Assembly: GCA_001724265.1 (NCBI GenBank)
Contig: MEDY01000028.1
Location: forward strand, 1-64,000
DNA length: 64,000 bases
Direction of reading: 5' to 3'
Origin: Rhizaria sp. SCN 62-66
Taxonomy: Eukaryota
Shown: positions 1 through 64,000 of the stretch, in pieces
Layout of the letters: each line of letters opens with the position of its first letter
Numbering within the stretch: position 1 is the stretch's first letter
The notes under the pieces: model-generated
What the model was told of the DNA's origin: nothing
Databases searched by the model: none
What the model saw: only the letters and a program-made list of their open reading frames with translations
Position numbers and translations under genes: made by a program

Positions 1-393
1 GCTCAATTCACAACCTCGCAGCCACTTTATTATCCATTGCTTCATAATTTGCGGATCATGATTTTGACTGGCGATACAGACGGTGACCCCACGGTGCTGG
101 CCGAAGGCACCAAGCCCCGGAACGTCTTTTTGTCGTCTTTCTTTGCGGATGGCGGTTATAGTGCGCTTTTAAAGCTGCTTCAGGACGAAGCAGTGCCTGT
201 TGCCACGAGGGATTTGGCTATGGCGCTGCGCCAGCTTGTGGACGTGATTGTCGGCGATGTTACGGATGCCGCTGCACTTGAGGCACGCTTGGGCGGAGAG
301 GACATCGCGGATTCGTCCGACGGATACCAAGTGGGCGATGAGTTTGGTGAGAGCAGTGATTACACTGGCGGAGACCCGCTGTCGATCGACTGA
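1..393 (+). CDS. 3' end of an ARM-repeat / importin-alpha-like protein (5'-truncated by the window edge)
   Basis: The frame is open from base 1 to TGA at 391-393. 'LHNLRIMILTG...NVFLSSFFADGGYSALLKLLQ' resembles the atypical last ARM repeat of importin-alpha and the C-terminus of the next gene. Confidence 0.45.
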   Translation, partial: AQFTTSQPLYYPLLHNLRIMILTGDTDGDPTVLAEGTKPRNVFLSSFFADGGYSALLKLLQDEAVPVATRDLAMALRQLVDVIVGDVTDAAALEARLGGEDIADSSDGYQVGDEFGESSDYTGGDPLSID

Positions 394-1417
394 CGAACTT
401 ACCTTCGTCAATCCGGTATTAGTGAGCATAATGCCTTTTTGTTGTCGATCGCTGCGTCAATACTGTGGCTCCGTTTATGATATCTGCCGCAGTTAAGGTC
501 GAAACATAAGCAATGATGTCTGTCACGAGTAACAAAAGTGGTGTTACACATGTATTAGCAATGCTAAAAAAAAATTTAACTTGTTACTACATGTTAAGTC
601 GTTTTAAATTGTATGTATGTCATTTTTATTTATACGTACATTGTTGTAGTCCATACGTCAAGTTAGATTTGAACTTTTGTCGTGTGATAGTTGATTTGTG
701 GCAGGTGCGTGTGAGGCACTTCCCTTCTTCGCAATGATACCTTCTGTCAAGCTTTACAAACTCAGTTAATTGGTAATTTGGCGTTAAAAATGGTATCATG
801 TATATCTGCATGGACTGCTTTCCTCAACTGTTAATCACATGCTCCACTGTGAATAACCAACGTAATTTCCAGTGCTACACAAACTTAGCATTCCGACCGT
901 TTATATGATGTTATGTTAGAATGCTACTTTTGAGACATATTACATTTTACATGCTATAATGTAAGAATACACTGTCTATAAGCTATTAACCCGAATTTTC
1001 ACCGCGAAATACGGCTTAATTGCGCATTTTGATGGCCAGTTTTGTTTTGTGGTAAAAGGCGAGGGTGAAGGTGTGATAAGTCCGGGCGACGAAATTCGTA
1101 GATCCTGTAGAAGATCAATTGTTCGTTAAGCTTTTTGTTGCCGAGATATTGTTGTTAACTGAGCTTTTTATTTGCGGAGTGATTTTAGAATTCTCTGGTC
1201 GCAGTCGATTAATGCGTTGTAAGCACCACACATTCATGTTTCCGCTGACAGACAAGATCTCGCACACCTTGTTTTGTATCTTCTTTATTTGCTCAGTGTA
1301 TGTACAGTGTTGTACAAGCTAACTATTGAGTTTCAGGCTTTATGTTGACCTAATTGTGCGCACATTTTGACTTGTTGAGACTCTCACCCACCGTTCAGGC
1401 TGTGGTTTTGGTCGAGG

Positions 1418-3145
1418 ATGTCGTCGCGCATACTAAGTCGGCTTCACCGCTCGATGGCTCAGATTCTGAATGGTCTCTCGACAAACCTCGACGATCTTCG
1501 CGAGTTTAAGAACGCTATTGCGCATGTGTCCCCCCACATTTATCATGGCGTTATTGAGATATTGCATGAAAATCACGTCATCGAATTCCTTACAAGGTCG
1601 CTTAGCCTCACAGGCGATCTTGACACCGGCGAGAGGACTGACATCATTTTGCAGTTGTATGATCGCTTGGCAACGTCAAACCACAGCAATGCCCGTAGCG
1701 CGATTGCTGAAGGCGGGAATTTTGAGGAACTGACTAAAATATTACTACTAACTGAAAATGTAAACGTTTTAAACCGCGTACTCAAGGTGCTCAGGGATGT
1801 TTCCACTTGTTTGTCAATCACGGCACAAGATAAGAGCGCGGCTCTGACTCATCTACACATGTTCATGGAGCAGTACGTCATGGCGCGTCTGCTCATGTTA
1901 ATGGAGAAAAGCGGGTTGGCTCATCGTGCGAGTGCGAGGACGTTCCATACCTGCTGCATCATTCTGTCGCTCTTGACCTCCCACGGTGCGCCGCCGCCCT
2001 ACCATGCCGTGGCACGCTTTCTGCCCTTGCTGCGCACTGTTCTTCACAAGCCCCTGTTAGTAGGAGGTCCATGCCATGCCCGAAATGTGCGACTGGCATC
2101 GTTTGTGGGGGTTATTGGCGTGTTTGGCACTGTCACCACCGACAGCGCCGACACCACTGACGTTGCCGATAGTGATGACGACAGCGCCGACAGTGACTCC
2201 AGCGACTCCAGCGACGACTGCGACAGCGACAACAACAGCGGCAGCGACAGCAATATCGACGATACTGACAGTGTTTCCCGCGCCGTCGGCAACGCCGTCA
2301 ACAGCACTGACGACAGCGCCGCCGACGCGGACGCCCGACTGGCTGACATCACCGCCTTCGCGCTGGGCGACGGGCTGGACGAGGTGCTCCGGGACCTGCC
2401 CGACGACGTGCCCCAGAGGCACCACGTGGAGGTGACGCACCTGCGCGTGCTGTTGCTATGCACCGCCGCACTTGACAGCGCCACGCTCGAGCGCGCGTTC
2501 ACCGCGCCTCGTCTCGATGCCTTTGCCGAATTTTTTAACAGCGCCAATTGGGACGTGGACACACTAGCGCCGGCCTCCGGGATTGTCACACGATTGATGG
2601 AAGTGTTTCCTTCTTTCAGGAATAAAATGATTGCGCAAAACGGCCTTGTCGCGTTGATGGATCACTACTCGTTTAACATATACTTTACTGACGTTCAGCC
2701 AGCTGGGGAGAGGCTCATTTGCCTGCTGCTGTCTACCGCCTCCGCCTCTGACGCGACTTGCCTGGCGCAGCTTCTTGTTAACGGCGGGGCCGTGCGCTTC
2801 TGCGCCCGAGCGCTCAAGGCGCCAACGCAGTGGCGGCCGGACAGCCGCGCCCGGTTCGGGCCGCCGAAGCCTGACAGTGCCGCGGTGCTGCGCCAAGTGC
2901 GCATGCTGCGACAGATGCTCGCCGTCGGTGCGTCGGCGCTTGGTGATGCGCAGGCGGCGCCCGCAGCTACAGCGCAACAGAACAATGTTGCGACCGCGTT
3001 TCTGGCCGTGGAAGGACTCGCGACACTTGAGCTGTTGCACACAGCTGAATTCATGCAAAAGAACGAACAGGCTCTCCTTGAACTTGCACAAATTTCATCA
3101 GCGCTTCTTGCAAGCACATCAGTTGCACATTCAGCTGATGCATGA
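1418..3145 (+). CDS. Divergent ARM-repeat (importin-alpha-like) protein with an acidic Asp/Ser insertion, 575 aa
   Basis: Long ATG..TGA ORF with ARM-like helices (ARSAIAEGGNFEELTKILL; FRNKMIAQNGLVALMD; LLVNGGAVRFCARAL) and C-terminal 'NNVATAFLAVEGLATLELL'. Confidence 0.55.
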   Translation: MSSRILSRLHRSMAQILNGLSTNLDDLREFKNAIAHVSPHIYHGVIEILHENHVIEFLTRSLSLTGDLDTGERTDIILQLYDRLATSNHSNARSAIAEGGNFEELTKILLLTENVNVLNRVLKVLRDVSTCLSITAQDKSAALTHLHMFMEQYVMARLLMLMEKSGLAHRASARTFHTCCIILSLLTSHGAPPPYHAVARFLPLLRTVLHKPLLVGGPCHARNVRLASFVGVIGVFGTVTTDSADTTDVADSDDDSADSDSSDSSDDCDSDNNSGSDSNIDDTDSVSRAVGNAVNSTDDSAADADARLADITAFALGDGLDEVLRDLPDDVPQRHHVEVTHLRVLLLCTAALDSATLERAFTAPRLDAFAEFFNSANWDVDTLAPASGIVTRLMEVFPSFRNKMIAQNGLVALMDHYSFNIYFTDVQPAGERLICLLLSTASASDATCLAQLLVNGGAVRFCARALKAPTQWRPDSRARFGPPKPDSAAVLRQVRMLRQMLAVGASALGDAQAAPAATAQQNNVATAFLAVEGLATLELLHTAEFMQKNEQALLELAQISSALLASTSVAHSADA

Positions 3146-3263
3146 GATTCGATCAAGATTTTGGCTGTAAGTTGTTACGCACGAAATTTTACATAAAGGG
3201 ACCCTCTCACAGGAGATCCACAGAGAAACGGCACCCAACGACCTCCTAAGCTCGATATATCAG

Positions 3264-3422
3264 GGTGGTGTTTTCTGTGAACACACACGGAAGGATTCTG
3301 TGTTTAAAGTGTATGTTTTCTGTGTTTAAAGTATCTGTTATCTGAATATAATTCGAATTATATGTATTTAAATGCTTATCATTTACACAAGAAACACCAC
3401 TTTCGAACACAGAAACACCACC
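3264..3422. repeat. ~160 bp AT-rich fold-back element (possible MITE relic)
   Basis: GGTGGTGTTTTCTGTG (3264-3279) is the inverse of CACAGAAACACCACC (3408-3422) with one indel. There is an internal perfect 18-bp palindrome ATATAATTCGAATTATAT (3346-3363). Confidence 0.35.
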
Positions 3423-3781
3423 TTTGGACACAGCGAGGGGAATACACCATGGGCCGTCTTCGTCACCGTCACACATGCTTTTTTATGTAAAATGTCGTGC
3501 GTCACATAAGTTCTCATTTTGCTTCCGAGTGATACTCAGTGGACACACATGATAATCAGTGGCAGTCGGAGTTACGCGTTGACATTGGGTTGGGTGCGTG
3601 GACATTTTGTTACTCAAGAAATAAGGCAATGAATTGTCTCTAAAAGTTTTTAAATGATACAGCATATATCGAGGTTAAGACAAAAGTGTAAAAGTTGTCG
3701 AGATATTTCAATGGAAATCTGTACAAAATCACGTGACATGCTGTGTTGAAGAGCGTTTGTGGTGGGTTGGCCGCTCCAGCC

Positions 3782-3804
3782 GCCCACAGTCACTGACTGT
3801 GGGC
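3782..3804. repeat. Perfect 11-bp inverted repeat with a 1-nt spacer, upstream of MPP-beta
   Basis: GCCCACAGTCA-C-TGACTGTGGGC. Confidence 0.7.
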
Positions 3805-4093
3805 CAGCCAGCCAGCTGGGCCGCAAAGTTAAGCCGGGCGAGTTTGGGGGGCCGTCAAGAAAACCGAGATTGCTTCTTTAATTTGTTTTGAATGCAGTCA
3901 TGGCGAAAATGACGTATATTTCGGCTTTATGGAGTATTTATTTCCGCGTGCGCTGCGCGCTGTGCGCTTTTCTGGCGACCAGGGACCCTTCGAATGGACG
4001 CTCTGAGGGCCTGTTGCTCTAGGCTCTGTCTCACTCGCACACCGATTTCTGTTCTTTGCTTGCCCCTGCCCTGTTTTCGTCTCGTTTAGAGTG

Positions 4094-5772
4094 ATGCTCT
4101 CTCGTCACACCCTTAAGAACCTGAGCCGCGGTGCTGGCAAGGTACGCAAGCGCTCCGCGCCTTTTCCCCCCTTTCACAAGCGCCCTCGGAAAAGGGCTTT
4201 AGCTTTTTTCGTTTGCGGGTGGCATGGCTCGGAGCACTTCCCCGTGCATCCTCGCTGGTTGTCCCAAACGCGCCCACAAGAGCAGCTGCACTTATCCTTG
4301 CGATTGACGCGCTCGTCACTCACTCTGCGCCGCCTATTTCTTCGCTTATCTCTCTCTTGTTCCTGCTCTGTGCTTCTCTTGATCTCGCTTCTTCCCCACT
4401 TTTTTAGGTTGGCGCTCGCGCCTTCTCTGCTAGCTCCTCGATCATTGAGACCCTCAAGCAGCACCCCACTGCCAAGAGCTCCGTGCTCGGCAACGGCCTC
4501 AAGATTGTCTCCGAGCCCACCGCGAGTGAGCAGGTGACCATCGGTGTTGCCATCAACGCCGGCTCCCGCTACGAGAATGAGAAGAACAACGGTGTCGCTC
4601 ACTTCCTTGAGCACATCCTCTTCAAGGGCACTGGCAAGCGCACCCGCACTCAGCTCGAGAGCGAGGTCGAGCAGATGGGCGCTCAGCTCAACGCTTACAC
4701 CACCCGCGAGTCGACCCTCTTCTACATCACCGCGTTCAAGAAGGACACCGAGCAGGCCGTCGACATCATCTCCGACATGGTCCTCAACTCCAAGCTCTCG
4801 GCCGCCGCTGTGGAGGAGGAGCGCGGCGTCATTCTCCGCGAGGCCGAGGACGTTGAGTCCAAGCTCCAGGAGGTTGTCTTCGAGCGTCTCCACCAGACCG
4901 CGTACCGCGGCACCTCGATGGCCCGCCCCATCCTGGGCTCCGAGGAGAACATCAAGTCCATCTCCAAGGCTGACATCGAGAACTACGTGAAGTCCCACTA
5001 CGTCGCGCCCCGCATGTCGCTCATCGCGGCCGGCGGTGTCGACCACGCCAAGCTCGTGACCCTGGCCGAGAAGCATTTCTCCCAGGTCCCCGCGCAGGCC
5101 TCGAACGGCATTCCCGCCGTCAAGCCCGCGACGGCCTTCACCGGCTCCGACATCCGCGTCAACGAGGACGACATGCCCTTCGCGCACCTCGCCTACGCCT
5201 TCGAGACTGGCGGCTGGCACGACGCTGACAACTACCCCCTGATGGTGCTCCAGATGATCCTCGACTCGTGGAACTACGGCAACACCTCGGGCATCCACTC
5301 CTCCTCGCCCCTGATCCCGCACATCGCCGCGGGCCGCCTCGCCGAGTCCGTGTCGCCTTTTAACACCATCTACTCCGACACCGGCCTTTTCGGTGTGTAC
5401 GCCGTCGCCGACGCCACCACGCTCGACGAGCTGATGACCCACATCCCTCTGACCATCACCAACATGGCTTACAACCTGCCCCCCGAGATGGTCGAGGAGG
5501 CCAAGAACAAGCTCCGCGTCGCGCTCATGGCCTCGCTCAACGGCCAGGCCGCCATCTTCGACGACCTTGCGCGCAACGTCGCCGCCTTCGGCCGCCGCGT
5601 GCACCCGCTCGAGGTGCTGCAGCGCATCGAGCAGGTCGACGCGCTCCAGATCCAGGACGTCATCCGCCGCCGCTTCTACGACCACGACTTCGCGCTCGCC
5701 GCGCTCGGCCCCCTCTGGGAGCTCCCCGACTACAACCTCATCTACCGCCGCACCTGGTCCGCCCGCATCTAA
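4094..5772 (+). CDS. PMPCB: Mitochondrial processing peptidase beta subunit (M16B); join(4094..4141,4408..5772)
   Basis: Intact HxxEH zinc motif (GVAHFLEHILFKGT), LNAYTTRE and YSDTGLFGVY. Exon 1 encodes a basic presequence. The GTACGC..TTTTAG intron restores the frame. TAA stop. Confidence 0.93.
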
Positions 5773-6490
5773 GCGCCGCATCGAAGCGTAGCGAGAGGGG
5801 GTGGAAGTAGTGGAGGTGAGGTCGCGGTCGCAGTCGCAACACAGCCTGTGACTGCGTAGCGCGCTTGCGCGCTAACAAATCAAGCAAGCAGCAGGAGGGA
5901 GGGTGCCGTTGTGTCGTTGACGGCGGCGCCCTCTGATATGAGATGAGACGGTGTGGGTTGGTCTGGAAGCGCCCGCGCTGCCCCAAGTACTGCGGCGGCG
6001 GCGGGCGCGATGTGCAAAATACCGGGGGGCTCGTAGCGAGCATCTCGCGTGTTATTTATTCTCCTGGTTGCATTTGCCCCACCGTGTCTTGTCCAAGTCA
6101 CATCATAGCACGGGTGGCACGGTGACGCGAGGGTTTCTCGCTGTGCACCGAGCTAATATTCAAATACATTATTTTTTCGTTTTTCATCACTCACATAATT
6201 ACATTCACTATTCATAAGTAGAATAATATGGTCATATTTCAGTATTTATATCACTTGTATTTCTTTCGCCGAACCAAAACGCCCTTCACGAGCGTTCTAA
6301 CTCTACGCGACCTTGTCGTCGCATCACATCCGTCCTGCAGCAGCGTGGACTGCAGCTGCGCGCGCGCACGCGCGCTCGCTTCGACCGGACCCGATCCACG
6401 TCACATCACAGCATTAGCAACTTCACACTGGAGGTTGCACACAGCGATTTCACATCGACACTGCACTTGCACTTTGAGGCAGCGCGTTCC

Positions 6491-7962
6491 TCACTGGGGG
6501 TCAATGCCGAGCTTCTCCTGGAGCGCGCGGACCTGCGCGCGGAGCTCCTTGAGCTGCGCGTTCTTGTCCTGGATCATCTTGTGCAGCTGCTGGTACTGCG
6601 CCGTGGCCTGGACCTTGCCCGTGAGCTCCGCGCGCGCCTCGTCGAGCCGGCGCTTGAGGTCGGCGTGCGTCTCGCCGCTGCGCTTCTCCGCCGCGAGCAG
6701 CTCCGCGCGCGCCGCAGCCAGCTCGGCTGCCAGCGCGCCGGAGTTGTTGCTCTGCGCCGCCGCTGCCAGGTCAGACGTCAGCTGCGCCGGGCCGGGCCAG
6801 GGCGGGACGAAGCAAGTGAGAGAGCAAAGCAGAAACCGTGAAGGGTGGGTGAGTTAGATGAAATCAGTGTCGTTCGCTTGCATTACAGAGAGCACAGCCA
6901 ATGTCAATCCACAGAAAAAATCACATATCGCGCGTGTATCGCATAACGCGGTGCCGTACCTGCGCGGCGGCCTTCTGCATCGCGCCGATGGTGTCTTTGG
7001 AGTCCGCGCTCTCGCGCTGGGCCGCGATAAGCTGCTCCTGCATGCGCGCGACGCGGCCCAGCAGCGTGTCCTTCTCCGCCTCCAGGTCCTTCACGCGCAC
7101 CACCAGGTTCGCGTCGATCTCGCCGTTGATCGCTGCGACGGAGAAGATCGAGGGCGACGGTGCGCAGTGCAAGAGAGGAAATTAAGAACAAAGCAAGTTA
7201 GGTGAGTATGACGAGTGTGAAAACACATAACAATCATGTAAGCAGCACAACAGTTAAAAAAAAAAGCTGCCACCTCTCAGTGCTGCAACATAACAACTAT
7301 ATTCCCTCACCAAAGCATATTGCGAGTCTAGGCGATATGAAACGTACATGCGAGCTTCTTGTTTGCGACCTCGAGACGCGGGCCCAGCTCGAAGTTCTTG
7401 AGCGCGTCGAGCAGCTGCGCGTCGTCAAGACGCGCCGTGTCGACGCTCACCGAAAAGCCCTGCGCCTCGGCCTGGAGGAAGATGAGCGTGAGGAACAGCA
7501 CCGACTGGTGCGCGTAGCGTTCGAACTCAGTCTGCACCTCGGCGCGGACCGTGGTGTGCAGCGCGCCCAGCTTCTCCTTGACCTCGTCCGCGGTGTACAC
7601 GCTCTCGGTCAGATTAATCTCCTGCGCGTCGTGGAACGCGTGCGAGATCTGTGCGCGACAGGAGGTGTGTGCGGCGCGAGAGTGTCAAGTTAGAGGACAT
7701 CGAGATAGCAGGAGGAGATGTCGAAGAGATAGAGAAGTTTGAGGATAAACACAAAGCAAAAACACATAGTAGTCCACAGAAACAAGCGTGGCAAAAGTCG
7801 GGACATCCTGTACGTGTGCATTATAATGTGTTGGCTATGAATAGATATACGTACCTCATTTTGGGACGATAGAAGGCGGCGACGGAAATACTTGAGATAG
7901 CCATTGATGTGGACCTGGTGCGCGGGGCTGAGCTTGTCCAAGTGGACCTGCTGATCAGACAT
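6491..7962 (-). CDS. LZTFL1: LZTFL1/BBS17 (BBSome regulator); exons 7962..7855, 7648..7348, 7132..6960, 6781..6491
   Basis: The spliced product LSPAHQVHINGYLKYFR..ESVYTADEVKEKLGAL..VQTEFERYAHQSVLFLTLIFLQAE..KVQATAQYQQLHKMIQDKNAQLKELR follows the LZTFL1 pattern. Three GTACG..AG introns have compatible phases. TGA stop. Confidence 0.8.
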
Positions 7963-8727
7963 CACCTATACAAACAGATACATATTGAAGTAGATCATGT
8001 TAGCAAGCGTGAGAAGAGCCCGATGAGGATGTCGAGACGATGAGGTCAACGGCTTCTTCCTAAGATGAGCATTTAGATGACTGAAGTACATAGCAATAAA
8101 ATTCGGAAAGATAATTTCCGTAAAAAATAGAAAACCGCCGTGTCAATTCTGAACACTTGTCAATATCCACATTGCACGTTCATATGCGGGCATATGCGGA
8201 CTCGAATGTAGGTCTTCTTGAAAGGCGTGCTTCGAAGCCGCACCAGATTTCACCGAGAGGATAGCTGCTCCAAGCATATTTCGCCCGGAACTTCCGTCAG
8301 ACGCAATGACGAAACAGTACAAGAGAGACTTTGTGCATATCTACATGTTCATTCTTTTTGTTCTTTTGAGTTCATCAATACGACCCCACAGTGCGCCTCA
8401 GCCGCAAAGACGAGAGTCGACGCCGTGCCGTGTTGCCTCCGATAAATTAATCATCCAGATTACGCCACTCTAATCAATTGCAACGATATGTTCACGGAGC
8501 CATAAGATGCACAAAGCACAGTCGTGTTCAATATCAAACGCTTTAGCGACATATAACAGGCTTACTAGTGATTGCACTCCACTTTCTGTCTTCCCATGAC
8601 GCGACTCACCATTCCACACTTTTCGTTCCCCCCACGCTTTGTGGACACAGAAGCCCCCTTTCTTTAGCACAACTCAGCATCCCGTTTGCTCCCCATCTTG
8701 GCTGCGCCGCGCCCCCGTTCCGTAGCG

Positions 8728-11151
8728 ATGTCGTCGGGCTCCCCCCGCTCCTCCCCGCTGCAGCGCGTGCTGTTCGCGGTGTCCTCGGCAGTGCTCGTGG
8801 CCGGGCTGGCCGTCATGGTCTACTACGCCTCGGTGCTGCTCAGCGCCTCGGCCACGCCCGTGGGCGGCGACGCTCCCGCCGCGTCGCAGCCCGCGGCCGA
8901 GTTTGGGCGCGTGCCCGCGCTTGACACGGTCGGCGTGCTGCCGGTCGCGCACACGGCCGGCTTCGTGCCCGTCGCGCTCCCCGCCACGGCCACGGGCGAG
9001 GCCGTTTCCGTGAGCGCGCACTACTGGCTCGTCCCGCCGCAGCGCCTCGCGCTCGAGGACTCGGACGCGAACCGCGCGGCCGTGCCCGTGCTGGTGTGGC
9101 TGGGCGCGGGCGGCGACAAGTGCACCGACTCGGCGCTCTACGCCGGGCTCACGGCGCTCTTGCCCTACACCTTCCAGCTCACGCCAGAGTCCGTCGAGGC
9201 CGCCACGCGTGCGCGCGCCGGCCCGCGGCTTGAGCTGCTGGCGAACCGCCGCGCGTGGAACCGCCGCGCGGCACTGCTGCTGCTCGACTTCGTGCCCGGC
9301 GTCGGCTTCGCGCACCACACGCCCGCAGACCCGGCGGACCCGGCCTCCGCGCCGGCCTCGTCGCGCGTGCCCGCGACGCCCGCCGAGCTGGCCGCGCTGG
9401 CCGAGGGCGCGCTGCTCGCGCTATGGGAGCGCCACACCGAGCTGCGCGGCCGCAGCGTCTTCCTGGCCGGCGACGACTTCGCGGGCGTCATCGCGCCGCG
9501 CGTCGCGCAGAGCCTGCTGCGTCGCGGCGAGCTCGTCTCCCCCGAGGCCGCGTCGCCGCTCACGCTTGCCGAGCGCCGCGCCGCGTCCGCGCTGCTGCCG
9601 ACCGTGGGCGGACTCGTGCTGCTGTCGCCGCAGCTCTCGCCCTCTGCGCAGCTCGCCAGCGCCACGGCGTCGCTCTTCCGCGCCGGGCTGATCGACCGCA
9701 AGCAGCGCAAGCTCGCGCGCCAGCACCTGGCGCAGTGCGCCGCCGCCGAGGCCGCCGCGGCGCGCCTCGCCGGCTCGCCGCTGGCGGGTGACCGCGACAT
9801 GGGCACGGCGCTGTCAGTGGCGGCGGCGCACGCGTGCGACATCCGCCCGCTGCTGCAGACGATGCTGCCCGGCTCGCTGCTCGGCGATGCGCGCGTGGCG
9901 CCGTCCCCGGCGGCGCAGCTCGTCGCGCGCAACCCGCTCCCGCGCGCGGCCCGCGAGGCGCGTTACGTCGAGTTGCGCGCGGCCGCCGAATCGCTGCTGT
10001 CGCACGCCGCGCGCCTCGGCGCCGCCAACGCCACCGCCGCTGCTGCTGCCGCCGCGTCCGCGGGCAGCCCCGCAGCCGCCGTTGCGGCCGCCACCGACGG
10101 CAACGGCAAGGCTCTGCTGACCGCTGCGAACACGACCGGCGTTGTTGCGGCTGGGTCTGCGCCGCCGGGCCCCGAGGCGTGGGCGCTGCTCGCAGCCGCG
10201 GCGCGCGCGGGCACTGCTCTGGACATGGTGCGCGCTTCGCGGCTCGCGCTGCCGCTGTCGCCCGCGCAGGCGCTGCTGCGCGCGTCTGTCGACGGCTTTA
10301 TGGACTCGAAGCTCGTGCGCAGGCAGATCTACGCCGGTGGCGCGCGCCGCGTCGACTGGAACGGCGGGCTCTTCGCCGCGGCCGCCGAACTGCGTCTCTC
10401 GGGTGCGGCCGGCATGGAGGGGCTCTCTGCGCTGCGCGGCGCCGGGCTGCCCCCCGCGGGCGCGGCGAACGTGACTGTGGTGCAGTCGATGGGCGCGGGC
10501 GTGCCCGTGGGCGTGGACGCAGTGGGCGTGCTGGGCAAGGTGCCCGTGCTGCTGGTGACGGGCCAGTTCGACCTGACCACGCCCGCGACCGCGCTCGAGG
10601 ACGCGCTCACCAAGTCCTCCGGCTGGCCCACCGTGCCGTTCGCGCGTGACGAGGACGAGGACGACGCGGCCGACGGCGCGGATGAGGACGCACATGCTAT
10701 CTACATCGAGGACGACGTCGACGCTGACGCCGACGCTGACGCCGACGCCAACGCCGACGCCGAGACTGGCGCCGACGCCGAGACTGGCGCCGACGCCGAG
10801 GAAGAGGATACCGAGGTCGAGGCCGGCAAGGCTAAGGGCAAGGGCGCTAACAAGGGCAAGAACGACGGCAACGCGGAGGAGCGCACCGGCATCGAGGGCT
10901 ACGGCAACGGGCGCGTGGGCCTCTACTACGTCGAGTCTGGCAAGCGCGGCATGATGTACGCCGGGCAGGTGCGCCGCGGCAAGGGCAAGTTCGTGCACTC
11001 GCGGCACCTCACGCACCTGACCATCGCGCACGCCGGCCACGGGCTCGCCATTGCGCAGGAGCAGGACCGCTTCGTCTTCGCCGCCGTCGCGCGCTTCGCC
11101 AAGGGCCGCCGCATCCGCGGCGCAGTCCCCCCGCTCCCCGAGGGCGTTTGA
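8728..11151 (+). CDS. Serine carboxypeptidase (S10)-like protein with an N-terminal signal anchor, probably catalytically inactive
   Basis: Degenerate S10 motifs in the correct order: PVLVWLGAG, AWNRRAALLLLDFVPGVGFA, FLAGDDFAG (for GESYAG), VLLVTGQFDL, TIAHAGH. Hydrophobic N-terminal segment. TGA stop. Confidence 0.75.
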   Translation: MSSGSPRSSPLQRVLFAVSSAVLVAGLAVMVYYASVLLSASATPVGGDAPAASQPAAEFGRVPALDTVGVLPVAHTAGFVPVALPATATGEAVSVSAHYWLVPPQRLALEDSDANRAAVPVLVWLGAGGDKCTDSALYAGLTALLPYTFQLTPESVEAATRARAGPRLELLANRRAWNRRAALLLLDFVPGVGFAHHTPADPADPASAPASSRVPATPAELAALAEGALLALWERHTELRGRSVFLAGDDFAGVIAPRVAQSLLRRGELVSPEAASPLTLAERRAASALLPTVGGLVLLSPQLSPSAQLASATASLFRAGLIDRKQRKLARQHLAQCAAAEAAAARLAGSPLAGDRDMGTALSVAAAHACDIRPLLQTMLPGSLLGDARVAPSPAAQLVARNPLPRAAREARYVELRAAAESLLSHAARLGAANATAAAAAAASAGSPAAAVAAATDGNGKALLTAANTTGVVAAGSAPPGPEAWALLAAAARAGTALDMVRASRLALPLSPAQALLRASVDGFMDSKLVRRQIYAGGARRVDWNGGLFAAAAELRLSGAAGMEGLSALRGAGLPPAGAANVTVVQSMGAGVPVGVDAVGVLGKVPVLLVTGQFDLTTPATALEDALTKSSGWPTVPFARDEDEDDAADGADEDAHAIYIEDDVDADADADADANADAETGADAETGADAEEEDTEVEAGKAKGKGANKGKNDGNAEERTGIEGYGNGRVGLYYVESGKRGMMYAGQVRRGKGKFVHSRHLTHLTIAHAGHGLAIAQEQDRFVFAAVARFAKGRRIRGAVPPLPEGV

Positions 11152-11461
11152 GTGAGCGTGGCGGCTGCGTGAGCCGTGCGCTCGCTACTACTCTGCGTTC
11201 ACGAGATATTTAACACGGAGTGTGCGTGTGCTGGGGTAACTTTATTTGTGAGTTAATTTGGAATTACTGTTTTACATATCATCATCACTAACACTAGAAA
11301 TGGTCGACACCAGTGATTGAAGAATACAACATTGTTTTGATTCAAATGGACAGCAATTTAGCATGATTGTCTATTAGACTTGGCCATATGCCTTGTTCAC
11401 GATAGCTATGTAATCTTAATGTGTGTGATTCTCAGCGTCTCCGCGCAGGCACACCTTGCGT

Positions 11462-14400
11462 TCAATGACCGTCAAAGTCGTCAGACGCGCCGCCGCCGCC
11501 GCCACCGGCGCCGCCGCCGCCGCCGCCGGGGCACTCGACCTCGCCGACCGGCGCGATGGCCACCGCGGCGGGTCCCGGCGCAGGCAGCGCGGCCACAAGC
11601 GCCGCCGCGGCCTGCGCGGGGGCGGGCAGCTGCGCCTGCGGCAGCTGCGCGGGCGCGGTGAGGCGGTGCTTGAGCGGGGTCGTGCTGGGCCTGATCGCGC
11701 GCGCAGAGCCGGGCTGCTGCTGCTGTTGCGAGACCACGACGTTGGGCGCGCCGGTGGGCCCCGCAGCGAGTCCCTGTCCGCGCGCGGCGGCGGGCGCGCC
11801 GGCGAGCACGCCGGCCGCGCCCGCGCTGGCGCCGTTGGGGTGCCCTGCCGCGAGCACGGCAGCGCCCGGCGAGCCGAGGAATTGTGCGCCCGCCTCGGTG
11901 GCGTATAGCGCGCCCGTCGCAGCGTCGACGTCGGGCACGTCTGCCGCCGTCGCCGAGCCGTGACTGTGGCGCGCGTGGCCAGACAGCACCAGCGCGGCCG
12001 CCGCGCGCGACGACAGCAGCGGGCCCGTCGCGTGCGGCTGCACCGAGAGCCCCGCGCTGCCGCGGCCCAGCGCGGTCGCGGGCAGACTGAACCCGCTGCC
12101 CGAGTAGGATGGTGCGGGCGACGCCGTGGGCGCGGCGCCGGTGGCGTTGTAGCCGGCCTGCGCGGCGCGGTCGACGTAGCTGATCTGGAAGCGCGGGTCC
12201 GCGGCGCGCGAGGGCGGCGCAAAGAGCACGCGCGTGTTGCCGCGGCCGCGGTAGACATGCCCGTCGTTGCCGTAGAGCGTCATCTCGGCGCCGCGGTCCA
12301 CCACCATCATAGACCGGCGAGACACGGCCGCGGGGCCAGTCGCGGCGGCCGTCGCGCCAGAGGTCGCGGGCCGGCCCATCGCCGTCCCCACGCCCGCGTT
12401 GTCGCCAGCTGCGCGGGGCTGCGTCGCTGTGTCGGGGGACACGCCGCGCTCCGAGGCCGGCCAGTCTGGCAGCACCGCCGAGAGCGGGTCGCCCAGCCGC
12501 CCCAGCACGCTCCCGCTCCCGTCATCGTCGCCGCCGCCCGCGGTCGCGATGGGGCTGAACTCGCGGTCGGAGCCTGCGCCACCGTCGGCTGAGCTGCCGT
12601 CACCGCCCTTGCGCTCCAGCGCCTCGGCAGCGTCGCCAGCGGTGCGCGCGGAAGGCATTGTGCGCGCGGCGGCGGCGCCCTCGGCGCCCGCGTAGTGCAG
12701 CAGCGCGGCTGCGGCCAGCGAGGTGTGGGCGTCGGCGGCAAGCTTCTGCGCGCCCGCAAGCGCGACGGCGTGCGCGCGCCCCGCCGCCGCGGCGGTCCCC
12801 GGGTTGACGCCCGCGGCGGGCGCGTCGGCGGCGTCGAGCGCGTGCGCGTGCTCGTGGACGCGCGCCTGCATCGCTGTGATGGCCGCGTTGACCGCAGATT
12901 CGGGCCCCGGCATCGACTCGGTCGGCTGGTCGCACGCCAAACAGCGGAACTGTAGCTGTGCGCGGCCCGCGGCAGTAGCGGAGCTGACCTTGCCGCGCGA
13001 GTAAGCCTCGAGCAGGTAAATGAGGTCGCTCTCGAGCCCGCGCACGCGCCGGGCCAGCGCGGCGCGCGACTTGGCCGTCAGCGACTCAAGCCGCACCAGT
13101 GCCAGCGCGAGCGACTCAGAAAGCGTGCGCTTCGACTCGGCAACGGCGCGCGACGAGGACTCGGCTGCCGCCTTAGACTGGCGCTTGACCGCGGCCACCT
13201 CGCCGCACACGTCGTCCAGCCGGTCTTGGATCATCTTAACCGCTGCGGTGACAACAGGACAAGCAATAAAGAGTCCAAGACAAAAACAAAGACAAAAAAC
13301 ATAATTTAAACGAGAAATAAGACGGGAACAAGCGAAGGATATGGATAAAACAGAAATAACGAAATAGCCTAGTGAGCGTACCCTTTCTGTAATCGGCGGC
13401 CGCGGCGTCGCGCGCTGCAGCCTTCTCGCTGCGAGCAACGCTATCACCGCCACCAGAGCCGCTGCTGCCTGCGCCGCCCGCGCCGTCTCCATTAGCGGCC
13501 GTGATGGCGGCCGTTGCGGTGGCGGCGACGTCGATCATGCGCAGCTGCATCGCGGCCAGCGCGTTTCCGAGCTTGCCAATGTCCTCGCGGGCCAGCCCTA
13601 GCGCGGCGGCAAGCTTGCGCACGCCCGCCGAGGCCTCGCGCGCCTCCTCAGCCGACAGCGCGCCGCGCTCGAGCGCGTCAACGCGCGCGGGCAGCGGCTC
13701 CAGCGCCACCACGCGGTCGTCGAGCGCCTCGAGCGCGGCCTCGCTCTCTCGCGCGCGCGCCGCGGCCTCCTGGCGCGCCGCCACCAGCGCCGCGCGCGCG
13801 TCCTCGGCACCCGCGCGCAGCTCGCCGCAGTCCTGCAGCGCGGCCGACGCGTCGCGCGTCGCGGCAGCCGTCGCCGCCTCGCACGCCTGCACGCGCCGCG
13901 ACAGCGCCTCGCGGGCCGCGTCGGCGTCGGCCGCGCGCGCCTCGGCCGCGGCCGCCGCACCGTCCAGCCGCGTCGCCGCGGCCGCCAGCGACGCGATCGA
14001 GCCCTCGTGCCGCTCCACGGGCTCCGCCAGCGCGCCCGCGGCGGCCGCAGCCGCGCTCACGCGGTCGCCCAGCGCGGCCATCGCGGACTCGAGCGCGGAC
14101 ATGCGCGCGTCGGCCTGCGCCAGCGGGGCAGAGACCGCGGCCAGCGCAGTCTGCCGCGCCGCGTCGAAGGAGGACTCGGCGGCCGCCGCCGCAGCGGTCC
14201 CGGCGGCGGCGCGGGCAGCCGCGGCGGTGGCCGGGGCAGGCGCGGACTCGGGGGACGAGAGGGACGCGGGGTCAGCGGCTGCTGCGGCGGCGGCCACTGT
14301 GCTAGAAGTGTGCTCAATGACCGTGCGCCCAATGCGCAAGACGCTGGTCTGCAGGGCGTCGACTGCGGCGGCCAAGCGGCGCTGCTCCTCGGCCATCCGG

Positions 14401-14720
14401 TCCAGACGGCCAGACACGTCCCCGCCCAGCGCAGCCGAAGTCTGCGGCACCGGGACCAACGCGGCGCCGGCCCGCGGCACAGAGGGCGGCGGAACAGCGC
14501 CGGGGGGCACGCCGCAATGCGCCTCGAGCATCGCGAGGCGGTCAAGGATAGACGCCAGCGTACTCAGCAGCCGGTTGTCGTCGACGCGGACTGCGACCTG
14601 GACGAGGCTGGACGCCAGCGCTGACACGTCGTGGCGAAGCTCTGTGTGGAAGGACGCAGAAGTCGAGCCTATAACAGAACCTTCCCCATTGTAGCTGGAG
14701 CTGGTTGGGCTTTCAGCCAT
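11462..14720 (-). CDS. Coiled-coil protein with DUF4795/QRICH2/C16orf96-like motifs; exons 14720..13382, 13242..11462
   Basis: A GTACGC..CCGCAG intron joins two ORFs in frame (DYRK-A-VKMIQ). Motifs FRCLACDQP and GNDGHVYRGR follow a long coiled coil. TGA stop. Confidence 0.6.
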
Positions 14721-15355
14721 GTTTTTCTGAAGCCGCTCTAGCGCGAGGTTTCGTACTCTTGGCAGCTGCGAGCTCTCACCTGACCAATAGAAGAAAAAAG
14801 CCTACATCAAGGAGTCAAACAACAGGTTTTCATTTTGTAAATAAGAATTATTATTATTCAAGAAGGAAATCACCAGTAACTTTAACACAACCCTCCAAAG
14901 ACGGATTATAGCCGTATATCTGCATTGCTTTAGTTTCTGGTAACGGTTGGTTGTCTGCCGTCAAGAGGACGCAGAAGCCACCACATGTACATTCAGGTCG
15001 CACACACGGCTTCTACATGCGCTATTGCAGCTCTATTTTTGGTATGATGAATGAAAACACGTTGAAACTTGGTGACATATTCAATTCAAGTAATATTCTT
15101 GGTACGCACTGATACTGCAAAGAAGTAGAATTTATGTGACGAGTGTAACAATCAGGAGACACATTTATTTTGCGGCTTGGAGATTTGGTATACAGATTAT
15201 AGTAGTCATACTACTGCTAATATACAAATCAAAGCTTAACACTAAACTTTTTGGTTGGAATTGGCACGTTGTACGTCAAACGTGCAGAAACACATAGGAG
15301 GTTGTTCTAGCTATTCATAATCTAAGAGAGAGTCGTATAGTTGTTATTGCTAATA

Positions 15356-18300
15356 TTACATATCGTTATCGTTGGCGTCATCACCGCCATCAAGCGCCGC
15401 ATCGCCGTCGGGCGAGTCGGCCGCAGCGGAGGTGTCGCCCTTGGCACCGCGACCCGCACCGCGCTTGCCGCGCTTGCGCCGCGTCGGCTTGTGCTTGGGG
15501 GCAGCCGCGGCAGTCGCGGAGGCGTCGCCACCGTCCACCTAAGCAACAACAGCAGCAGTAGCAGCGGTAGCGCCGGCCTCATCCAACGCGCCCGCCAGCC
15601 CGGCCGCCGCCCCGCCCGCGCTGTCCGCCGCCGCCGCCGCGGCGCCGCGGGCAGCCGCGGCCCCGCGCTGCGCGCCGTGAGCGGCGCGCTGCGTCTAGGG
15701 GTCCGGGGTCTGCTGCGGCGCCGCCGGCGACTGCGGAGAGGGCTGCTGCAAGGGCGCGGGCGGCGGGGGCCGGGTCGCGGGTGGCTGTCGGGGGGCCGGC
15801 GGCTCTAGCTGCGGCTGCGGCTGCGGCTGCTGCACGGCCGCCTGCTGTGTGCGAGGCGGCTGAGTGTGCGGTTGAGTCTGCGCATGATTGTGGCTGTGGC
15901 TGTGCGTGTGAGTGTGAGTGGGCGTGAGAGCGTGCGAGTGCGTCGTCGGCGCGTGCCCGTGCCCGTGGTAGTGGTGGTCGGAGCTGACCGCGACAAGACC
16001 AGAAGACTCAGCAAAGCCCGCGCGTGCGGACGCATGCACGTCATTCACGGGCGTCAGTGCCTGCGCCTGCACCTGCGCCTGCGCCTGCGCCTGCGCATGC
16101 GCGGGGATCGGTGTAACCGCGGGCGAGGGGCCCGACCCGGCACTGCGCGCGCTGCGGCCGCTGCCGGAGCGCCCCAGCCGCGGGACCGCGTCCGCGAGCC
16201 CCGGCGCGGGCCCCAGCGTCGGTGTCGGCGTGAAGGCCGGGATGAAGTACCCTGCGGGCGACGGTGACGCCTGCCCCGGCGGCTGTAGCAGCAGTGGGGG
16301 CCGCGAGAGCTGCACGGGCGAGACGCCCGCGCCCGCGGAGCCCGCCAACAGCGGCACGGCGTAGGGCGGCGGCGTCGTGCCCGGCTGCAGCGAGAGCCCA
16401 GGCGCGTGGCCGTGCTGCGCGTGGTGCGGGTGCGTATGGCCGTACATCACATGCGCATGTCCGTGCGCGTGCGTGTGCTGCAGGTGCAGATGCTGTGTGT
16501 GCGCCGCGTGTGCGTGCGTGTGATAATGCGCGAGCGAACGGCTGTTGGGAGGCCCCAGCGCAGGCGAGTGCGTGCGGTAGCCGTGCGAAGGCGATCCCTG
16601 CGCATGTGCATGCGAGTGATGGGTCGATACGTGCGGAAAGACGACTTGGCCTGGGACAAGTGCATTTGGCGGCGGAGAGTGGCCGGGGCCCACGTAGCCC
16701 TGCGGCACGGCCGCGGCGTAGCCCATCACAAACGCCCCAGGCGCGGCTGCACCAACCTGCGGTAGAGCCGGCGCACCATAGAAAACGCTTGGGTGGCCGG
16801 GCGGTGCGTACGCATACGAGACCGCGCCGGGGACGGCACCAGGTGCAGCTCCGGGAATCACGAACGCGCCGGTATTCATCATACCCATGCTATGGCCGTG
16901 GCCCTGGTTGAGTCCCTGTTGTGGAGCACCGTACGCATGAGGGCTGCCGTAACCATGGGCATAACCGAGCACGTAGCCGTGGCCGTGCGCGTGCGCGTGT
17001 CCGTGCACATGGGCAGCGCCGGGCGGCGTAAGCGGCAGCGGAGGTGAGATGCCCCAGCCCAGCACTGCGCGGCCACCGGAGTGAGGCACGTTGGCCGCCG
17101 CGTGAACGACGGCCGCCGCGGTGGGCACCACAACCGAGAGGCTGTTGCGAGGTTCAGGCACCGGCGACGGCGGCGCAGACACATTCGCGCCTCGCACACC
17201 TCGCGCCCCATGTCCATGCCCATGCCCATGCCCATGTCCGTGTCCATGTCCATGTCCGTGACCGTGCCCGTGACCGTAACTGTGACCGTGGGCGTGCCCG
17301 TGGCCGAAACCGCGCGAGGGCGCGTCCTGAACAGCGCCGAGGCTCTGCGAGGGCGCCAGCTGCTGCGGGGCCATGAGGCCGCCGTAGCCCGCCGGACCGG
17401 CGCCGAGCACGGGCACGAGGCCGTGGCCGTGGCCCGGGTGCACGCCGAGGATCTGCGGCGCGGACCCCGATCCAGCGGTGCTGTGCGGCCCCACGCCGAC
17501 CGGCGACGCCGCGTTGTACGCAGACGACGCTTGCACGAGCGGTTCGGGACCAACGGGCATGCAGTCAGCGGCCGAGGGCAGCGGGAGAGCAGCGGCGTCA
17601 GCGCGCGAGAGCAGGACAGCGGCGGCGCCCGCGGCCAGTGCAGCGGTGACACGCGCGGCCGGGATGCCGAGCGCGGGGCCCAACACGTTTGGCAGGTCTG
17701 CGCCACTGGTGCGCCCGCGGGCGGGCGGGTCGGCGCCGGTTGCACTCGAGGACGCAGCTGCGGCGGCGGCCAGCGCGGCGCGCACGCGGGCGCCGGCGCG
17801 CGGGTGCGCCGCAGCGGCAGTCGACTCAGCAGCAGTCGACTCAGCAGCAGTCGCAACCGCAACCGCAGCCGCAGTAGTAGGGTCTGCGCTGTCGTCCTTG
17901 TCCGCATACGCAGTAGCTTGCTGCGACGGGCGTCGCTGCGGCGGCGCGCGCACAGGCGCGGCGAGCACGGTCGCGGCGTGTCGCGAGAAGATGGCGAGCG
18001 CGAGCGACGGCACACCTGCCGAGGGAACCGTGAGCGCGGCGACGAGCACTGCGATGGGATCATCGTCATCGTCCGCTGAGGGTGAGCCATTCGCACCGTC
18101 AGCCTTGGCACATGTCGCAGCCACGTTAGCGGTGGGCTTGGGCAGCGGAAGCAGGCGCTTCAGCGCGGGGCCCAGCGCAGTGGCGACTGCGGCGGCCTCA
18201 ACAGACACAGGCGCGTGCGTGGGCTGCACGCACATCGTGGCGCCGGTTGTGGGACAGAGCATCGCGCGCGCGAGAGCGCGGGACACGTCGCGCGCGAGCG

Positions 18301-21300
18301 AAGGCGGCACCACAGTCGGCGCGGCAGCGGCAGCCGCGAGCGCCGAGGGCGACAGCGTCAGGACCGCGGGCATCAGCGGGAGCGCCAGCAGCGACTGCAT
18401 GGATGGCGCGGGCGACGGCGAGCGCGACGGCGTCGGCGAAAGCTGCGGGGGCGCCGAGGCCGCCGTCTGCTGCGGCGACTGCGGTGCCACCACGGCCGCG
18501 GACACTCCCTGCACTGGCGACGCGGGCACCTCCAGTTGCTGCGGGGCGCGTGCGAGTGCGGCGGCGTCGCGTTGCTGCAGCTGTTGCAGCTGCTGTCGCG
18601 CGTACGCGGCAATGTACGCGCGCAGAGAAGCGCGGCGCAGAGCAGCGTGCGTGCCAGTCCAGACTGCGACGGCAATCGCGAAAGCAGTGGCAGCAGGTGC
18701 CGACGCAAAGAGCAGCGGCGGCAGTGGCGGCCCCGGCTGCGCACGCGCGGCTGCAAGTGCGCTGGCAGAAGCGCGCTGGAGCGCGGGGTCGACGTTGGCG
18801 GCCATGAACGGCTTCATCACCGCGGGCGGCAGTTGCAGCAAAAGCTCAAGGCGCGACTGACGGTACCGCGTCGCTTGTGTCGGCAACACCAGGCGCGACA
18901 GCAGTGGCACGCGCCCCGACCGCGCACCCGCGGCAGTAGCGGTGTTCCCAGTGGCAGCGCTATCACTCGCCGGCGCAGCGCCAGTTGCGAACGGCATTGT
19001 ACTCGACTCGAGGTGCGTGAGCGCGGGAAGCGCCACAGTCCAGTCCGCAGCGGGCGCGTCTTCCGGCTCAGCTTCGGCGCCGGCACCATGCACGGACTGC
19101 GCGGTCCGCGTGATGAGCGAGAGCGCGTGCGAGTCCTCGTTAAGCGCCGACGCGGCCTGCGCGAACGCGGCCAGCACGCGGCGCAGCGGCCCGCGCGCGG
19201 GCGCGCCGAGCGCCACGCGCGCGCCGGTCACGGGATCCAGCAGCACCAGCTCGCCGCGGCTCTCGCCGGCGGAGGTCGTCGCACCGGGGCGGAACGGCGG
19301 CAGCGCAGACACGCAGTGTTCGAACGAGTGCGCGTCGCAGAAGCCCGCTTCTCCAGTTGGCCCAGCGCCAGCAGTGTCCGGAGCAGTGGCGGAAAGCCCC
19401 ACAGCGGCGCGCCCGAAGGAGCCCGCGGTGTAGTAACGCAGGAAACCGAGCAGCAGCGCGCCCAGGTCGGCGTCGCCCACAGCTGCACCCGCCGCCGCCG
19501 ATGTAGCTGCGGTCGCAGGCACCGGCGCCGAGGCCGGCAGCAGCAGCGGCTGCATCGGCGGCGCAGTTCCCGAGCCCGCGCCCGACGCGGCCGAGAGCGC
19601 GGGCGACGGGGGCGCGGAGCGGTCCGGCGTGGCCGCGCCAGACGCATGGGCGCCGGCTGTATCGGCGTCAGCGTCGGCACCGGCGTCGAGAGCGATGACA
19701 CCGAAGAGCGGCAGCGCGTCGACGCTGTAGTAGCGCGGCGGCGGCGGTGGGGGCGGCTGCACGGGCGCCACGCGCGTGCGGCGCGGCGCAAGCGAGTGCT
19801 GCTGCGCATGCGGCGACTGCGTCAGAGTGTGCGGCTGTGGGCGCGGCGCGCCTGGCGCGGGGGACGTCGAGCGCGACAACGACAACGACTGCGAGTGTGC
19901 GCGCGAATGCAAGGGCTGTGGCGACGCAGCGCGGGAGCCTGAGTCGGTCTGGGCCGCAAGCAGCAGCGCGCGGTGGCCCAGCGCGCCGGGCTCGGGCAGC
20001 GTCAGCAGTGTCGCGACGGCCGCGGCGGCGTTGAGGAAGCCCGCAAGCGCGCCCGGAGCGTCGCGGGCCGCAAAGGGCGGCGGCGGCGACGGCACGGGCA
20101 CCGGGGCGGCGGGTGAAGGCGCGGACGGCGAGAGCGGCGCGGGCAGTGCAAGCAACGCGGGTCCGACCGCGCTTCCCAGACTGGGCGACGCGGGCACCTC
20201 AGACGAGGCGGTCGCTGTGAGGCCCACGAGCGCGGCAGCGGCGGCGGCAACGTCAGCAGCGGGCAGCGGCGCGCCCACTGCGTCGACAGAGCACAGGTAG
20301 TGCACCAACATTACGGTCAAGTGGAACGTGCTCAGCGAGCCTGCGCCGGCGCCCGCCACGGACGCCGCCAGCGACGCGGTCGCGGCGGCGGCGCCGTGAC
20401 CGGCGACGAGCGCGGCCGGGGTCGCGGGAGCCGTAGCACGCAGCAGGCGGCGCAGTGTGAGCAGCAGTGGGCGCAGCGGTGGGAACGCGCGCAGCCACAC
20501 CAGCGTAAGCCGCGTGGCGAGCGCGCGCGCAGACGGCACGGCCACGGCGGCGGCCAGCGAGGTCTGTCCCGGCGCGGCGGCGTCGAGAGCGCAAGTGAGC
20601 GCGCGAGGGGGCTCGAACTCAACGCTCACGGGCACACCGGAGTCGGGATCCACGAAGCGCACCACAGCGCAGCCTGTGGGCACGCCGCTGACGGCGCCCG
20701 CTGCTGCGGATGAACCACCAGCAGCAGCAGCAGCAGCAGCGGCGGCGGGGGCAGAAGCGGGGCTGTTGGAAGGCGCCACGGCGCGCAGTCCAGCTTGACT
20801 GCTGTGCTGCAACGCAGGGACGGCAGGCTGGTGTTGGCCTGCGGGGCCGGCGGACTGTGCCGACGCTGATGCCGACGCGACTGAGACGGTGACAGTGGCG
20901 GCAGCGCGGTGTAGCCACGCCGCGCGCGCGCGCAGGGCCGCAGCCTCGGCCTCGAGGGCGGCCACCCGCTCGGCGTCCTGGCTGGCAGCTGCGGGCGCCG
21001 GCGCAGCTGATGTAGCGTTGCCGTCCGCGGCCGCGGCGGCTGTCGCAGGGGCCCGCGCGCGGGTGGCGCCCGCAGCGCCGCGGTTGCCGCGGCCGCGCCG
21101 GCCGGTGTGCGCGCCCGCATCGATCGAGGGCGGCGGCAGCCCCGCGGCGAGCGCGGCGACGTGCGCGGCGCCGAAGGTCGCCGCGGCCTCGGCGGCGGCT
21201 TCGTGCGCGCGGCGCGCAAACTCGCCCGCGACGTGTGCCGCAAAGGCACTCGCGTGCGCGGGGCCCAGGCACGCGGCCGAGGGCGCAAGCGCACACGCGG

Positions 21301-24300
21301 GCAGCAGCTGCGGCAGCGCGGGGCCCGGCGCAAGCACGGTCACAGCTCTAGCGCCAGCGCCAGCGTATGCGCCCGCGCCCGCGGTGAGAGCGGCTTGCGC
21401 GGCAGGTGTGTAGGGCGACAGCAGCGCGCGCGACGGCGAGAGCGGCGACGGGAGCGGCGACTGCGACAGCGAGGGCGACGCCGACAGCGACGGCGGCGGC
21501 GACGCCGACATCATCTGCGCCGGCGCAATCGCGGCGCTCTCAGCCTTGGCGTCGCCGACAACCAAGTCGACTACAGCGGGCACAGCGGCGGGCACGCGCG
21601 CGCCCGGCACGACGCCGGAGGACTCGGAATGCGCGCGCGCACGGGACGGCGCGGGCACGGCCAGGGTCAGGTCGCCGCTCGCGCTGCGGCCCGTCTTGAC
21701 ATGCGCGCCTCCGCCCGCGGTCGCAGTCGCCGCGGGACCGGCCGCAGCGGCGGTGGCGAAGGCGGTGGCGACGGCGGCGACGCCGGGCCGCGCGCCGGCG
21801 GAGGGCCCGCGCGCTTCGCCGAGCGTGATGGACGCGCGCGCGCTCGGCGGCTTCGGCGGCAGCCACAGCGGGGACGCGCCAGCAGCGCATGCGCCCGCAC
21901 CAGCAGGGCCCACTGCACAGGTGCCGCCAACAGTGTTGTGGCCTGAGCCAGAGCCAGAGCCGGAGGCGGTGCGCGGCACGCCGCCCGCGGCCACCAGTAA
22001 AGCGGCGGCGGCGGTGGCGGTGGAGAGTCTCCGCGACGTGTGCGCGCGCGGGGAGCGCTGCGTGCCGCCAACAAGCAGCCCCGACGCGTGAGCACTCACC
22101 TGGAGCGCTGCCGAGGACGCGCCACCGAGCGCGTGCGCGTGTACCTGTGACTGCGCGGGCACCTGCGCGTGCGTGGACAAGGGCGTGGGGAGCATGCCCT
22201 GCGCGAGCGCCTGCGCGACGGGGTGCGCGTAGGGCTGCGTGAACGCGGGCAGCGCAAAGGCGAATGCCTCGGGCGCGAGCGCAACGGCGGCGCTCGACGC
22301 GGGGGCGCTCGCAGGCGCGGGCTCCACGGGCGATAGCCCCGCGGGCACGGCCACGGCCGCGGGCGTGGGCACCGGCGCGGATGCGGGGTCCGCGGGCGCG
22401 GGGACGTGGGCCGCGAAGAGCGCGGGGACCGAGTCGGCGCGCCAGTGCGTCGCGGCGGTCTCGTTCCACGCGCGCGGGTCCGAGGTCCAGCGGCGCAAGG
22501 CGGCAAGCACCTCGGCCTCGGCCGTCGCGGCCGCGGGCGGCAGGTGGCGCACCGCCAGGTCCACGGCCGACACCACGCCGCCGCCGCCCGCCGCCGCGGC
22601 CACCGCGGTGACCGCCACGGCGCCGCCCGCCGTGTTGTTCGGGTCAGCGGCCGTGCCGGCGTCGGCGGGCCCGTCTGCGAGTCCCGTAGCGGTGGACCCC
22701 ACGACGTCGGCGACGACGTCCTGCAGCGCGGGGACGCCCGCGGCGGCGGCCTCGCCCGCGGCGCGCGCCAGGAAGCCCGCCAGAAGCGTGCGCGCGGCGG
22801 CCGCGGCGGCGCGGCGGCGGTGCGTGCCCTGCGCCGTGGGCGTCAGCGCGGCCGCGCAGCGCAGCACGGCCCAGTGCAGTGCAGACCGCGGCGCGCGCGG
22901 CAGCATGTGCGCGTCGCGCGCCGGCGGCGGTGACCGCGGCGGCGGCGAGCGCGCCGGCGGCGGCGTGCGCGCGGGGAGAGAGCGCGGCACACCGGCGCTA
23001 GTGCCAACGCCGACGGGCGCGGGGGCGGGCATCTGGACGTGCATCGGCGAATGCGCCTGCGGCTGCGCCTGCTAAGCGTGCGAGGTGGACGGCGCAGCGA
23101 GCGCAAGCGCGGACAGCGGCGGCGCATCGGCACCGACGCCAACGCTCGCGTCCCGGCTGTGGGAAGCCTCCGAGGCGGCGGGCGCGGTCGCGGCGGCCCC
23201 GACCAGCATCGCGTCGGCGTCGGAGCGCGTGCGGCCGTGGTGACCGTGGCCGGGAACGTGACTGTGACCAGCGGCGGGCCCCGTCGCCGACACAGCTCCA
23301 GCCCCAGCGCTCGCCAGCGGGCTCTCAACAGCAGTCTCGCCGTCGCCGTCTCCGTCACCGTCGCCGTCGCCGATGCTACGCGCAAGCCCGTGTCCGAGGC
23401 CCGCGCGCGCGAGCTGGTGGTGATGCTGGCGCAGCGGGCGCGGGCCAGTGTCCGAGAGCCGCGGCCGGACCAGGTACGCCTGCGCCGCCGCGGACAGCGG
23501 CGCGGGAAGCGAGTCGGACGCAGACGCAGGCACCGCCGCGGCTGTCGCAGCAGCAGCAGCAGCAGCAGCAGCGCTGGGTGCGCCATCGCTGACTGCGACA
23601 GTGGCCACGGCCGCCAACGCGCACTGTTGTCGGTCGGCACCGAAAACCTCTGCAGCTGCGACCGCGTCTGTCGCCCGCGTCGAGTGATGTCCCTGCTGTG
23701 CGAGTGTTTGCACTGCTGGGGGCTCGGCCATGCTGTCGCAGTCGCCCTCGTTGTCGCCGGGCGCGACTGAGCTGCCGCCGGGGGTGGTCTCGCCCGCCAC
23801 GACGCCCGCGGCGCCGCCATCCGCGAACAGCCCCGCGCCGGGGCGCGCGAGCGCAAGCGACGACAGACACAACGGGGCCGCGGGCGCAGGCGCCAGCGCG
23901 AGCGGCGCAGGCAGCTCCAGCGGGGCCGGCGACAGCTGCGCTGTGGCGGAGGCAGCGGCCGCGCCAGCCGCGGTGGCGGAGTCTATAGCGCCAGCCACGG
24001 GCGAAGCCTGCGCGTCGCGCTAGAGTTGCGTGCGTGGCACCGAAAGCAGCGCAGCGTGCGGGCGGTACGGCGCGCGCGCGCGGGCCCGCGCCGCCAGCGC
24101 ATACAGTGCGGCGGCCACATCACCACCCCAGACCGAGTCACTGCCAGAGCCTGCGTCGTCGCCGTCGCCGTCGCCGAGGCCCGTGGCGCGCGGGACGCCC
24201 CAGGCCGCGGCCACAGCGGCGGCGGCGGACAGCGGCGCTTGAGGCGATGACGATGCGGACGAGGATGACTCGGCAGACTGAGTCGACTGCGACTGCGACC

Positions 24301-24748
24301 GGGATGATGGCAGGCTCTGCAGGGGCGGCGCAACCGCTTTATAAGCAAGTCTAAAGGCCGCAGTGGCGTCGGTCTAGCCCGCGGCTGCGTCAGTTGAGGC
24401 CGTGGAAGCCGCGTACGTGACGGGCTCGAAGTGCGGGTGCACGAAGTGCGGCTCGCGGGCCGAGGCGCGCACTGGCGCGGGCGACGTCGCGCGCGGGAAC
24501 GGCGGCGTGGGGATGCGCTCGGGCGGCCGCACAAGCGCCGCGGCCAGCAAGGGCAATGCTGCGGGCACGAACGTGTTCTTGGTGTGCGGGACGTGCACGA
24601 GCGGCTGCGTCACGCCCTCCGTGCCGTCGGCCTCGGGCGGCGAGGTGAGCGTGATCACCAGGCCCGCGCCGCGCCATGGCATGAGCGAGTCATGCGGCGA
24701 GCGCGGCTCCACGTCGGGGCCGGCGTCAAAGGAACTCAGTTTTGACAT
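15356..24748 (-). CDS. Giant (~3130 aa) low-complexity protein with a Trf4/Cid1-type nucleotidyltransferase/PAP-associated region; 5 in-frame TAG codons
   Basis: ORFs 24374-24748, 24020-24214, 23072-23998, 15695-23044 and 15356-15538 share one frame. They are separated only by TAG (24374, 24020, 23072, 15695, 15539) and end in TAA. Motifs: VVRFVDPDSGVPVSV, LRPLLLTLRRLL, GSLSTFHLTVMLVHYL, DLGALLLGFLRYY, LVLLDP. Confidence 0.7.
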
Positions 24749-25265
24749 CTAAAAGAAGCTGACAGCTTGTGAAACGTGGCAGCGAGGCGGTTCGTCCTCG
24801 GCGCAACTCCGCTCTGCTTCTGTGAAGCCAAGTTTGAAAAGTGAAAAGGGGATGTCCGCAAAATTAACAAAGTGTTACAGTAAAAGACTACATGGAGTAC
24901 TACATATATTGCGATTTCTCAGTCGATACCTCAACAAAACACTGAACAACGGAGTTCGCATGGTACACTAAGAAACTTTAAACGAGTCTTGTAAGCACGC
25001 TCGCGGCTCGTCCCTCTCGTCCAACCACAAACAGCTTTTGTATGACAAAACGGCATGAAATGCACGCTTATATCAAAGTACAAGCGGATTACAATCAAAT
25101 AATAAGATATAACAGATATGTTCACAAGAAATAAAACTAAAATTCACAAACAAAACGTTGCTATATACCAAATAAAACATGTTATAATCGGAGGTTAACC
25201 CCGAACTGTTGGTCACTTAAAAACTCCGAAGCGCTCACTTTGCTCTTGCACACCGTGCGTCGCAC

Positions 25266-26210
25266 TTAGAGCTTTGCCTCGGGCTTAGCCTGCGCGGGTT
25301 TGTTCTTGCGGTTCTTGAATTGGTCGAGCGCGCGCGCGAAGTCGTCCTCCTTAAGCCTACGCGCAAACTGCGTGCCCTCCTTATCCGCCAGCGCATGCAA
25401 CGCCTCGCGGTCCAGGTCGCGCAAGTTGCGCTTCGTGGTGACAAGCGAGTCGAGCGACATAGCCGCAATGCGTGTGGCCAGCGCCAGCGCCTCGGGCAGC
25501 AGCGCGTTGCGCGGGACGGCGCGCAGGGCGAACCCCGTGGCCGCGGCGTCCTGCGCGGTGAGGCGCGCGCCGGCGTAGAGCATCTCGCTCGCGCGACCGA
25601 TGCCCAGCGCGCGCGGGAAAGTCAGCGAGGCGCAGCCCTCGGCGCAAAGCCCGAGCGGGACGAAGGGCGTTTCGAACCAGGCGTCGTCGGCGACGAGAGT
25701 CGCGTCGCCCAGCTGCGTCATGGTTGCCGCAACTCCGACGCAGCCGCCGTTGACGGCCGTGATGAGCGGCTTGGGGAAGTCGATGAACGCGTGAATCATC
25801 TCCATCGGTAGACCCACGGAGCGCACGGGCGCGGAGCCGTCCGCTGAGGCCGTAGGCGCGCCCGGTGCGACGGCATTGAAGAAACTCACTACGAAGGTAA
25901 GACGGGGATAAAAGCAAGCAAGTGAGGGGTGAGGGGTGCAGGGCGACACAGAGAGGATGCGTGGGGAGATATAAGTGCGATAGTGCGGGGTACGGTGCGT
26001 ACCGTTAAGGTCGTGTCCGGAGGAGTACATGGGCCCGGAGCCGGTGAGGATTACGCAGTGCACGCGGTCGTTGGCGGCGAGCTCCTTGAATGTGGCTAGG
26101 ATGTCGGTGTACTGCGCGGGCGTGAACGAGTTCATCTGCCGCGGGCGGATGAACTGGATCAGCGCCACGCGCCCGAAGTACGTCACCGTCAGCGTCGGCC
26201 GGGAGGACAT
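25266..26210 (-). CDS. Peroxisomal enoyl-CoA isomerase/hydratase (crotonase, ECI2-like) with PTS1 -AKL; exons 26210..26003, 25888..25266
   Basis: Crotonase motifs YSSGHDL, FIDFPKPLITAVNGGCVG, TPFVPLGLCAEGCAS and ASEML. C-terminal AKL then TAA. 114-nt GTACGC..CGTAG intron. Confidence 0.88.
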   Translation of the reverse strand: MSSRPTLTVTYFGRVALIQFIRPRQMNSFTPAQYTDILATFKELAANDRVHCVILTGSGPMYSSGHDLNGTHRTPHYRTYISPRILSVSPCTPHPSLACFYPRLTFVVSFFNAVAPGAPTASADGSAPVRSVGLPMEMIHAFIDFPKPLITAVNGGCVGVAATMTQLGDATLVADDAWFETPFVPLGLCAEGCASLTFPRALGIGRASEMLYAGARLTAQDAAATGFALRAVPRNALLPEALALATRIAAMSLDSLVTTKRNLRDLDREALHALADKEGTQFARRLKEDDFARALDQFKNRKNKPAQAKPEAKL

Positions 26211-26725
26211 GTATGCAGGCTGCAAGCAAGTTGTGAAAGGTAGGTGCGGTGGGGATAAAGCAAGCAGACAGTTGGAGGGTGTGAGTTTGACGTCGCGATT
26301 TTCAATAGCGTAGAAGGTGAGGAAATAATCACAGAGTGAGTGCGGGGAAAATAAAAAATGTCAGAGCCTTCACTGAAATAAACGAATCTTATTGTTATAT
26401 CATGAACAACGGAAGTGTAGAGGTAAGGTGCAGAGTCTTTAAGGAGCAAACGAGCTTCCCTTTGCACGATGGGCACCACGACCGCTTGTGGTCCATGACG
26501 CCCACGGTCACTTTCGCACGTACGATGGACCTTCGGTAAGGCAGTTACGTGCAGTCCGCAATCGTCAATAACGAATTTAATCATGTGCTATGAAATATAC
26601 CTTGGAAATTTTTCTTAAACTCTTAATTCGCAGTCTTACGAAGCTGATCTTTCCTTCTGTGGATGTCTCCGCGATCGCCCACTTTCGCATCCTTGCTGCT
26701 CACTTGCTCGTCCTCCGCAGAGACG

Positions 26726-28633
26726 ATGTCTGCTCCTGCGTCCAACGACCCTGAGTCGCTGGTGACGAACAAGACGTCTGGCGCCGTTATCACCAAGTCG
26801 TTTCGCCGGCTTGCGAAGCTGCTGGAGGCGATGTCCGACGACATGCGCAACCCGCTTCCACGCAACGCGCCCGTGAGCAAAGAGCCTGTGACTCGCGAGA
26901 CGCTCAGCGCGTTGGCGCAGAAGCTGTCAAGCACCATCACGCGCTACGTGCTCTTTATCTGCCGCGAGGGCACGATGAACACGATCGAGAAGCAGACGAG
27001 CGTGTTGCTGGAGGACCTGCGGCGCATGGTGACGATGCTGCGTGGGCTGTACCCCGTTGCGTCGCCGCTCATGAAGCGCGCGCTCACGCAGTGCGGCGTC
27101 CGCGTGCTGGGCAACGTCGCGCGTCTCGTTGAAGACATCGGCCGCCAGGTTGTGTCGCAGCTCTCGGGGCAGCACGACCCGGAGCACGACCCCAACTCGT
27201 TCGAGAACAACAATCACCTGTCGCGGTTGACGGCGCGCGTGTGGGGCGCATGCGAGGCGCTGGTCGACGCGCCGTTGACGCCGATGGAGGCCACGAGCAC
27301 GCAGATTGTCGGCATGGCGCGACTGATTGCCGACGCTGCGCGCGAGCTGTCGGAGTTCAAGCAGGGCGACCACGAGGAGCCTCTCGTCGATGACGACGAC
27401 GACGCCGACGATGAGGACGAGGACGAGGACGAGGACTTCGACGACGAAGGGCTCGACGACCTTACGCGCCAGCTCGAGGAAGCCAACGCGGCCGCTAAAA
27501 AGGGCGGCAAGGCCGCGTCGGGCGCGGGCGCGTTTGACGCCGATGACGAGGCCGCGATCCGCCGCGAGCTCAAGGCGCTGCAGAACGCCGAGCAGGACGA
27601 AGCCGAGGGCTACACCGAGAAGGCGCTGTCGAAGCGTGAGTACGCGTGGGTGCCGCCCGCGGCCGCGCTGGCGCTAGTGGCGGCCGACACGATCGCGCGG
27701 TTCGGCGCCGTCGTGGCGCGCATCGAGCCCCCGCAGTCGCTCATGCGCGGCGGCTTCGGCTTCGGCGCGGACCCCGACGCCGCGGCGACCTCGGTCACAG
27801 ACCCCGACTGGGCCGCGCGCGTGGCGGCCGCCAAGGCGCAGCTGGACGCGGACCTGGACGCGCGGTACGCCGACGCCGAGTACGTCTCGACCAAGTGCGA
27901 CGAGATGGCGCAGGCGCTGACGACGCCGCAGTCGCTCGTCAAGGCCGCGCGGTGCGCGTACATCATCACCACGCGCTGCGCCAAGATGCTCGCGTGGATC
28001 GAGCGCCTCTCCGCCGAGGGCTGGCTTGACAACTACCACAAGGAGCGCGCAGAGAAGCGCAAGCAGAAGGACGACGCCAAGAAGGCTTCCAAGGATAGCA
28101 ACAAGGACGGCGACAAGGATAGCGAGAAGCCCGAGGACGAGGACGCAGACGCGGCCACGGTCGGCTCCGCCGTCGTCGCCGCCGCCAAGGCCGACGCCGC
28201 CACGGCGGCCGTGGTGGGTGCGGGCAGCAGTCTGGCGAGCGCGCGGCCGCCGTGGAACCGCGACCCCGCGGTGATCCCGGCGATCGCGGCGTGGCAGACG
28301 TACGTGCGCGCGCGCGACGCCGCGGCTGTGTACGCGGCCGAGCCCGCTGAGTCGCGGACCGCGGAGCAGGAGCCCGCGCTGGTGCCCGCGCCCGAGTGCA
28401 CCGAGGCCGTAACGGGCCAGTGGAAGTGGCTCGACAACGCGCGGCAGACGCTGGCCGAGGCGTACAGTCTGGCGCCGAGTCTGTATGACATGCACGTCGT
28501 GTACAAGGGCGGCGACAAGCTCGTCGACAACTCGGACGACGAGGAGGACTCGGATGTCGATGAGAACTGGCAGTACGACGAGGACGAGGATGAGGACGAG
28601 GACGAGGACGGCGACTTTGACGACTTCGATTAA
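26726..28633 (+). CDS. Cyclin-D1-binding protein 1 (GCIP)-like protein
   Basis: 'LTARVWGACEAL..LIADAARELSE' followed by a long acidic tract is typical of GCIP/CCNDBP1. TAA stop. An alternative in-frame ATG lies at 26663. Confidence 0.6.
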   Translation: MSAPASNDPESLVTNKTSGAVITKSFRRLAKLLEAMSDDMRNPLPRNAPVSKEPVTRETLSALAQKLSSTITRYVLFICREGTMNTIEKQTSVLLEDLRRMVTMLRGLYPVASPLMKRALTQCGVRVLGNVARLVEDIGRQVVSQLSGQHDPEHDPNSFENNNHLSRLTARVWGACEALVDAPLTPMEATSTQIVGMARLIADAARELSEFKQGDHEEPLVDDDDDADDEDEDEDEDFDDEGLDDLTRQLEEANAAAKKGGKAASGAGAFDADDEAAIRRELKALQNAEQDEAEGYTEKALSKREYAWVPPAAALALVAADTIARFGAVVARIEPPQSLMRGGFGFGADPDAAATSVTDPDWAARVAAAKAQLDADLDARYADAEYVSTKCDEMAQALTTPQSLVKAARCAYIITTRCAKMLAWIERLSAEGWLDNYHKERAEKRKQKDDAKKASKDSNKDGDKDSEKPEDEDADAATVGSAVVAAAKADAATAAVVGAGSSLASARPPWNRDPAVIPAIAAWQTYVRARDAAAVYAAEPAESRTAEQEPALVPAPECTEAVTGQWKWLDNARQTLAEAYSLAPSLYDMHVVYKGGDKLVDNSDDEEDSDVDENWQYDEDEDEDEDEDGDFDDFD

Positions 28634-29157
28634 GTGAAACGCACTTGCGCGCAAAACTGACGCCATCAGTGTGCATACCTTTGTCAAACCAAATGTCATA
28701 TCTTCCCCTCGTTAAAGTGTATCTCTATAGTTCAATATTCTTTTGTTTTTGACCTGCCTTTTATTTCTCTTCTATTAGTCTGCCGCCGCAGTCCGCGTGC
28801 GGCTCCCCTTGCTTCATAGCCTTCCAACTTCACATTCACAGTGACTCGTGCAGCGGCTGTGTGTCACTGCAGATGCGCACAGCGCCTTCACATGTACATG
28901 CAATGTTTCTATGCCATAATACACTGTATATGTACATGATCATGTCACGTAACTATTCAATGTGCATGTACAAACGTGTAAGTACATTAAGATGAAAAGT
29001 GTGTATTACAACAAAGTTAAACAGACAATATGATTTTAAACAAAAAGGTCGAAAGATATCAGTATAAAGCGTGCTAATTATCGATGTAAAGAAATGAGAA
29101 CAAAACGGGAGCGAAGTCGCAGCGAGCGCAGATTATCAGCCTCCGCAAGAGCTAAGC

Positions 29158-31178
29158 TTACGCGAGCGCGAGTGCGGCGTCGAGGTCGAGTCCGCCGAAG
29201 CGGACGACTGTGACGGCGAGCGTGCGCGTGTTGACAAGCAGCATCTCGCCGCTCCGCGCAAAGCGCGGCACGGCCAGCAGCAGCGTGCGTTCGCCGTCGG
29301 CGCGCAGACCGCCCTGAGCGGCGCTGTCGGCCGCGGCGCGGGCGACGATGGCGGCGGCGGCGACGGGCTGATTGCCAGCGAAGAAGACCGCGGGCGCGGC
29401 GGCGGCGTCGTCGGCGAGCACGAACGGGTCCGCAGTGGTGTACGGGTAGCAGCCGAGCGTGTCGGGCGCGGTGGGCGCGATCACGCGCGCGCGCAGCGCC
29501 AGCGCCAGCGCGGCGAGCGGGGACAGGTGGCTGAAACGCGCGATATCGGTCACGTTCTGCCCCGCCGTGCCCAACATCACCCAGTCACCGCCGTCGCTGC
29601 TGTCGGTCGCGCCGTCGCCGGCGGAGACGCCCACGGTCACCACAGCGGGGTTGGTGGTGGCGCGGAACGTGGAGAACGTCGCGGCGGACGCGAAGAGACA
29701 CGGGTGCATGGGCTGCTGCGGCAGCGTTGCGTTGGTGGGATCGTTGCTGCCTGCGACGAGCGTCACGGGCACGCTCGCGGCAACGCGCGTGAGGAACGCG
29801 TCGGCCTGCGCGACGGCCTCGGCCACGCGCGCGCGCTCCGCCTCGGCCGCCTCGGCCGCGGCCGTGGGCGTGCGGAACAGGTCCGACGCGGGCGGCGGTG
29901 GCGGCTTGGGCGCGAACGTGTCGCCCGCGACGACGACGTGCGCCACGCGCGCCGCGGCCGCCGCGTCGCCCGCGCCACCCGCAAGCCCCAGCAGGTAGTC
30001 GGCCGCTAGGTCCAGCAGTACCGACGCCGCGGGGGAGTCCGCCGCGCCGAGCCCCAGGTCGGAGAGGAACGCTACGTAACAGTCGCCAGCCGCGGCGGGC
30101 GCCGTCAGCAGCGCGCGCGGGGACGTAATCAGCGCGCCCATGGCCGTCGACGGCGCGCTGGACGCCGCGGGGGGTGCCGCAAGAGCACTGGGAGACGACA
30201 GCGAGGCCGCGGGGGAAGCGGGGTCTGAGTCGGACATGGCGAGGGGCGAAGCGGCGGCGGCGGCGCTGGCGACGGCGGCTGCTGCTGCTGCGGCGGCGGC
30301 GGGGCGCGCGGAGAGCAGCGGCGCGGCGGCGAGCACGGCGTGCGTGGCGGGCGCGGCGTCCGCGGGCGCGGCGGGGTGCGGCAGAGCGAGGTCGGGGTAA
30401 AAGACGCGCGAGACGACGAACTCGCCAGTCTCAGTCTCGACGCCCTGCACCGCAAGTAGCAGCCCGGAGACCAGCGCGTCCACGCACGTCGTCGACGGGA
30501 ACACCGCCTCCTGGGCCGCCGCGGCGTCAGCGTCCACAGGGGTGGTGGTGCTGGCGAGTGGGCGCGAATAGACGGGCGTGTCCGCGGCGAGAGCGAGCTG
30601 GATGCGGCCGTGGTCGTCCTCGAGCACTGCGGCGTCCTCGGCGCCGCAGAAGTTGTCCGCAGCGGCAAGCGCAGCAGCTGCAGCCGTCGGTGGGTTATCG
30701 TCGTACTCGTCGAGAATGCATGGCTTGGCGGGCATGTCCTTGTAGACGGTGCCGACGACGATGCACTCGACGCCGGGCGCGGCGTCGACGATGCGCCCGT
30801 GGATCGGCACGGCCGCGCCGCCCTCAGCCATCAGAACGCGTGCGACGGACTGCATCAGCCGCGGGCGCAGCGCCTGCAGTCGCTGCAGGTAGATGTCCTT
30901 GTACTGGCAGTTGAACACCTTGCGCGCGGGCAGCACGAAGCGCTCCGCAGCCGCCTTGCTGGCGGCGGACCCAGGCGCCAGCTGCGCGCGCTTCAGGGCG
31001 CCACTGCTCGCCACAGCAGCGTCAAAGCTAATAATAAAAGATAAAAAATGCAATAATATATGACGAGATAGCGCGAATGAGTCGATATCTCTTAGAACCA
31101 AGTGGTGGGACAGAGAGATAGGAACGGTTTACAGTTGACGTACAGCTGCGGGGGAAAGACGGATTCGAGAGTCGCCAT
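29158..31178 (-). CDS. POLD2: DNA polymerase delta small subunit; exons 31178..31144, 31027..29158
   Basis: QYKDIYLQRL, VGTVYKDMPAKPCIL, LEDDHGRI, DPTNATLPQQPMHPCLF, LGTAGQNVTDI, APTAPDTLGCYPY..DPF. Phase-2 GTACGT..TTAG intron. TAA stop. Confidence 0.92.
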
Positions 31179-31476
31179 CTGCAAGGGAAACGCGGTTTGG
31201 GGAAGCGTAATTACACAATGCAATATTTTGTAAAGAGTTATTACGCGCACAGACAATATAAACGTATAACAGCGATCTTACATGGCACATTTCAGACTTG
31301 AAATTAAGCACTCTTGGCTCTTACTTGGGCGCCAAATAAAAACTGGCAGGGTTCCGAAAAAGTCGGCGGCAAAAATGAGCAATTTCGGACTCAGTCTGCC
31401 AAGCGCGGTCTGAGAGCTCTGGGGGTGATTAGTAACGTGTGTTGTGACCGCAAAGCGCCGTTAATTTGCACATAAT

Positions 31477-32258
31477 ATGCCCCACGGTGTGAAAATGCCC
31501 AAGCTGGGCATGGTGACTGCCCACCGTATGGCTGTTCTTCGGTACGTGCTCTATACGCCCTCTCCTCGTGTTGCCGCTCTCTAACTGCAGCTTGACCTTG
31601 TGCCCCGCGTTGTTTCCCCTGCTGCCTGCTCACTGGGACGCTCTTTTCGTTGTGTCACTTTTTTGATTCACACCACAGTAACATGACCACTTCGCTCATC
31701 AAGCACGAGCGCATTGTGACCACGTACGCCCGCGCCAAGGCTCTTCGCGGCGTCGTGGATGGCATGATCACGCTGGGCAAGGTGGGCACCCGCCGCGCCT
31801 ACGCCAAGGCCGACGGCTTCGTGCGCGAAGCCCCCATGGTGCGCAAGCTCTTCACTGAGCTCGCTGTGCGCTACAAGTTCCGTCCCGGTGGCTACACGCG
31901 CGTCGTGCGCTCGCACAACCGCCGCGGCGACAACGCGCTCATGTGCTTCATCGAGCTTGTTGACCGCCCCGGAGAGCTGCGTTCGGCCAAGAAGGTCTCG
32001 TACCAGTGGGCCGTCGCGCGCGGCATGGTGCCCCCGCCTTTCCGCGCCGTCGCCTCGCTCAAGGAGGCTGCCGAGATCTCCCCCTCGACCTCGACGCTGT
32101 ACAACACCAACTCGCGCCACTGGCTCCGCGAGAACCCCGAGTACGTTTCGGGCGTGCACTCGTGGCGCCGCCGCGGCACCGCGCCCAAGACTCCCGTCAA
32201 GGTCGACAGCAAGTGGCTCAAGCCCGTCCAGGTCGAGGCCATCCAGCCCGCCGCATGA
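31477..32258 (+). CDS. MRPL17: Mitochondrial ribosomal protein bL17m; join(31477..31541,31679..32258)
   Basis: MPHGVKMPKLG..HRMAVLR|NMTTSLIKHERIVTT..RPGGYTRV..RRGDNALM..IELVD is the bL17 signature. GTACGT..CAG intron. TGA stop. Confidence 0.92.
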
Positions 32259-32893
32259 GCGCGCCCGGGGCCGCTGAACTGAGCTCAACCAACCGAACTC
32301 TCGACTGACTGCTGAACAGCCTCTGCACACACTCTCTTCTTGATTGTGGGCGTGGGAGAGCTTGCGCATTTCTCCGCAGCGACGCGGCGGCAGCAGGGAG
32401 GTGCGGCGCGAGCTCGAGAACAGAGAACGCTATTTTAAACGCCTGTAGTGCTAAACGATGACGACAACGACACAGCGACAGCAGGCATGAACCTTCAACC
32501 CGACTACTTAGCAGGGCCGGTGCCGCGCCGCTCGCTTTCCCCCACGAAACGGGACAGGCAACGGCGCGGCATGGGCGCGAAATCTATTACATCAATCCTA
32601 TAATAATACATTAAACATATCTTTATTCATGATCGTCTCTTAATCTGCCTCTCAGTTACTTCCATATCACTGATTCGCTTCTCCGTTTCAAGCGTGTGTT
32701 GTAAAATGATGATGTATTAGGATTAATAAATAGGTTGTTTGTTTGTAGTAATTTTGTGGGTTGACATATGCGTGTCTTGCTATCAAACGCAATGAATAAA
32801 TAACTTTGTTGCAAACGTGAGTCATGTCAAATTTGTTGAATCTGTCAAGTTACGGAGAGTGTTTTAGTTTCAGCCACACAGCAGCGGCGTGAT

Positions 32894-35800
32894 TTACTGC
32901 GAGCCCGTCAGCTTGGCACGCGCGGCCTTGGCGACGGCGCACACAGCCGTCCCCAGCGCACTCGTACTAAACTTACCGGCACCGACACCGGCGCCGACAC
33001 TGGCGTTAACGCCGCCGACGCTGACGCCGCAGCCAGCGACCGTGGTCTGCAGCCCGAGGCCCAGGCGCAGCGAGGAGGAGAAGCCCGCAGTGCCGCTGGT
33101 CGAGCCCCCGGCCTTGGGCCGGAGGAGCCCGCCCGAAAGCGCGCCCGCGCCGGAGGCCGCGGCGGAGACGGCGAGCCCAAGCCCAAAGCGCGCGCGGGCC
33201 GCGGCGGGGCGGGGCGGCACGATGGCGGCGTCGTCAGCCTCCTCGTCCTCGGCGTCGGCCCCACTGGCTGCCCATGAACCCGCTCCCGCTCCCGCTCCGA
33301 CTCCAGCTCCGGCTCCGACTCCGGCTCTAGCTCCGGCTCCGGTCCGGGCTCCGGCGCCGGCCCGGGCTCCGGTGCCGGCTTTGGCAGCGGCAGCGGCGGC
33401 GGGCTGGCGGGACTTGGCCGCCCCGCCGCGAGCAGCACCGCCAGTGGCGACATGAGCAGCAATGGCAGCGGTGACCGCAGCAGAAGTCGCGGAGTCACGC
33501 GAGGAGGACGACGACGGCTTGGACTTGTTGCTGGCAGTGGCGATGTTTTCGCCGTTGGCGTTGACTCCGTAGAAGGCGGCGGTGCCCGCGACGGGGCGGC
33601 CGGGCACGTCGCTGAAGAAGGCGGCGCTGGCAGCGTTGACGTCCGTCTGCGGCGCGTCGGCGAGAGAGGTGCGGCTCGCGGCCGAGAGCACGGGCGGCGG
33701 CACAGTGCGTTCGGCGCGGGGCACGTAGTTGCCGTGTGCGTCGGTGATGCCCCAGGCGCGCATGAGCGCGGGATCGAAGCCGTCTGCGTAGCGCGCGAAG
33801 ATGTCGCGCGCGAGGTCCTGCTGGTGCAAGACATCAAGCAGCAGCACGAGCTCCGGGTGGCGCGAGCGCGGCGTCGCGGCGCGCGCGGCCAGGTCCTCCT
33901 CTACCATCGGCCGCACGCGGCGCGCAAAGCCGTGGGGCGAGGTGCCGATGAGCTGCGTGAGGTAGCGGCAGACGAGCTCGTGCTCGTGGGGGGGCAGGCC
34001 ATGCGAGCGGAGGAACTGCGTCACCGCCGATGCCGTCTCCGTGGTGATATGGCGACCAGAGGCCTCGCGGAAGGCGTCCAGGTCAAAGCGGCGCACAGGT
34101 GGCGGGTGGTCGCGCAGACGGCCGACGCCGGCGCGCCGCAGCAGCGAGAGGATCGCGCGGAAGCGGAAGCCCGAGGTGTGACCGAGCGCGCCCGAGATGT
34201 CAGACAAAAGCATGAAGGAGAACTCGTGGCCCGCGGCGAGCATCACGGAGCGCAGGTAGCTGAAGCGCAGCATGCCGGCGAAGGACTTGGAGCGCACGAT
34301 GAGCTCGACGAAGCTGGCGACGTCGCACGTGTCCTGATAGTACCGCATCACCTGAAGATATGACAGCGCGAGCGGGTACGTGTCGGAGCTGGTGCGACGC
34401 TCGAGCACCGAGAGCTCGCGCGTCGCGCCGCGCATGTCGCCCTTGAGGACGTACGCGCGGACCAGCGCCTGCTGCATGATGAGGTCCACCATGGGCGGGC
34501 GGCGGACCGTGAGCATCGAGCCCACGGTGTCGGACGACGCGCCCCACTCGCCCACACTGGGGGGGTCGTCCAGCAGCGGCTTGAGGTCGAACGACGCGAC
34601 TGAGCGCGCCGCCTCAGAGTTCATGTCGGCCAGACGCAGCACGGCGGACCAGAGCGGCATGTGCTCGCGCGCGCGCGGGACGGCCGAGCCCGACTCGAAC
34701 GCGCGCGGGTCCACGCGCCGCATCGCCGCCACCAGGGTGCGGAAGTCGGTCAGCGAGGCTGGGAGATCAAACTCACGCACCGAGAGCGGGGACACAACTA
34801 GCAACTCGCAGTTCCGACCGACAAAGTCGTTGAAGATGGTGATGGCGAGGTCAGGGTCGTTGTGGCGCAGCGCGGCCTGCATGATCACAGTCGCCGTGTT
34901 GGCGTGCACGGCGTGGCCGTAGCTCGTCATGGTCTGGACCGAGTGGCGCAGGCGCGCGACGTCGCAGTTGCGCGCGTGGAAGGCGATCCACATGTTGTAA
35001 AAGGACGGCAGCATCGGCATCGAGTGCTCCGACAGGTACGCCATCACCTGACGCGCGCGCACGAGGTCGTTTTGCTGCAGGAACACGTTGAGGAAGCGCG
35101 CCATCGTCAGCGTCGTCACACGGCGCAGCTCCGTCACAGTGCCCTTGCGGACGCTGACGCCGAGGATCGCGGTGAGCGTGCGCGGGCGCTTGAGATCGCG
35201 CGGGAGCGCCATAACCCAGTCCCACGTCGACTCGGGATCGAACAGTCCCATGTACGCGCGCGTGACGGCCGACAGCGTCATGAGCTGCCCCACGGGGTGG
35301 AAGCCGAGGAACGGCGGCACGACCACGCGCGACGTGTCGCCGAGCCGACGCTCGCGGGCGAGGCGCTCGCGGTCGCGGGCCTCACGGTCACGCAGCGCCA
35401 TTTCGCGCGACGCCTGCGCCGGGTCCACCATCTGCGCCACGGGCACGGCCTGGACCTGTGAGCGCAGGGCCTCATACTCGCGGGCACTCATCCCCATGGC
35501 CGCGGCCATCTCCGCCAGCGCCGTTTCCTCCGCCGTCGAGGAGGCGCTCTCGGTAGCGGGCAGCGGCGAGGATGACGACGCGCTCCCCGTCGCTCCAGTC
35601 GTGGTGTGCTGCGATGCGGCCTTGCTGCGGGCGTGCGCAGTCCTGACGGCGGCCTCGGCGGCCTCGGCGGCGGCCGCGGCATCGGCGGCGCAGTCGATCG
35701 CGCCGCCATAGAGCTTCATGTCTTCCGCAGCGTCGCCCCAGGTCGAGGCCCACATCGCGGTGGAGCGGAAGAAGGCGTCATCCTGGATGCGGACATTGTG

Positions 35801-38800
35801 CTGGTGAATCTGCCCGATGGCCTGCACGGCGCGCAGGTACGGCATCGCGAAGGGCGTGAGGTCGGACGCGCGCTGGCACACGGCTGCGAGCGCCATCACC
35901 AGCGTCGTCGGCGTGACTCCGACGACGCGTAGCGGCATGGCGCCGAAGAACTGCGCCAGCAGCAGCCCGCCCTCGACGCCCAGCGCGGGCTCCTCGTCCG
36001 CCGCGGCGTCGGCGGCCTCGAGCGCGGCGACGTAGTCCGCGTAGCCGTCGGGCGAGGCCATGGCGAAGGTCGAGGGATCGACTGCCGCGGGAGCGGGCGC
36101 GGAGAAGCCCCGCAGCGGCGCCGGCAGCGGCACGCGCGTGCGCAGTGAGGCGTGGAACTCGCTCGCGTGCGCCGCGGCACGCCACATCACGTAGTGGTAC
36201 AGTGACACCGGCAGCGGCAGCAGCTCGTGCGGCGTCGCCGGGAAGACGTTGGGCGTCAGGTCCATCGCTTGACGGACGGTCTGCATGATGCGGCGCGACC
36301 GCGCGGCCAGCAGCTCTGTGTCTGACGGCGGCATCACAGTGCCAGTTGCGGTCACATTCGCGTTCGCAGTCGCTGTCGTGGGGCCGGAGGCGGCGGTGAG
36401 CGGCAGAGTGCCCTGCGTGAGCAGGTGAGCGTACGTGTCCATCGACGCGCCCAGCAGCTGGGACGCAGACTCCGCGGCTGCTGCCGTTGCTGCCGTCGAT
36501 TTGGAGTCAGATAACGCGGAGAGCACGTCTGTGTCGCCGGCGCGGGCAGCCGCGCGGTGCGCGCGCAGCGCCGCGCGCGCGGGCCCGGCAGTGGCGCCGT
36601 ACTCGAGGTTGGCGACCGGGAAGCGGTCCGCAATGAAGGCCTCGCGCAGGTGCGGCAGCCCGACCGCGGGGTGGAACTCACGGCCCGCGGGCGGCGCGCC
36701 GGGCACAGAGCGGAGGTAGTCTGCGCGGCTCGCAATGTCGTGTTCGAGCGTGCGATGCAGCAGCACCCGCTGGAGCTCCGGGTCCACGTCCGCGTTGGCC
36801 TCGGCAAGCCCCGTGGACATGCGCTCGTCCTGCACGAGCGAGAAGAGCGGGCCCGCGGCCGCGCTGCGGCCAGAGGCGCCCCGGCCCGCGGCTCCACCCG
36901 CGCCGGTGCCGCGGCGGGACGCGGCGGGCCGGTCGTAGCGCAGCCCGCGCGGCGCGCCCGCGCCCGCGGACGACATCGCCGCCGCGGGCGTGGCTGTGGG
37001 AGACAGGGACGACGCCGCGCCGGGGCCGGGGGAGGAGACGCGCGCGAGGAGACGTGCCATGACGCGGTCGTGCGCGCGCGCGCTGTCGGCGAAGGCGAGG
37101 CGGCCCTGCGCCGTCTCCGCGGCGGCGGCGAGCGGTGAACGCTGCACGGCCGCAGTGAAGACGCTGCGCTCGCCCCAGCCCAGCCCCCACTCGGCGATCG
37201 CCGTGGCGACGGGGTCGGCGTCAGCGGAGCTCGCGGCCATAGTCGGGGGGCGGGCGACGAGGGCGCGGATGCCGAGCAGCGCGAGCGAGCGCGCGCTGGA
37301 GCGGGTGAGCGACGTCACCCGCGCCGCGCCGGCAAGCGTGGTCAGCGCCGCCGCGGGCGTGTGCGTCACGCCGCCAGTCTGAGCCGCGGCGGACTGCGCA
37401 GACGTTGCTGTGGAGGGGGCGGCGTCCGCGGTGTCGTCCTCGAAAAGGGCGGCGTAGCTCTGGAGCCCGGCCTGGCCCGTGGAGCCCGAGAGCAGGCGTT
37501 CAACGCCGCTCCGGTCCGCGCCTTCGCGGTCAGCGCGCAGACCGAGTCGACCGACTGTGAGCCCTTCGAGCCCCAGCAGGCCCTCGGTGCTGGCCGTCGT
37601 GGCGCCCGTGGAGGCGCGCGCGGAGCCGGTGAGCCCCGAGGCCGCGTTGGCGGCGGCGTTGGCGACGTCGGCGTCGGGGCCTGTGGCCTTAAAGCGCGCG
37701 CGCGCCGTGGACAGCGCCATGAGCGTGCCATCGACCAGCACCACGGCCTCGAACGACCGCGCCGTGGTCCACATCGACGGCAGGAACACGGCGTGCGAGA
37801 GCGGTGAGCGCCGGTCCAGCTCGGCCAGCGACAGCGCCAGTGCTTCGGGCACCGTCGTTGTGTAGACCGAGGCAAGCAGCCGGCCCAGGCACGACGAGCG
37901 CGAGAGCTCGACGTACCGCGGGATCGTCACCGGCGTCGACGGGTTCTCGAAGTTGGCCTCGACGATGCGCTGCGTGAGCGGGTCCAGCAGCGACGCCAGT
38001 GCGTTGCGCGACGCGGGCACCGCCGCGGCGCGCGGGTCGGGCCGCGTGAAGCCCTGCGTCCAGCGCGAGAGCGCGTCGACGGTGCCGCGCGCAGTCTGCA
38101 CGCGCGGGTCGTGCCGCACGCGCGTCGCGTTGAGCAGGTACGGCGACTCGGACGCGTGCGTAGACCGGGCCCAGGCCGAGGCGTTGCGGGCGGCGTCGGG
38201 GTCCTCGCTCTCGGCAGCCGCGAGCTGCTCGAACACGAGCGGCGTCGCGGCCACGGGCGACGCCTGCGACAGCACGTCGCCGAGCACCACGGCGGAACAC
38301 ACGGGCAGCGTGCCCGCGTCGCCCGCGCGCCGGTCGCGCGGCGAGCTCGACTTGCGTGCCTCCGCGGCGGCTTCCATGACGTCGGGCGGGACGAAGTTGA
38401 TCATCACGGCATCGCGCACGGCGTCGGCGATCGAATTTAGCGGCGCCAGCGGGTGCGCGGCCAGCAGCGACTCGGCGTAGCGCACGTACGCCGGGTCCTG
38501 TGCGGCGCGCGAGTAGGCGTACATGACGTGCTCGTGCGACAGCGCCCAGCGCGGCGTCGACGCGAAGACGATCGCCAGCAGCGCCTGCGGCGTGCGGGGC
38601 CGCGCGTAGGCCAGTCCGCAGTCGGAGTACTCGAGCGGCAGCGTCGACGGCGCCAGCGCCGCCGACTAGGACGAGGACGAGGACGCAGTCACTGCAGCAG
38701 CAGCGGCCGCAGCACTGGCACCACCAGCAGCGCCAGCGTCGGGAGTCGAATTTGCGGGGCTGTCGTTCTCGCTGCCAGTGCCGTTGCCGCCGCTGCCGAG

Positions 38801-41800
38801 GTTGTTGTTGCTATTGCCGCTGCGCGAGCGCGCTGCGAGCGTGAAGTGGTGCGAGCACCCGTCAACAACGGCGATGCGCGGCGTGTCAACGTCGTCAGTC
38901 TTCTGACGCCGCTCCTCGACGAAGTCCTCCAGGTCTTGATAACGCGCGAATGCCTTTGTGGCGGCCAAGCCGCGCACGCCGCCCGAGGCCGCGTTGAGCG
39001 CGTTGATCACATCGTCGTCGCCCTCATCATCGGCCTCGGTGCCCGCGGCACCACTGGTGGGCGCGTTGCCCGACTCACCCGCAGTCACGGGGGCCAGATC
39101 ACCCGCGCCGCTGCTGCGCGACGTTTCGTTGATGCTCTTGCGCATCGCGTCCATGGTGCGCATCATCACCAGCGGGTCTGGCAGGTCCTCGAGCCGCAAT
39201 CGAGGCAGGAAGCGCGAGCCCGCCAGCAGCGGCGCCAGCGCGCGCGCCGACGTCGCCGCGCGGGCCTCTGCGGCGGCCATCGTCCGCGACTCAGCCTCGG
39301 TCGCAACTGCCTCACGAAGGTCCTCGAGCATGGGTCCGTTGAGCACGGCGTCGAGCGGGGTCTCCTTGACGTCCAAGTCGGCGGCGGCCGCGCGCGCGGC
39401 GTTGGCGCGCACCGCGGCGGCAAGCAGCGGCGACGGGGCCGAGTTGTCGACGTACGGCGACTGGAAGTATGCCGCCATATCGGCGTCGTCCTGCAGTGTC
39501 CAGTCCATGCTGAGCGAGTCGGTCAGCCCGAGCGCGTGCGCGCGCGCAGCAACCGCCGCGAGCGCGGGCGCGTCGCCCACCACGGCCGCAGCGCGCAGCA
39601 GCGCCGAGAGCGTGGCAGCAAGGAACGGCACGTGATACAGCTCATCGTTGGCGCGCGCCGCCGAAAAGGCCTTGTCCTGGCCCAGGCAGAGGTCGAGCGC
39701 GTAGAGCATGTCGCCCACGGTGTTGACGCCCGCGTCGCGCGCCTCGCGGGCGGACACGCGGCGTCGGTGCGACGCCGCGCCGCCATAGTTACATGCTGTG
39801 GCGCTGTGCACGCGCGACGCCTGCGCACGCAGCGCGGCGCGCGCCTTGGTCTCGAACACACCGGCGACGGCGCCCGGCGCTGAGACAGTCGCGGTCGCGG
39901 CCGTGGCCGTCGCGGCGGCGGGGACGCGGGCCGCGGCCCAGGCGACGTGTGCGGAGGCCGGATGGTGGAATTCGGTTACGCGGACGAGGTCGAGGAAGTG
40001 CGCGACGTCCTCGCCCAGCGTCAACTGCGCTCGCAGCGCCGGGGGCAATAGCGCGGGCATGCCGGTCGCCAGCGCGGGCGCGTCGGCAGCCACAGACGAC
40101 GACGACGAGGACGAGGCAGCTGCAGCAGCGGCGTCAGCGGTGTGCGCGGCGCGCGCGGTACCCGTGGCGACAGCGCGGAACGCGTCGATAGCGACGCGCC
40201 AGACCGCGTCGGCGACCAGAGGCAGGTCCTCGCGCGCGGTGCCGGCGAGCGCGAGCGCGATGGCGGCGGGCGAGGCGAGCAGCAGCGGGTGCGCAGGCAC
40301 GGCCGGCGCCGGCGCGACGGGGATGTCTGCGTAGCTGCGCGCGCGCTGTCCGCCGCGGTCGCCGCCTCGGCGCACCTCGGCGACGGTGACTGTGCGCGTG
40401 CCGACGACGGTGCTGTTGGCGCTGCTGACGGCGTTTGCGGTGCCTGCGGCGCCCGCGAGCAGTTGCCCGCTCGTCTGCGCGTCCTCCGCAAAGCACGCGG
40501 CCATATCGACAGCGAAGCGTGCGGCTGCGGATCCCGCGAGCGCGACCTCGAGCCTTTTCTGCGCGGGGCCCTCGGCGAGCCCGACGGCGCGCGCGATGAC
40601 GGGGCGCATGGCGGGCAGACCGGCGGCCAAGGCCAGCAGACCGGGCGCCGCCTCGAAGCCCGCCACGGGCGCGCCGTACAGAGCGGGGTTCACGCCGCCG
40701 GCGGGCGAGTCGCCCTTAAGGCCGCCGGAGGCTGCTCCTGCTGCTGTGTCGGCTGCTGCTGTGGCAGAAGGGAGTCCGCCGCGCGGGAGGCGGGCGAGGT
40801 GGGCAGCGGGGTAGTGCGCCGCGAGAGCAAGCATCACGGCCGCGTCGGCTGCACGCGCCGTCGCGCCCTCATCACACCGGCTCGCACTTGCACTGGGACT
40901 GGCGCCCGCGCCGGCGCCGGAGGACAGAGTGGCGTGGGGCTCGGCGGCAGCGACGGCGATGGCGAGCGCGGCGCGCGCTGACGGGGCCACGCCACCGATA
41001 GCGAAACAGGGCCGCGCCGCCGAGTCGGGCGCGAAACCAGACTGGGAGAGCGCAGACAGCACGCGCGACGACGCGCCGGGCAGCGCAGCCGCGGCCGCGG
41101 AAGACTTGGACTGGGAGAAGTCCGCCGCCGCAGCGCTCTCTGTGGCGCTGGCGCTCTCTGACGGTGTCGGTGTGGAGGTGGAGAAGGTGACTGACCAGTC
41201 GTCGAAGCCGGCCGAGGCAGCCAGGCCCTGCGCGTCCGAGTCAGCCGCAGCAGTCGACGCAGCCGCCGCTGGAGCAGCAGCAGCAGCAGCAGCAGCGGAG
41301 GATGATGATGAGGGCCCGATCACAGTCGCCGGCGCGGTCGCAGGCGCGAAGGCCGCCGACGACGGTGCGTGCATACTGACGAGCACGCTGACCTCTGCCT
41401 CCGCGGCTGCTGCAATGGCGGCTTGCCAGGCGCGGTACCGAGCGTCGGCGCGCAGGTGCAACAGGCACGCCGCGTCGGCCCACAGCAGCGGCCGCGCTTC
41501 ACGGGGGCTCTGCGCTGCGGCCGCCGCGGGAGACGACGACGCAGAGAACGCGTCGGTGGATGTTGTGGAGTTCGAGGCAGAGGCGGAGTCCGGGGAAGCG
41601 TGCGTGACTGCGCCTGCGCGCATGGCTGTGTTGGCGGCAACCTCGTACCCGGCGTCGCGCGTCACAATCACCACGCCAGCGCCTGCGTCCGCCCCGTCCA
41701 AGCCCTCTGGCGCGCGGAGCGTCGCGCGCAGCGTGGGATGCCAGGGCTCGGCCGCGGTCGCGCCCAGTCCGAGCTAGACCGAGAGCGCGCGGTTCAGCCG

Positions 41801-42910
41801 CGTCGCGCGCTCCGCGTGGCCGGGCCGCGCCAGCTCCTCGGCCTGCAGCCGCGGGCGGGGCGCGCCCAGGTCCGCGGCCGAGGCCGGGACGGGCGGCATG
41901 GCGTAGTGCAGGCGCGCGCGGGTGAGCCCCGCGGCCGAGACCAACGGCGACGACGACGCGGCGACCTCAGCGAGGGCGGCGTCGACGTCGCCGTAGTCGC
42001 CAGCAGCGGCGGCGGCGGAGGTGGTGGCGGCCAGGTGGCGCTGCGCGACCGTGTCCAAGGGGTCCGTGGGAGACAGGTGACCGAACATATGGCCACCGGA
42101 GACGCTGTCCGCGGCGAAGGCGGCGGCGGCGGCGGTGGCGGCGTTGGGAGGGCGGCGGCCGAGGTGCCCGGAGCTGAAAGATGCGGGGGTCGCTTCGGAG
42201 GCATGTGCCCAGCGCCAGCCGCGGCCAGCGCCCGGGCCGCCGGTCTAAGCAGCTGCGTCTGAGAGAGCTCTGGGATCAGCATTTTCGTTGTCATCGCCGT
42301 CGTTAGTGTTGTTGCTGCGCTCACCGTGCGTCGCTGTGGTTGCCGCGGGGTCAGCGGCGGCAAATGCGGCGGCGTCGTAGGGGCGCGTGGCGTAATCGGG
42401 ACCGTCGAAGTCGTCGTAGTCGGCGGCGGAGCGCATGACGCCGTCCTGAGAGTCCGCAGTGTACATGAGATTGGTCAGCGGGGGAACTGCGTGCGAGCGG
42501 TCTGCAGCGCTGTGGTGGTCGTCGGTCGCGAGCGTGGAGGGCGCGCTGAGAGCGTCAAGGTCAAGACTCGAGCGGCGCATGACGTAGAAGGACTTGTTAA
42601 GCTTGCCTGTCTTGATCGTGTCTTCGAGATCAAAGCGTGCCTGGAGCAGAGTAAGCTGCTCCAGAGTTGCCCACTCCTCCTTAGTCATGCTCATCGACCG
42701 GTGCGCGGCCGATGCAATCTGTGAGTATTCGCGCTCGGCGCTGCTAGTCGACGGGGTGATCGGAGAGCGCGTGGAGGCGTCGCTGGGCGCGGGCGCAGAG
42801 ACCGCAGATGGTAGTGAAGACGCGGTTGTGTTTCCTGCGGCGGTGAGCGCGGAAGCTCGCACGCGGCGCCGAAGACGGGCCAGGCAGGGACCCGAACGCG
42901 GCGTTAACAT
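32894..42910 (-). CDS. Giant (~3338 aa) PPR-containing, probably mitochondrial protein; 3 in-frame TAG codons
   Basis: ORFs 42245-42910, 41774-42088, 38666-41701 and 32894-38524 are one frame, joined across TAGs at 42245, 41774 and 38666 and ending in TAA. The N-terminus is Arg-rich and presequence-like. 35-aa-spaced PPR-like repeats (SFYNMWIAFHARNCDVARLRHSVQTMTSYGHAVHA / NTATVIMQAALRHNDPDLAITIF) lie near 34830-35110. Confidence 0.7.
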
Positions 42911-43580
42911 ACCGGTCTAAAAGGGGCAAGCGGGTGATTGCATGCAAACGCGGATGTATGGACAAGGGGGACATGAGTGAGCGAGGTGCGGAGTGGGGAG
43001 GACGATAGACCGCAAACTCAGAGGAACGGCAGAAAGAATTGAAATCACAACAATAGAAGAAATTCCCCAGAAAGATGATATAACAACACATTAAGTTTGG
43101 CAGCTTTATATAACATATGTAAATTAGATATATATCTACGAAGACTGCATCTCACAAGCAATGCAGTAAGTACTCCAGCCTCCGCACCGTGGGTGGTGCA
43201 GCGATTGTGCCGAGTCCCGGCTGCAAACCACGCCGGTCTGACACCCAGTCATCTGCTCTCGCATGCTTAAGTCCGAATGACGGGCAAAGGCAAAGTTTCA
43301 TCGACCATTACAGATTAATAAAGACAATAGAACGTGTCAGTTGTTTAATTTTGCGAATTTATTTCTCACATGTGTTGTTCATATGCGAGCTATCATGCAT
43401 CTTGATCATCGTGGATACGCGTCATTATGTGTTTGTGTTATTTGTTTTTGGAAGCAGAGACTAGCGTATCGATCAGCATCCTATCTTTCTCATTGCTATT
43501 TTCAATTACCCAATTTCATCATCATCGTCAAAACTCCTCCTCCTAACCTAGAGTTGTCCTCCGAACGTAACAAAGCAGTT

Positions 43581-43612
43581 TGACTAGACTCGAGTATGAC
43601 TAGACTCGAGTA
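43581..43612. repeat. 16-bp direct tandem duplication in the ValRS 3' region
   Basis: TGACTAGACTCGAGTA x2. Confidence 0.8.
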
Positions 43613-43633
43613 TTAAAGTACTGGTCGAGTTAC

Positions 43634-46019
43634 TTACTCGAGCTTGGCGAGCTCCTCCTTGAGCGCAGCCTGCGCGTCGCGGATGGGGAGATACTGGAGG
43701 CGGATGCTGGTGATGTTGGCCTCGGTCTTGTTAGGCTTCTTCTTCTCCCCCTCGGGGTTCTCGGCCTCCGCAGCCGCGGCGGCAGCGACGGCGGGGTCAA
43801 CCGCGAGGATGGCCGGGATGTCGGCCTCCTTGACGCCGTTCTTCTCGAACATGCGCGCGAGACGACCCAGCTCAGCATCGAGGTCGGCGATCTTGGCCGC
43901 GAGGTACTTTCCGCGGGGCACAACCTTGGTGAAGTCGTCGATCGAGCCCTGGAGCAGGCCCATCTCGCCCTGCAGCGCGGCGAGGCGCTCAGAGTTTTTG
44001 GCGCGGATCTCGGCCTTGCAGTTGGCGTACGTGGGGCTCGCCATGAGCGCCTCGAGCGTCTGGCACTGCTGCTGCAGCTCGCGGTGCTTGCGCTCAGCCT
44101 TGACCAGCTCTGCAACGGTATCCACGAGCCCCTCGACGACGAGGAAAAGCTGGATGTCAGACGAGACGACGACGGACATGCAGCCCGACACGGGGACAGT
44201 GGCCGCGGCGGCGTCGGCCATGATGGCCTTGACGGTGTCGGTGAAGGACAGCGTGGCGATGTTGCGCGCCTCCTTGTTGACGAGCGCGGCGACGGCGGCC
44301 GTCTTGGTCGAGACGAACACAGGCGGCTTCTGCGCGTTCTTAAGGTTCACGGACGCCTTGGCGGCGCGGAGGGCGCCGACGATCGTGTCGATGAGCGCCA
44401 TGTCGGCCTCGGCCTCGGGGGAGTAGAACTCCTGCGTCACGGCCGGGACGGGGTAGGGCGCGACCATGATGGAGCCCGAGAGCACGCGCTTGTCGGCGAC
44501 GGCCGCGCCCCCGGCGGTGGCGATGCGGGCCGCCGTGCGCTCGGCGTGACCCGGGAGGCGGTGCCAGAGCTCCTCGGTGACGAAGGGCATCATCGGGTGC
44601 AGCGCGCGCAGGATCGTGTCGATGCAGTAGAAGAGCACGGCGAGGTGCGACTGCGCAGAGAGCTTGTCGGCGTCGGTGCTGGTCTCGTCGATGCGGACGA
44701 CGGGCTTGATCATCTCGAGGTAGCGCGAGCACAGCTCATCGACGAAGAAGCTCTGCACGGCCTCGGTCGCATCGCCGAACACGTAGTTGGTGAAAGCGTT
44801 GTCGACGACGAGGAGAGCGTTGTGGAGACGGGACAGGATCCACGCCTGCGCGGTCGAAGCGCCACCGGCGGCGGCCATCTGGGCCACGAGCTCGGCGTTG
44901 CTGTTGGGGGCCGCGAAGTCGGCGGGGAAGTTGCGGAGCGCGAAGCGCGTGGCCTGCCACATCTTGTTGCAGAATGTGCGCGCGACGACCAGGCGGTTGA
45001 TGTCGAGGTTGATGTCGGTGCCCTGGCGCGTGTAGGCGAGCAGACCGAAGCGGAGTGCGTCGGCGCCGCACTGTGAGATGCCGTTGGGGAAATCCGCGGC
45101 CTGGTTGGCCTGCGCCTTGAGCACCTCGGCGGGGTCGAGGTTGCCATTCTCGAGCGTGGCCTGCAGCGCCTGGAGCGAGATGCCGTAGACGACGTCGAGC
45201 GGGTCGATGACGTTGCCAAGCGACTTAGACATCTTGCGACCGATGCGGTCACGCACGAGCGTGTGCAGGTACACCGTGGTGAAGGGCAGCTTGTCCGTCA
45301 GTTCGAGCGACATCATGACCATGCGCGCGACCCAGAAGAAGAGGATGTCGGAGCCCGTCTCGAGGAGGTGGCCGGGGAAGTAGCGCGCGAGGTCCGACGA
45401 CTGGGTGGGCCAGCCCATGACGGAGAAAGGGAAGAGACCGGAGGAGAACCACGTGTCGAGCACGTCAGGGTCCTGCTCCAGACGCAGCGCCTCGCCGGGG
45501 AAGCGCTCGGCGGCGAGCTTCTCGGCGGCCTCAAGCGAGGACGCGATGACCCAGCGGTTCATATCCTCCTCGGCCGCTGACGAATCGGCGCCGGCAGGGT
45601 GGGCGTAGTAGGCCGGGATGCGGTGGCCCCACCAGAGCTGGCGCGAGATGCACCAGTCCTGGATGTTGTCGAGCCACGAGTACCACGTCTTCTCGAACTG
45701 CGCGGGCACGATGGCGAGCTCCTTGTTGCGGACAGCGTCGGCGGAGCGCTTGGCCATGTCGTCGCACTTGACCCACCACTGGGGGCGAATGATCGGCTCC
45801 ACAATATCCTTGGAACGCGAGCAGAGACCGATCGACATGGGATTGTTGGCCTTGCCGCGGTACAGCCCGGCGGCCTCGAGGTCGGCGATGATCTTCTCGC
45901 GGCACTCATAGCGGTGCTGGCCGGCGTAGGGGCCGGAGTTGGAGTTCATGTAGCCGCGGTCGTCGAGGATGTTGATGCGCGGCAGCGAGTTGCGCTCGCC
46001 GCAGAGGAAATCGTTGGGG

Positions 46020-46050
<31 letters not shown>

Positions 46051-47365
46051 TGCCGAACTCGGGCTTGACCAGCACTGCGTCCTCGACGACCGTGACGATA
46101 CGGTCCGCGACGAAGGGGTGGACGAGCTGCTTGCCGACGAGGTGCTTATAGCGCTCGTCGCCCGGGTACACGGCGACGGCGACGTCGCCGAGCATCGTCT
46201 CGATACGCGTGGTCGCGACGACGATCTCCTCGCCCGTGGGGGAGTCCTTGACCTTGTAGGCGAACGAGTGGATGACGCCGACCTCGACGGGGCGCGGGAA
46301 GCCGGGCACCTTAAGCATGGTGGAGCCCTCAACGTCGACGTGGTCGACCTCGATGGACGAGATGGCGGAGCGCAGCGCGCACGACCACGACACGATGCGG
46401 TTCGCGCGGTAGATAAGCTGCTTGGCGTGCATGCGCGTGAATGCCTCCTGGACGGCGGCGGCGCACATGTCGTCCATGGTGAAGCGGTGGCGCGACCAGT
46501 CAACCGAAGCGCCGATCTGGCGCACCTGATCCTGGATGCGGTCGCCGTACTGGTCCTTCCACTTCCACACGGCCTCGACAAAGGCCTCGCGGCCCAGGTC
46601 GTGGCGCGACTTGCCCTCGGTGCGCGCGAGCTGCTTCTCGACAACAACCTGCGTAGCAATGCCGGCGTGGTCGAGTCCGGGCACCCAGAGCGTCGACTTG
46701 CCGTTCATGCGGTTCCAGCGCACAACGGAGTCCTGGATGGCGACCGTGAGCGCGTGGCCTAGGTGGAGCGAGCCGGTGACGTTGGGTGGCGGGAGAACGA
46801 TGACGAACTTCTCGTCCTTGGTCTCGTCGGGCTTGTACAGGTCGTGGGCCTCCCAGAACGCGTCCCAGGTCGACTCAACAACGCTGGGGTCGTAGGCGTC
46901 GGCCATGGGCTCGGAAAAGTCCTTCTTGGTGCCCTTGGGGACCGAGGTGACGTAGCGCGTGGTGACGTCGCCGAACTGGGCGGCGCCCTTCTCCTTCTTC
47001 GGAGCAGCGGTGGACATGGGGTGAGCGGTGGGGAAACTGAGTGCGGAACGCAGCAGTGCACTGGGCTTGGGCGCAGAAAGAAAAGACTTAACGGCGCTGG
47101 GGGAAGCACGCGAGAAGCCTTGAAGGGAAACGGGGGTGAAGCTACTACTGTTGCGTGTCGGGACAGCAAAAACGGTAACTGGAGCAGCGGGAACAGCAGC
47201 GGCAGAGGCGGCGGCGGTGCGGGAACGGGAAAGAGAAGAAACAGAAGAGGAGAAACACAACGGTGAGGCCAGGGAAAGAGTAGTTGAGTGACGTGAGCCG
47301 AGGGTCAACAACAGATTCCTTGCAGCACTGGTGATTCGGCTACTGCGCTTCGCAACTGAGAGCAT
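43634..47365 (-). CDS. VARS: Valyl-tRNA synthetase with an N-terminal mitochondrial-type extension (second ATG at 47017)
   Basis: PPPNVTGSLHLGHAL (HIGH), WCISRQLWWGHRIP, DVLDTWFSS and KMSKSLGN (KMSKS). TAA stop. Confidence 0.97.
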
Positions 47366-48333
47366 ACACAGCGGGCACAAGCGCCGAAGTGAAGTCTGAG
47401 CGGAACAGACACAGAATAAGGAACAGGTGGATTGAAGCTGTGATTAGACAACGGCATTGAAAATGCGATGCACGCCAAGACACAGGCCTTTGAGCCCAGA
47501 AGCAGCTGCGCAACACCAACAACAGCGGGCGGGGGAACCGCCCAAGCCGAAACCAATTTCACACTCAAGCACAGCGAATCTCAACACAAGATAATGGAGC
47601 TGAACAGAACACGTGTGCGTATAACAAATAAAAGAAGCGATAAGTCAAGATAACACCACATGGAGGCACTGCATGATCGACAAAACCTGGCCGAAACGCA
47701 CTCCAGCCGGTCCGCCTCGGTGAGGACAATTTTGTGGCTGACAAAACACTGACCGCCCAGCCGGTACCGAAAAAAAATTATTCACGCTTCGTCAAGCGTT
47801 CGTTTTCTCCCAATTGGTCTCCTGTGACAATGCGGTCACAATATTATGTGGTCTTCTTTAAATGTGCACATCACGTATTATTATATGCGCTGTCTATTTG
47901 AATTTTTTATCTGCGCTGTTTTTCACCTGCACTTCGGATTTCCGCTTGACTCGTCAACGCTCCGTTGCATATCATGCTGTTCGCGTTTGTCAGTTCGCGG
48001 AGCCCTACTTCGCCCAGATGGCTTATGGCGAAGGCGCGCTCCAGAAAAAAAAATAAAAAAAAATTAGAGTGACAGTAAGCACAGATCCACCAGTTCCGGC
48101 ATTGCAATGAAATTGTGTGAGTGCATGACATGATATGACATGGAGACACGATATTATCGTGTGACGACGCTCTATGATAGATGAAATAAACGTGTCGTAT
48201 ATAAAGCTTATTCGTTGTCGTTCGATACAAAGATTGTAATTGTATTATAATTTAACGTTAGTTTAAAGCAGAGAACTGAGAAATAAAGTAATATGTGTTC
48301 CACTAGTGAGCTGCGAGGTTTTTGCGATGACTC

Positions 48334-51300
48334 TTACTTGCTGCGGGCAGCACCGGCGCCACGACCGCGGCCGCCGCGACCTCCACGGCCGCCGCGCCCC
48401 CCGCGGCCGCCGCCCCCGGTGGCACCAGCGCCGTCACCAAAAATGTCGTCGCCGTCGCCATCGCCCGTGTCAGCCCCTGCGCCAGTGGCAGCTCTACCGC
48501 CGCCGCTGTTGATGTCGTCAAGGTCGTCGCCGTCGGCGTCGCCCGCGGCACCCGCGCCGCCCTCAGCTGCGCGCATCGCAGCCTCCATCATACGCGCCAT
48601 GGGGTCCTCGTCAGCGGCGCCGCCGGCGCTCTCGTCCTCCTCCTCGTCCTCGCCGTCAGCTGCAGCAGCGACGCCCGCAGCGGCGGCATCGGCGGCAGCG
48701 GCCCCGTCGCCGCCGTCCGCGCCAGCGCCCGCGGCCCCGTCGCCGCCCGCAACGGCGCCCGCGGCGGCCCCGTCGGCGTCGTCGGCCTTCCATGCGAGGC
48801 CGCCAGAGTAGACCGTAGCCTGAATCGAGTGCTTGACCTTAGCGCGGCGCAAGATGTGTTCCTCGACGGTGCCCGTGCAAGCAAGACGGTAGATGGTGAC
48901 GGGCTTCTTCTGCCCAATGCGGTGCACGCGGTCCATGGCCTGCGCGTCCATCGTCGGGTTCCAATCGTTGTCATAGAAGATCACCGTGTCAGCCGCAGTG
49001 AGGTTGATGCCCAGTGCGCCCGCGCGCGTGGAGAGCATGAAGACGAAGTAGTCCTTGTTTTCGGTGAACTCACGCACCATGTCGCGCCGGTCCGCGAGCT
49101 CCGTGCCACCGTCAAGACGGAAGTACTTGTGCTTGACCTGCTTCATCACGTCCTCGAGCAGGTCCAGCACTTGCGTGAACTGCGAGAAAATGAGCACGCG
49201 GTGGCCCTCGCGCCGCAGCTGCCGCAGCAGCTTCACAAGGCGCTGCATCTTGCCAGACTCGGCCAGTAGGCGCTCCAGCGGCGCGGGCGCGCGCACGGCG
49301 GCCCACGGCGCGTCGCCGCCCGCATCTGTGGCTGCCGGAATCAGCGGCGCCAGCGCTAGCGTGGGCGGGGCCGCCAGCGCGGCGGCCGTCGCCAGCGCGG
49401 GCCACACGGCGCGCGCGTAGCGGGCGAGCTCCACTGCCTCGGAGTCGACGCGCGCAAGGCGGTGGCGCCAGTGCACGCGGCGCTTATACCCGGGGCCCTT
49501 GGCACCCGCCGCGGCCGCCTCTGCGGCCTCTGCGGCGGCGGCGGCGGCGGCGTTGGCCGCGGCCTCCTCCTCGGTCACCAGCGGGTCGACGGGCACGGGC
49601 GTCGCGAGCACCGTCACAGTCGACAGCGGCGCCGGCAGCGGCAGCAGCGACACAGGCACGCTCTGCGCGCCGGGGTGCGTAGCGCGCGCGGCGCGCATCA
49701 GCCGGTCGGCGAGCGCGAGCATCGGCATCGCGCCCACGGCCAAGGCGAGCGCGTCCGAGGGCGCGTCGTACAGTGGGAGCGCAACGGCAACCGGGCCTGT
49801 GGGCGGCGCGGTGGACGACGACGGGTACGTCACCAGGGCCTCAGTCGCGGACAGCGCAGGCGTCGCGACGGCGGCGGCAGCAGCGGCTGCCGCGGCCGCC
49901 GCGGGCGAAAGGCCGACATGCGGCACGGGCGCGAGCGCGGTGGGCTCGTTGGCCTTGGAGGTGCCCTTTTTGCCGTCGGTTCCGTCAGCGTCGTCGTTGT
50001 TCGCGTCGCCCTCAGCAGCGTCGCCAGCGTCGTCGTTGCCTTCCTCCTCTTCATCGTCGTCATCGTCGCCGCCTTCGGCGCCAGTGCGCGGCGCCGAGAG
50101 CGCGGGAACGTGGAACTCGGGTCCGCGGCACTCGTTCGCAACGCGGATGTCGCACAGCAGCGACACCGACGCCGGCAGCACGGCACCCGCACCCGCCGGC
50201 CACCACGCCCCCGCGGGCGCAAGCAGCGAGCGCTGTGGCGTGTAATGACCCGCAACCGCGTTGGCCGTCGCCGACGCGCGCGTGTTGGCGCCCGTCAGCA
50301 GCGCAAGCTCCCAGCCATTGGTGAGGTAGCCGAAGCGCGCGCGCGCCGAGCCCGCGGCGTGGGGCACGATCGGCGGCGCGCTCGCGATGGGCAGCGCCAC
50401 GCACACCACGCTCAGCAACGGGCGCGCGCGCGCAAGCCACGCCGCCGGGTCCGCGCAATGAAGCGAGTCGAGCGCGAGCAGCCCCGCTGTCGAGGGCAGC
50501 GATAGCAGGCGCGCGCGGTGGCGCTGCGCGACGGCGAGTCCGCGCGGCGACCACAGCATCGGCGTGTTGGAGAAGCCGACCGCGGTGCTCAGCGCGGACG
50601 CGGCGCCTGCGTCGGCAGTGGGCTGCAGGCCGAAGAGCGAGAGGAACGTGTCCTCGACGTCCAGCGGCACGTCGCCAGCAAGCACAGTGCTCTGACCAGC
50701 AGCCAGAGTCGGCCTCGCCTCGACAACGGGCGCGGGTGCAGAGGTAGACGCGGGCAGCGCAGTGTTAGATGCACCTGCGCTAGTAGCCGCAGCCGCAGTG
50801 GCAGCGGCAGCCTCCGTGGCGTCAAGCATTTGAACGAGCGGAAGCGCGTCCGCGGCGGCGCGCGCGGCGGCCTGAGACAGCAGCTGCGCGCGCGTGCGCG
50901 AGCGGCCGTAGCCGTCGTGCAGCGTGAGGAACGCGTGGGGGTCGTCATTCGCGCGCGGGGCGCGACTGGGCGTGAGTGCCGACGGCAGCGCGGGCAGTGC
51001 GGGCAGCGGCGTGAGCACGTCGTCGAACAGAGCGCGGCCTGAGCACGGCGCGCGCGGGTACAGGCGCAGCGCCGCTGCGGTGGCAGACTCGGAGGCTGCG
51101 TCGGCATCGTCCAGCGCGCGGCGCGCGGCCAGCAGCGCCGCGGGGGACGCAAAGCAGCGGCCCTGCACAGCAGCGTCAGCGCTATCGCGAGCGGGCAGCT
51201 GCAGCTGCGCGGAGACGCGGTAGTGGCGCACGCGCTGCTCGCGGTCGCGCTCAGCGATGATGTGCGCAAGGAAACGAGAGAGCGCGCCTGCGGAGCGCGC

Positions 51301-54300
51301 GAACTCGACCTCACCCGCCGACAGTGACGCAAAGCGCGTGAAGCTGAAAGCAGAGTTCGCGAGCACAGTCGAGTTGCCCTGCGTTGAGCTAGAGCGCATG
51401 CAGTCGGTCAGAGATGCATGGACGCGGTCAGAGCGGAAGATAGAGAGCTCCGAGCACAGTAGGCGCTGGCGCGCGGCGACTGAGGGAGTGGCAGAGAGCT
51501 CGATGCCGCGCCACTCAGCCTCGACGCCGCTGCACGCCGAGCGCGCAGTGCGCAGTGCGCCGCCGCTGATCCCCGAGGCGTCACCAGCACGGCCCGCGAG
51601 CGCGGCCGCCAGCGCAGCGGCGACGCCCGTGAGCGGGGCGCCAGCGGCCGGGGCAGCAACGACGGGGCGCAGCACGCGCAGCGAGCGCATGTCAGCGTCC
51701 CACGCCGCTGCGGGGTCGGCGCCGGGGCGCGCGCGAGGACCACGCCAGACGTCGACGCCCGCGGGGTCAAGCAGATCGAGGTCAAGCACAAGGCGCGGCA
51801 GCAGGTAGCTGATGGCGTTGCCGTAGAGCCCCGCCGACAGCGGCGCGACAAGGTCGCGGTACGGCAGCGTCGCGGCCGCGCTCGCGGACGCGCCGGCGGG
51901 AGCCGCGGCCTGCTCGGCGGCGCCAGCAGAGCCGCGCACGGGAAGGCACAGTGTGTAGGGCTGCGTGAAGGAGAACGGCGTGGTGGCCTGCGGTGGCGAG
52001 AAAACGTGCGTGTGGTTACACGCCTTGCGCAGCTGCATCACCGTGTTGACGGCATCGGACGACGACAACGCCGTCGCGACCGCGCCGGAGCCGCCCGCGC
52101 CGCCTGCCCCACCGGCGCCACGCGCGCCCGCGCCACTGTGCACGGCAGCGAAGGCGGCTGACAAGGCCGCGAGACGGCGCGCGGCGCGCTTGCTCGTGGG
52201 CGCCACTGCCGCCGTCGCCGTCGTGGCGGCGCGCGCGTCCGAGCTAGGCAGGAGCGCGCGCGCGGCGATGGCGGCGGCGTCGGTGTCGTCACCGGCCGCG
52301 ATCGGCGTCTCAGGTGCGGTGTATGCCGCAAGTGCGGTGGGCACAGGGTTGTAGTCGCCAAACAGCCACGAGGGCACCGCGGGCGCGGCGGGCGCAGCGG
52401 CACCAGCAGCGGCCGGGGCAGCGGCGGCAGAAGGCGCGGCGTAGCCTAGTGCGCTCATGGCGGCTGTGCCGCCGAGTCCCTCGTAGATCTTGCGCTGCGC
52501 GACGGAGAGGTAGCAGGGCACGAGGCGCTCGATCTTGGGCGCGAGCTCGTTCTGCACGTCGCGCTTGACGCGGCGCAACATGAAGGGTTTGAGCAGCACG
52601 TGCAACCTGCGCACCTGGTGTTGGTTGAAGCCCGTGACCTTGGCGATAACGGACGACGACGCGGACGCGGAGGAGCCCGCCACGGCTTCGGACTCGATGT
52701 CCTTGGCGAACCACTCGGAGAACTCATCGTGCGAGTCGAAAAACTCGGGCATAATGAAGTGCAGCAGCGCCCACAGCTCCGCCATCGAGTTCTGGATCGG
52801 CGTGCCCGTGAGCAGCAGACGGTTGCGGCAGCGCAGCGACAACAGCGTCTTCCAGCGCTGTGACATGGCGTTCTTGATGGCCTGCGCTTCGTCGAGGATC
52901 ATGAACTGCCATTGCAGACGCGAGAAGTACGGATGGTCCTGCACCACGATGTTGTACGACGTCACCAGCACGTGGAACGGCGCCGACTCGACGTACAGGT
53001 GCTTCGGGTTCCAGAACTTACGCAGCACTTTACGTTCAGCCTGCGTGCCCCAGTACGGCAGCGCGCGCAGACGCGGGCAGAACTTGGTGAGCTCCTGCTG
53101 CCACTGGTGCAGCGTCGAGTTGGGGCACACGACGAGGAACGGCCCCCAAATGTTGCGCGAGCACGCCAGATACGCCAACAGTGCAATGGCCTGGATCGTC
53201 TTGCCGAGACCCATTTCGTCGGCCAAAATGCCGTTGATACCTTGGTCGTAGAGGTGCACGAGCCAGTTGAGACCCTTGCGTTGATAGGGCTTGAGTTCGC
53301 CCACGAACGACGATGGTTCGACGATTTCACCGTCGCCGGGCGCGGGCGCGCTCTCTAGCGCAGCGGCAGCCGTGCCCTCGTCGCCCTCGCCCATGCCGCG
53401 CACCAGCGCCGCCTGCGCGGCCGCGGCCGCGGCGGCCTCGGCCATGGCGTCGGCCGCGTCGGCGTCGCAGTTGAGCGCGCGCGCCTCGGCCTGCGCGATC
53501 ACGGCGGCAGAAGTGCCGGCGAGAATCGCAGCGTCGTTGCCGCGCGAGTGCTCGAATGACTTGGACAGCGACTGTGCGGCTGCAAGCTCGCGCTTGTACT
53601 TGTCCGCGTTAGCTTGCACGTTAGATATGTAGCTCGACGTCGCGAGCTGCGCCTCTTCGTCGATGTTGTCGCCCTCAGCATTGCCGCCGGCGACGGGCGC
53701 GAATGTCTGCGTGACGTGGCCGCGGTCGGGCACGTCCATGCCAAGCCGCTTGCCGATGAAGTGCGAGAAGATCTCCGTCTGCGTGAGCATGAACTGCAGT
53801 TTGCGCCGCTGCCGCTCGCCCTCGCGTTCCTCTTCCTCCCGCTTGCGCCGCTCGTCGTCCTCCTTGAGCTGGCGCTTGAGCAGCTCGCTGGCGTCGCGCT
53901 CGTGGCGCCGCCAGTACTGCGCCATCTCGCGCACGAGCTTCTTGGTGCGCTGCGGCACATCGCGCGTGCCGCGGTACGTGCGCGCAAACCGACGGCGCAG
54001 CACCACCGTCACGGCAGCGGCCACAGCGCGCACGCGCAGCTGCGCCACGGCCCGCGCCGCGCGCATCGCCGCCGCGCCAGCGGACACGGCCTCGGCGACA
54101 TCGGCCCACACACTGCGCGCGCGCCCGCACGGCAGCAGCTGCGGCAGTAGCACATCTTCCTCGGCCGTGTATCGCGAGGTCAACGCAGTCGCCGTGGGCG
54201 CCGCGGGGAAGCGCGACGACATGACCGTGCGCAGGCCCAGCGGCACGAAGCCAGCGCGCTTGGCCGGCTGTGAAGCGTCTTGTTCGAGCTTCACCGTGAC

Positions 54301-56886
54301 AGCAGATGCGGGGACGGCAAAGTACGACGCGGCATCCGTCGCCCCCGCGGCCTCGAAAGCGGCGAGCGCGGCGGCAGTGCGCGCGCGCGCGGTCTCAGCG
54401 GCGGCTTCTGCGGCGGCGTGAGCGGCCCAGACCTGCTCCGGCACGCGCGGCGCGACGCCGGCGCCCATGACGTCGCATGGGGCCGCCGCGGGCACGGCCG
54501 CGAAGCGCGCGGGCAGTGTCTGCCGCGCGCACGCCGCCAGCAGCGCGAGGTCGGCGACGGCGTCCTCGGAGGCGTCATCCGCGCTCGCGCTCGCGGCAGC
54601 GGCCGCGGCGGCGGCAGCGGCGGCCGCGGCGTCTGCGCTATTGTCTTTGGCCGCGGTGGCGGCGGCGGCGGCGGCGGCGGCCTTGGCGGCGCGCTCGACC
54701 TCCGGCGCGGGCAGCTCTGTGTAGCGGCCCGCGAGTCCGCGCAGCGCGTGCCAAGCCAGCCAGCGCAGGCGCGCCACGGCGTCGGCCAGCGCCAGCCGCG
54801 CAGCCGCGGTCGCGGACAGCGCGTGCGCGCCGGCGGCAGCGCGGGTCAGGGCCTGCAGGCGGCGCCGAGCCGCGGTGGCCGCGTCGGTCGGCGCGCGCCG
54901 CTCTGTCGCTGCAGCAGCTGACTCAGCCTCTGAGGCAGTGACATTAGGCGCGATTTCGGCGTCGCTGGGGGGCAGCACGATGGGCGCGGGCGCCGAGGCC
55001 GCGACGGCGGCTGCGATGAACGCAGAGGGGTCGCGCGCAGCCACAGCAGCATCGGCGGAGCCCTCGGTTTTGACCTTGGCGGCGCTCGCACCAGCGGCGG
55101 TGTCGTCGTTGTCCTCGAGATCGGTGCCGTCGTTGGCCCAGTTGTTCGCGCCGGGCGCGGGGCGCGGCAGCGCGACCCCCGCGGCGGCCAGCACGGCCTC
55201 CGCGACTGTGTGCTCTCCCGCAGCCTTGGACTTGGCGTTGGTCCCCGCCTGCGCCGCCGCCGCTGCCGCCGCCGCAGTGTTATGCGTGGAGCGCGCGACG
55301 ATCTCGGCGGCCGCAGCGACGAGCGTAAGTCGGAGCGCGAGCGCGGGCGTCAGCTGCGGCGGCGGCAGCACCACGGCGGCCTCCGCGCCCGCGGTCGCGG
55401 CGGCGACGGCGGCGGCTACATCGGCTGCGCCCGCGGCGACGAAGGCCTCTGGCGCGCCCGTGGCCGCGGCGCCGGCCTTGGCCGCAAGCACGGCGAGCGC
55501 AACACCCGGCAGCCGGCGCGCGGAAAAGGCCGGAAAGCGCGCGGACAGCGCGGCTGCGAGCAGCCGCGCGAGCGCCGTCTCGTCACGCGCGGTCGAAACG
55601 ATGGGCTGCGCGTGGGCCGCGGCGCCGCGCGCGGCAGATGTGGCGCGTAGCCACGCGATCGTCGACGCCGGTGCGGACGCGGGCAGCGCGGAAGCCAGAC
55701 GGTTCAGCTCACCCAGGCGCGCCACCGCGGCAGAGAGGGCGGCAGACGACGCGCGTGGCGCACTGGGCGCCGACGTCGACGCAGACGCAGACGCGGCGGC
55801 AGCGGCGGCGGCGGCAGCAGAGGAAAAGACGGCGAGCGGGGTGCTGCTAGACGCAGACGCAGGCGCAGGCGCCGGGACAGACGCGGGCGGCGGCCGCTTG
55901 ATCTGGCTGGTCGCGGAGGGAACGGGAGCGGCTGCCGAAGGAGCGCCAGTGACGCCGAATGCACCCAGCGTGCCCTGTTGAGTTGCGCTAGTATGCGTGG
56001 GGGCGGGGGCGGGGGCGGGGGCCGCGGGCAGCGCGGCGGGCACGTCTGCGTCGCCGGAGCCGGGCACGCGCGCGCGCTTCACTGCGGGCTCCACGGCGTC
56101 CGCGCTGGCGCTTGATGAGGGCAATGGCGCAGTCGCAGTCGGAGCCGTCACGGGAGCAGGCGTGGCGGCGGTGGTGATAGGGACGCTGGGGCCGGCGGGC
56201 TCGGGCTTGACGGCCGCAGACACAGCGGGCACGACAGTGGCAGCAGCGGCGGCGGCAGGGGGTGGGCCATAGGCCTGCTGAGACCCAGGAGCGGCAGCAG
56301 CAGTGGGGGCAGAAACAGGGGACGCGGCAGCGGCAGACAGAAGCGTATGTTGTTGCATTTGCTGCTGTTGCTGCTGCTGCTGTTGGAGCATAAGCAGGTG
56401 TTGTTGTTGTTGTGCCTGCTGTTGCTGCTGCTGTTGCTGTTGAATGAGCAGCATTTGCTGCTGCTGCTGTTGTTGTTGCTGCTGCTGCTGTTGTTGCAGC
56501 TGATACATTGCCAGCTGTTGCTGCTGCAGCAGCAGCTGCTATTGTTGCTGTTGCTCAAGCGCGTGCTGCTGTTGCTGCTGCATCAACGCCTGCTGTTGTT
56601 GCTGCTGCTGTTGAAGCAGAAGCGCGGCCTGATGGCGCAGCAGCTGCGTCTGTGTAGCGGCGCGCTCGCAAGCGGCCTGCGCGGCGGCAGCGTGCGCCTG
56701 CAGACCGGCCAGCGTCTCGGGTGCCGCGCCCTGTGCCGCCGCGTCGGACAACGCGCGCTGCGCCGCCTGCGCCGCAAAACACGCCGCGGCGTACTCCGCG
56801 TCGGCCGCGGCGACCGCAGCGGAGACGGAGGCAGCAGCGGGCGCGGGGGTGGGGCCACCGGGAAAGCCGGCGGATGCGGAGTGCAT
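48334..56886 (-). CDS. INO80: INO80 chromatin-remodelling ATPase (~2850 aa); 1 in-frame TAG inside the N-terminal poly-Gln
   Basis: DBINO domain (KKLVREMAQYWRR..RQRRKLQFMLTQTEIFSHF), GILADEMGLGKT, LDEAQAIK, split helicase with a long insertion, STRAGALGINLTAAD, QAMDRVHRIGQ. The upstream ORF 56539-56886 is in frame across the TAG. TAA stop. Confidence 0.93.
56351..56612 (-). repeat. CAG/CAA poly-glutamine coding repeat in the INO80 N-terminus
   Basis: Runs of (ctg/ttg)n on the + strand. Confidence 0.9.
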
Positions 56887-57567
56887 CGAGTCAGAGAGGC
56901 GACTGGCGGTGGGTTATCGACGGCGCGAAAGCTGCCACGTAGATGTGTGTCGCCGAAATGTGTGTGAGTGTTGGAACTGAAAGATGAAGACGCTCTGGTA
57001 GTTCTAAGGTTGAGTGAGAGCAAAGGCGGGGAAATCATAAACGGTGAGTCGAACGAAGATAGCAGGATCGCAACAGCACTTGATCCAGGATTTATCTTAA
57101 AGACTTGCAGCAAAACAATGTGGCACGTGTCAGGTTCAAAAATAGAGCCAAGATACTACGTGTTTGGGAAGACTTCGGCATTGATTATGTCATGCCTTGC
57201 TGATTGTGCTCCTCAGGAGTGCACTCTGGGGAGCAGAGAGAATGATCTTGATTGGACTCACAGGAGAGCGGAGTTCACAACAGATATAATAACGCAACAC
57301 AGGCACACCATCACTCGGAAAACAGGCTGAAGCACATTGTAACACTCCCAACGGATGATAAAACGAGCGCGAGATGGGGCAATTGATGATCTGGTGCTAA
57401 GCCGCACAGAGCTGATTTTTGCGAACCGACCGACCGTTCGACTGTTCGACCACGAACAAGGGAGATGACCGAACGGGTCTTGATTTTGAGACTCTCGAAC
57501 GCAAACCGTTGCTCCTCTAGTCGCTTAACCTCTTTGAGCACTTAGCTGCGCTGCGTTTTTAGCTCAC

Positions 57568-60380
57568 ATGTCCTTCGTTGACAGTTGGTACGTGCTCTAT
57601 CTTGTCCCAAACCCGGCTTCTTGACACTCGTGGATACCTCTGAACTCAGCTTAAGCCCGCCTCGAAAAATGGGAGGCAAGTGCCTTGCAAACCTTGTTAA
57701 GACAGAACACGTGTGCAGTATATCAAACGCTGTGGGTGTAGGTCGCCCGCGGTACCGGCCACACTTGTATGCGACATCGAGTGCTTCGTTGATATGGTTC
57801 TTACTTCCCGCCTGCTCCTCGTTCTTTCCCATCCGTTGCTTTCTTCCTTCTTCGTTCAGGTCCTCCAACGTGTCGTACTCGTTCAACACGTCGACAGGTC
57901 TTTCCACAGACCGCGCACAGGCCCTTTGGGACACCCTACGTGATGCAATCCGCCAAATCCAGGCGGGCAACTCGTCTGAGCTGCGCTACGAGGAGCTATA
58001 CCGCCATGCCTACACGCTCGTGGCGCACAAGCACGGTGAGATGCTCTACCGCGGCGTGCAGGCGGCCTTTTCTGAGCACGTGGCGTTGCTCTGTGTGACG
58101 ATTCGCGCGGCCGTTGAGCAGGGCGACCCGCTGGAGACGCTCTGCACGTCGTGGGAGTCGTACCACGCGGCGTCGCTGCTCGTGCGCGACGTCCTGCTCT
58201 ACCTCGACCGCACCTACGTCAAGTCCACCGGCGCCGCTCCGATCGAGCGTGTCGCCGTCAGCGCCTTCCTGCAAGGCGTGCTGGGTGCGGCCGACATTGC
58301 GGACCCTGTGCAACAGCACTTGCTGCGGCTTATCTCGCTCGACCGCGACGCCGATGCAGCGCTCTTTACCGCCGCCTCGGCCGCCAACGCCGCCGTGCCT
58401 GCGCCCGCCGACCCCGCCGCGACGGCCGCGCTCGCCGCCGCGCAGTCGCTCAAGGCCGTCGCGATGGCCAAGCGCCCACTCGTGCGCCGCTGCGTTGCGC
58501 TGTACATCGCTGTGCACCTCGACCTGACCATCTACCGCGGCGTCTTCGAGGCCCCGCTGCTGCGCCTCACGCGCGCGCACTACTCCGACCTCCGCCGCGC
58601 GCTGCTCTCCCCCGCCAACGCCGGCGGCACTGGCGCTGGCAACGGCGCGGGCGCCGCGATGACCGACGGCCCCGGCGCCGCCGCGGCCGCTGCCACCGCT
58701 GCGGCTGGCGGCGACGTGTGCGCGTACCTCCGCGTCGCAGAGGCGCGTCTGCTGGCCGAGGACGAGCGCGTGCACGAGCTGTGCCACGTGTCCTCGGCCG
58801 CGGCGCTGCGCACGATTGTGCAGGACGAGCTCATTGTCAAGGCGTCGCCCGAGGTGCTCGCCAACCCTGTCACCGGGCTAGTCCCGCTGCTGCGCGAAGC
58901 GCGCCTCGCGGACTTGGCGCGGCTCTACCGCGTCTTCTCGCGCGAGTCGGCCGAGCTCCTCGCTGTGGGCGCCGCGATGGCGAAGCAGGTGCGCGACGCC
59001 GGCGAGGACATCGTGGCCGACCCGGATAACGCGCGCAACCCGTCGCGCTTCGTCGAGCGCCTGCTCCGGCTGCAGGAGCACTACGCGCGCATCGTCACGC
59101 AGGCCTTCAAGGGCGACCGCAACTTCCTGGGGCTGCTGCGCGAGGCCATCGAGCAGGTGCTCAACGCGAACCGCGAGACGGCGACGTATCTCTCGCTCTA
59201 CGTCGACGCGCTCTTCCGCGTCGCCGTCGGCCGTCCGCCCGCAGGCACGGGCGCTCCGGGCGATTCCTACTTGCCTGCGTCGCTGGGACGGCCCGCGGTG
59301 TTTGCGCACTCGCTGCCGGCGACGCTGACGCAGCAGGAGCTGGAGCATCGCATCTGTGGTGTGCTGTTCATCTTCCGTCGGCTCACTGAGAAGGACGCGT
59401 TCGAGGAAGTGTACAAGCAGCATCTCGCGGGCCGTCTGCTCACTGGCGCCGCCGACGTGGCCATGGAGCGCGGGCTTCTCGCGCGCCTTAAGCAGCTCTG
59501 TGGGCATCAGTTCACGACGCACTTTGAAGGCATGTTGCGCGATATGGCCAACTCGACGACGCTTCTCAACGACTTCCGCGGCGGTAGCAGCGGCTCCGTG
59601 CGTGGCGGCTCTATCACGCCCGCGCGCCCGCTCGTGCCCACGGTCCTTACCACTGGTTTCTGGCCGCTCCAGGCGATCCCCTGCTGCACGTTACCGCCCG
59701 CGGCATCGTCGGCGGCCGACACGTTTAACAAGTTCTACCTGCAGAAGTTCCCCGCGCGGCGGCTGCAGTGGCAGGCGCAGCTGGGCACGGCCGTGCTAAC
59801 GATCCAGTTCGCGCAAGGCCCCGTCGACCTGCTCGTCCCGACGTACCAGATGGTCATTCTGCTGCTCTTCGGCCCGCAGAAGCAGAGCTTTACGTTCGAG
59901 GAGCTCCGTGATAAGACGGCGATGCCCGACTTGGAGCTGCGCCGCCACCTGCTGTCGCTCGCGCACCCGCGCTCTGCGATCCTCAAGAAGACACCGGCCG
60001 TGCCGTTCATCTCCGCCACGGACTCGTTCTCGCTCAACACGGCCTTCACGACGCCCGCGGCGCGCGTGGTGACGCCCGTGCTGTCGCTCGCTTCCGTTGC
60101 CAAGCTCTCGCAAACGTCGGCGCCCGCGGCCGCGGACCCGGCGCAGTCGGCCGCGGTGATGGAGAAGCGCAAGCAGGAGGTCGACGCTGCGATTGTGCGC
60201 ACGCTCAAGACGCGCAAGACCGTCTCGCACGCCGACCTCGTGGCCGCTGTGGCCAAATTCCTCGCCCCGCGCTTCGCCGTCGACACGGCGTTCGTCAAGA
60301 AGCGTATCGAGTTCCTCATCGAGCAGGAGTATGTCGAACGTGATGCCACAGACCGCGCGCTCTACCACTACCTTGCCTGA
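57568..60380 (+). CDS. CUL3: Cullin (CUL3-like); join(57568..57587,57860..60380)
   Basis: LRYEELYRHAYTLVAHKHGEMLY (CUL3-type), EKDAFEEVYKQHLAGRLL, VLTTGFWP, neddylation motif DAAIVRTLKTRK, KKRIEFLIEQEYVER. Phase-2 GTACGT..TTCAG intron. TGA stop. Confidence 0.88.
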
Positions 60381-60500
60381 ACGCGCAGTGTGCAGTGTTG
60401 CAGATCTGCGGCCGCCGTATCGCGCAGTGCACGGTCGCGGGAGACACACGTGGGGTGGGGCCGGGGCCGCGTAGCATGTGGTGTTGTTGCTCAGTTGCAA

Positions 60501-60553
60501 TGTAGCGCAGTGTAGCGCAGTGTAGCGCAGTGTAGCGCAGTGTAGCGCAGTGT
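60501..60553. repeat. 10-bp minisatellite, about 5 copies
   Basis: (TGTAGCGCAG)x5 downstream of the cullin. Confidence 0.9.
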
Positions 60554-60957
60554 TCCTTTGTGATGACGTGCAGGCACGCCGGTTATGAGTTTCAAACGCA
60601 TGACAGCGGTGTGTGTGCGTTGTTTTGAAGTCAGTGTAACTTTTCGTTTGGTCTTAATTCTCGTCGTGAGTTCGAGGCCTAGCTGACAGTGAGCTTGTTG
60701 TTTTTACAATAGATGTCATTGTTCATTTGTTCCATGCCATAAAGGTAAATATCTTTCATTCATTCAGTCAACATTTTATCGAGGTGTTACATTAACACGA
60801 GCTGAATTAAAGCAATGTATTCTCGGTTTGTCCTTAATCAATTTATCAATGTCCAGTGACGCAGCTACGGGGGGTCTACTTAAAACTGACAGTATTACTG
60901 AACAATCGAAGAGCGATGTCCGTTAAATTGGCAGCGTAAATGTCACAATCGTTGTTC

Positions 60958-61578
60958 TTAGTGAGCGCACCACACGGGACCAGGTGACGGAGACCGTCGC
61001 GGAGCGCGCGACATCCGCGCCGCCGGCCACATGTTGCGCATTGTGGGCTGTGTGTGGCGCATTGTAGGTTGCATGTTGCGCAGTGTGGGCTGGACGCGAT
61101 TCATTATGGGCTTTGTGCGACGGACGCTGCGACCGGGGCGAAATGCTGGAGCAACGGGTGTCTCACCACTACGGCGCACACTATGTGCGCAGCGGCCGCC
61201 GGAGCAGCGCACGCGGTCGACGGGAGGCGCGGGCGGGCGCACGATGTTGCCAGGGCGGAAGAAACCGCGGCAGCCTGTGCGTGGTGGGCGAACGTGGTTG
61301 CCCTGACACTGGAGCCCGTGGCAAAGAGGGCAAATGTCCGGCGGGGGCCGCACTCCTGGGGGAGGCCGCACTCCAGGAGGAGGCCGGATGTCCGGCGGAG
61401 GTCGGACGCCCGGCTGCGGAGGCCGGACGCCCGGCGGCGGAGGGCGGATGTTAGGTAGAGGAGGACGGAGGTCCGGCAGCGGAGGTCGCTCAATAAGAGG
61501 AGGACGCACAACCGGCGGAACAAACGGAGGACGTACGATTTGAGGAGGGCGTACAATTGGCATGAACGGGAGACTCAT
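60958..61578 (-). CDS. Pro/Arg-rich repetitive protein (VRPP and QPTMRNM repeats); 5' end uncertain
   Basis: ORF with repeated (V/I)RPP units ending in TAA. The frame stays open upstream to 61926 if TAGs at 61630 and 61675 are read through. Confidence 0.45.
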   Translation of the reverse strand: MSLPFMPIVRPPQIVRPPFVPPVVRPPLIERPPLPDLRPPLPNIRPPPPGVRPPQPGVRPPPDIRPPPGVRPPPGVRPPPDICPLCHGLQCQGNHVRPPRTGCRGFFRPGNIVRPPAPPVDRVRCSGGRCAHSVRRSGETPVAPAFRPGRSVRRTKPIMNRVQPTLRNMQPTMRHTQPTMRNMWPAARMSRAPRRSPSPGPVWCAH

Positions 61579-62273
61579 GATCGGAGCAGGCACAATCGGA
61601 GCGTCGTAGATAAGCAGCGACGAATCTGCCTAAACTTGTTGATAGGGGAAGACGTAGGCGCCCAATCTCGCGCTCTAAAGCAGGCAGCGCTCAGGCTTAA
61701 TGCGGTGTCCCGGCGAGTAGATTAAGTAACCGGAGGCATCGACAGAGTACCCATGGTGTATCACGTTCAAGCATTGCGGTGCCACTTTGCTGCGCGGTGC
61801 GGTGCCTGTCGGGCGCGTAATGCTTTGTGTGGAGGGCGATGAGGCGTCAACAAGCGATAATAGTGCGCAACCCTTTGCTGAAGCAACTCTACATTGCTTT
61901 GAAACATATGCCAGTCCGCAGCCAGGTCATCAGCCACGTCATCAGTGACTACTCTAAATTTCATTTTGAATCGTTCATGCCTGAGTAAGACACTGCTTTG
62001 CGTGAACTGATTAAACCGAGATCATAAGTGTGTCTATATGATTTCAGTCACGAATAGAGAATGAAGCAGTCATGCAATCAGTTCGCTTAGATACAACAAA
62101 TGTCAAATTTGCTTAATTAAACCAATGTATTTTCACGCTGAGTGATTAAACCAATATTTTAGGCGAACATTCAACCAAGGAATACACAGTATCACAGCAA
62201 CAAGTCTGCCCACTCCAGAGCGTGACTTGTCCTTGTAAAGGGAGGCAATGAAGTTACGTTATAGTATAGTGCG

Positions 62274-62341
62274 GCGCAGCGCGGTTTTGCCACTTAGGGG
62301 TTTCGGCGGTAAAGCCCGGCTAAGTGCATAACCGGCTGCGT
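62274..62341. other. ~68-nt imperfect stem-loop
   Basis: GCGCAGC/GCTGCGT, CGGTT/AACCG, CACTTAG/CTAAGTG and GGGTTT/AAAGCCC pair in nested order. Confidence 0.5.
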
Positions 62342-62727
62342 GTGGCGATACGACGGTTGCGGCGGGTGGTAGGTTGGCTGCAAAGGGCGACGGTAGGCTG
62401 GCTGTCGAAAGGCGCTGCGAAGGACGATGAGAGTTCATGTTCGTGGAGTGGTATGAGGGCTGCGAGGGGCGTTAGTGGTTGGTAGCAGGAGGGCGGAAAC
62501 CAGTGTAAACGCCGCCAGCGCGCACACCAGGCTGGCGGAAATTAGTGCCATCGGATGCCACCAGTGTGAGTCGGGCCAGAAAGGATGTGGCGCCGGCAGA
62601 GCGGTCCGCGGCAGCCAGGACCGGGCGGATATGGCTGCACAGTGTGGCCAGTTCCAGGCGGGCGAATATGGCCAGGGCAGCCAGGCCCGCAACGAGGCGG
62701 GTGATTAGGTCCATGTTCCAGCGGGGA

Positions 62728-62789
62728 TGATGCGGCCCGGGCGGGTGATGCGGCCCGGGCGGGTGACGTGGCCCGGGCGGGTGATGCGG
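62728..62789. repeat. 18-bp tandem repeat, about 3.5 copies
   Basis: Units of TGATGCGGCCCGGGCGGG; they read GPHHPP on the minus strand. Confidence 0.85.
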
Positions 62790-63423
62790 GCCGGCTGGAG
62801 GGAGAGGGATGTACTAGATGGGATGTGATCTTTAACTTAAATAACATCACGCGTTAAGAAAACAATAAAACCAATAACTGATTTGACACAATGGTAATAT
62901 ATTTTGCAAAGAAATGAGTCATTTGACAAAAACTACGTGGTTATCTTTAATCAAACTCAACATGATCCACTTCAAGTTAGGCAAAGCCACGCAAAATAAT
63001 TTTCAAGTTGCATCTGCATGACAATCTTCAATTGAACGAAGAAAGCCCTGGCAAGAAAAGGTAATGAAGAAACGTCTCAAATTCATTTGTGGCTCATATC
63101 CGCCGTTCTGAGACTCGAATTTTGCGCGCGAAGTCTCCAATTCTGTTGATATATCTGGTGTTAAGTAGTGGATGGTTGCAAGCGCAACGATGTGAGCATC
63201 AACAAAGTATATTCTCAGAAAGAATAAACTGCATGTGTATATTAATATGATTGTACTCATGATCAGTATGTATGAGTTCAGCTCGTGATGACACTGAAAA
63301 CTTAATCAAATTAAGTTGCGAAACACGGGGTTAACGTTAAACTGAAGCGTTCGTCACGTCTTCATATGAAACAAAAATGAAACATAAGTGCGATATCACA
63401 GATAATCTTAGGCTGGACGTTAC

Positions 63424-64000
63424 TTATTCCTTGACTGGCTTGTCGTTCTTCCACTGCCCCTCCCAGGCGAACCCGCTAACCTTGTATTCGAAGCGGCCGC
63501 GGCCCTCTTTGACGTCATTGGCCCACTCACCAATATAGACGTTGCCCGACGGGTAGATCATGCGTCCGTGCCCGTGAAGCTTTCCCGCTAAGAAGTTGCC
63601 CTCATAGAAGGAGCCATCAGGCTCCTTCAGCTTACCATAGCCCTCGCGTTGCCCGTTGCGAACGGAACCACTGTACTCAGAACCGAAACTCGCCTTGTAG
63701 ACGCCCTCACCGTGCGGCACGTCGTTGTGCCAAGCGCCCGCCCATGCACCCACGCCGGGTAAAAGACCTACGCCCTGGCCGTTGCGCTTGTCATCGGCCC
63801 AGCTTCCGTCATAACTCTCGCCGTCAGCCCCTCGCATTGAGCCGTGGCCCTCGCGCCTGTTGCGAACCCACGCACCGCGATAAACGCCACCGTCACTGAA
63901 GTGCATCTCGCCCTCGCCGGAGCGGAGATGTTCCGCAAAGCCGCCGTGGTAGAAAGCGCCACTGGGCCAGCGGTATGTGCCCGTACCGTGGCGCAGACCG
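63424..64000 (-). CDS. MORN-repeat protein (5'-truncated by the window edge)
   Basis: Repeated YxGxWxxxxRxGxG units (YRGAWVRNRREGHG, YDGSWADDKRNGQG, YEGNFLAGKLHGHG). TAA stop. Confidence 0.92.
   Translation of the reverse strand, partial: GLRHGTGTYRWPSGAFYHGGFAEHLRSGEGEMHFSDGGVYRGAWVRNRREGHGSMRGADGESYDGSWADDKRNGQGVGLLPGVGAWAGAWHNDVPHGEGVYKASFGSEYSGSVRNGQREGYGKLKEPDGSFYEGNFLAGKLHGHGRMIYPSGNVYIGEWANDVKEGRGRFEYKVSGFAWEGQWKNDKPVKE

Follow-up and report, generated by a model that had tools for sequence, protein, structure and literature searches.

Our analyses indicate that UAG is probably a rare sense codon in this genome and that only UAA and UGA terminate translation, a reading to which we assign a probability of about 0.8. 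In the window, by which we mean the whole 64,000-nucleotide stretch of contig MEDY01000028.1 analyzed here, three continuous reading frames under selection contain nine TAG codons, and TAG is the end of none of the genes. The sample consists of these three genes and 16 gene ends on one contig. The initial annotation had likewise interpreted UAG as sense and UAA and UGA as stops, which our data bear out; its further description of the change as independent and possibly undescribed fared less well, because a cercozoan falls in the ValRS clade of the organism.

Three giant reading frames interrupted by TAG

The nine TAGs are distributed over three minus-strand genes (Table 1) with a GC content of 70 to 78%, in a window of 66% GC overall. 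Of the names first given to them, INO80 is solid in Pfam (DBINO, 3.1e-30; SNF2-rel_dom, 1.7e-77; Helicase_C, 2.5e-24), whereas "Trf4-like" for gene A and "PPR" for gene B find no Pfam counterpart at E ≤ 0.01 and agree only with feature-based Atlas look-alikes. The gene A product is of low complexity and Ala-rich; residues 1330 to 2130 resemble PAP_assoc/TUTase clusters in the Atlas (score 0.93, 162 shared features), which we treat as a lead only. Gene B, with an arginine-rich N terminus (MLTPRSGPCLARLRRRVRA), has PPR_2 as its best Pfam hit (E = 0.3) and PPR clusters as its Atlas look-alikes (0.95, 191 shared features). It is an orphan with 2 matches among 1.84 billion representatives, and neither detectable homologues beyond one relative nor an alignable homologue spanning the TAG sites was found.

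Table 1. Features of the window discussed in the text. GC values are before/after the codon.
Feature	Position	Strand	Remarks
Intron	13245-13381	(-)	GTACGC...CGCAG, 137 nt, GC 0.37; local standard for introns
Giant gene A	15356..24748	(-)	ATG 24746-24748 to TAA 15356-15358; 3,130 codons
Gene A TAG 1	24374..24376	(-)	codon 167 of stop-to-stop frame; GC 0.72/0.62
Gene A TAG 2	24020..24022	(-)	GC 0.77/0.77; X3 contig 23581-24658 spans site
Gene A TAG 3	23072..23074	(-)	context HA[TAG]QAQPQA; GC 0.77/0.77
Gene A TAG 4	15695..15697	(-)	112 codons upstream of terminal TAA; GC 0.80/0.90
Gene A TAG 5	15539..15541	(-)	GC 0.68/0.77
TAG adjoining gene A ATG	24749..24751	(-)	5'UTR, uncounted
Giant gene B	32894..42910	(-)	ATG 42908-42910 to TAA 32894-32896; 3,338 codons
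Gene B TAG 1	42245..42247	(-)	X3 contig 42157-43000 spans site, 0 differences
Gene B TAG 2	41774..41776	(-)	GC 0.82/0.80; X3 contig 41316-42106 spans site, 0 differences
Gene B TAG 3	38666..38668	(-)	separates 1,035-codon and 1,923-codon standard ORFs, same frame
TAG two codons 5' of gene B ATG	42917..42919	(-)	5'UTR, uncounted
INO80	48334..56886	(-)	ATG 56884-56886 to TAA 48334-48336; Pfam domains
INO80 TAG	56539..56541	(-)	glutamine run: CAA CAG CAA CAA [TAG] CAG CTG

The coordinates first reported for the nine TAGs are all correct, the frames run unshifted to their terminal TAAs at 15356, 32894 and 48334, and the accompanying claim that no internal TAA or TGA precedes these holds in all three genes. 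The stop-to-stop frames contain six TAGs, no TGA and one TAA in gene A, four, none and one in gene B, and one, none and one in INO80; same-strand off-frames carry 26 to 44 TGAs per gene. Two more in-frame TAGs, 24749 and 42917, lie shortly upstream of the first ATGs and are assigned to the 5'UTR, since the coding score is low there. In total, the giant frames comprise 9,318 codons with nine TAGs, no TGA and no internal TAA. From the ATG of gene A to TAG 23072, 558 codons hold no TGA or TAA, against 5.5 expected.

Were TAG an ordinary stop, the frames would have to be open beyond it through the scarcity of stops in GC-rich DNA, and the flanks would be UTRs or separate genes. The window does hold 64 standard-code ORFs of at least 250 aa, many of them overlapping. 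However, this explanation is contradicted by the 2,198 codons that lie beyond the longest standard-code ORFs: from the off-frames, 32 TGA and TAA codons would be expected there, but they hold none (Poisson P 1.3e-14). The contig's UTRs and intergenic DNA are AT-richer, which the flanking segments are not: GC around the TAGs is 0.53 to 0.90 without a drop, and it falls past the terminal TAAs from 0.67 to 0.37 (gene A, TAA 15356), 0.69 to 0.43 and 0.87 to 0.34. Start codons, moreover, are missing where separate genes would need them. The next ATG stands ∼50 codons past TAG 38666 and hundreds of codons past TAG 24374, and the coding signal resumes immediately. Chance openness is thus extremely unlikely.

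Translation across TAG is also indicated by codon usage. Before and after each of the nine TAGs the frame score is positive without a change of frame, and when all six frames are scanned, one frame persists through each giant gene. Gene A is a single open frame once TAG is read through, with a positive score along it; the score stays positive downstream of TAG 15695, where GC does not drop, and the last windows, around TAG 15539, score 13.8 and 26.1. In gene B, likewise one frame, the coding signal begins at about codon 100 of the stop-to-stop frame, and in INO80 the same frame scores 16 to 25 per 40 codons over the 115 codons upstream of TAG 56539. Of nine strain variants in gene B, 8 fall at the third codon position (2/2 upstream and 6/7 downstream of TAG 38666).

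These results also bear on whether the TAGs are decaying-pseudogene lesions, nonsense polymorphisms or assembly errors, with TAG dominant through the common codons CAG, GAG, AAG and TCG. By the codon usage of the giant genes, 68 to 69% of one-step nonsense changes lead to TAG, so the finding of TAG alone among stops is weak by itself (0.68^9 ∼0.03); in addition, every TAG is in a fast-evolving region and gene B has its narrow range of homologues. Nevertheless, decay or error would have to leave 9,318 codons of indel-prone repeats without a frameshift, TGA or TAA, codon bias intact and strain variation at third positions, and would have to strike INO80, a core chromatin remodeller. Another assembly carries the same TAGs, and the proteins of the contig recur on six to seven contigs from different assemblies. 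The X3 contigs listed cover six of the eight TAG places compared and agree with the window with 0 differences, including TAG 24374, in a DNA contig, and TAG 38666 (X3 contig 37007-41257), an agreement to be read with X3 as possibly the window's own source. We therefore regard lesions or errors as highly improbable.

Gene ends, introns and RNA

Gene ends in the window, all on this one contig, are TAA in 9 of 16 cases, TGA in 7 and TAG in none. Seventeen ends had originally been listed; that count (10 TAA, 7 TGA, no TAG) was reproduced, but TAA 13236 was rejected as a gene end because a 137-nt intron joins ORF 13236-14960 to ORF 11462-13534, which leaves 16. The introns of the contig have the form GTACG...CAG, are 137 to 211 nt long and are AT-rich (GC 0.37 to 0.44). 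No intron-like element was found in the giant genes, nor any 60-nt window below 50% GC at any TAG. Thus, the TAGs are not intronic.

The TAGs could instead be corrected in RNA, by A-to-I (UAG to UGG) or U-to-C (to CAG) editing, with the standard code kept. Some ascomycetes edit UAG to UGG in this A-to-I manner during their sexual stage, and editing that acts on UAG would produce a TAG-only pattern; RNA cover of the sites is nearly nil. None of the RNA contigs extends 31 nt past a TAG in both directions, and only TAG 24374 is present, in one contig from the X5 polyA-RNA library (24355-24659, record 17) that extends 19 nt beyond it on one side. In this contig, however, the site reads as in the DNA, with 0 other letters. 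Among the differences listed, none is at a TAG place, though contigs lose rare variants; the organism stands apart from fungi in the ValRS and MPP-beta trees; and editing leaves the absence of TAG from gene ends unexplained. Editing is accordingly very unlikely.

Rarity of UAG and candidate amino acids

Among the 9,318 codons of the giant genes 9 are UAG; the ∼6,400 codons of ten better-conserved genes include none. All nine TAGs are in fast-evolving, low-complexity stretches, and none of the nine is inside a Pfam-matched or otherwise conserved region. Under an even spread, conserved genes free of TAG would have a chance of ∼0.009, (9318/15748)^9; a model in which genes under weak constraint tolerate nonsense mutations also predicts this absence. 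The same rarity, avoidance of conserved genes and confinement to tolerant low-complexity sequence would suit a UAG that is still a stop, or ambiguous, but leaky, so that readthrough by a near-cognate tRNA makes the three proteins with no clean reassignment. CAG follows two sites, which may vaguely resemble known readthrough contexts. However, three or five serial readthroughs per gene would yield little full-length protein, no downstream context is common to the sites (the next bases are A, C, C, A, G, A, C, T and C), and TAG terminates none of the 16 genes. We consider leakiness improbable. With UAG as sense, its rarity and its restriction to low-complexity stretches are what one would expect of a codon that is decoded weakly or was captured recently.

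By analogy with the known cases (PMC5304391), UAG would be read by a tRNA with a CUA anticodon, which may derive from a neighbor tRNA such as Gln-CUG or Leu-CAA, and eRF1 would recognize UAG poorly or no longer. ARAGORN and Rfam found no tRNA genes in the window, which does not encode eRF1 either.

No TAG is in a conserved domain, and no alignment sets UAG against one particular residue. Our first guess is glutamine, as CAG is the main Gln codon and one transition from TAG and one TAG is within a polyQ run, with leucine and serine as further candidates. UAG = Gln corresponds to NCBI table 15. Gln-like contexts are found at two TAGs, one in a CAA/CAG run and one beside QAQPQA. The tract contexts conflict, the polyQ run of INO80 (56539) pointing to Gln and a polySer run, TCC TCG TCC TCG TCC [TAG] TCG at 38666, to Ser, and copies of a 9-residue repeat have Q, TAG or L at the same place. 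DNA of a close relative for comparison at the TAG sites was not found.

Placement of the organism and known uncoupled codes

The organism, a eukaryote found in wastewater-type metagenomes, is uncultured and aerobic, and its DNA is rich in GC and poor in introns. In a ValRS single-gene tree the window falls in a 19-row clade (support 100) in which one row alone carries a name, that of an unidentified cercozoan, and in the MPP-beta tree it falls in an 8-row clade without a named member. No 18S was found in the window. The ValRS clade makes kinship with the sainouroid rhizarian exLh possible and leaves independence from this UAG = Leu rhizarian unsupported. The initial annotation had reasonably set aside Iotanema and ciliates, given mitochondrial ribosomal protein L17, an M16 processing peptidase and 66% GC; its mention of peroxisomes has an enoyl-CoA hydratase domain as its sole basis, which is insufficient.

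Several lineages are already known to have reassigned UAG alone, and the present case would be one more. In exLh (Sainouroidea, Cercozoa), UAG encodes Leu and UAA and UGA are stops; all 71 bona fide ends are UAA (56) or UGA (15), 384 UAGs are found in 71 genes, at conserved leucines, and UAG is rarer in highly expressed genes (Panek et al. 2017, PMC5304391). The window resembles exLh in its probable sense UAG, in its terminators and in the cercozoan that is the only named member of its ValRS clade. In contrast to the heavy UAG use of exLh, it has 9 UAGs per ∼15,700 codons and 0 at conserved sites, and its habitat is wastewater metagenomes rather than an insect. Iotanema spirale (Fornicata) reads UAG as Gln, and its UAG codons are scarce (PMC5304391). 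Scarcity within an uncoupled code is shared with the window, for which Gln is likewise the simplest guess, but Iotanema spirale is an anaerobic metamonad, whereas the window encodes the mitochondrial proteins noted above at 66% GC.

The list of uncoupled codes given in the initial annotation proved incomplete, as PMC11687900 adds five phyllopharyngean ciliate genomes, Protocruzia tuzeti and Scotinosphaera. In these ciliates, UAG alone changed to Leu or Gln, repeatedly and independently, with UAA still a stop, at 27 to 54% GC (McGowan et al. 2024, PMC11687900). The window shares the probable UAG-only change and the retained UAA stop, but its GC is far higher, and its ValRS and MPP-beta fall in unnamed clades. 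Scotinosphaera (Ulvophyceae) has UAG = Ser with UAA as a stop (cited in PMC11687900), and one window TAG stands where a TCC/TCG serine run would lead one to expect TCG. Green-algal ValRS, however, is in another, well-supported part of the tree than that of the window.

Tentatively, and at somewhat less than even odds, the window may record an independent change of UAG to sense, at an early stage, in an unsampled, extremely GC-rich lineage of aerobic protists. UAG would then have gone from all gene ends and so far have re-entered coding sequence only rarely, in low-complexity regions that tolerate it.

To our knowledge, no nuclear code that splits UAG from UAA was known before 2017, and few have been found since; each new uncoupled lineage tests whether UAG and UAA are coupled by mechanistic necessity or by habit. 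Most known stop reassignments are in AT-rich genomes. If UAG is sense here, a very GC-rich genome has the most AT-rich stop, TAA, as its commonest terminator, which makes mutation pressure alone a poor explanation. Public callers cut genes at TAG, as in the standard-code gene call P0125, whose last residue is the one directly before TAG 38666, so the database proteome of the organism is fragmented, and eukaryotic contigs from wastewater metagenomes need code-aware annotation. If the early stage is true, the organism would offer a natural snapshot of stop-codon capture at a base composition opposite to that of the usual AT-rich cases.

In-frame TAGs and open frames

In the three giant minus-strand genes of the window, here called gene A, gene B and INO80, UAG occurs inside frames that are translated; genes in the window terminate at UAA or UGA. 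When TAG was read through, each gene formed a single open frame (see table). Frame translation gave six in-frame TAGs in gene A, four in gene B and one in INO80, no in-frame TGA in any of the three and one terminal TAA in each. In the two alternative frames of that strand, TGA occurs 26 to 44 times per gene. The TAG positions reported in the initial annotation were all exactly right, and its description of frames free of internal TAA and TGA up to a terminal TAA was borne out. Two TAGs, 24749 and 42917, lie one and two codons 5′ of the first ATG, and because the coding score there is near zero or negative, they were counted as 5′UTR, leaving 9 of the 11. The trinucleotide is followed by AC (TAG ACC or TAG ACG) in 4 of the 11 (42245, 24374, 15695 and 42917), which may be chance.

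Since long chance ORFs abound in the window, we limited the test to the segments of each gene left outside its longest standard-code ORF, a total of 2,198 codons. These segments contain no TGA or TAA, against 32 expected from the off-frame mean (Poisson P 1.3e-14). Codon usage was scored with a model built from the Pfam-supported genes; both 5′ and 3′ of every TAG the same frame outscores the alternatives, and a six-frame scan returned one frame throughout each giant gene. The 60-nt stretches flanking the TAGs have a GC content of 0.53–0.90, with no fall; GC drops past the three terminal TAAs (0.67 to 0.37, 0.69 to 0.43 and 0.87 to 0.34), which is the normal gene-end signature on this contig. 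As the drop occurs only past the terminal TAAs, gene A runs through TAGs 15695 and 15539 and stops at TAA 15356. Gene A also contains a long His-Gly dipeptide repeat (GHGHGH...) with His-rich tracts downstream, and the codon-usage score is strongly negative over this part.

Features of the window and their coordinates
Feature	Position	Details
Gene A, minus strand	15356-24748	open frame 15356-24874; TAGs 24374, 24020, 23072, 15695, 15539; 5′UTR TAG 24749
His-Gly repeat in gene A	17207-17306	
Gene B, minus strand	32894-42910	3,338 codons; open frame 32894-43090; TAGs 42245, 41774, 38666; 5′UTR TAG 42917
INO80, minus strand	48334-56886	open frame 48334-56913; TAG 56539; domains DBINO, SNF2-rel_dom, Helicase_C
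Intron	13245-13381	137 nt; joins ORFs 13236-14960 and 11462-13534
Intron	about 7135-7345	
Intron	about 6855-6960	
Leu_zip-domain gene	7307-7684 and 6491-6853	split across these two ORFs
TAG upstream of M16 peptidase	4405-4407	
ARM/HEAT-like ORF	1379-3145	
Tandem repeat	60497-60553	10-base unit, 5.7 copies, directly after cullin gene
Proline-rich ORF, minus strand	60958-61926	next to the tandem repeat

Introns, gene ends and sequence variation

The initial annotation had left introns unconsidered. They are present in this organism, on an otherwise intron-poor contig, start with GTACG, end in CAG, span 137–211 nt and are AT- and T-rich (GC 0.37–0.44), and are easily told from the GC-rich exons. 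An in-frame TAG 5′ of the M16 peptidase is preceded by a pyrimidine tract, with no ATG between this TAG and the domain, and looks like a 3′ splice site. Placement of the giant-gene TAGs inside introns was rejected: no 60-nt window below 50% GC occurs at or near any of them, the frame is unchanged across all nine, and the only GTACG near a TAG, at 24416, implies a GC-rich, frame-breaking intron of 43 nt.

Of the 17 gene ends tallied initially, TAA 13236–13238 is read in a different frame at the edge of an intron; since the intron joins the two ORFs on either side, this TAA is not a gene end. The count therefore falls to 16 (9 TAA and 7 TGA), and the absence of TAG among them stands. TAG usually makes up 20–25% of eukaryote stops, and at that share the chance of 0/16 is about 0.01–0.03. 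TAA is the commonest terminator at a GC content where the most AT-rich stop is expected to be rarest. The gene restored by the intron has a weak DUF4795 coiled-coil match.

We compared the window with public sequencing runs. Three metagenome runs labeled bioreactor or wastewater, each a possible source of the window, hold 0.98–1.00 of the sampled window words; two runs from a 2025 activated-sludge study, one of them a polyA metatranscriptome, hold 0.36–0.41, and runs X6–X11 hold small shares. Four runs were aligned on 23040–43000, which includes eight TAG places; all aligned sequences are contigs. The listed contigs of run X3 cover six of the eight (24020, 24374, 38666, 41774, 42245 and 42917) with no difference from the window, of which X3 may be the source, and a contig of run X4 has TAG 24749 unchanged. 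From the polyA RNA library, X5, a contig spanning 24355–24659 with no other letters holds TAG 24374, 19 nt from the contig end and short of the 31-nt bridging rule. RNA-library contigs flank TAG 38666 on both sides and none crosses it; stretches that RNA does not cover are uninformative. Many contig joints have sides of only 20–30 nt and resemble cross-matches between GC-rich repeats; for this reason no splicing conclusion was drawn from them.

Among the differences listed, with 19 rows not among them, none falls on a TAG. In gene B, 8 of 9 listed strain differences are at third codon positions (2/2 upstream and 6/7 downstream of TAG 38666); the corresponding proportions are 14/17 for the GCIP-like gene and 9/10 for the L17 gene. 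The listed differences behave like between-strain variation under purifying selection, which bears on a model in which the giant genes are decaying and their TAGs are nonsense changes. Random one-step nonsense changes at present codon usage yield TAG in 68–69% of cases, a proportion that suits decay and because of which the occurrence of only TAG is by itself weak evidence. Nevertheless, the decay model is defeated by the lack of any frameshift, TGA or TAA in 9,318 repeat-rich codons, by intact codon bias and third-position variation, and by the status of INO80 as a core gene.

Homologues and lineage

The window genes are clearly eukaryotic nuclear, mostly single uninterrupted ORFs, and include a cullin, valyl-tRNA synthetase (ValRS), DNA polymerase delta B subunit, enoyl-CoA hydratase, S10 carboxypeptidase, M16 mitochondrial processing peptidase (MPP-beta), mitochondrial ribosomal protein L17 and a MORN-repeat protein. 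GC content is 66% overall and 70–78% over the giant genes, against 49–60% at both ends (1–8000 and 60400–64000), and neighboring genes are strongly heterogeneous in composition. The ARM/HEAT-like ORF scores poorly under the codon model, which was trained on GC-rich genes; the ORF beside the tandem repeat encodes RPP-type repeats and has no Pfam match.

The names "Trf4-like" for gene A and "PPR" for gene B did not gain Pfam confirmation, as neither whole genes nor six sub-segments gave a significant match. An Atlas feature search placed gene A with PAP_assoc/TUTase clusters (0.93, 162 shared features) and gene B with PPR clusters (0.95, 191 shared features); because both queries had low recognition values, these matches are leads only. 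Gene B is close to being an orphan. With a 1,200-residue piece of it as query, HMMER returned two matches among 1.84 billion representatives, the gene's own shortened call and a 58% fragment spanning only residues 1096–1194, and a word search with residues 1150–1850 against proteins of 1,868–5,947 aa found no homologue across TAG 38666. The public standard-code call for this gene, P0125, ends at the residue just before TAG 38666, illustrating the fragmentation of such genes in databases.

When metagenomes were scanned with INO80 for a close relative's DNA, none of the 10 loci was close. The locus L004 (70% in its best segment) was also rejected, its only TAG being in an intron. In a ValRS scan of genome contigs, all 80 of 80 loci were bacterial, at ≤43% identity, and of two viral contig scans one gave a single 38% locus and the other none. 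The INO80 query also matched L002, an ENA metagenome contig unrelated to the window (8,698 nt, GC 0.55), with, at 756–3647 and 5788–7272, an INO80 fragment carrying seven in-frame TAGs, of which two fall within its DBINO match, and a WD40-like ORF carrying six. Both are interrupted by TAG only and end in TAA and TGA; L002 probably derives from another UAG-sense eukaryote, perhaps a ciliate.

The window's ValRS is on record from seven contigs and its MPP-beta from six, the longest of 89,046 bases. ValRS has relatives at 76% and 59–63% identity, which group in a clade of 12 rows, nested within one of 19 rows (support 100) whose only named member is the unidentified cercozoan MMETSP0086 (taxid 136419). 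MPP-beta has one relative at 87%; its best named matches are labyrinthulomycetes and oomycetes (45–48%), and in the tree the window falls apart from these in an 8-row clade with no named members. The organism probably belongs to an unsampled protist lineage and is possibly rhizarian.

The probably reassigned codon and known UAG codes

None of the nine TAGs lies in a conserved domain, no homologue of gene B could be aligned over its TAGs, and the scans yielded no DNA of a close relative; hence no alignment shows the residue for UAG. Local contexts conflict, one pointing to Gln (CAA CAG CAA CAA [TAG] CAG) and one to Ser (TCC TCG TCC TCG TCC [TAG] TCG), and copies of a 9-residue repeat around the INO80 TAG have Q, TAG and L at the matching place. 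The ten better-conserved genes, about 6,400 codons in all, contain no TAG. Such scarcity and restriction to tolerant sequence fit inefficient decoding or recent capture, and resemble the sainouroid rhizarian exLh, whose ribosomal protein genes are also those with the fewest UAG codons (PMC5304391).

The same paper describes CUA tRNAs derived from tRNA-Gln(CUG) or tRNA-Leu(CAA) with one base changed, an alanine at the human Leu69 position of exLh eRF1, and T32G in the GTS motif of Iotanema eRF1 (PMC5304391). By analogy, a tRNA with anticodon CUA would have arisen here from one of these two tRNAs by a one-base change, and eRF1 would be weakened for UAG. No tRNA or other Rfam RNA was found within the 64-kb window.

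Uncoupled UAG codes are described for exLh (Leu) and Iotanema (Gln) (PMC5304391), and for five phyllopharyngean ciliate genomes, Protocruzia and Scotinosphaera (Ser) (PMC11687900). The window matches them in its in-frame UAG and its UAA/UGA-only gene ends. No published GC-rich wastewater protist with a UAG sense code was found in the literature searched. The window case would be a known type of code change, and may represent an independent event in a new, unusually GC-rich lineage.

Follow-up and report, generated by a model that had tools for sequence, protein, structure and literature searches.

In-frame UAG as a highly probable sense codon, most likely glutamine, in genomic DNA of a putative GC-rich cercozoan

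In the window analysed here, a 64,000-nucleotide stretch of genomic DNA, TAG triplets lie in frame within three very long genes, and we are highly confident that they are read as a sense codon. The best explanation of their meaning is glutamine, which we consider the probable one. The organism appears to represent a known kind of code change, the reassignment of UAG alone from stop to sense, with UAA and UGA retained as stops. To judge from its sequence, it is probably an uncultured, GC-rich protist from bioreactor and wastewater metagenomes, related to cercozoan amoebae; the GC content at its third codon positions is 0.8-0.9.

The placement is based on a quick single-gene tree of valyl-tRNA synthetase (ValRS), whose gene (43634..47443, minus strand, recognised by Pfam) contains no TAG and ends in TAA. 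In this tree, from which exLh, a Lygus hesperus-associated member of the Sainouroidea, is absent, the window falls into an 11-row clade with Guttulinopsis vulgaris (Sainouroidea; SH-aLRT 100), not as its sister, and this clade is nested in an 18-row clade that includes the cercozoan Mataza (SH-aLRT 100). A ValRS search of metagenome contigs, from which 80 loci were kept, recovered one 2.5-kb locus of the same organism. Of the remaining loci the nearest, L002 (60%), carries a ValRS free of in-frame TAG; it also holds a (TAG)26 run, which may be part of the coding sequence or of the 3′ UTR. A pass of tblastn over all 80 loci placed stops inside the alignments of 13, none of which belongs to the clade of the window. 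When prokaryote genome contigs were queried with ValRS for mis-binned contigs, only bacterial matches of 40% or less were returned. The ESM Atlas, queried with the cullin of the window, yielded no useful taxonomic information.

Reading through TAG alone opens three ORFs of 3172, 3398 and 2859 codons, which hold 6, 4 and 1 TAG, respectively, and no internal TAA or TGA; the other frames of the same genes contain 26 TAA and 206 TGA. Gene A (15356..24874, minus strand) encodes a giant low-complexity protein of no family, gene B (32894..43090, minus strand) a giant orphan protein, and the third gene (48334..56913, minus strand), a 2859-codon open frame with a single TAG, an INO80-type chromatin remodeller (Pfam SNF2-rel_dom, 1.7e-77; DBINO, 3.1e-30; Helicase_C, 2.5e-24). 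All three end in TAA. Two of the 11 TAGs are located just 5′ of the likely ATG, where GC rises: the one at 24749 in gene A immediately precedes it, and the one at 42917 in gene B lies 6 bases before it. Nine TAGs are therefore inside coding sequence, at 24374, 24020, 23072, 15695 and 15539 in gene A, at 42245, 41774 and 38666 in gene B, and at 56539..56541 in the INO80 gene (codon 116 from the first ATG of its ORF), all on the minus strand.

No Pfam family was found in gene A or gene B (for the whole gene B protein, none at E<=0.01). The label "PPR protein", which the earlier note had attached to gene B, is not supported, since Pfam reports only PPR_2 in its C-terminal part, at E=0.22 and 12.1 bits versus a cut-off of 30. 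Homologues of near length were not found for gene B, a search for shorter ones gave three matches, all of them fragments of the gene B protein itself, and a HMMER search with residues 380-1579 against 1.84 billion representatives gave two, again both to gene B. The database entries for this gene are fragments of 722, 149 and 104 residues. As gene B matches only itself, there is no homologous column for any of its TAGs.

The coding signal continues across every TAG. All 12 segments flanking the nine sites have a frame-0 coding score of 0.08-0.43 bits per codon, including all four segments of gene B (0.19-0.39) and those of the INO80 gene 5′ and 3′ of its TAG (0.28 and 0.25). The other two frames of the same strand are negative in all 12 segments, and an opposite-strand frame is positive in only two (0.15 and 0.13), where it stays below frame 0. 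In the 60 codons past each of 10 TAA or TGA terminators, by comparison, all six frames are negative and GC falls to 0.34-0.63. At all nine sites, the 30 bases to either side of the TAG have a GC content of 0.60-0.85 and lack a pyrimidine tract; in gene A, GC remains at 0.7-0.9 beyond the TAGs at 15695 and 15539, dropping only at the TAA. Among the 16 gene ends of the window, a small sample in which five genes have at most a sub-threshold Pfam match, TAA was counted 11 times, TGA five times and TAG never. The earlier note had inferred that UAG stands for glutamine; the frame-0 signal around all nine sites and the lack of any TAG-ending gene strongly support that the codon is translated, and the identity of the residue is not established by them. 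A screen of local coding scores, meant to reveal more exonic TAGs, was unspecific, because antisense frames passed it too, and was dropped.

It is very improbable, in our estimate, that the TAGs are untranslated, whether as true stops (in a pseudogene or a split gene), through misassembly, or as part of short unrecognised introns. Several properties of this DNA could nevertheless produce such an appearance. TAG is the stop most easily gained by mutation here: a random-nonsense model expects 68-71% of stops to be TAG. Chance open frames of hundreds of codons occur in GC-rich DNA, and the INO80 gene has an alternative start, an ATG 11 codons 3′ of its TAG. Against this, nine TAGs out of nine would have P=0.03-0.045 under the random-nonsense model, and the persistence of frame-0 score and high GC over every TAG differs from what is seen at real gene ends. 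Under the standard code, gene B would fall into two in-frame ORFs, 1036 and 1924 codons long, that abut directly, whereas other genes are separated by spacers of at least 450 bases (GC down to 0.34), and a pseudogene would not keep frames as long as 2458 or 1923 codons clear of TAA and TGA. An assembly error is countered by identical letters in a second assembly, possibly of the same sample.

GT-AG introns ending in TAG do exist in this organism. The intron inferred in the mitochondrial processing peptidase gene (4142..4407, plus strand; GC 0.56, with a pyrimidine tract) ends in TTTTTTAG, and its final TAG, apparently in frame, is actually the splice acceptor. The apparent in-frame TAGs at 4405, 8665, 24749 and 42917 are all of the pre-start or splice-acceptor kind. 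For the exonic TAGs, introns seem disfavoured by contigs from a polyA RNA library that are colinear with genes A and B and cover parts of both, and by the absence of joints from the RNA run X4 among the 15 joints listed, beyond which there are 310 more. Comparisons at the level of contigs and reads concerned a 20-kb stretch that holds the eight TAGs other than that of the INO80 gene at 56539. The contigs of run X3 carry the TAGs at 38666, 41774 and 42245 with zero differences; as run X3 is perhaps the source of the window, this is not independent support. In the independent DNA run X6, no TAG was covered among the pieces listed. The only RNA contig that reaches a TAG extends 19 letters beyond the one at 24374, where the rule of the tool is 31, and by this 31-letter rule no RNA-library contig bridges a TAG of gene A or gene B.

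With TAG taken as a sense codon, we hold glutamine to be the probable residue, leucine a minor contender and any other residue less probable still. The UAG=Gln code corresponds to NCBI table 15. The TAG of the INO80 gene lies far 5′ of the Pfam domains, inside a Gln/Leu-rich low-complexity tract of CAG, CAA and CTG codons (56416..56610, minus strand) that contains a 27-base tandem array (56516-56608, Tandem Repeats Finder). As described in the earlier note, the minus strand from 56560 to 56537 reads GAG CAA CAG CAA CAA TAG CAG CTG, a poly-Gln run, and across the units of the 27-base repeat the TAG column holds CAG, CAG, TAG and CTG. This poly-Gln setting shows descent from CAG, not the present meaning. 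The same caution arises from gene B, in which the TAG at 38666..38668 (minus strand) stands within TCC TCG TCC TCG TCC TAG TCG, in the slot where the serine run (TCC TCG)n predicts TCG; the poly-Gln logic applied to this site would give serine. With one TAG from CAG and another from TCG, the surroundings reveal which codon a TAG has replaced and not what it encodes. The serine-run TAG does not figure among the contexts that the earlier note listed.

Three further contexts that had been cited in favour of glutamine, SHA*QAQPQA (TAG 23072-23074), PQQTPDP*TQR (15695-15697) and DAAA*TGG (42245-42247), are indeed present in frame in long minus-strand ORFs. The comparison of the last one with SAAAQTGG near 37380 is less informative: the glutamine motif exists, with CAG at 37379-37381, and it is the sole other AAA.TGG among 11 genes, yet the likeness is confined to a short motif of 7-8 residues in Ala/Gly-rich sequence, with unrelated flanks (35 of 93 bases identical ungapped).

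Taken over all nine sites, the composition of the neighbouring residues appears to favour glutamine modestly. Glutamine is the best-fitting centre residue at four of the nine sites; the corresponding rates are 7.1% when all sites are taken (P=0.0024), 10% for sites that truly hold Leu (P=0.009) and 33% for those that truly hold Gln. The summed Gln-minus-Leu score is +0.9. Such a value accords with nine Gln sites drawn at random (P=0.16); the fit is marginal if the sites are Leu (P=0.059), and poor if they are Tyr (P=0.026) or any of Ser, Glu, Lys and Trp (P<=0.002). Five of the nine sites are Gln-poor, which has P=0.049 for random Gln sites. The Gln-like signal rests largely on the INO80 site, and when that site is excluded, the context classifier ranks glutamine 19th of 20. 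Additionally, glutamine is the commonest published outcome. The published UAG-only reassignments include Gln in Iotanema, Hartmannula and Trochilia, according to the available text of PMC5304391 and PMC11687900.

The distribution of TAG is highly uneven. The nine occurrences fall within about 15,200 codons, all in fast-evolving parts of low complexity in the three very long genes, and there is none in 7800 codons of conserved genes; TAG is much scarcer than comparable minor codons. The conserved genes contain 237 Gln codons and 776 Leu codons, none of them TAG, and finding all nine TAGs in the low-complexity set has P=0.0036 if the codon means Gln and P=0.0007 if it means Leu. The absence of TAG from conserved genes is accordingly less surprising for glutamine than for leucine. 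The statement of the earlier note that no TAG falls at a conserved domain position was upheld, as Pfam-matched stretches contain no TAG. Among the further TAG-holding ORFs, 67 of 81 were scanned, and these gave one family, with the TAG outside the matched part; left out were seven short ORFs and seven others overlapping the peptidase gene, for which a separate Pfam scan covered the sense ORF. ARAGORN predicted no tRNA genes in the window or in the loci L001, L002, L070 and L071, and Rfam gave no matches in the window.

We regard it as unlikely that UAG means leucine, as it does in exLh, whether inherited in common with exLh or acquired in parallel when a tRNA-Leu(CAA) anticodon changed to CUA. 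The latter change would be tolerated by LeuRS, since this enzyme does not read the anticodon. The caveat on leucine in the earlier note deserves more weight than was supposed, given that the ValRS of the window groups with Guttulinopsis (SH-aLRT 100) and that exLh, the sister of Guttulinopsis, has UAG=Leu and the same stop usage as the window, UAA and UGA (available text of PMC5304391). A second UAG=Leu lineage is known among ciliates, as reported in the accessible part of PMC11687900. Within the window, the INO80 tract is rich in Leu as well as Gln, the next repeat unit has CTG in the TAG column, and the TAG at 41774 has the hydrophobic surroundings RALSV*LGLG. Nevertheless, leucine is the best-fitting residue at none of the nine sites and fits poorly at five of them, versus 10% of true Leu sites. 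None of the 776 conserved-gene Leu codons is TAG, despite the use of the minor codons TTG (43) and CTA (24), which counts against a full exLh-like use of UAG and not against a rare Leu codon; exLh carries 384 UAG codons in 71 conserved genes, mostly in conserved Leu columns (PMC5304391, as far as its text is available). The dominant Leu codons, CTG and CTC, are two mutations away from TAG. Finally, Guttulinopsis probably retains the standard code (same source and extent), and the window is not its sister; thus, shared descent with exLh is unlikely.

UAG could also lack a single fixed meaning, or stand for Ser, Glu, Tyr, Lys or Trp, if it were decoded by near-cognate tRNAs at an early or ambiguous stage and tolerated where the residue is unimportant. 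We consider this improbable. The confinement of all nine TAGs to low-complexity sequence, their scarcity, and the differing ancestries at 56539 (CAG) and 38666 (TCG) would fit such decoding, and G follows TAG at only one of the nine sites, versus about 46% of codons that begin with G (rough P=0.03). On the other hand, the absence of TAG from all 16 gene ends fits a full loss of its stop function, leaky read-through would yield little full-length protein from genes with three and five TAGs, and when the sites are taken as drawn from Ser, Glu, Lys or Trp positions, their context scores come out poor.

Returning to glutamine as the preferred meaning, we can outline a possible course of the reassignment. 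The TAG codons may be young or poorly tolerated, and each one whose ancestor a repeat reveals is a single point mutation away from it: from CAG in the INO80 tract and from TCG in the serine run. UAG would be read as Gln by a tRNA with a CUA anticodon derived from tRNA-Gln(CUG), and the recognition of UAG by eRF1 would have been weakened alongside the tRNA change. The eRF1 N-domain positions that PMC5304391 considers include the GTS motif and Leu69 (human numbering). We tentatively propose, as a possibility somewhat short of probable, that a free-living GC-rich cercozoan captured UAG independently and not long ago in evolution: UAG would already have gone as a terminator, and sense UAGs would so far be confined to unconstrained stretches of low complexity in giant genes.

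In eukaryotes other than ciliates, changes of the nuclear code are rare, and those in which UAG has changed while UAA is still a stop are rarer. Changes of the latter type were first described in 2017 (Panek et al., PMC5304391), and ciliate cases were added in 2024 (McGowan et al., PMC11687900), according to the available text of both papers. Our literature search, which did not extend to subscription journals, turned up no GC-rich cercozoan in which UAG is reassigned. A cercozoan contig in which UAG is a sense codon would be without precedent among the rhizarian genomic DNA that we could find; the exLh data are transcripts, and the description of its tRNA has to wait for a genome (PMC5304391, available text). 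Should the young independent capture be correct, Rhizaria would have two known code changes, the organism would be a natural snapshot of early stop-codon reassignment, and, taken with exLh, it would make this cercozoan group a second hotspot, outside ciliates, for the evolution of UAG. In practice, gene callers that use the standard code split sense-UAG genes such as gene B. Public sequencing runs from wastewater and bioreactors, including a polyA RNA library, contain this organism, so that decisive data on its other contigs, a tRNA(CUA), eRF1 and metaproteomes may already exist.

Among described systems, exLh is the only rhizarian variant code in the available text of PMC5304391, and the window organism resembles it in being a probable Guttulinopsis-allied cercozoan, in having UAG alone as sense, and in using UAA and UGA as stops with UAA commoner (56 UAA and 15 UGA in exLh). 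It differs in that its conserved genes lack TAG and its nine sites are un-Leu-like, and in being very GC-rich and not the sister of Guttulinopsis in the ValRS tree. The fornicate Iotanema spirale also has UAG alone reassigned and UAA as its main stop, and would share the code table of the window if glutamine is right, although it belongs to an unrelated supergroup. UAG is a minor codon there, with about 8% of Gln codons (PMC5304391, available text), and would be under 2% in the window (nine versus 510 CAA and CAG). The glutamine meaning in Iotanema was derived from conserved columns and a likelihood test (same source), whereas no TAG of the window lies in a conserved column.

The phyllopharyngean ciliates provide both outcomes inside one group, UAG=Leu in one uncultivated lineage and UAG=Gln in Hartmannula and Trochilia, as stated in the accessible part of PMC11687900. 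Like the present case, these are UAG-only changes recognised in metagenome-derived genomes with UAA kept as a stop; in contrast to the window, which has no tRNA gene, their reassigned codon is widespread and suppressor tRNA genes were found. The classical UAR=Gln codes of ciliates, hexamitin diplomonads and others (PMC5304391, available text) would share the glutamine outcome, if it is correct here. As TAA ends 11 of the 16 genes of the window and never occurs in frame, this is not a UAR code.

In the window, reading through TAG alone yields three long minus-strand frames of 3172, 3398 and 2859 codons, containing six, four and one TAG, respectively, and no TAA or TGA. They correspond to gene A (15356-24874), gene B (32894-43090) and the INO80 gene (48334-56913). 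Nine of the TAGs are located within coding sequence: gene A has five of them, gene B three and INO80 one. The TAGs at 24749 and 42917 stand 0 and 6 bases ahead of the likely ATG, where GC climbs from approximately 0.5 to 0.7; because they precede the start codon and lie in a TTTTAG that resembles an intron acceptor, we consider them non-coding. This TTTTAG occurs 0-6 bases ahead of the ATG of both gene A (24749-24754) and gene B (42917-42925), and a GTTTAG is found 4 bases ahead of the ATG of the mitochondrial processing peptidase gene, whose intron ends in TTTTTTAG (4402-4407). Genes A and B may have 5′-UTR introns or a trans-splice acceptor immediately ahead of their start codons.

The earlier note had held that TAG is translated, and this is well supported. 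With a codon-usage coding score trained on 7225 codons from the conserved genes of the window, frame 0 was positive in every one of the 12 segments delimited by starts, TAGs and terminators (0.08-0.43 bits per codon), and the two other coding-strand frames were negative throughout. Only two segments had a positive opposite-strand frame (0.15 and 0.13), each time below frame 0. In the 60 codons past each of ten TAA/TGA terminators, the score was negative in all frames, with a GC of 0.34-0.63. The high GC of gene A persists beyond its TAGs at 15695 and 15539 and drops only at the TAA. Read with the standard code, gene B would break into two in-frame ORFs of 1036 and 1924 codons that directly adjoin each other, without any spacer. 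Each of the 16 genes ends in TAA (11) or TGA (5), never in TAG. Random nonsense changes or errors would, based on codon usage, produce TAG in 68-71% of cases, so that nine TAGs out of nine have a P of 0.03-0.045, which is modest alone. The surroundings of the nine TAGs (±30 bases) have a GC of 0.60-0.85 and no pyrimidine tract, unlike the one intron. Support from reads is weak: contigs of metagenome run X3, which is possibly the source of the window, repeat the TAGs at 38666, 41774 and 42245 without differences, and an RNA-library contig across the TAG at 24374 extends only 19 letters past it. We conclude with high confidence that TAG is a sense codon here. G follows TAG at only one of the nine sites (C at four, A at three and T at one) versus approximately 46% of the codons of these genes beginning with G; this scarcity may stem from a preference for certain contexts or from chance (rough P ~0.03).

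The meaning of the codon is less firmly indicated. As the earlier note had read, the INO80 TAG (56539-56541, minus strand) interrupts a CAG/CAA run, GAG CAA CAG CAA CAA TAG CAG CTG (minus strand 56560-56537); its three other TAG contexts are also present, together with the SAAAQTGG site, where CAG occupies 37379-37381. The argument that this run makes glutamine the likely meaning does not hold as proof, since such a context records the ancestry of a codon and not its meaning; nevertheless, glutamine remains the best single guess. The INO80 TAG belongs to a 27-base tandem repeat whose in-register column reads CAG, CAG, TAG and CTG, while at 38666 a TAG occupies the very position at which TCG would be expected in a (TCC TCG)n serine run, so that the same logic would assign it to serine. 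Based on codon usage in the TAG-containing genes, TAG is expected to arise by mutation from CAG in 36% of cases, from TCG in 20% and from GAG in 17%; a CAG-derived TAG in INO80 and a TCG-derived one at 38666 are what mutation alone predicts.

A neighbor-composition classifier constructed from gene A, gene B and the INO80 gene ranked glutamine first over the nine summed sites, with leucine 0.9 log units lower; without the INO80 site, glutamine dropped to 19th of 20. Calibration against real sites carries some signal: glutamine was the best center residue at four of the nine TAG sites, compared with 7.1% of all sites (P=0.0024), 10% of leucine sites (P=0.009) and 33% of glutamine sites. The summed glutamine-minus-leucine score fits random glutamine sites (P=0.16), is marginal for leucine (P=0.059) and is poor for tyrosine (P=0.026) and for serine, glutamate, lysine and tryptophan (P≤0.002). 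Five of the nine sites are glutamine-poor (P=0.049 under glutamine). All nine fall in the low-complexity set and none among 7800 codons of conserved genes, an outcome with P=0.0036 for random glutamine codons and P=0.0007 for leucine codons. Given this absence, TAG is not an ordinary synonym of any residue; it is either young or selected against where sequence matters. No TAG lies inside a conserved Pfam domain in the window genes or in 67 further TAG-containing ORFs, and the window contains no tRNA genes or Rfam matches.

Pfam identified an INO80-type remodeller, valyl-tRNA synthetase (ValRS), cullin, DNA polymerase delta subunit 2, serine carboxypeptidase, mitochondrial processing peptidase, enoyl-CoA hydratase, mitochondrial ribosomal protein L17 and a MORN protein in the window, and no family in genes A and B. 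These two neighbors, each above 3100 codons, encode giant, alanine-rich, lineage-specific proteins; gene B matched only its own fragments, and no relative of its residues 380-1579 turned up in a set of 1.84 billion representative proteins. Most genes consist of a single open frame, with at least one intron in the window, a canonical GT-AG intron at 4142-4407 in the peptidase gene, placed from the sequence and domain alignment. The window is of eukaryotic origin, its genes are very GC-rich (GC3 0.8-0.9), and the spacers fall to 34% GC. Two minus-strand frames (11462-13534 and 13236-14960) share approximately 300 bases, read in different frames, and the start of the downstream gene is probably an ATG later than the first in frame. 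Approximately 120 bases past the cullin stop codon lies a 10-base tandem repeat, GCAGTGTAGC (60497-60553; 5.7 copies, 97% matches). The window DNA was found in bioreactor, wastewater and activated-sludge runs, including a polyA RNA library containing 41% of its sampled words; according to published reports, sainouroids are abundant in treatment plants.

Among named organisms, the cercozoans Guttulinopsis vulgaris (60% identity) and Mataza sp. (55%) have the ValRS sequences closest to that of the window (43634-47443, minus strand). A quick maximum-likelihood tree with 33 rows pairs the window ValRS with a metagenome sequence (76-80% identity) inside an 11-row clade including Guttulinopsis (SH-aLRT 100), nested in an 18-row clade with Mataza (100); this placement comes from a single gene and a single quick tree containing few named cercozoans. 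The only sainouroid genome found in the literature searched, Rosculus vilicus, has 37.7% GC, a base composition not close to that of the window organism.

The closest relative with available DNA is the metagenome contig L002, whose ValRS (61%) belongs to the 11-row clade above. At the end of the PX-domain gene of L002, in a Gln/His-coding tract, CAG CAA AAC CAA CAG CAG is followed by 26 uninterrupted in-frame TAGs (803-882, minus strand) and then CAT CAA CAG TGA. A poly-Gln stretch written in TAG would have this appearance if TAG meant glutamine. A late nonsense change that did no harm, with later expansion of a stop-codon microsatellite within the 3′ UTR, would explain the run equally well, and we take it as suggestive only. 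The three other L002 genes end in TAA and have no in-frame TAG. In the window (26648-28633; 43634-47443) as in L002 (7526-9322; 3687-7274), a GCIP-domain gene has the ValRS gene in its neighborhood, which may be a leftover of shared linkage, although order and strands differ. Another contig found via ValRS, L073 (GC 0.36), showed 13 in-frame TAA and two TAG in its ValRS alignment and probably derives from a ciliate that reads UAR as sense, unrelated to the window organism.

Taken as a whole, the statement that TAG is a sense codon meaning glutamine is somewhat favored, glutamine itself being the leading candidate. No earlier report of this reassignment was found in the literature searched. If true, it would be the second code change known in Rhizaria, documented by genomic rather than transcript evidence and possibly at an early stage. 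Its kind, a reassignment of UAG only in which UAA and UGA remain stops, is already known, with glutamine reported in Iotanema, Hartmannula and Trochilia and leucine in exLh and one ciliate lineage (PMC5304391, PMC11687900). Leucine is a live rival, though a rather improbable one: the window ValRS clade includes Guttulinopsis, the sister of exLh, a Lygus-associated sainouroid in which UAG is read as leucine and UAA and UGA are stops (Panek et al. 2017, PMC5304391). Guttulinopsis, however, probably keeps the standard code, as argued in that paper, and exLh is described there as using UAG heavily in conserved genes, whereas none was seen in the conserved genes of the window; an independent change in the window organism is therefore more likely.
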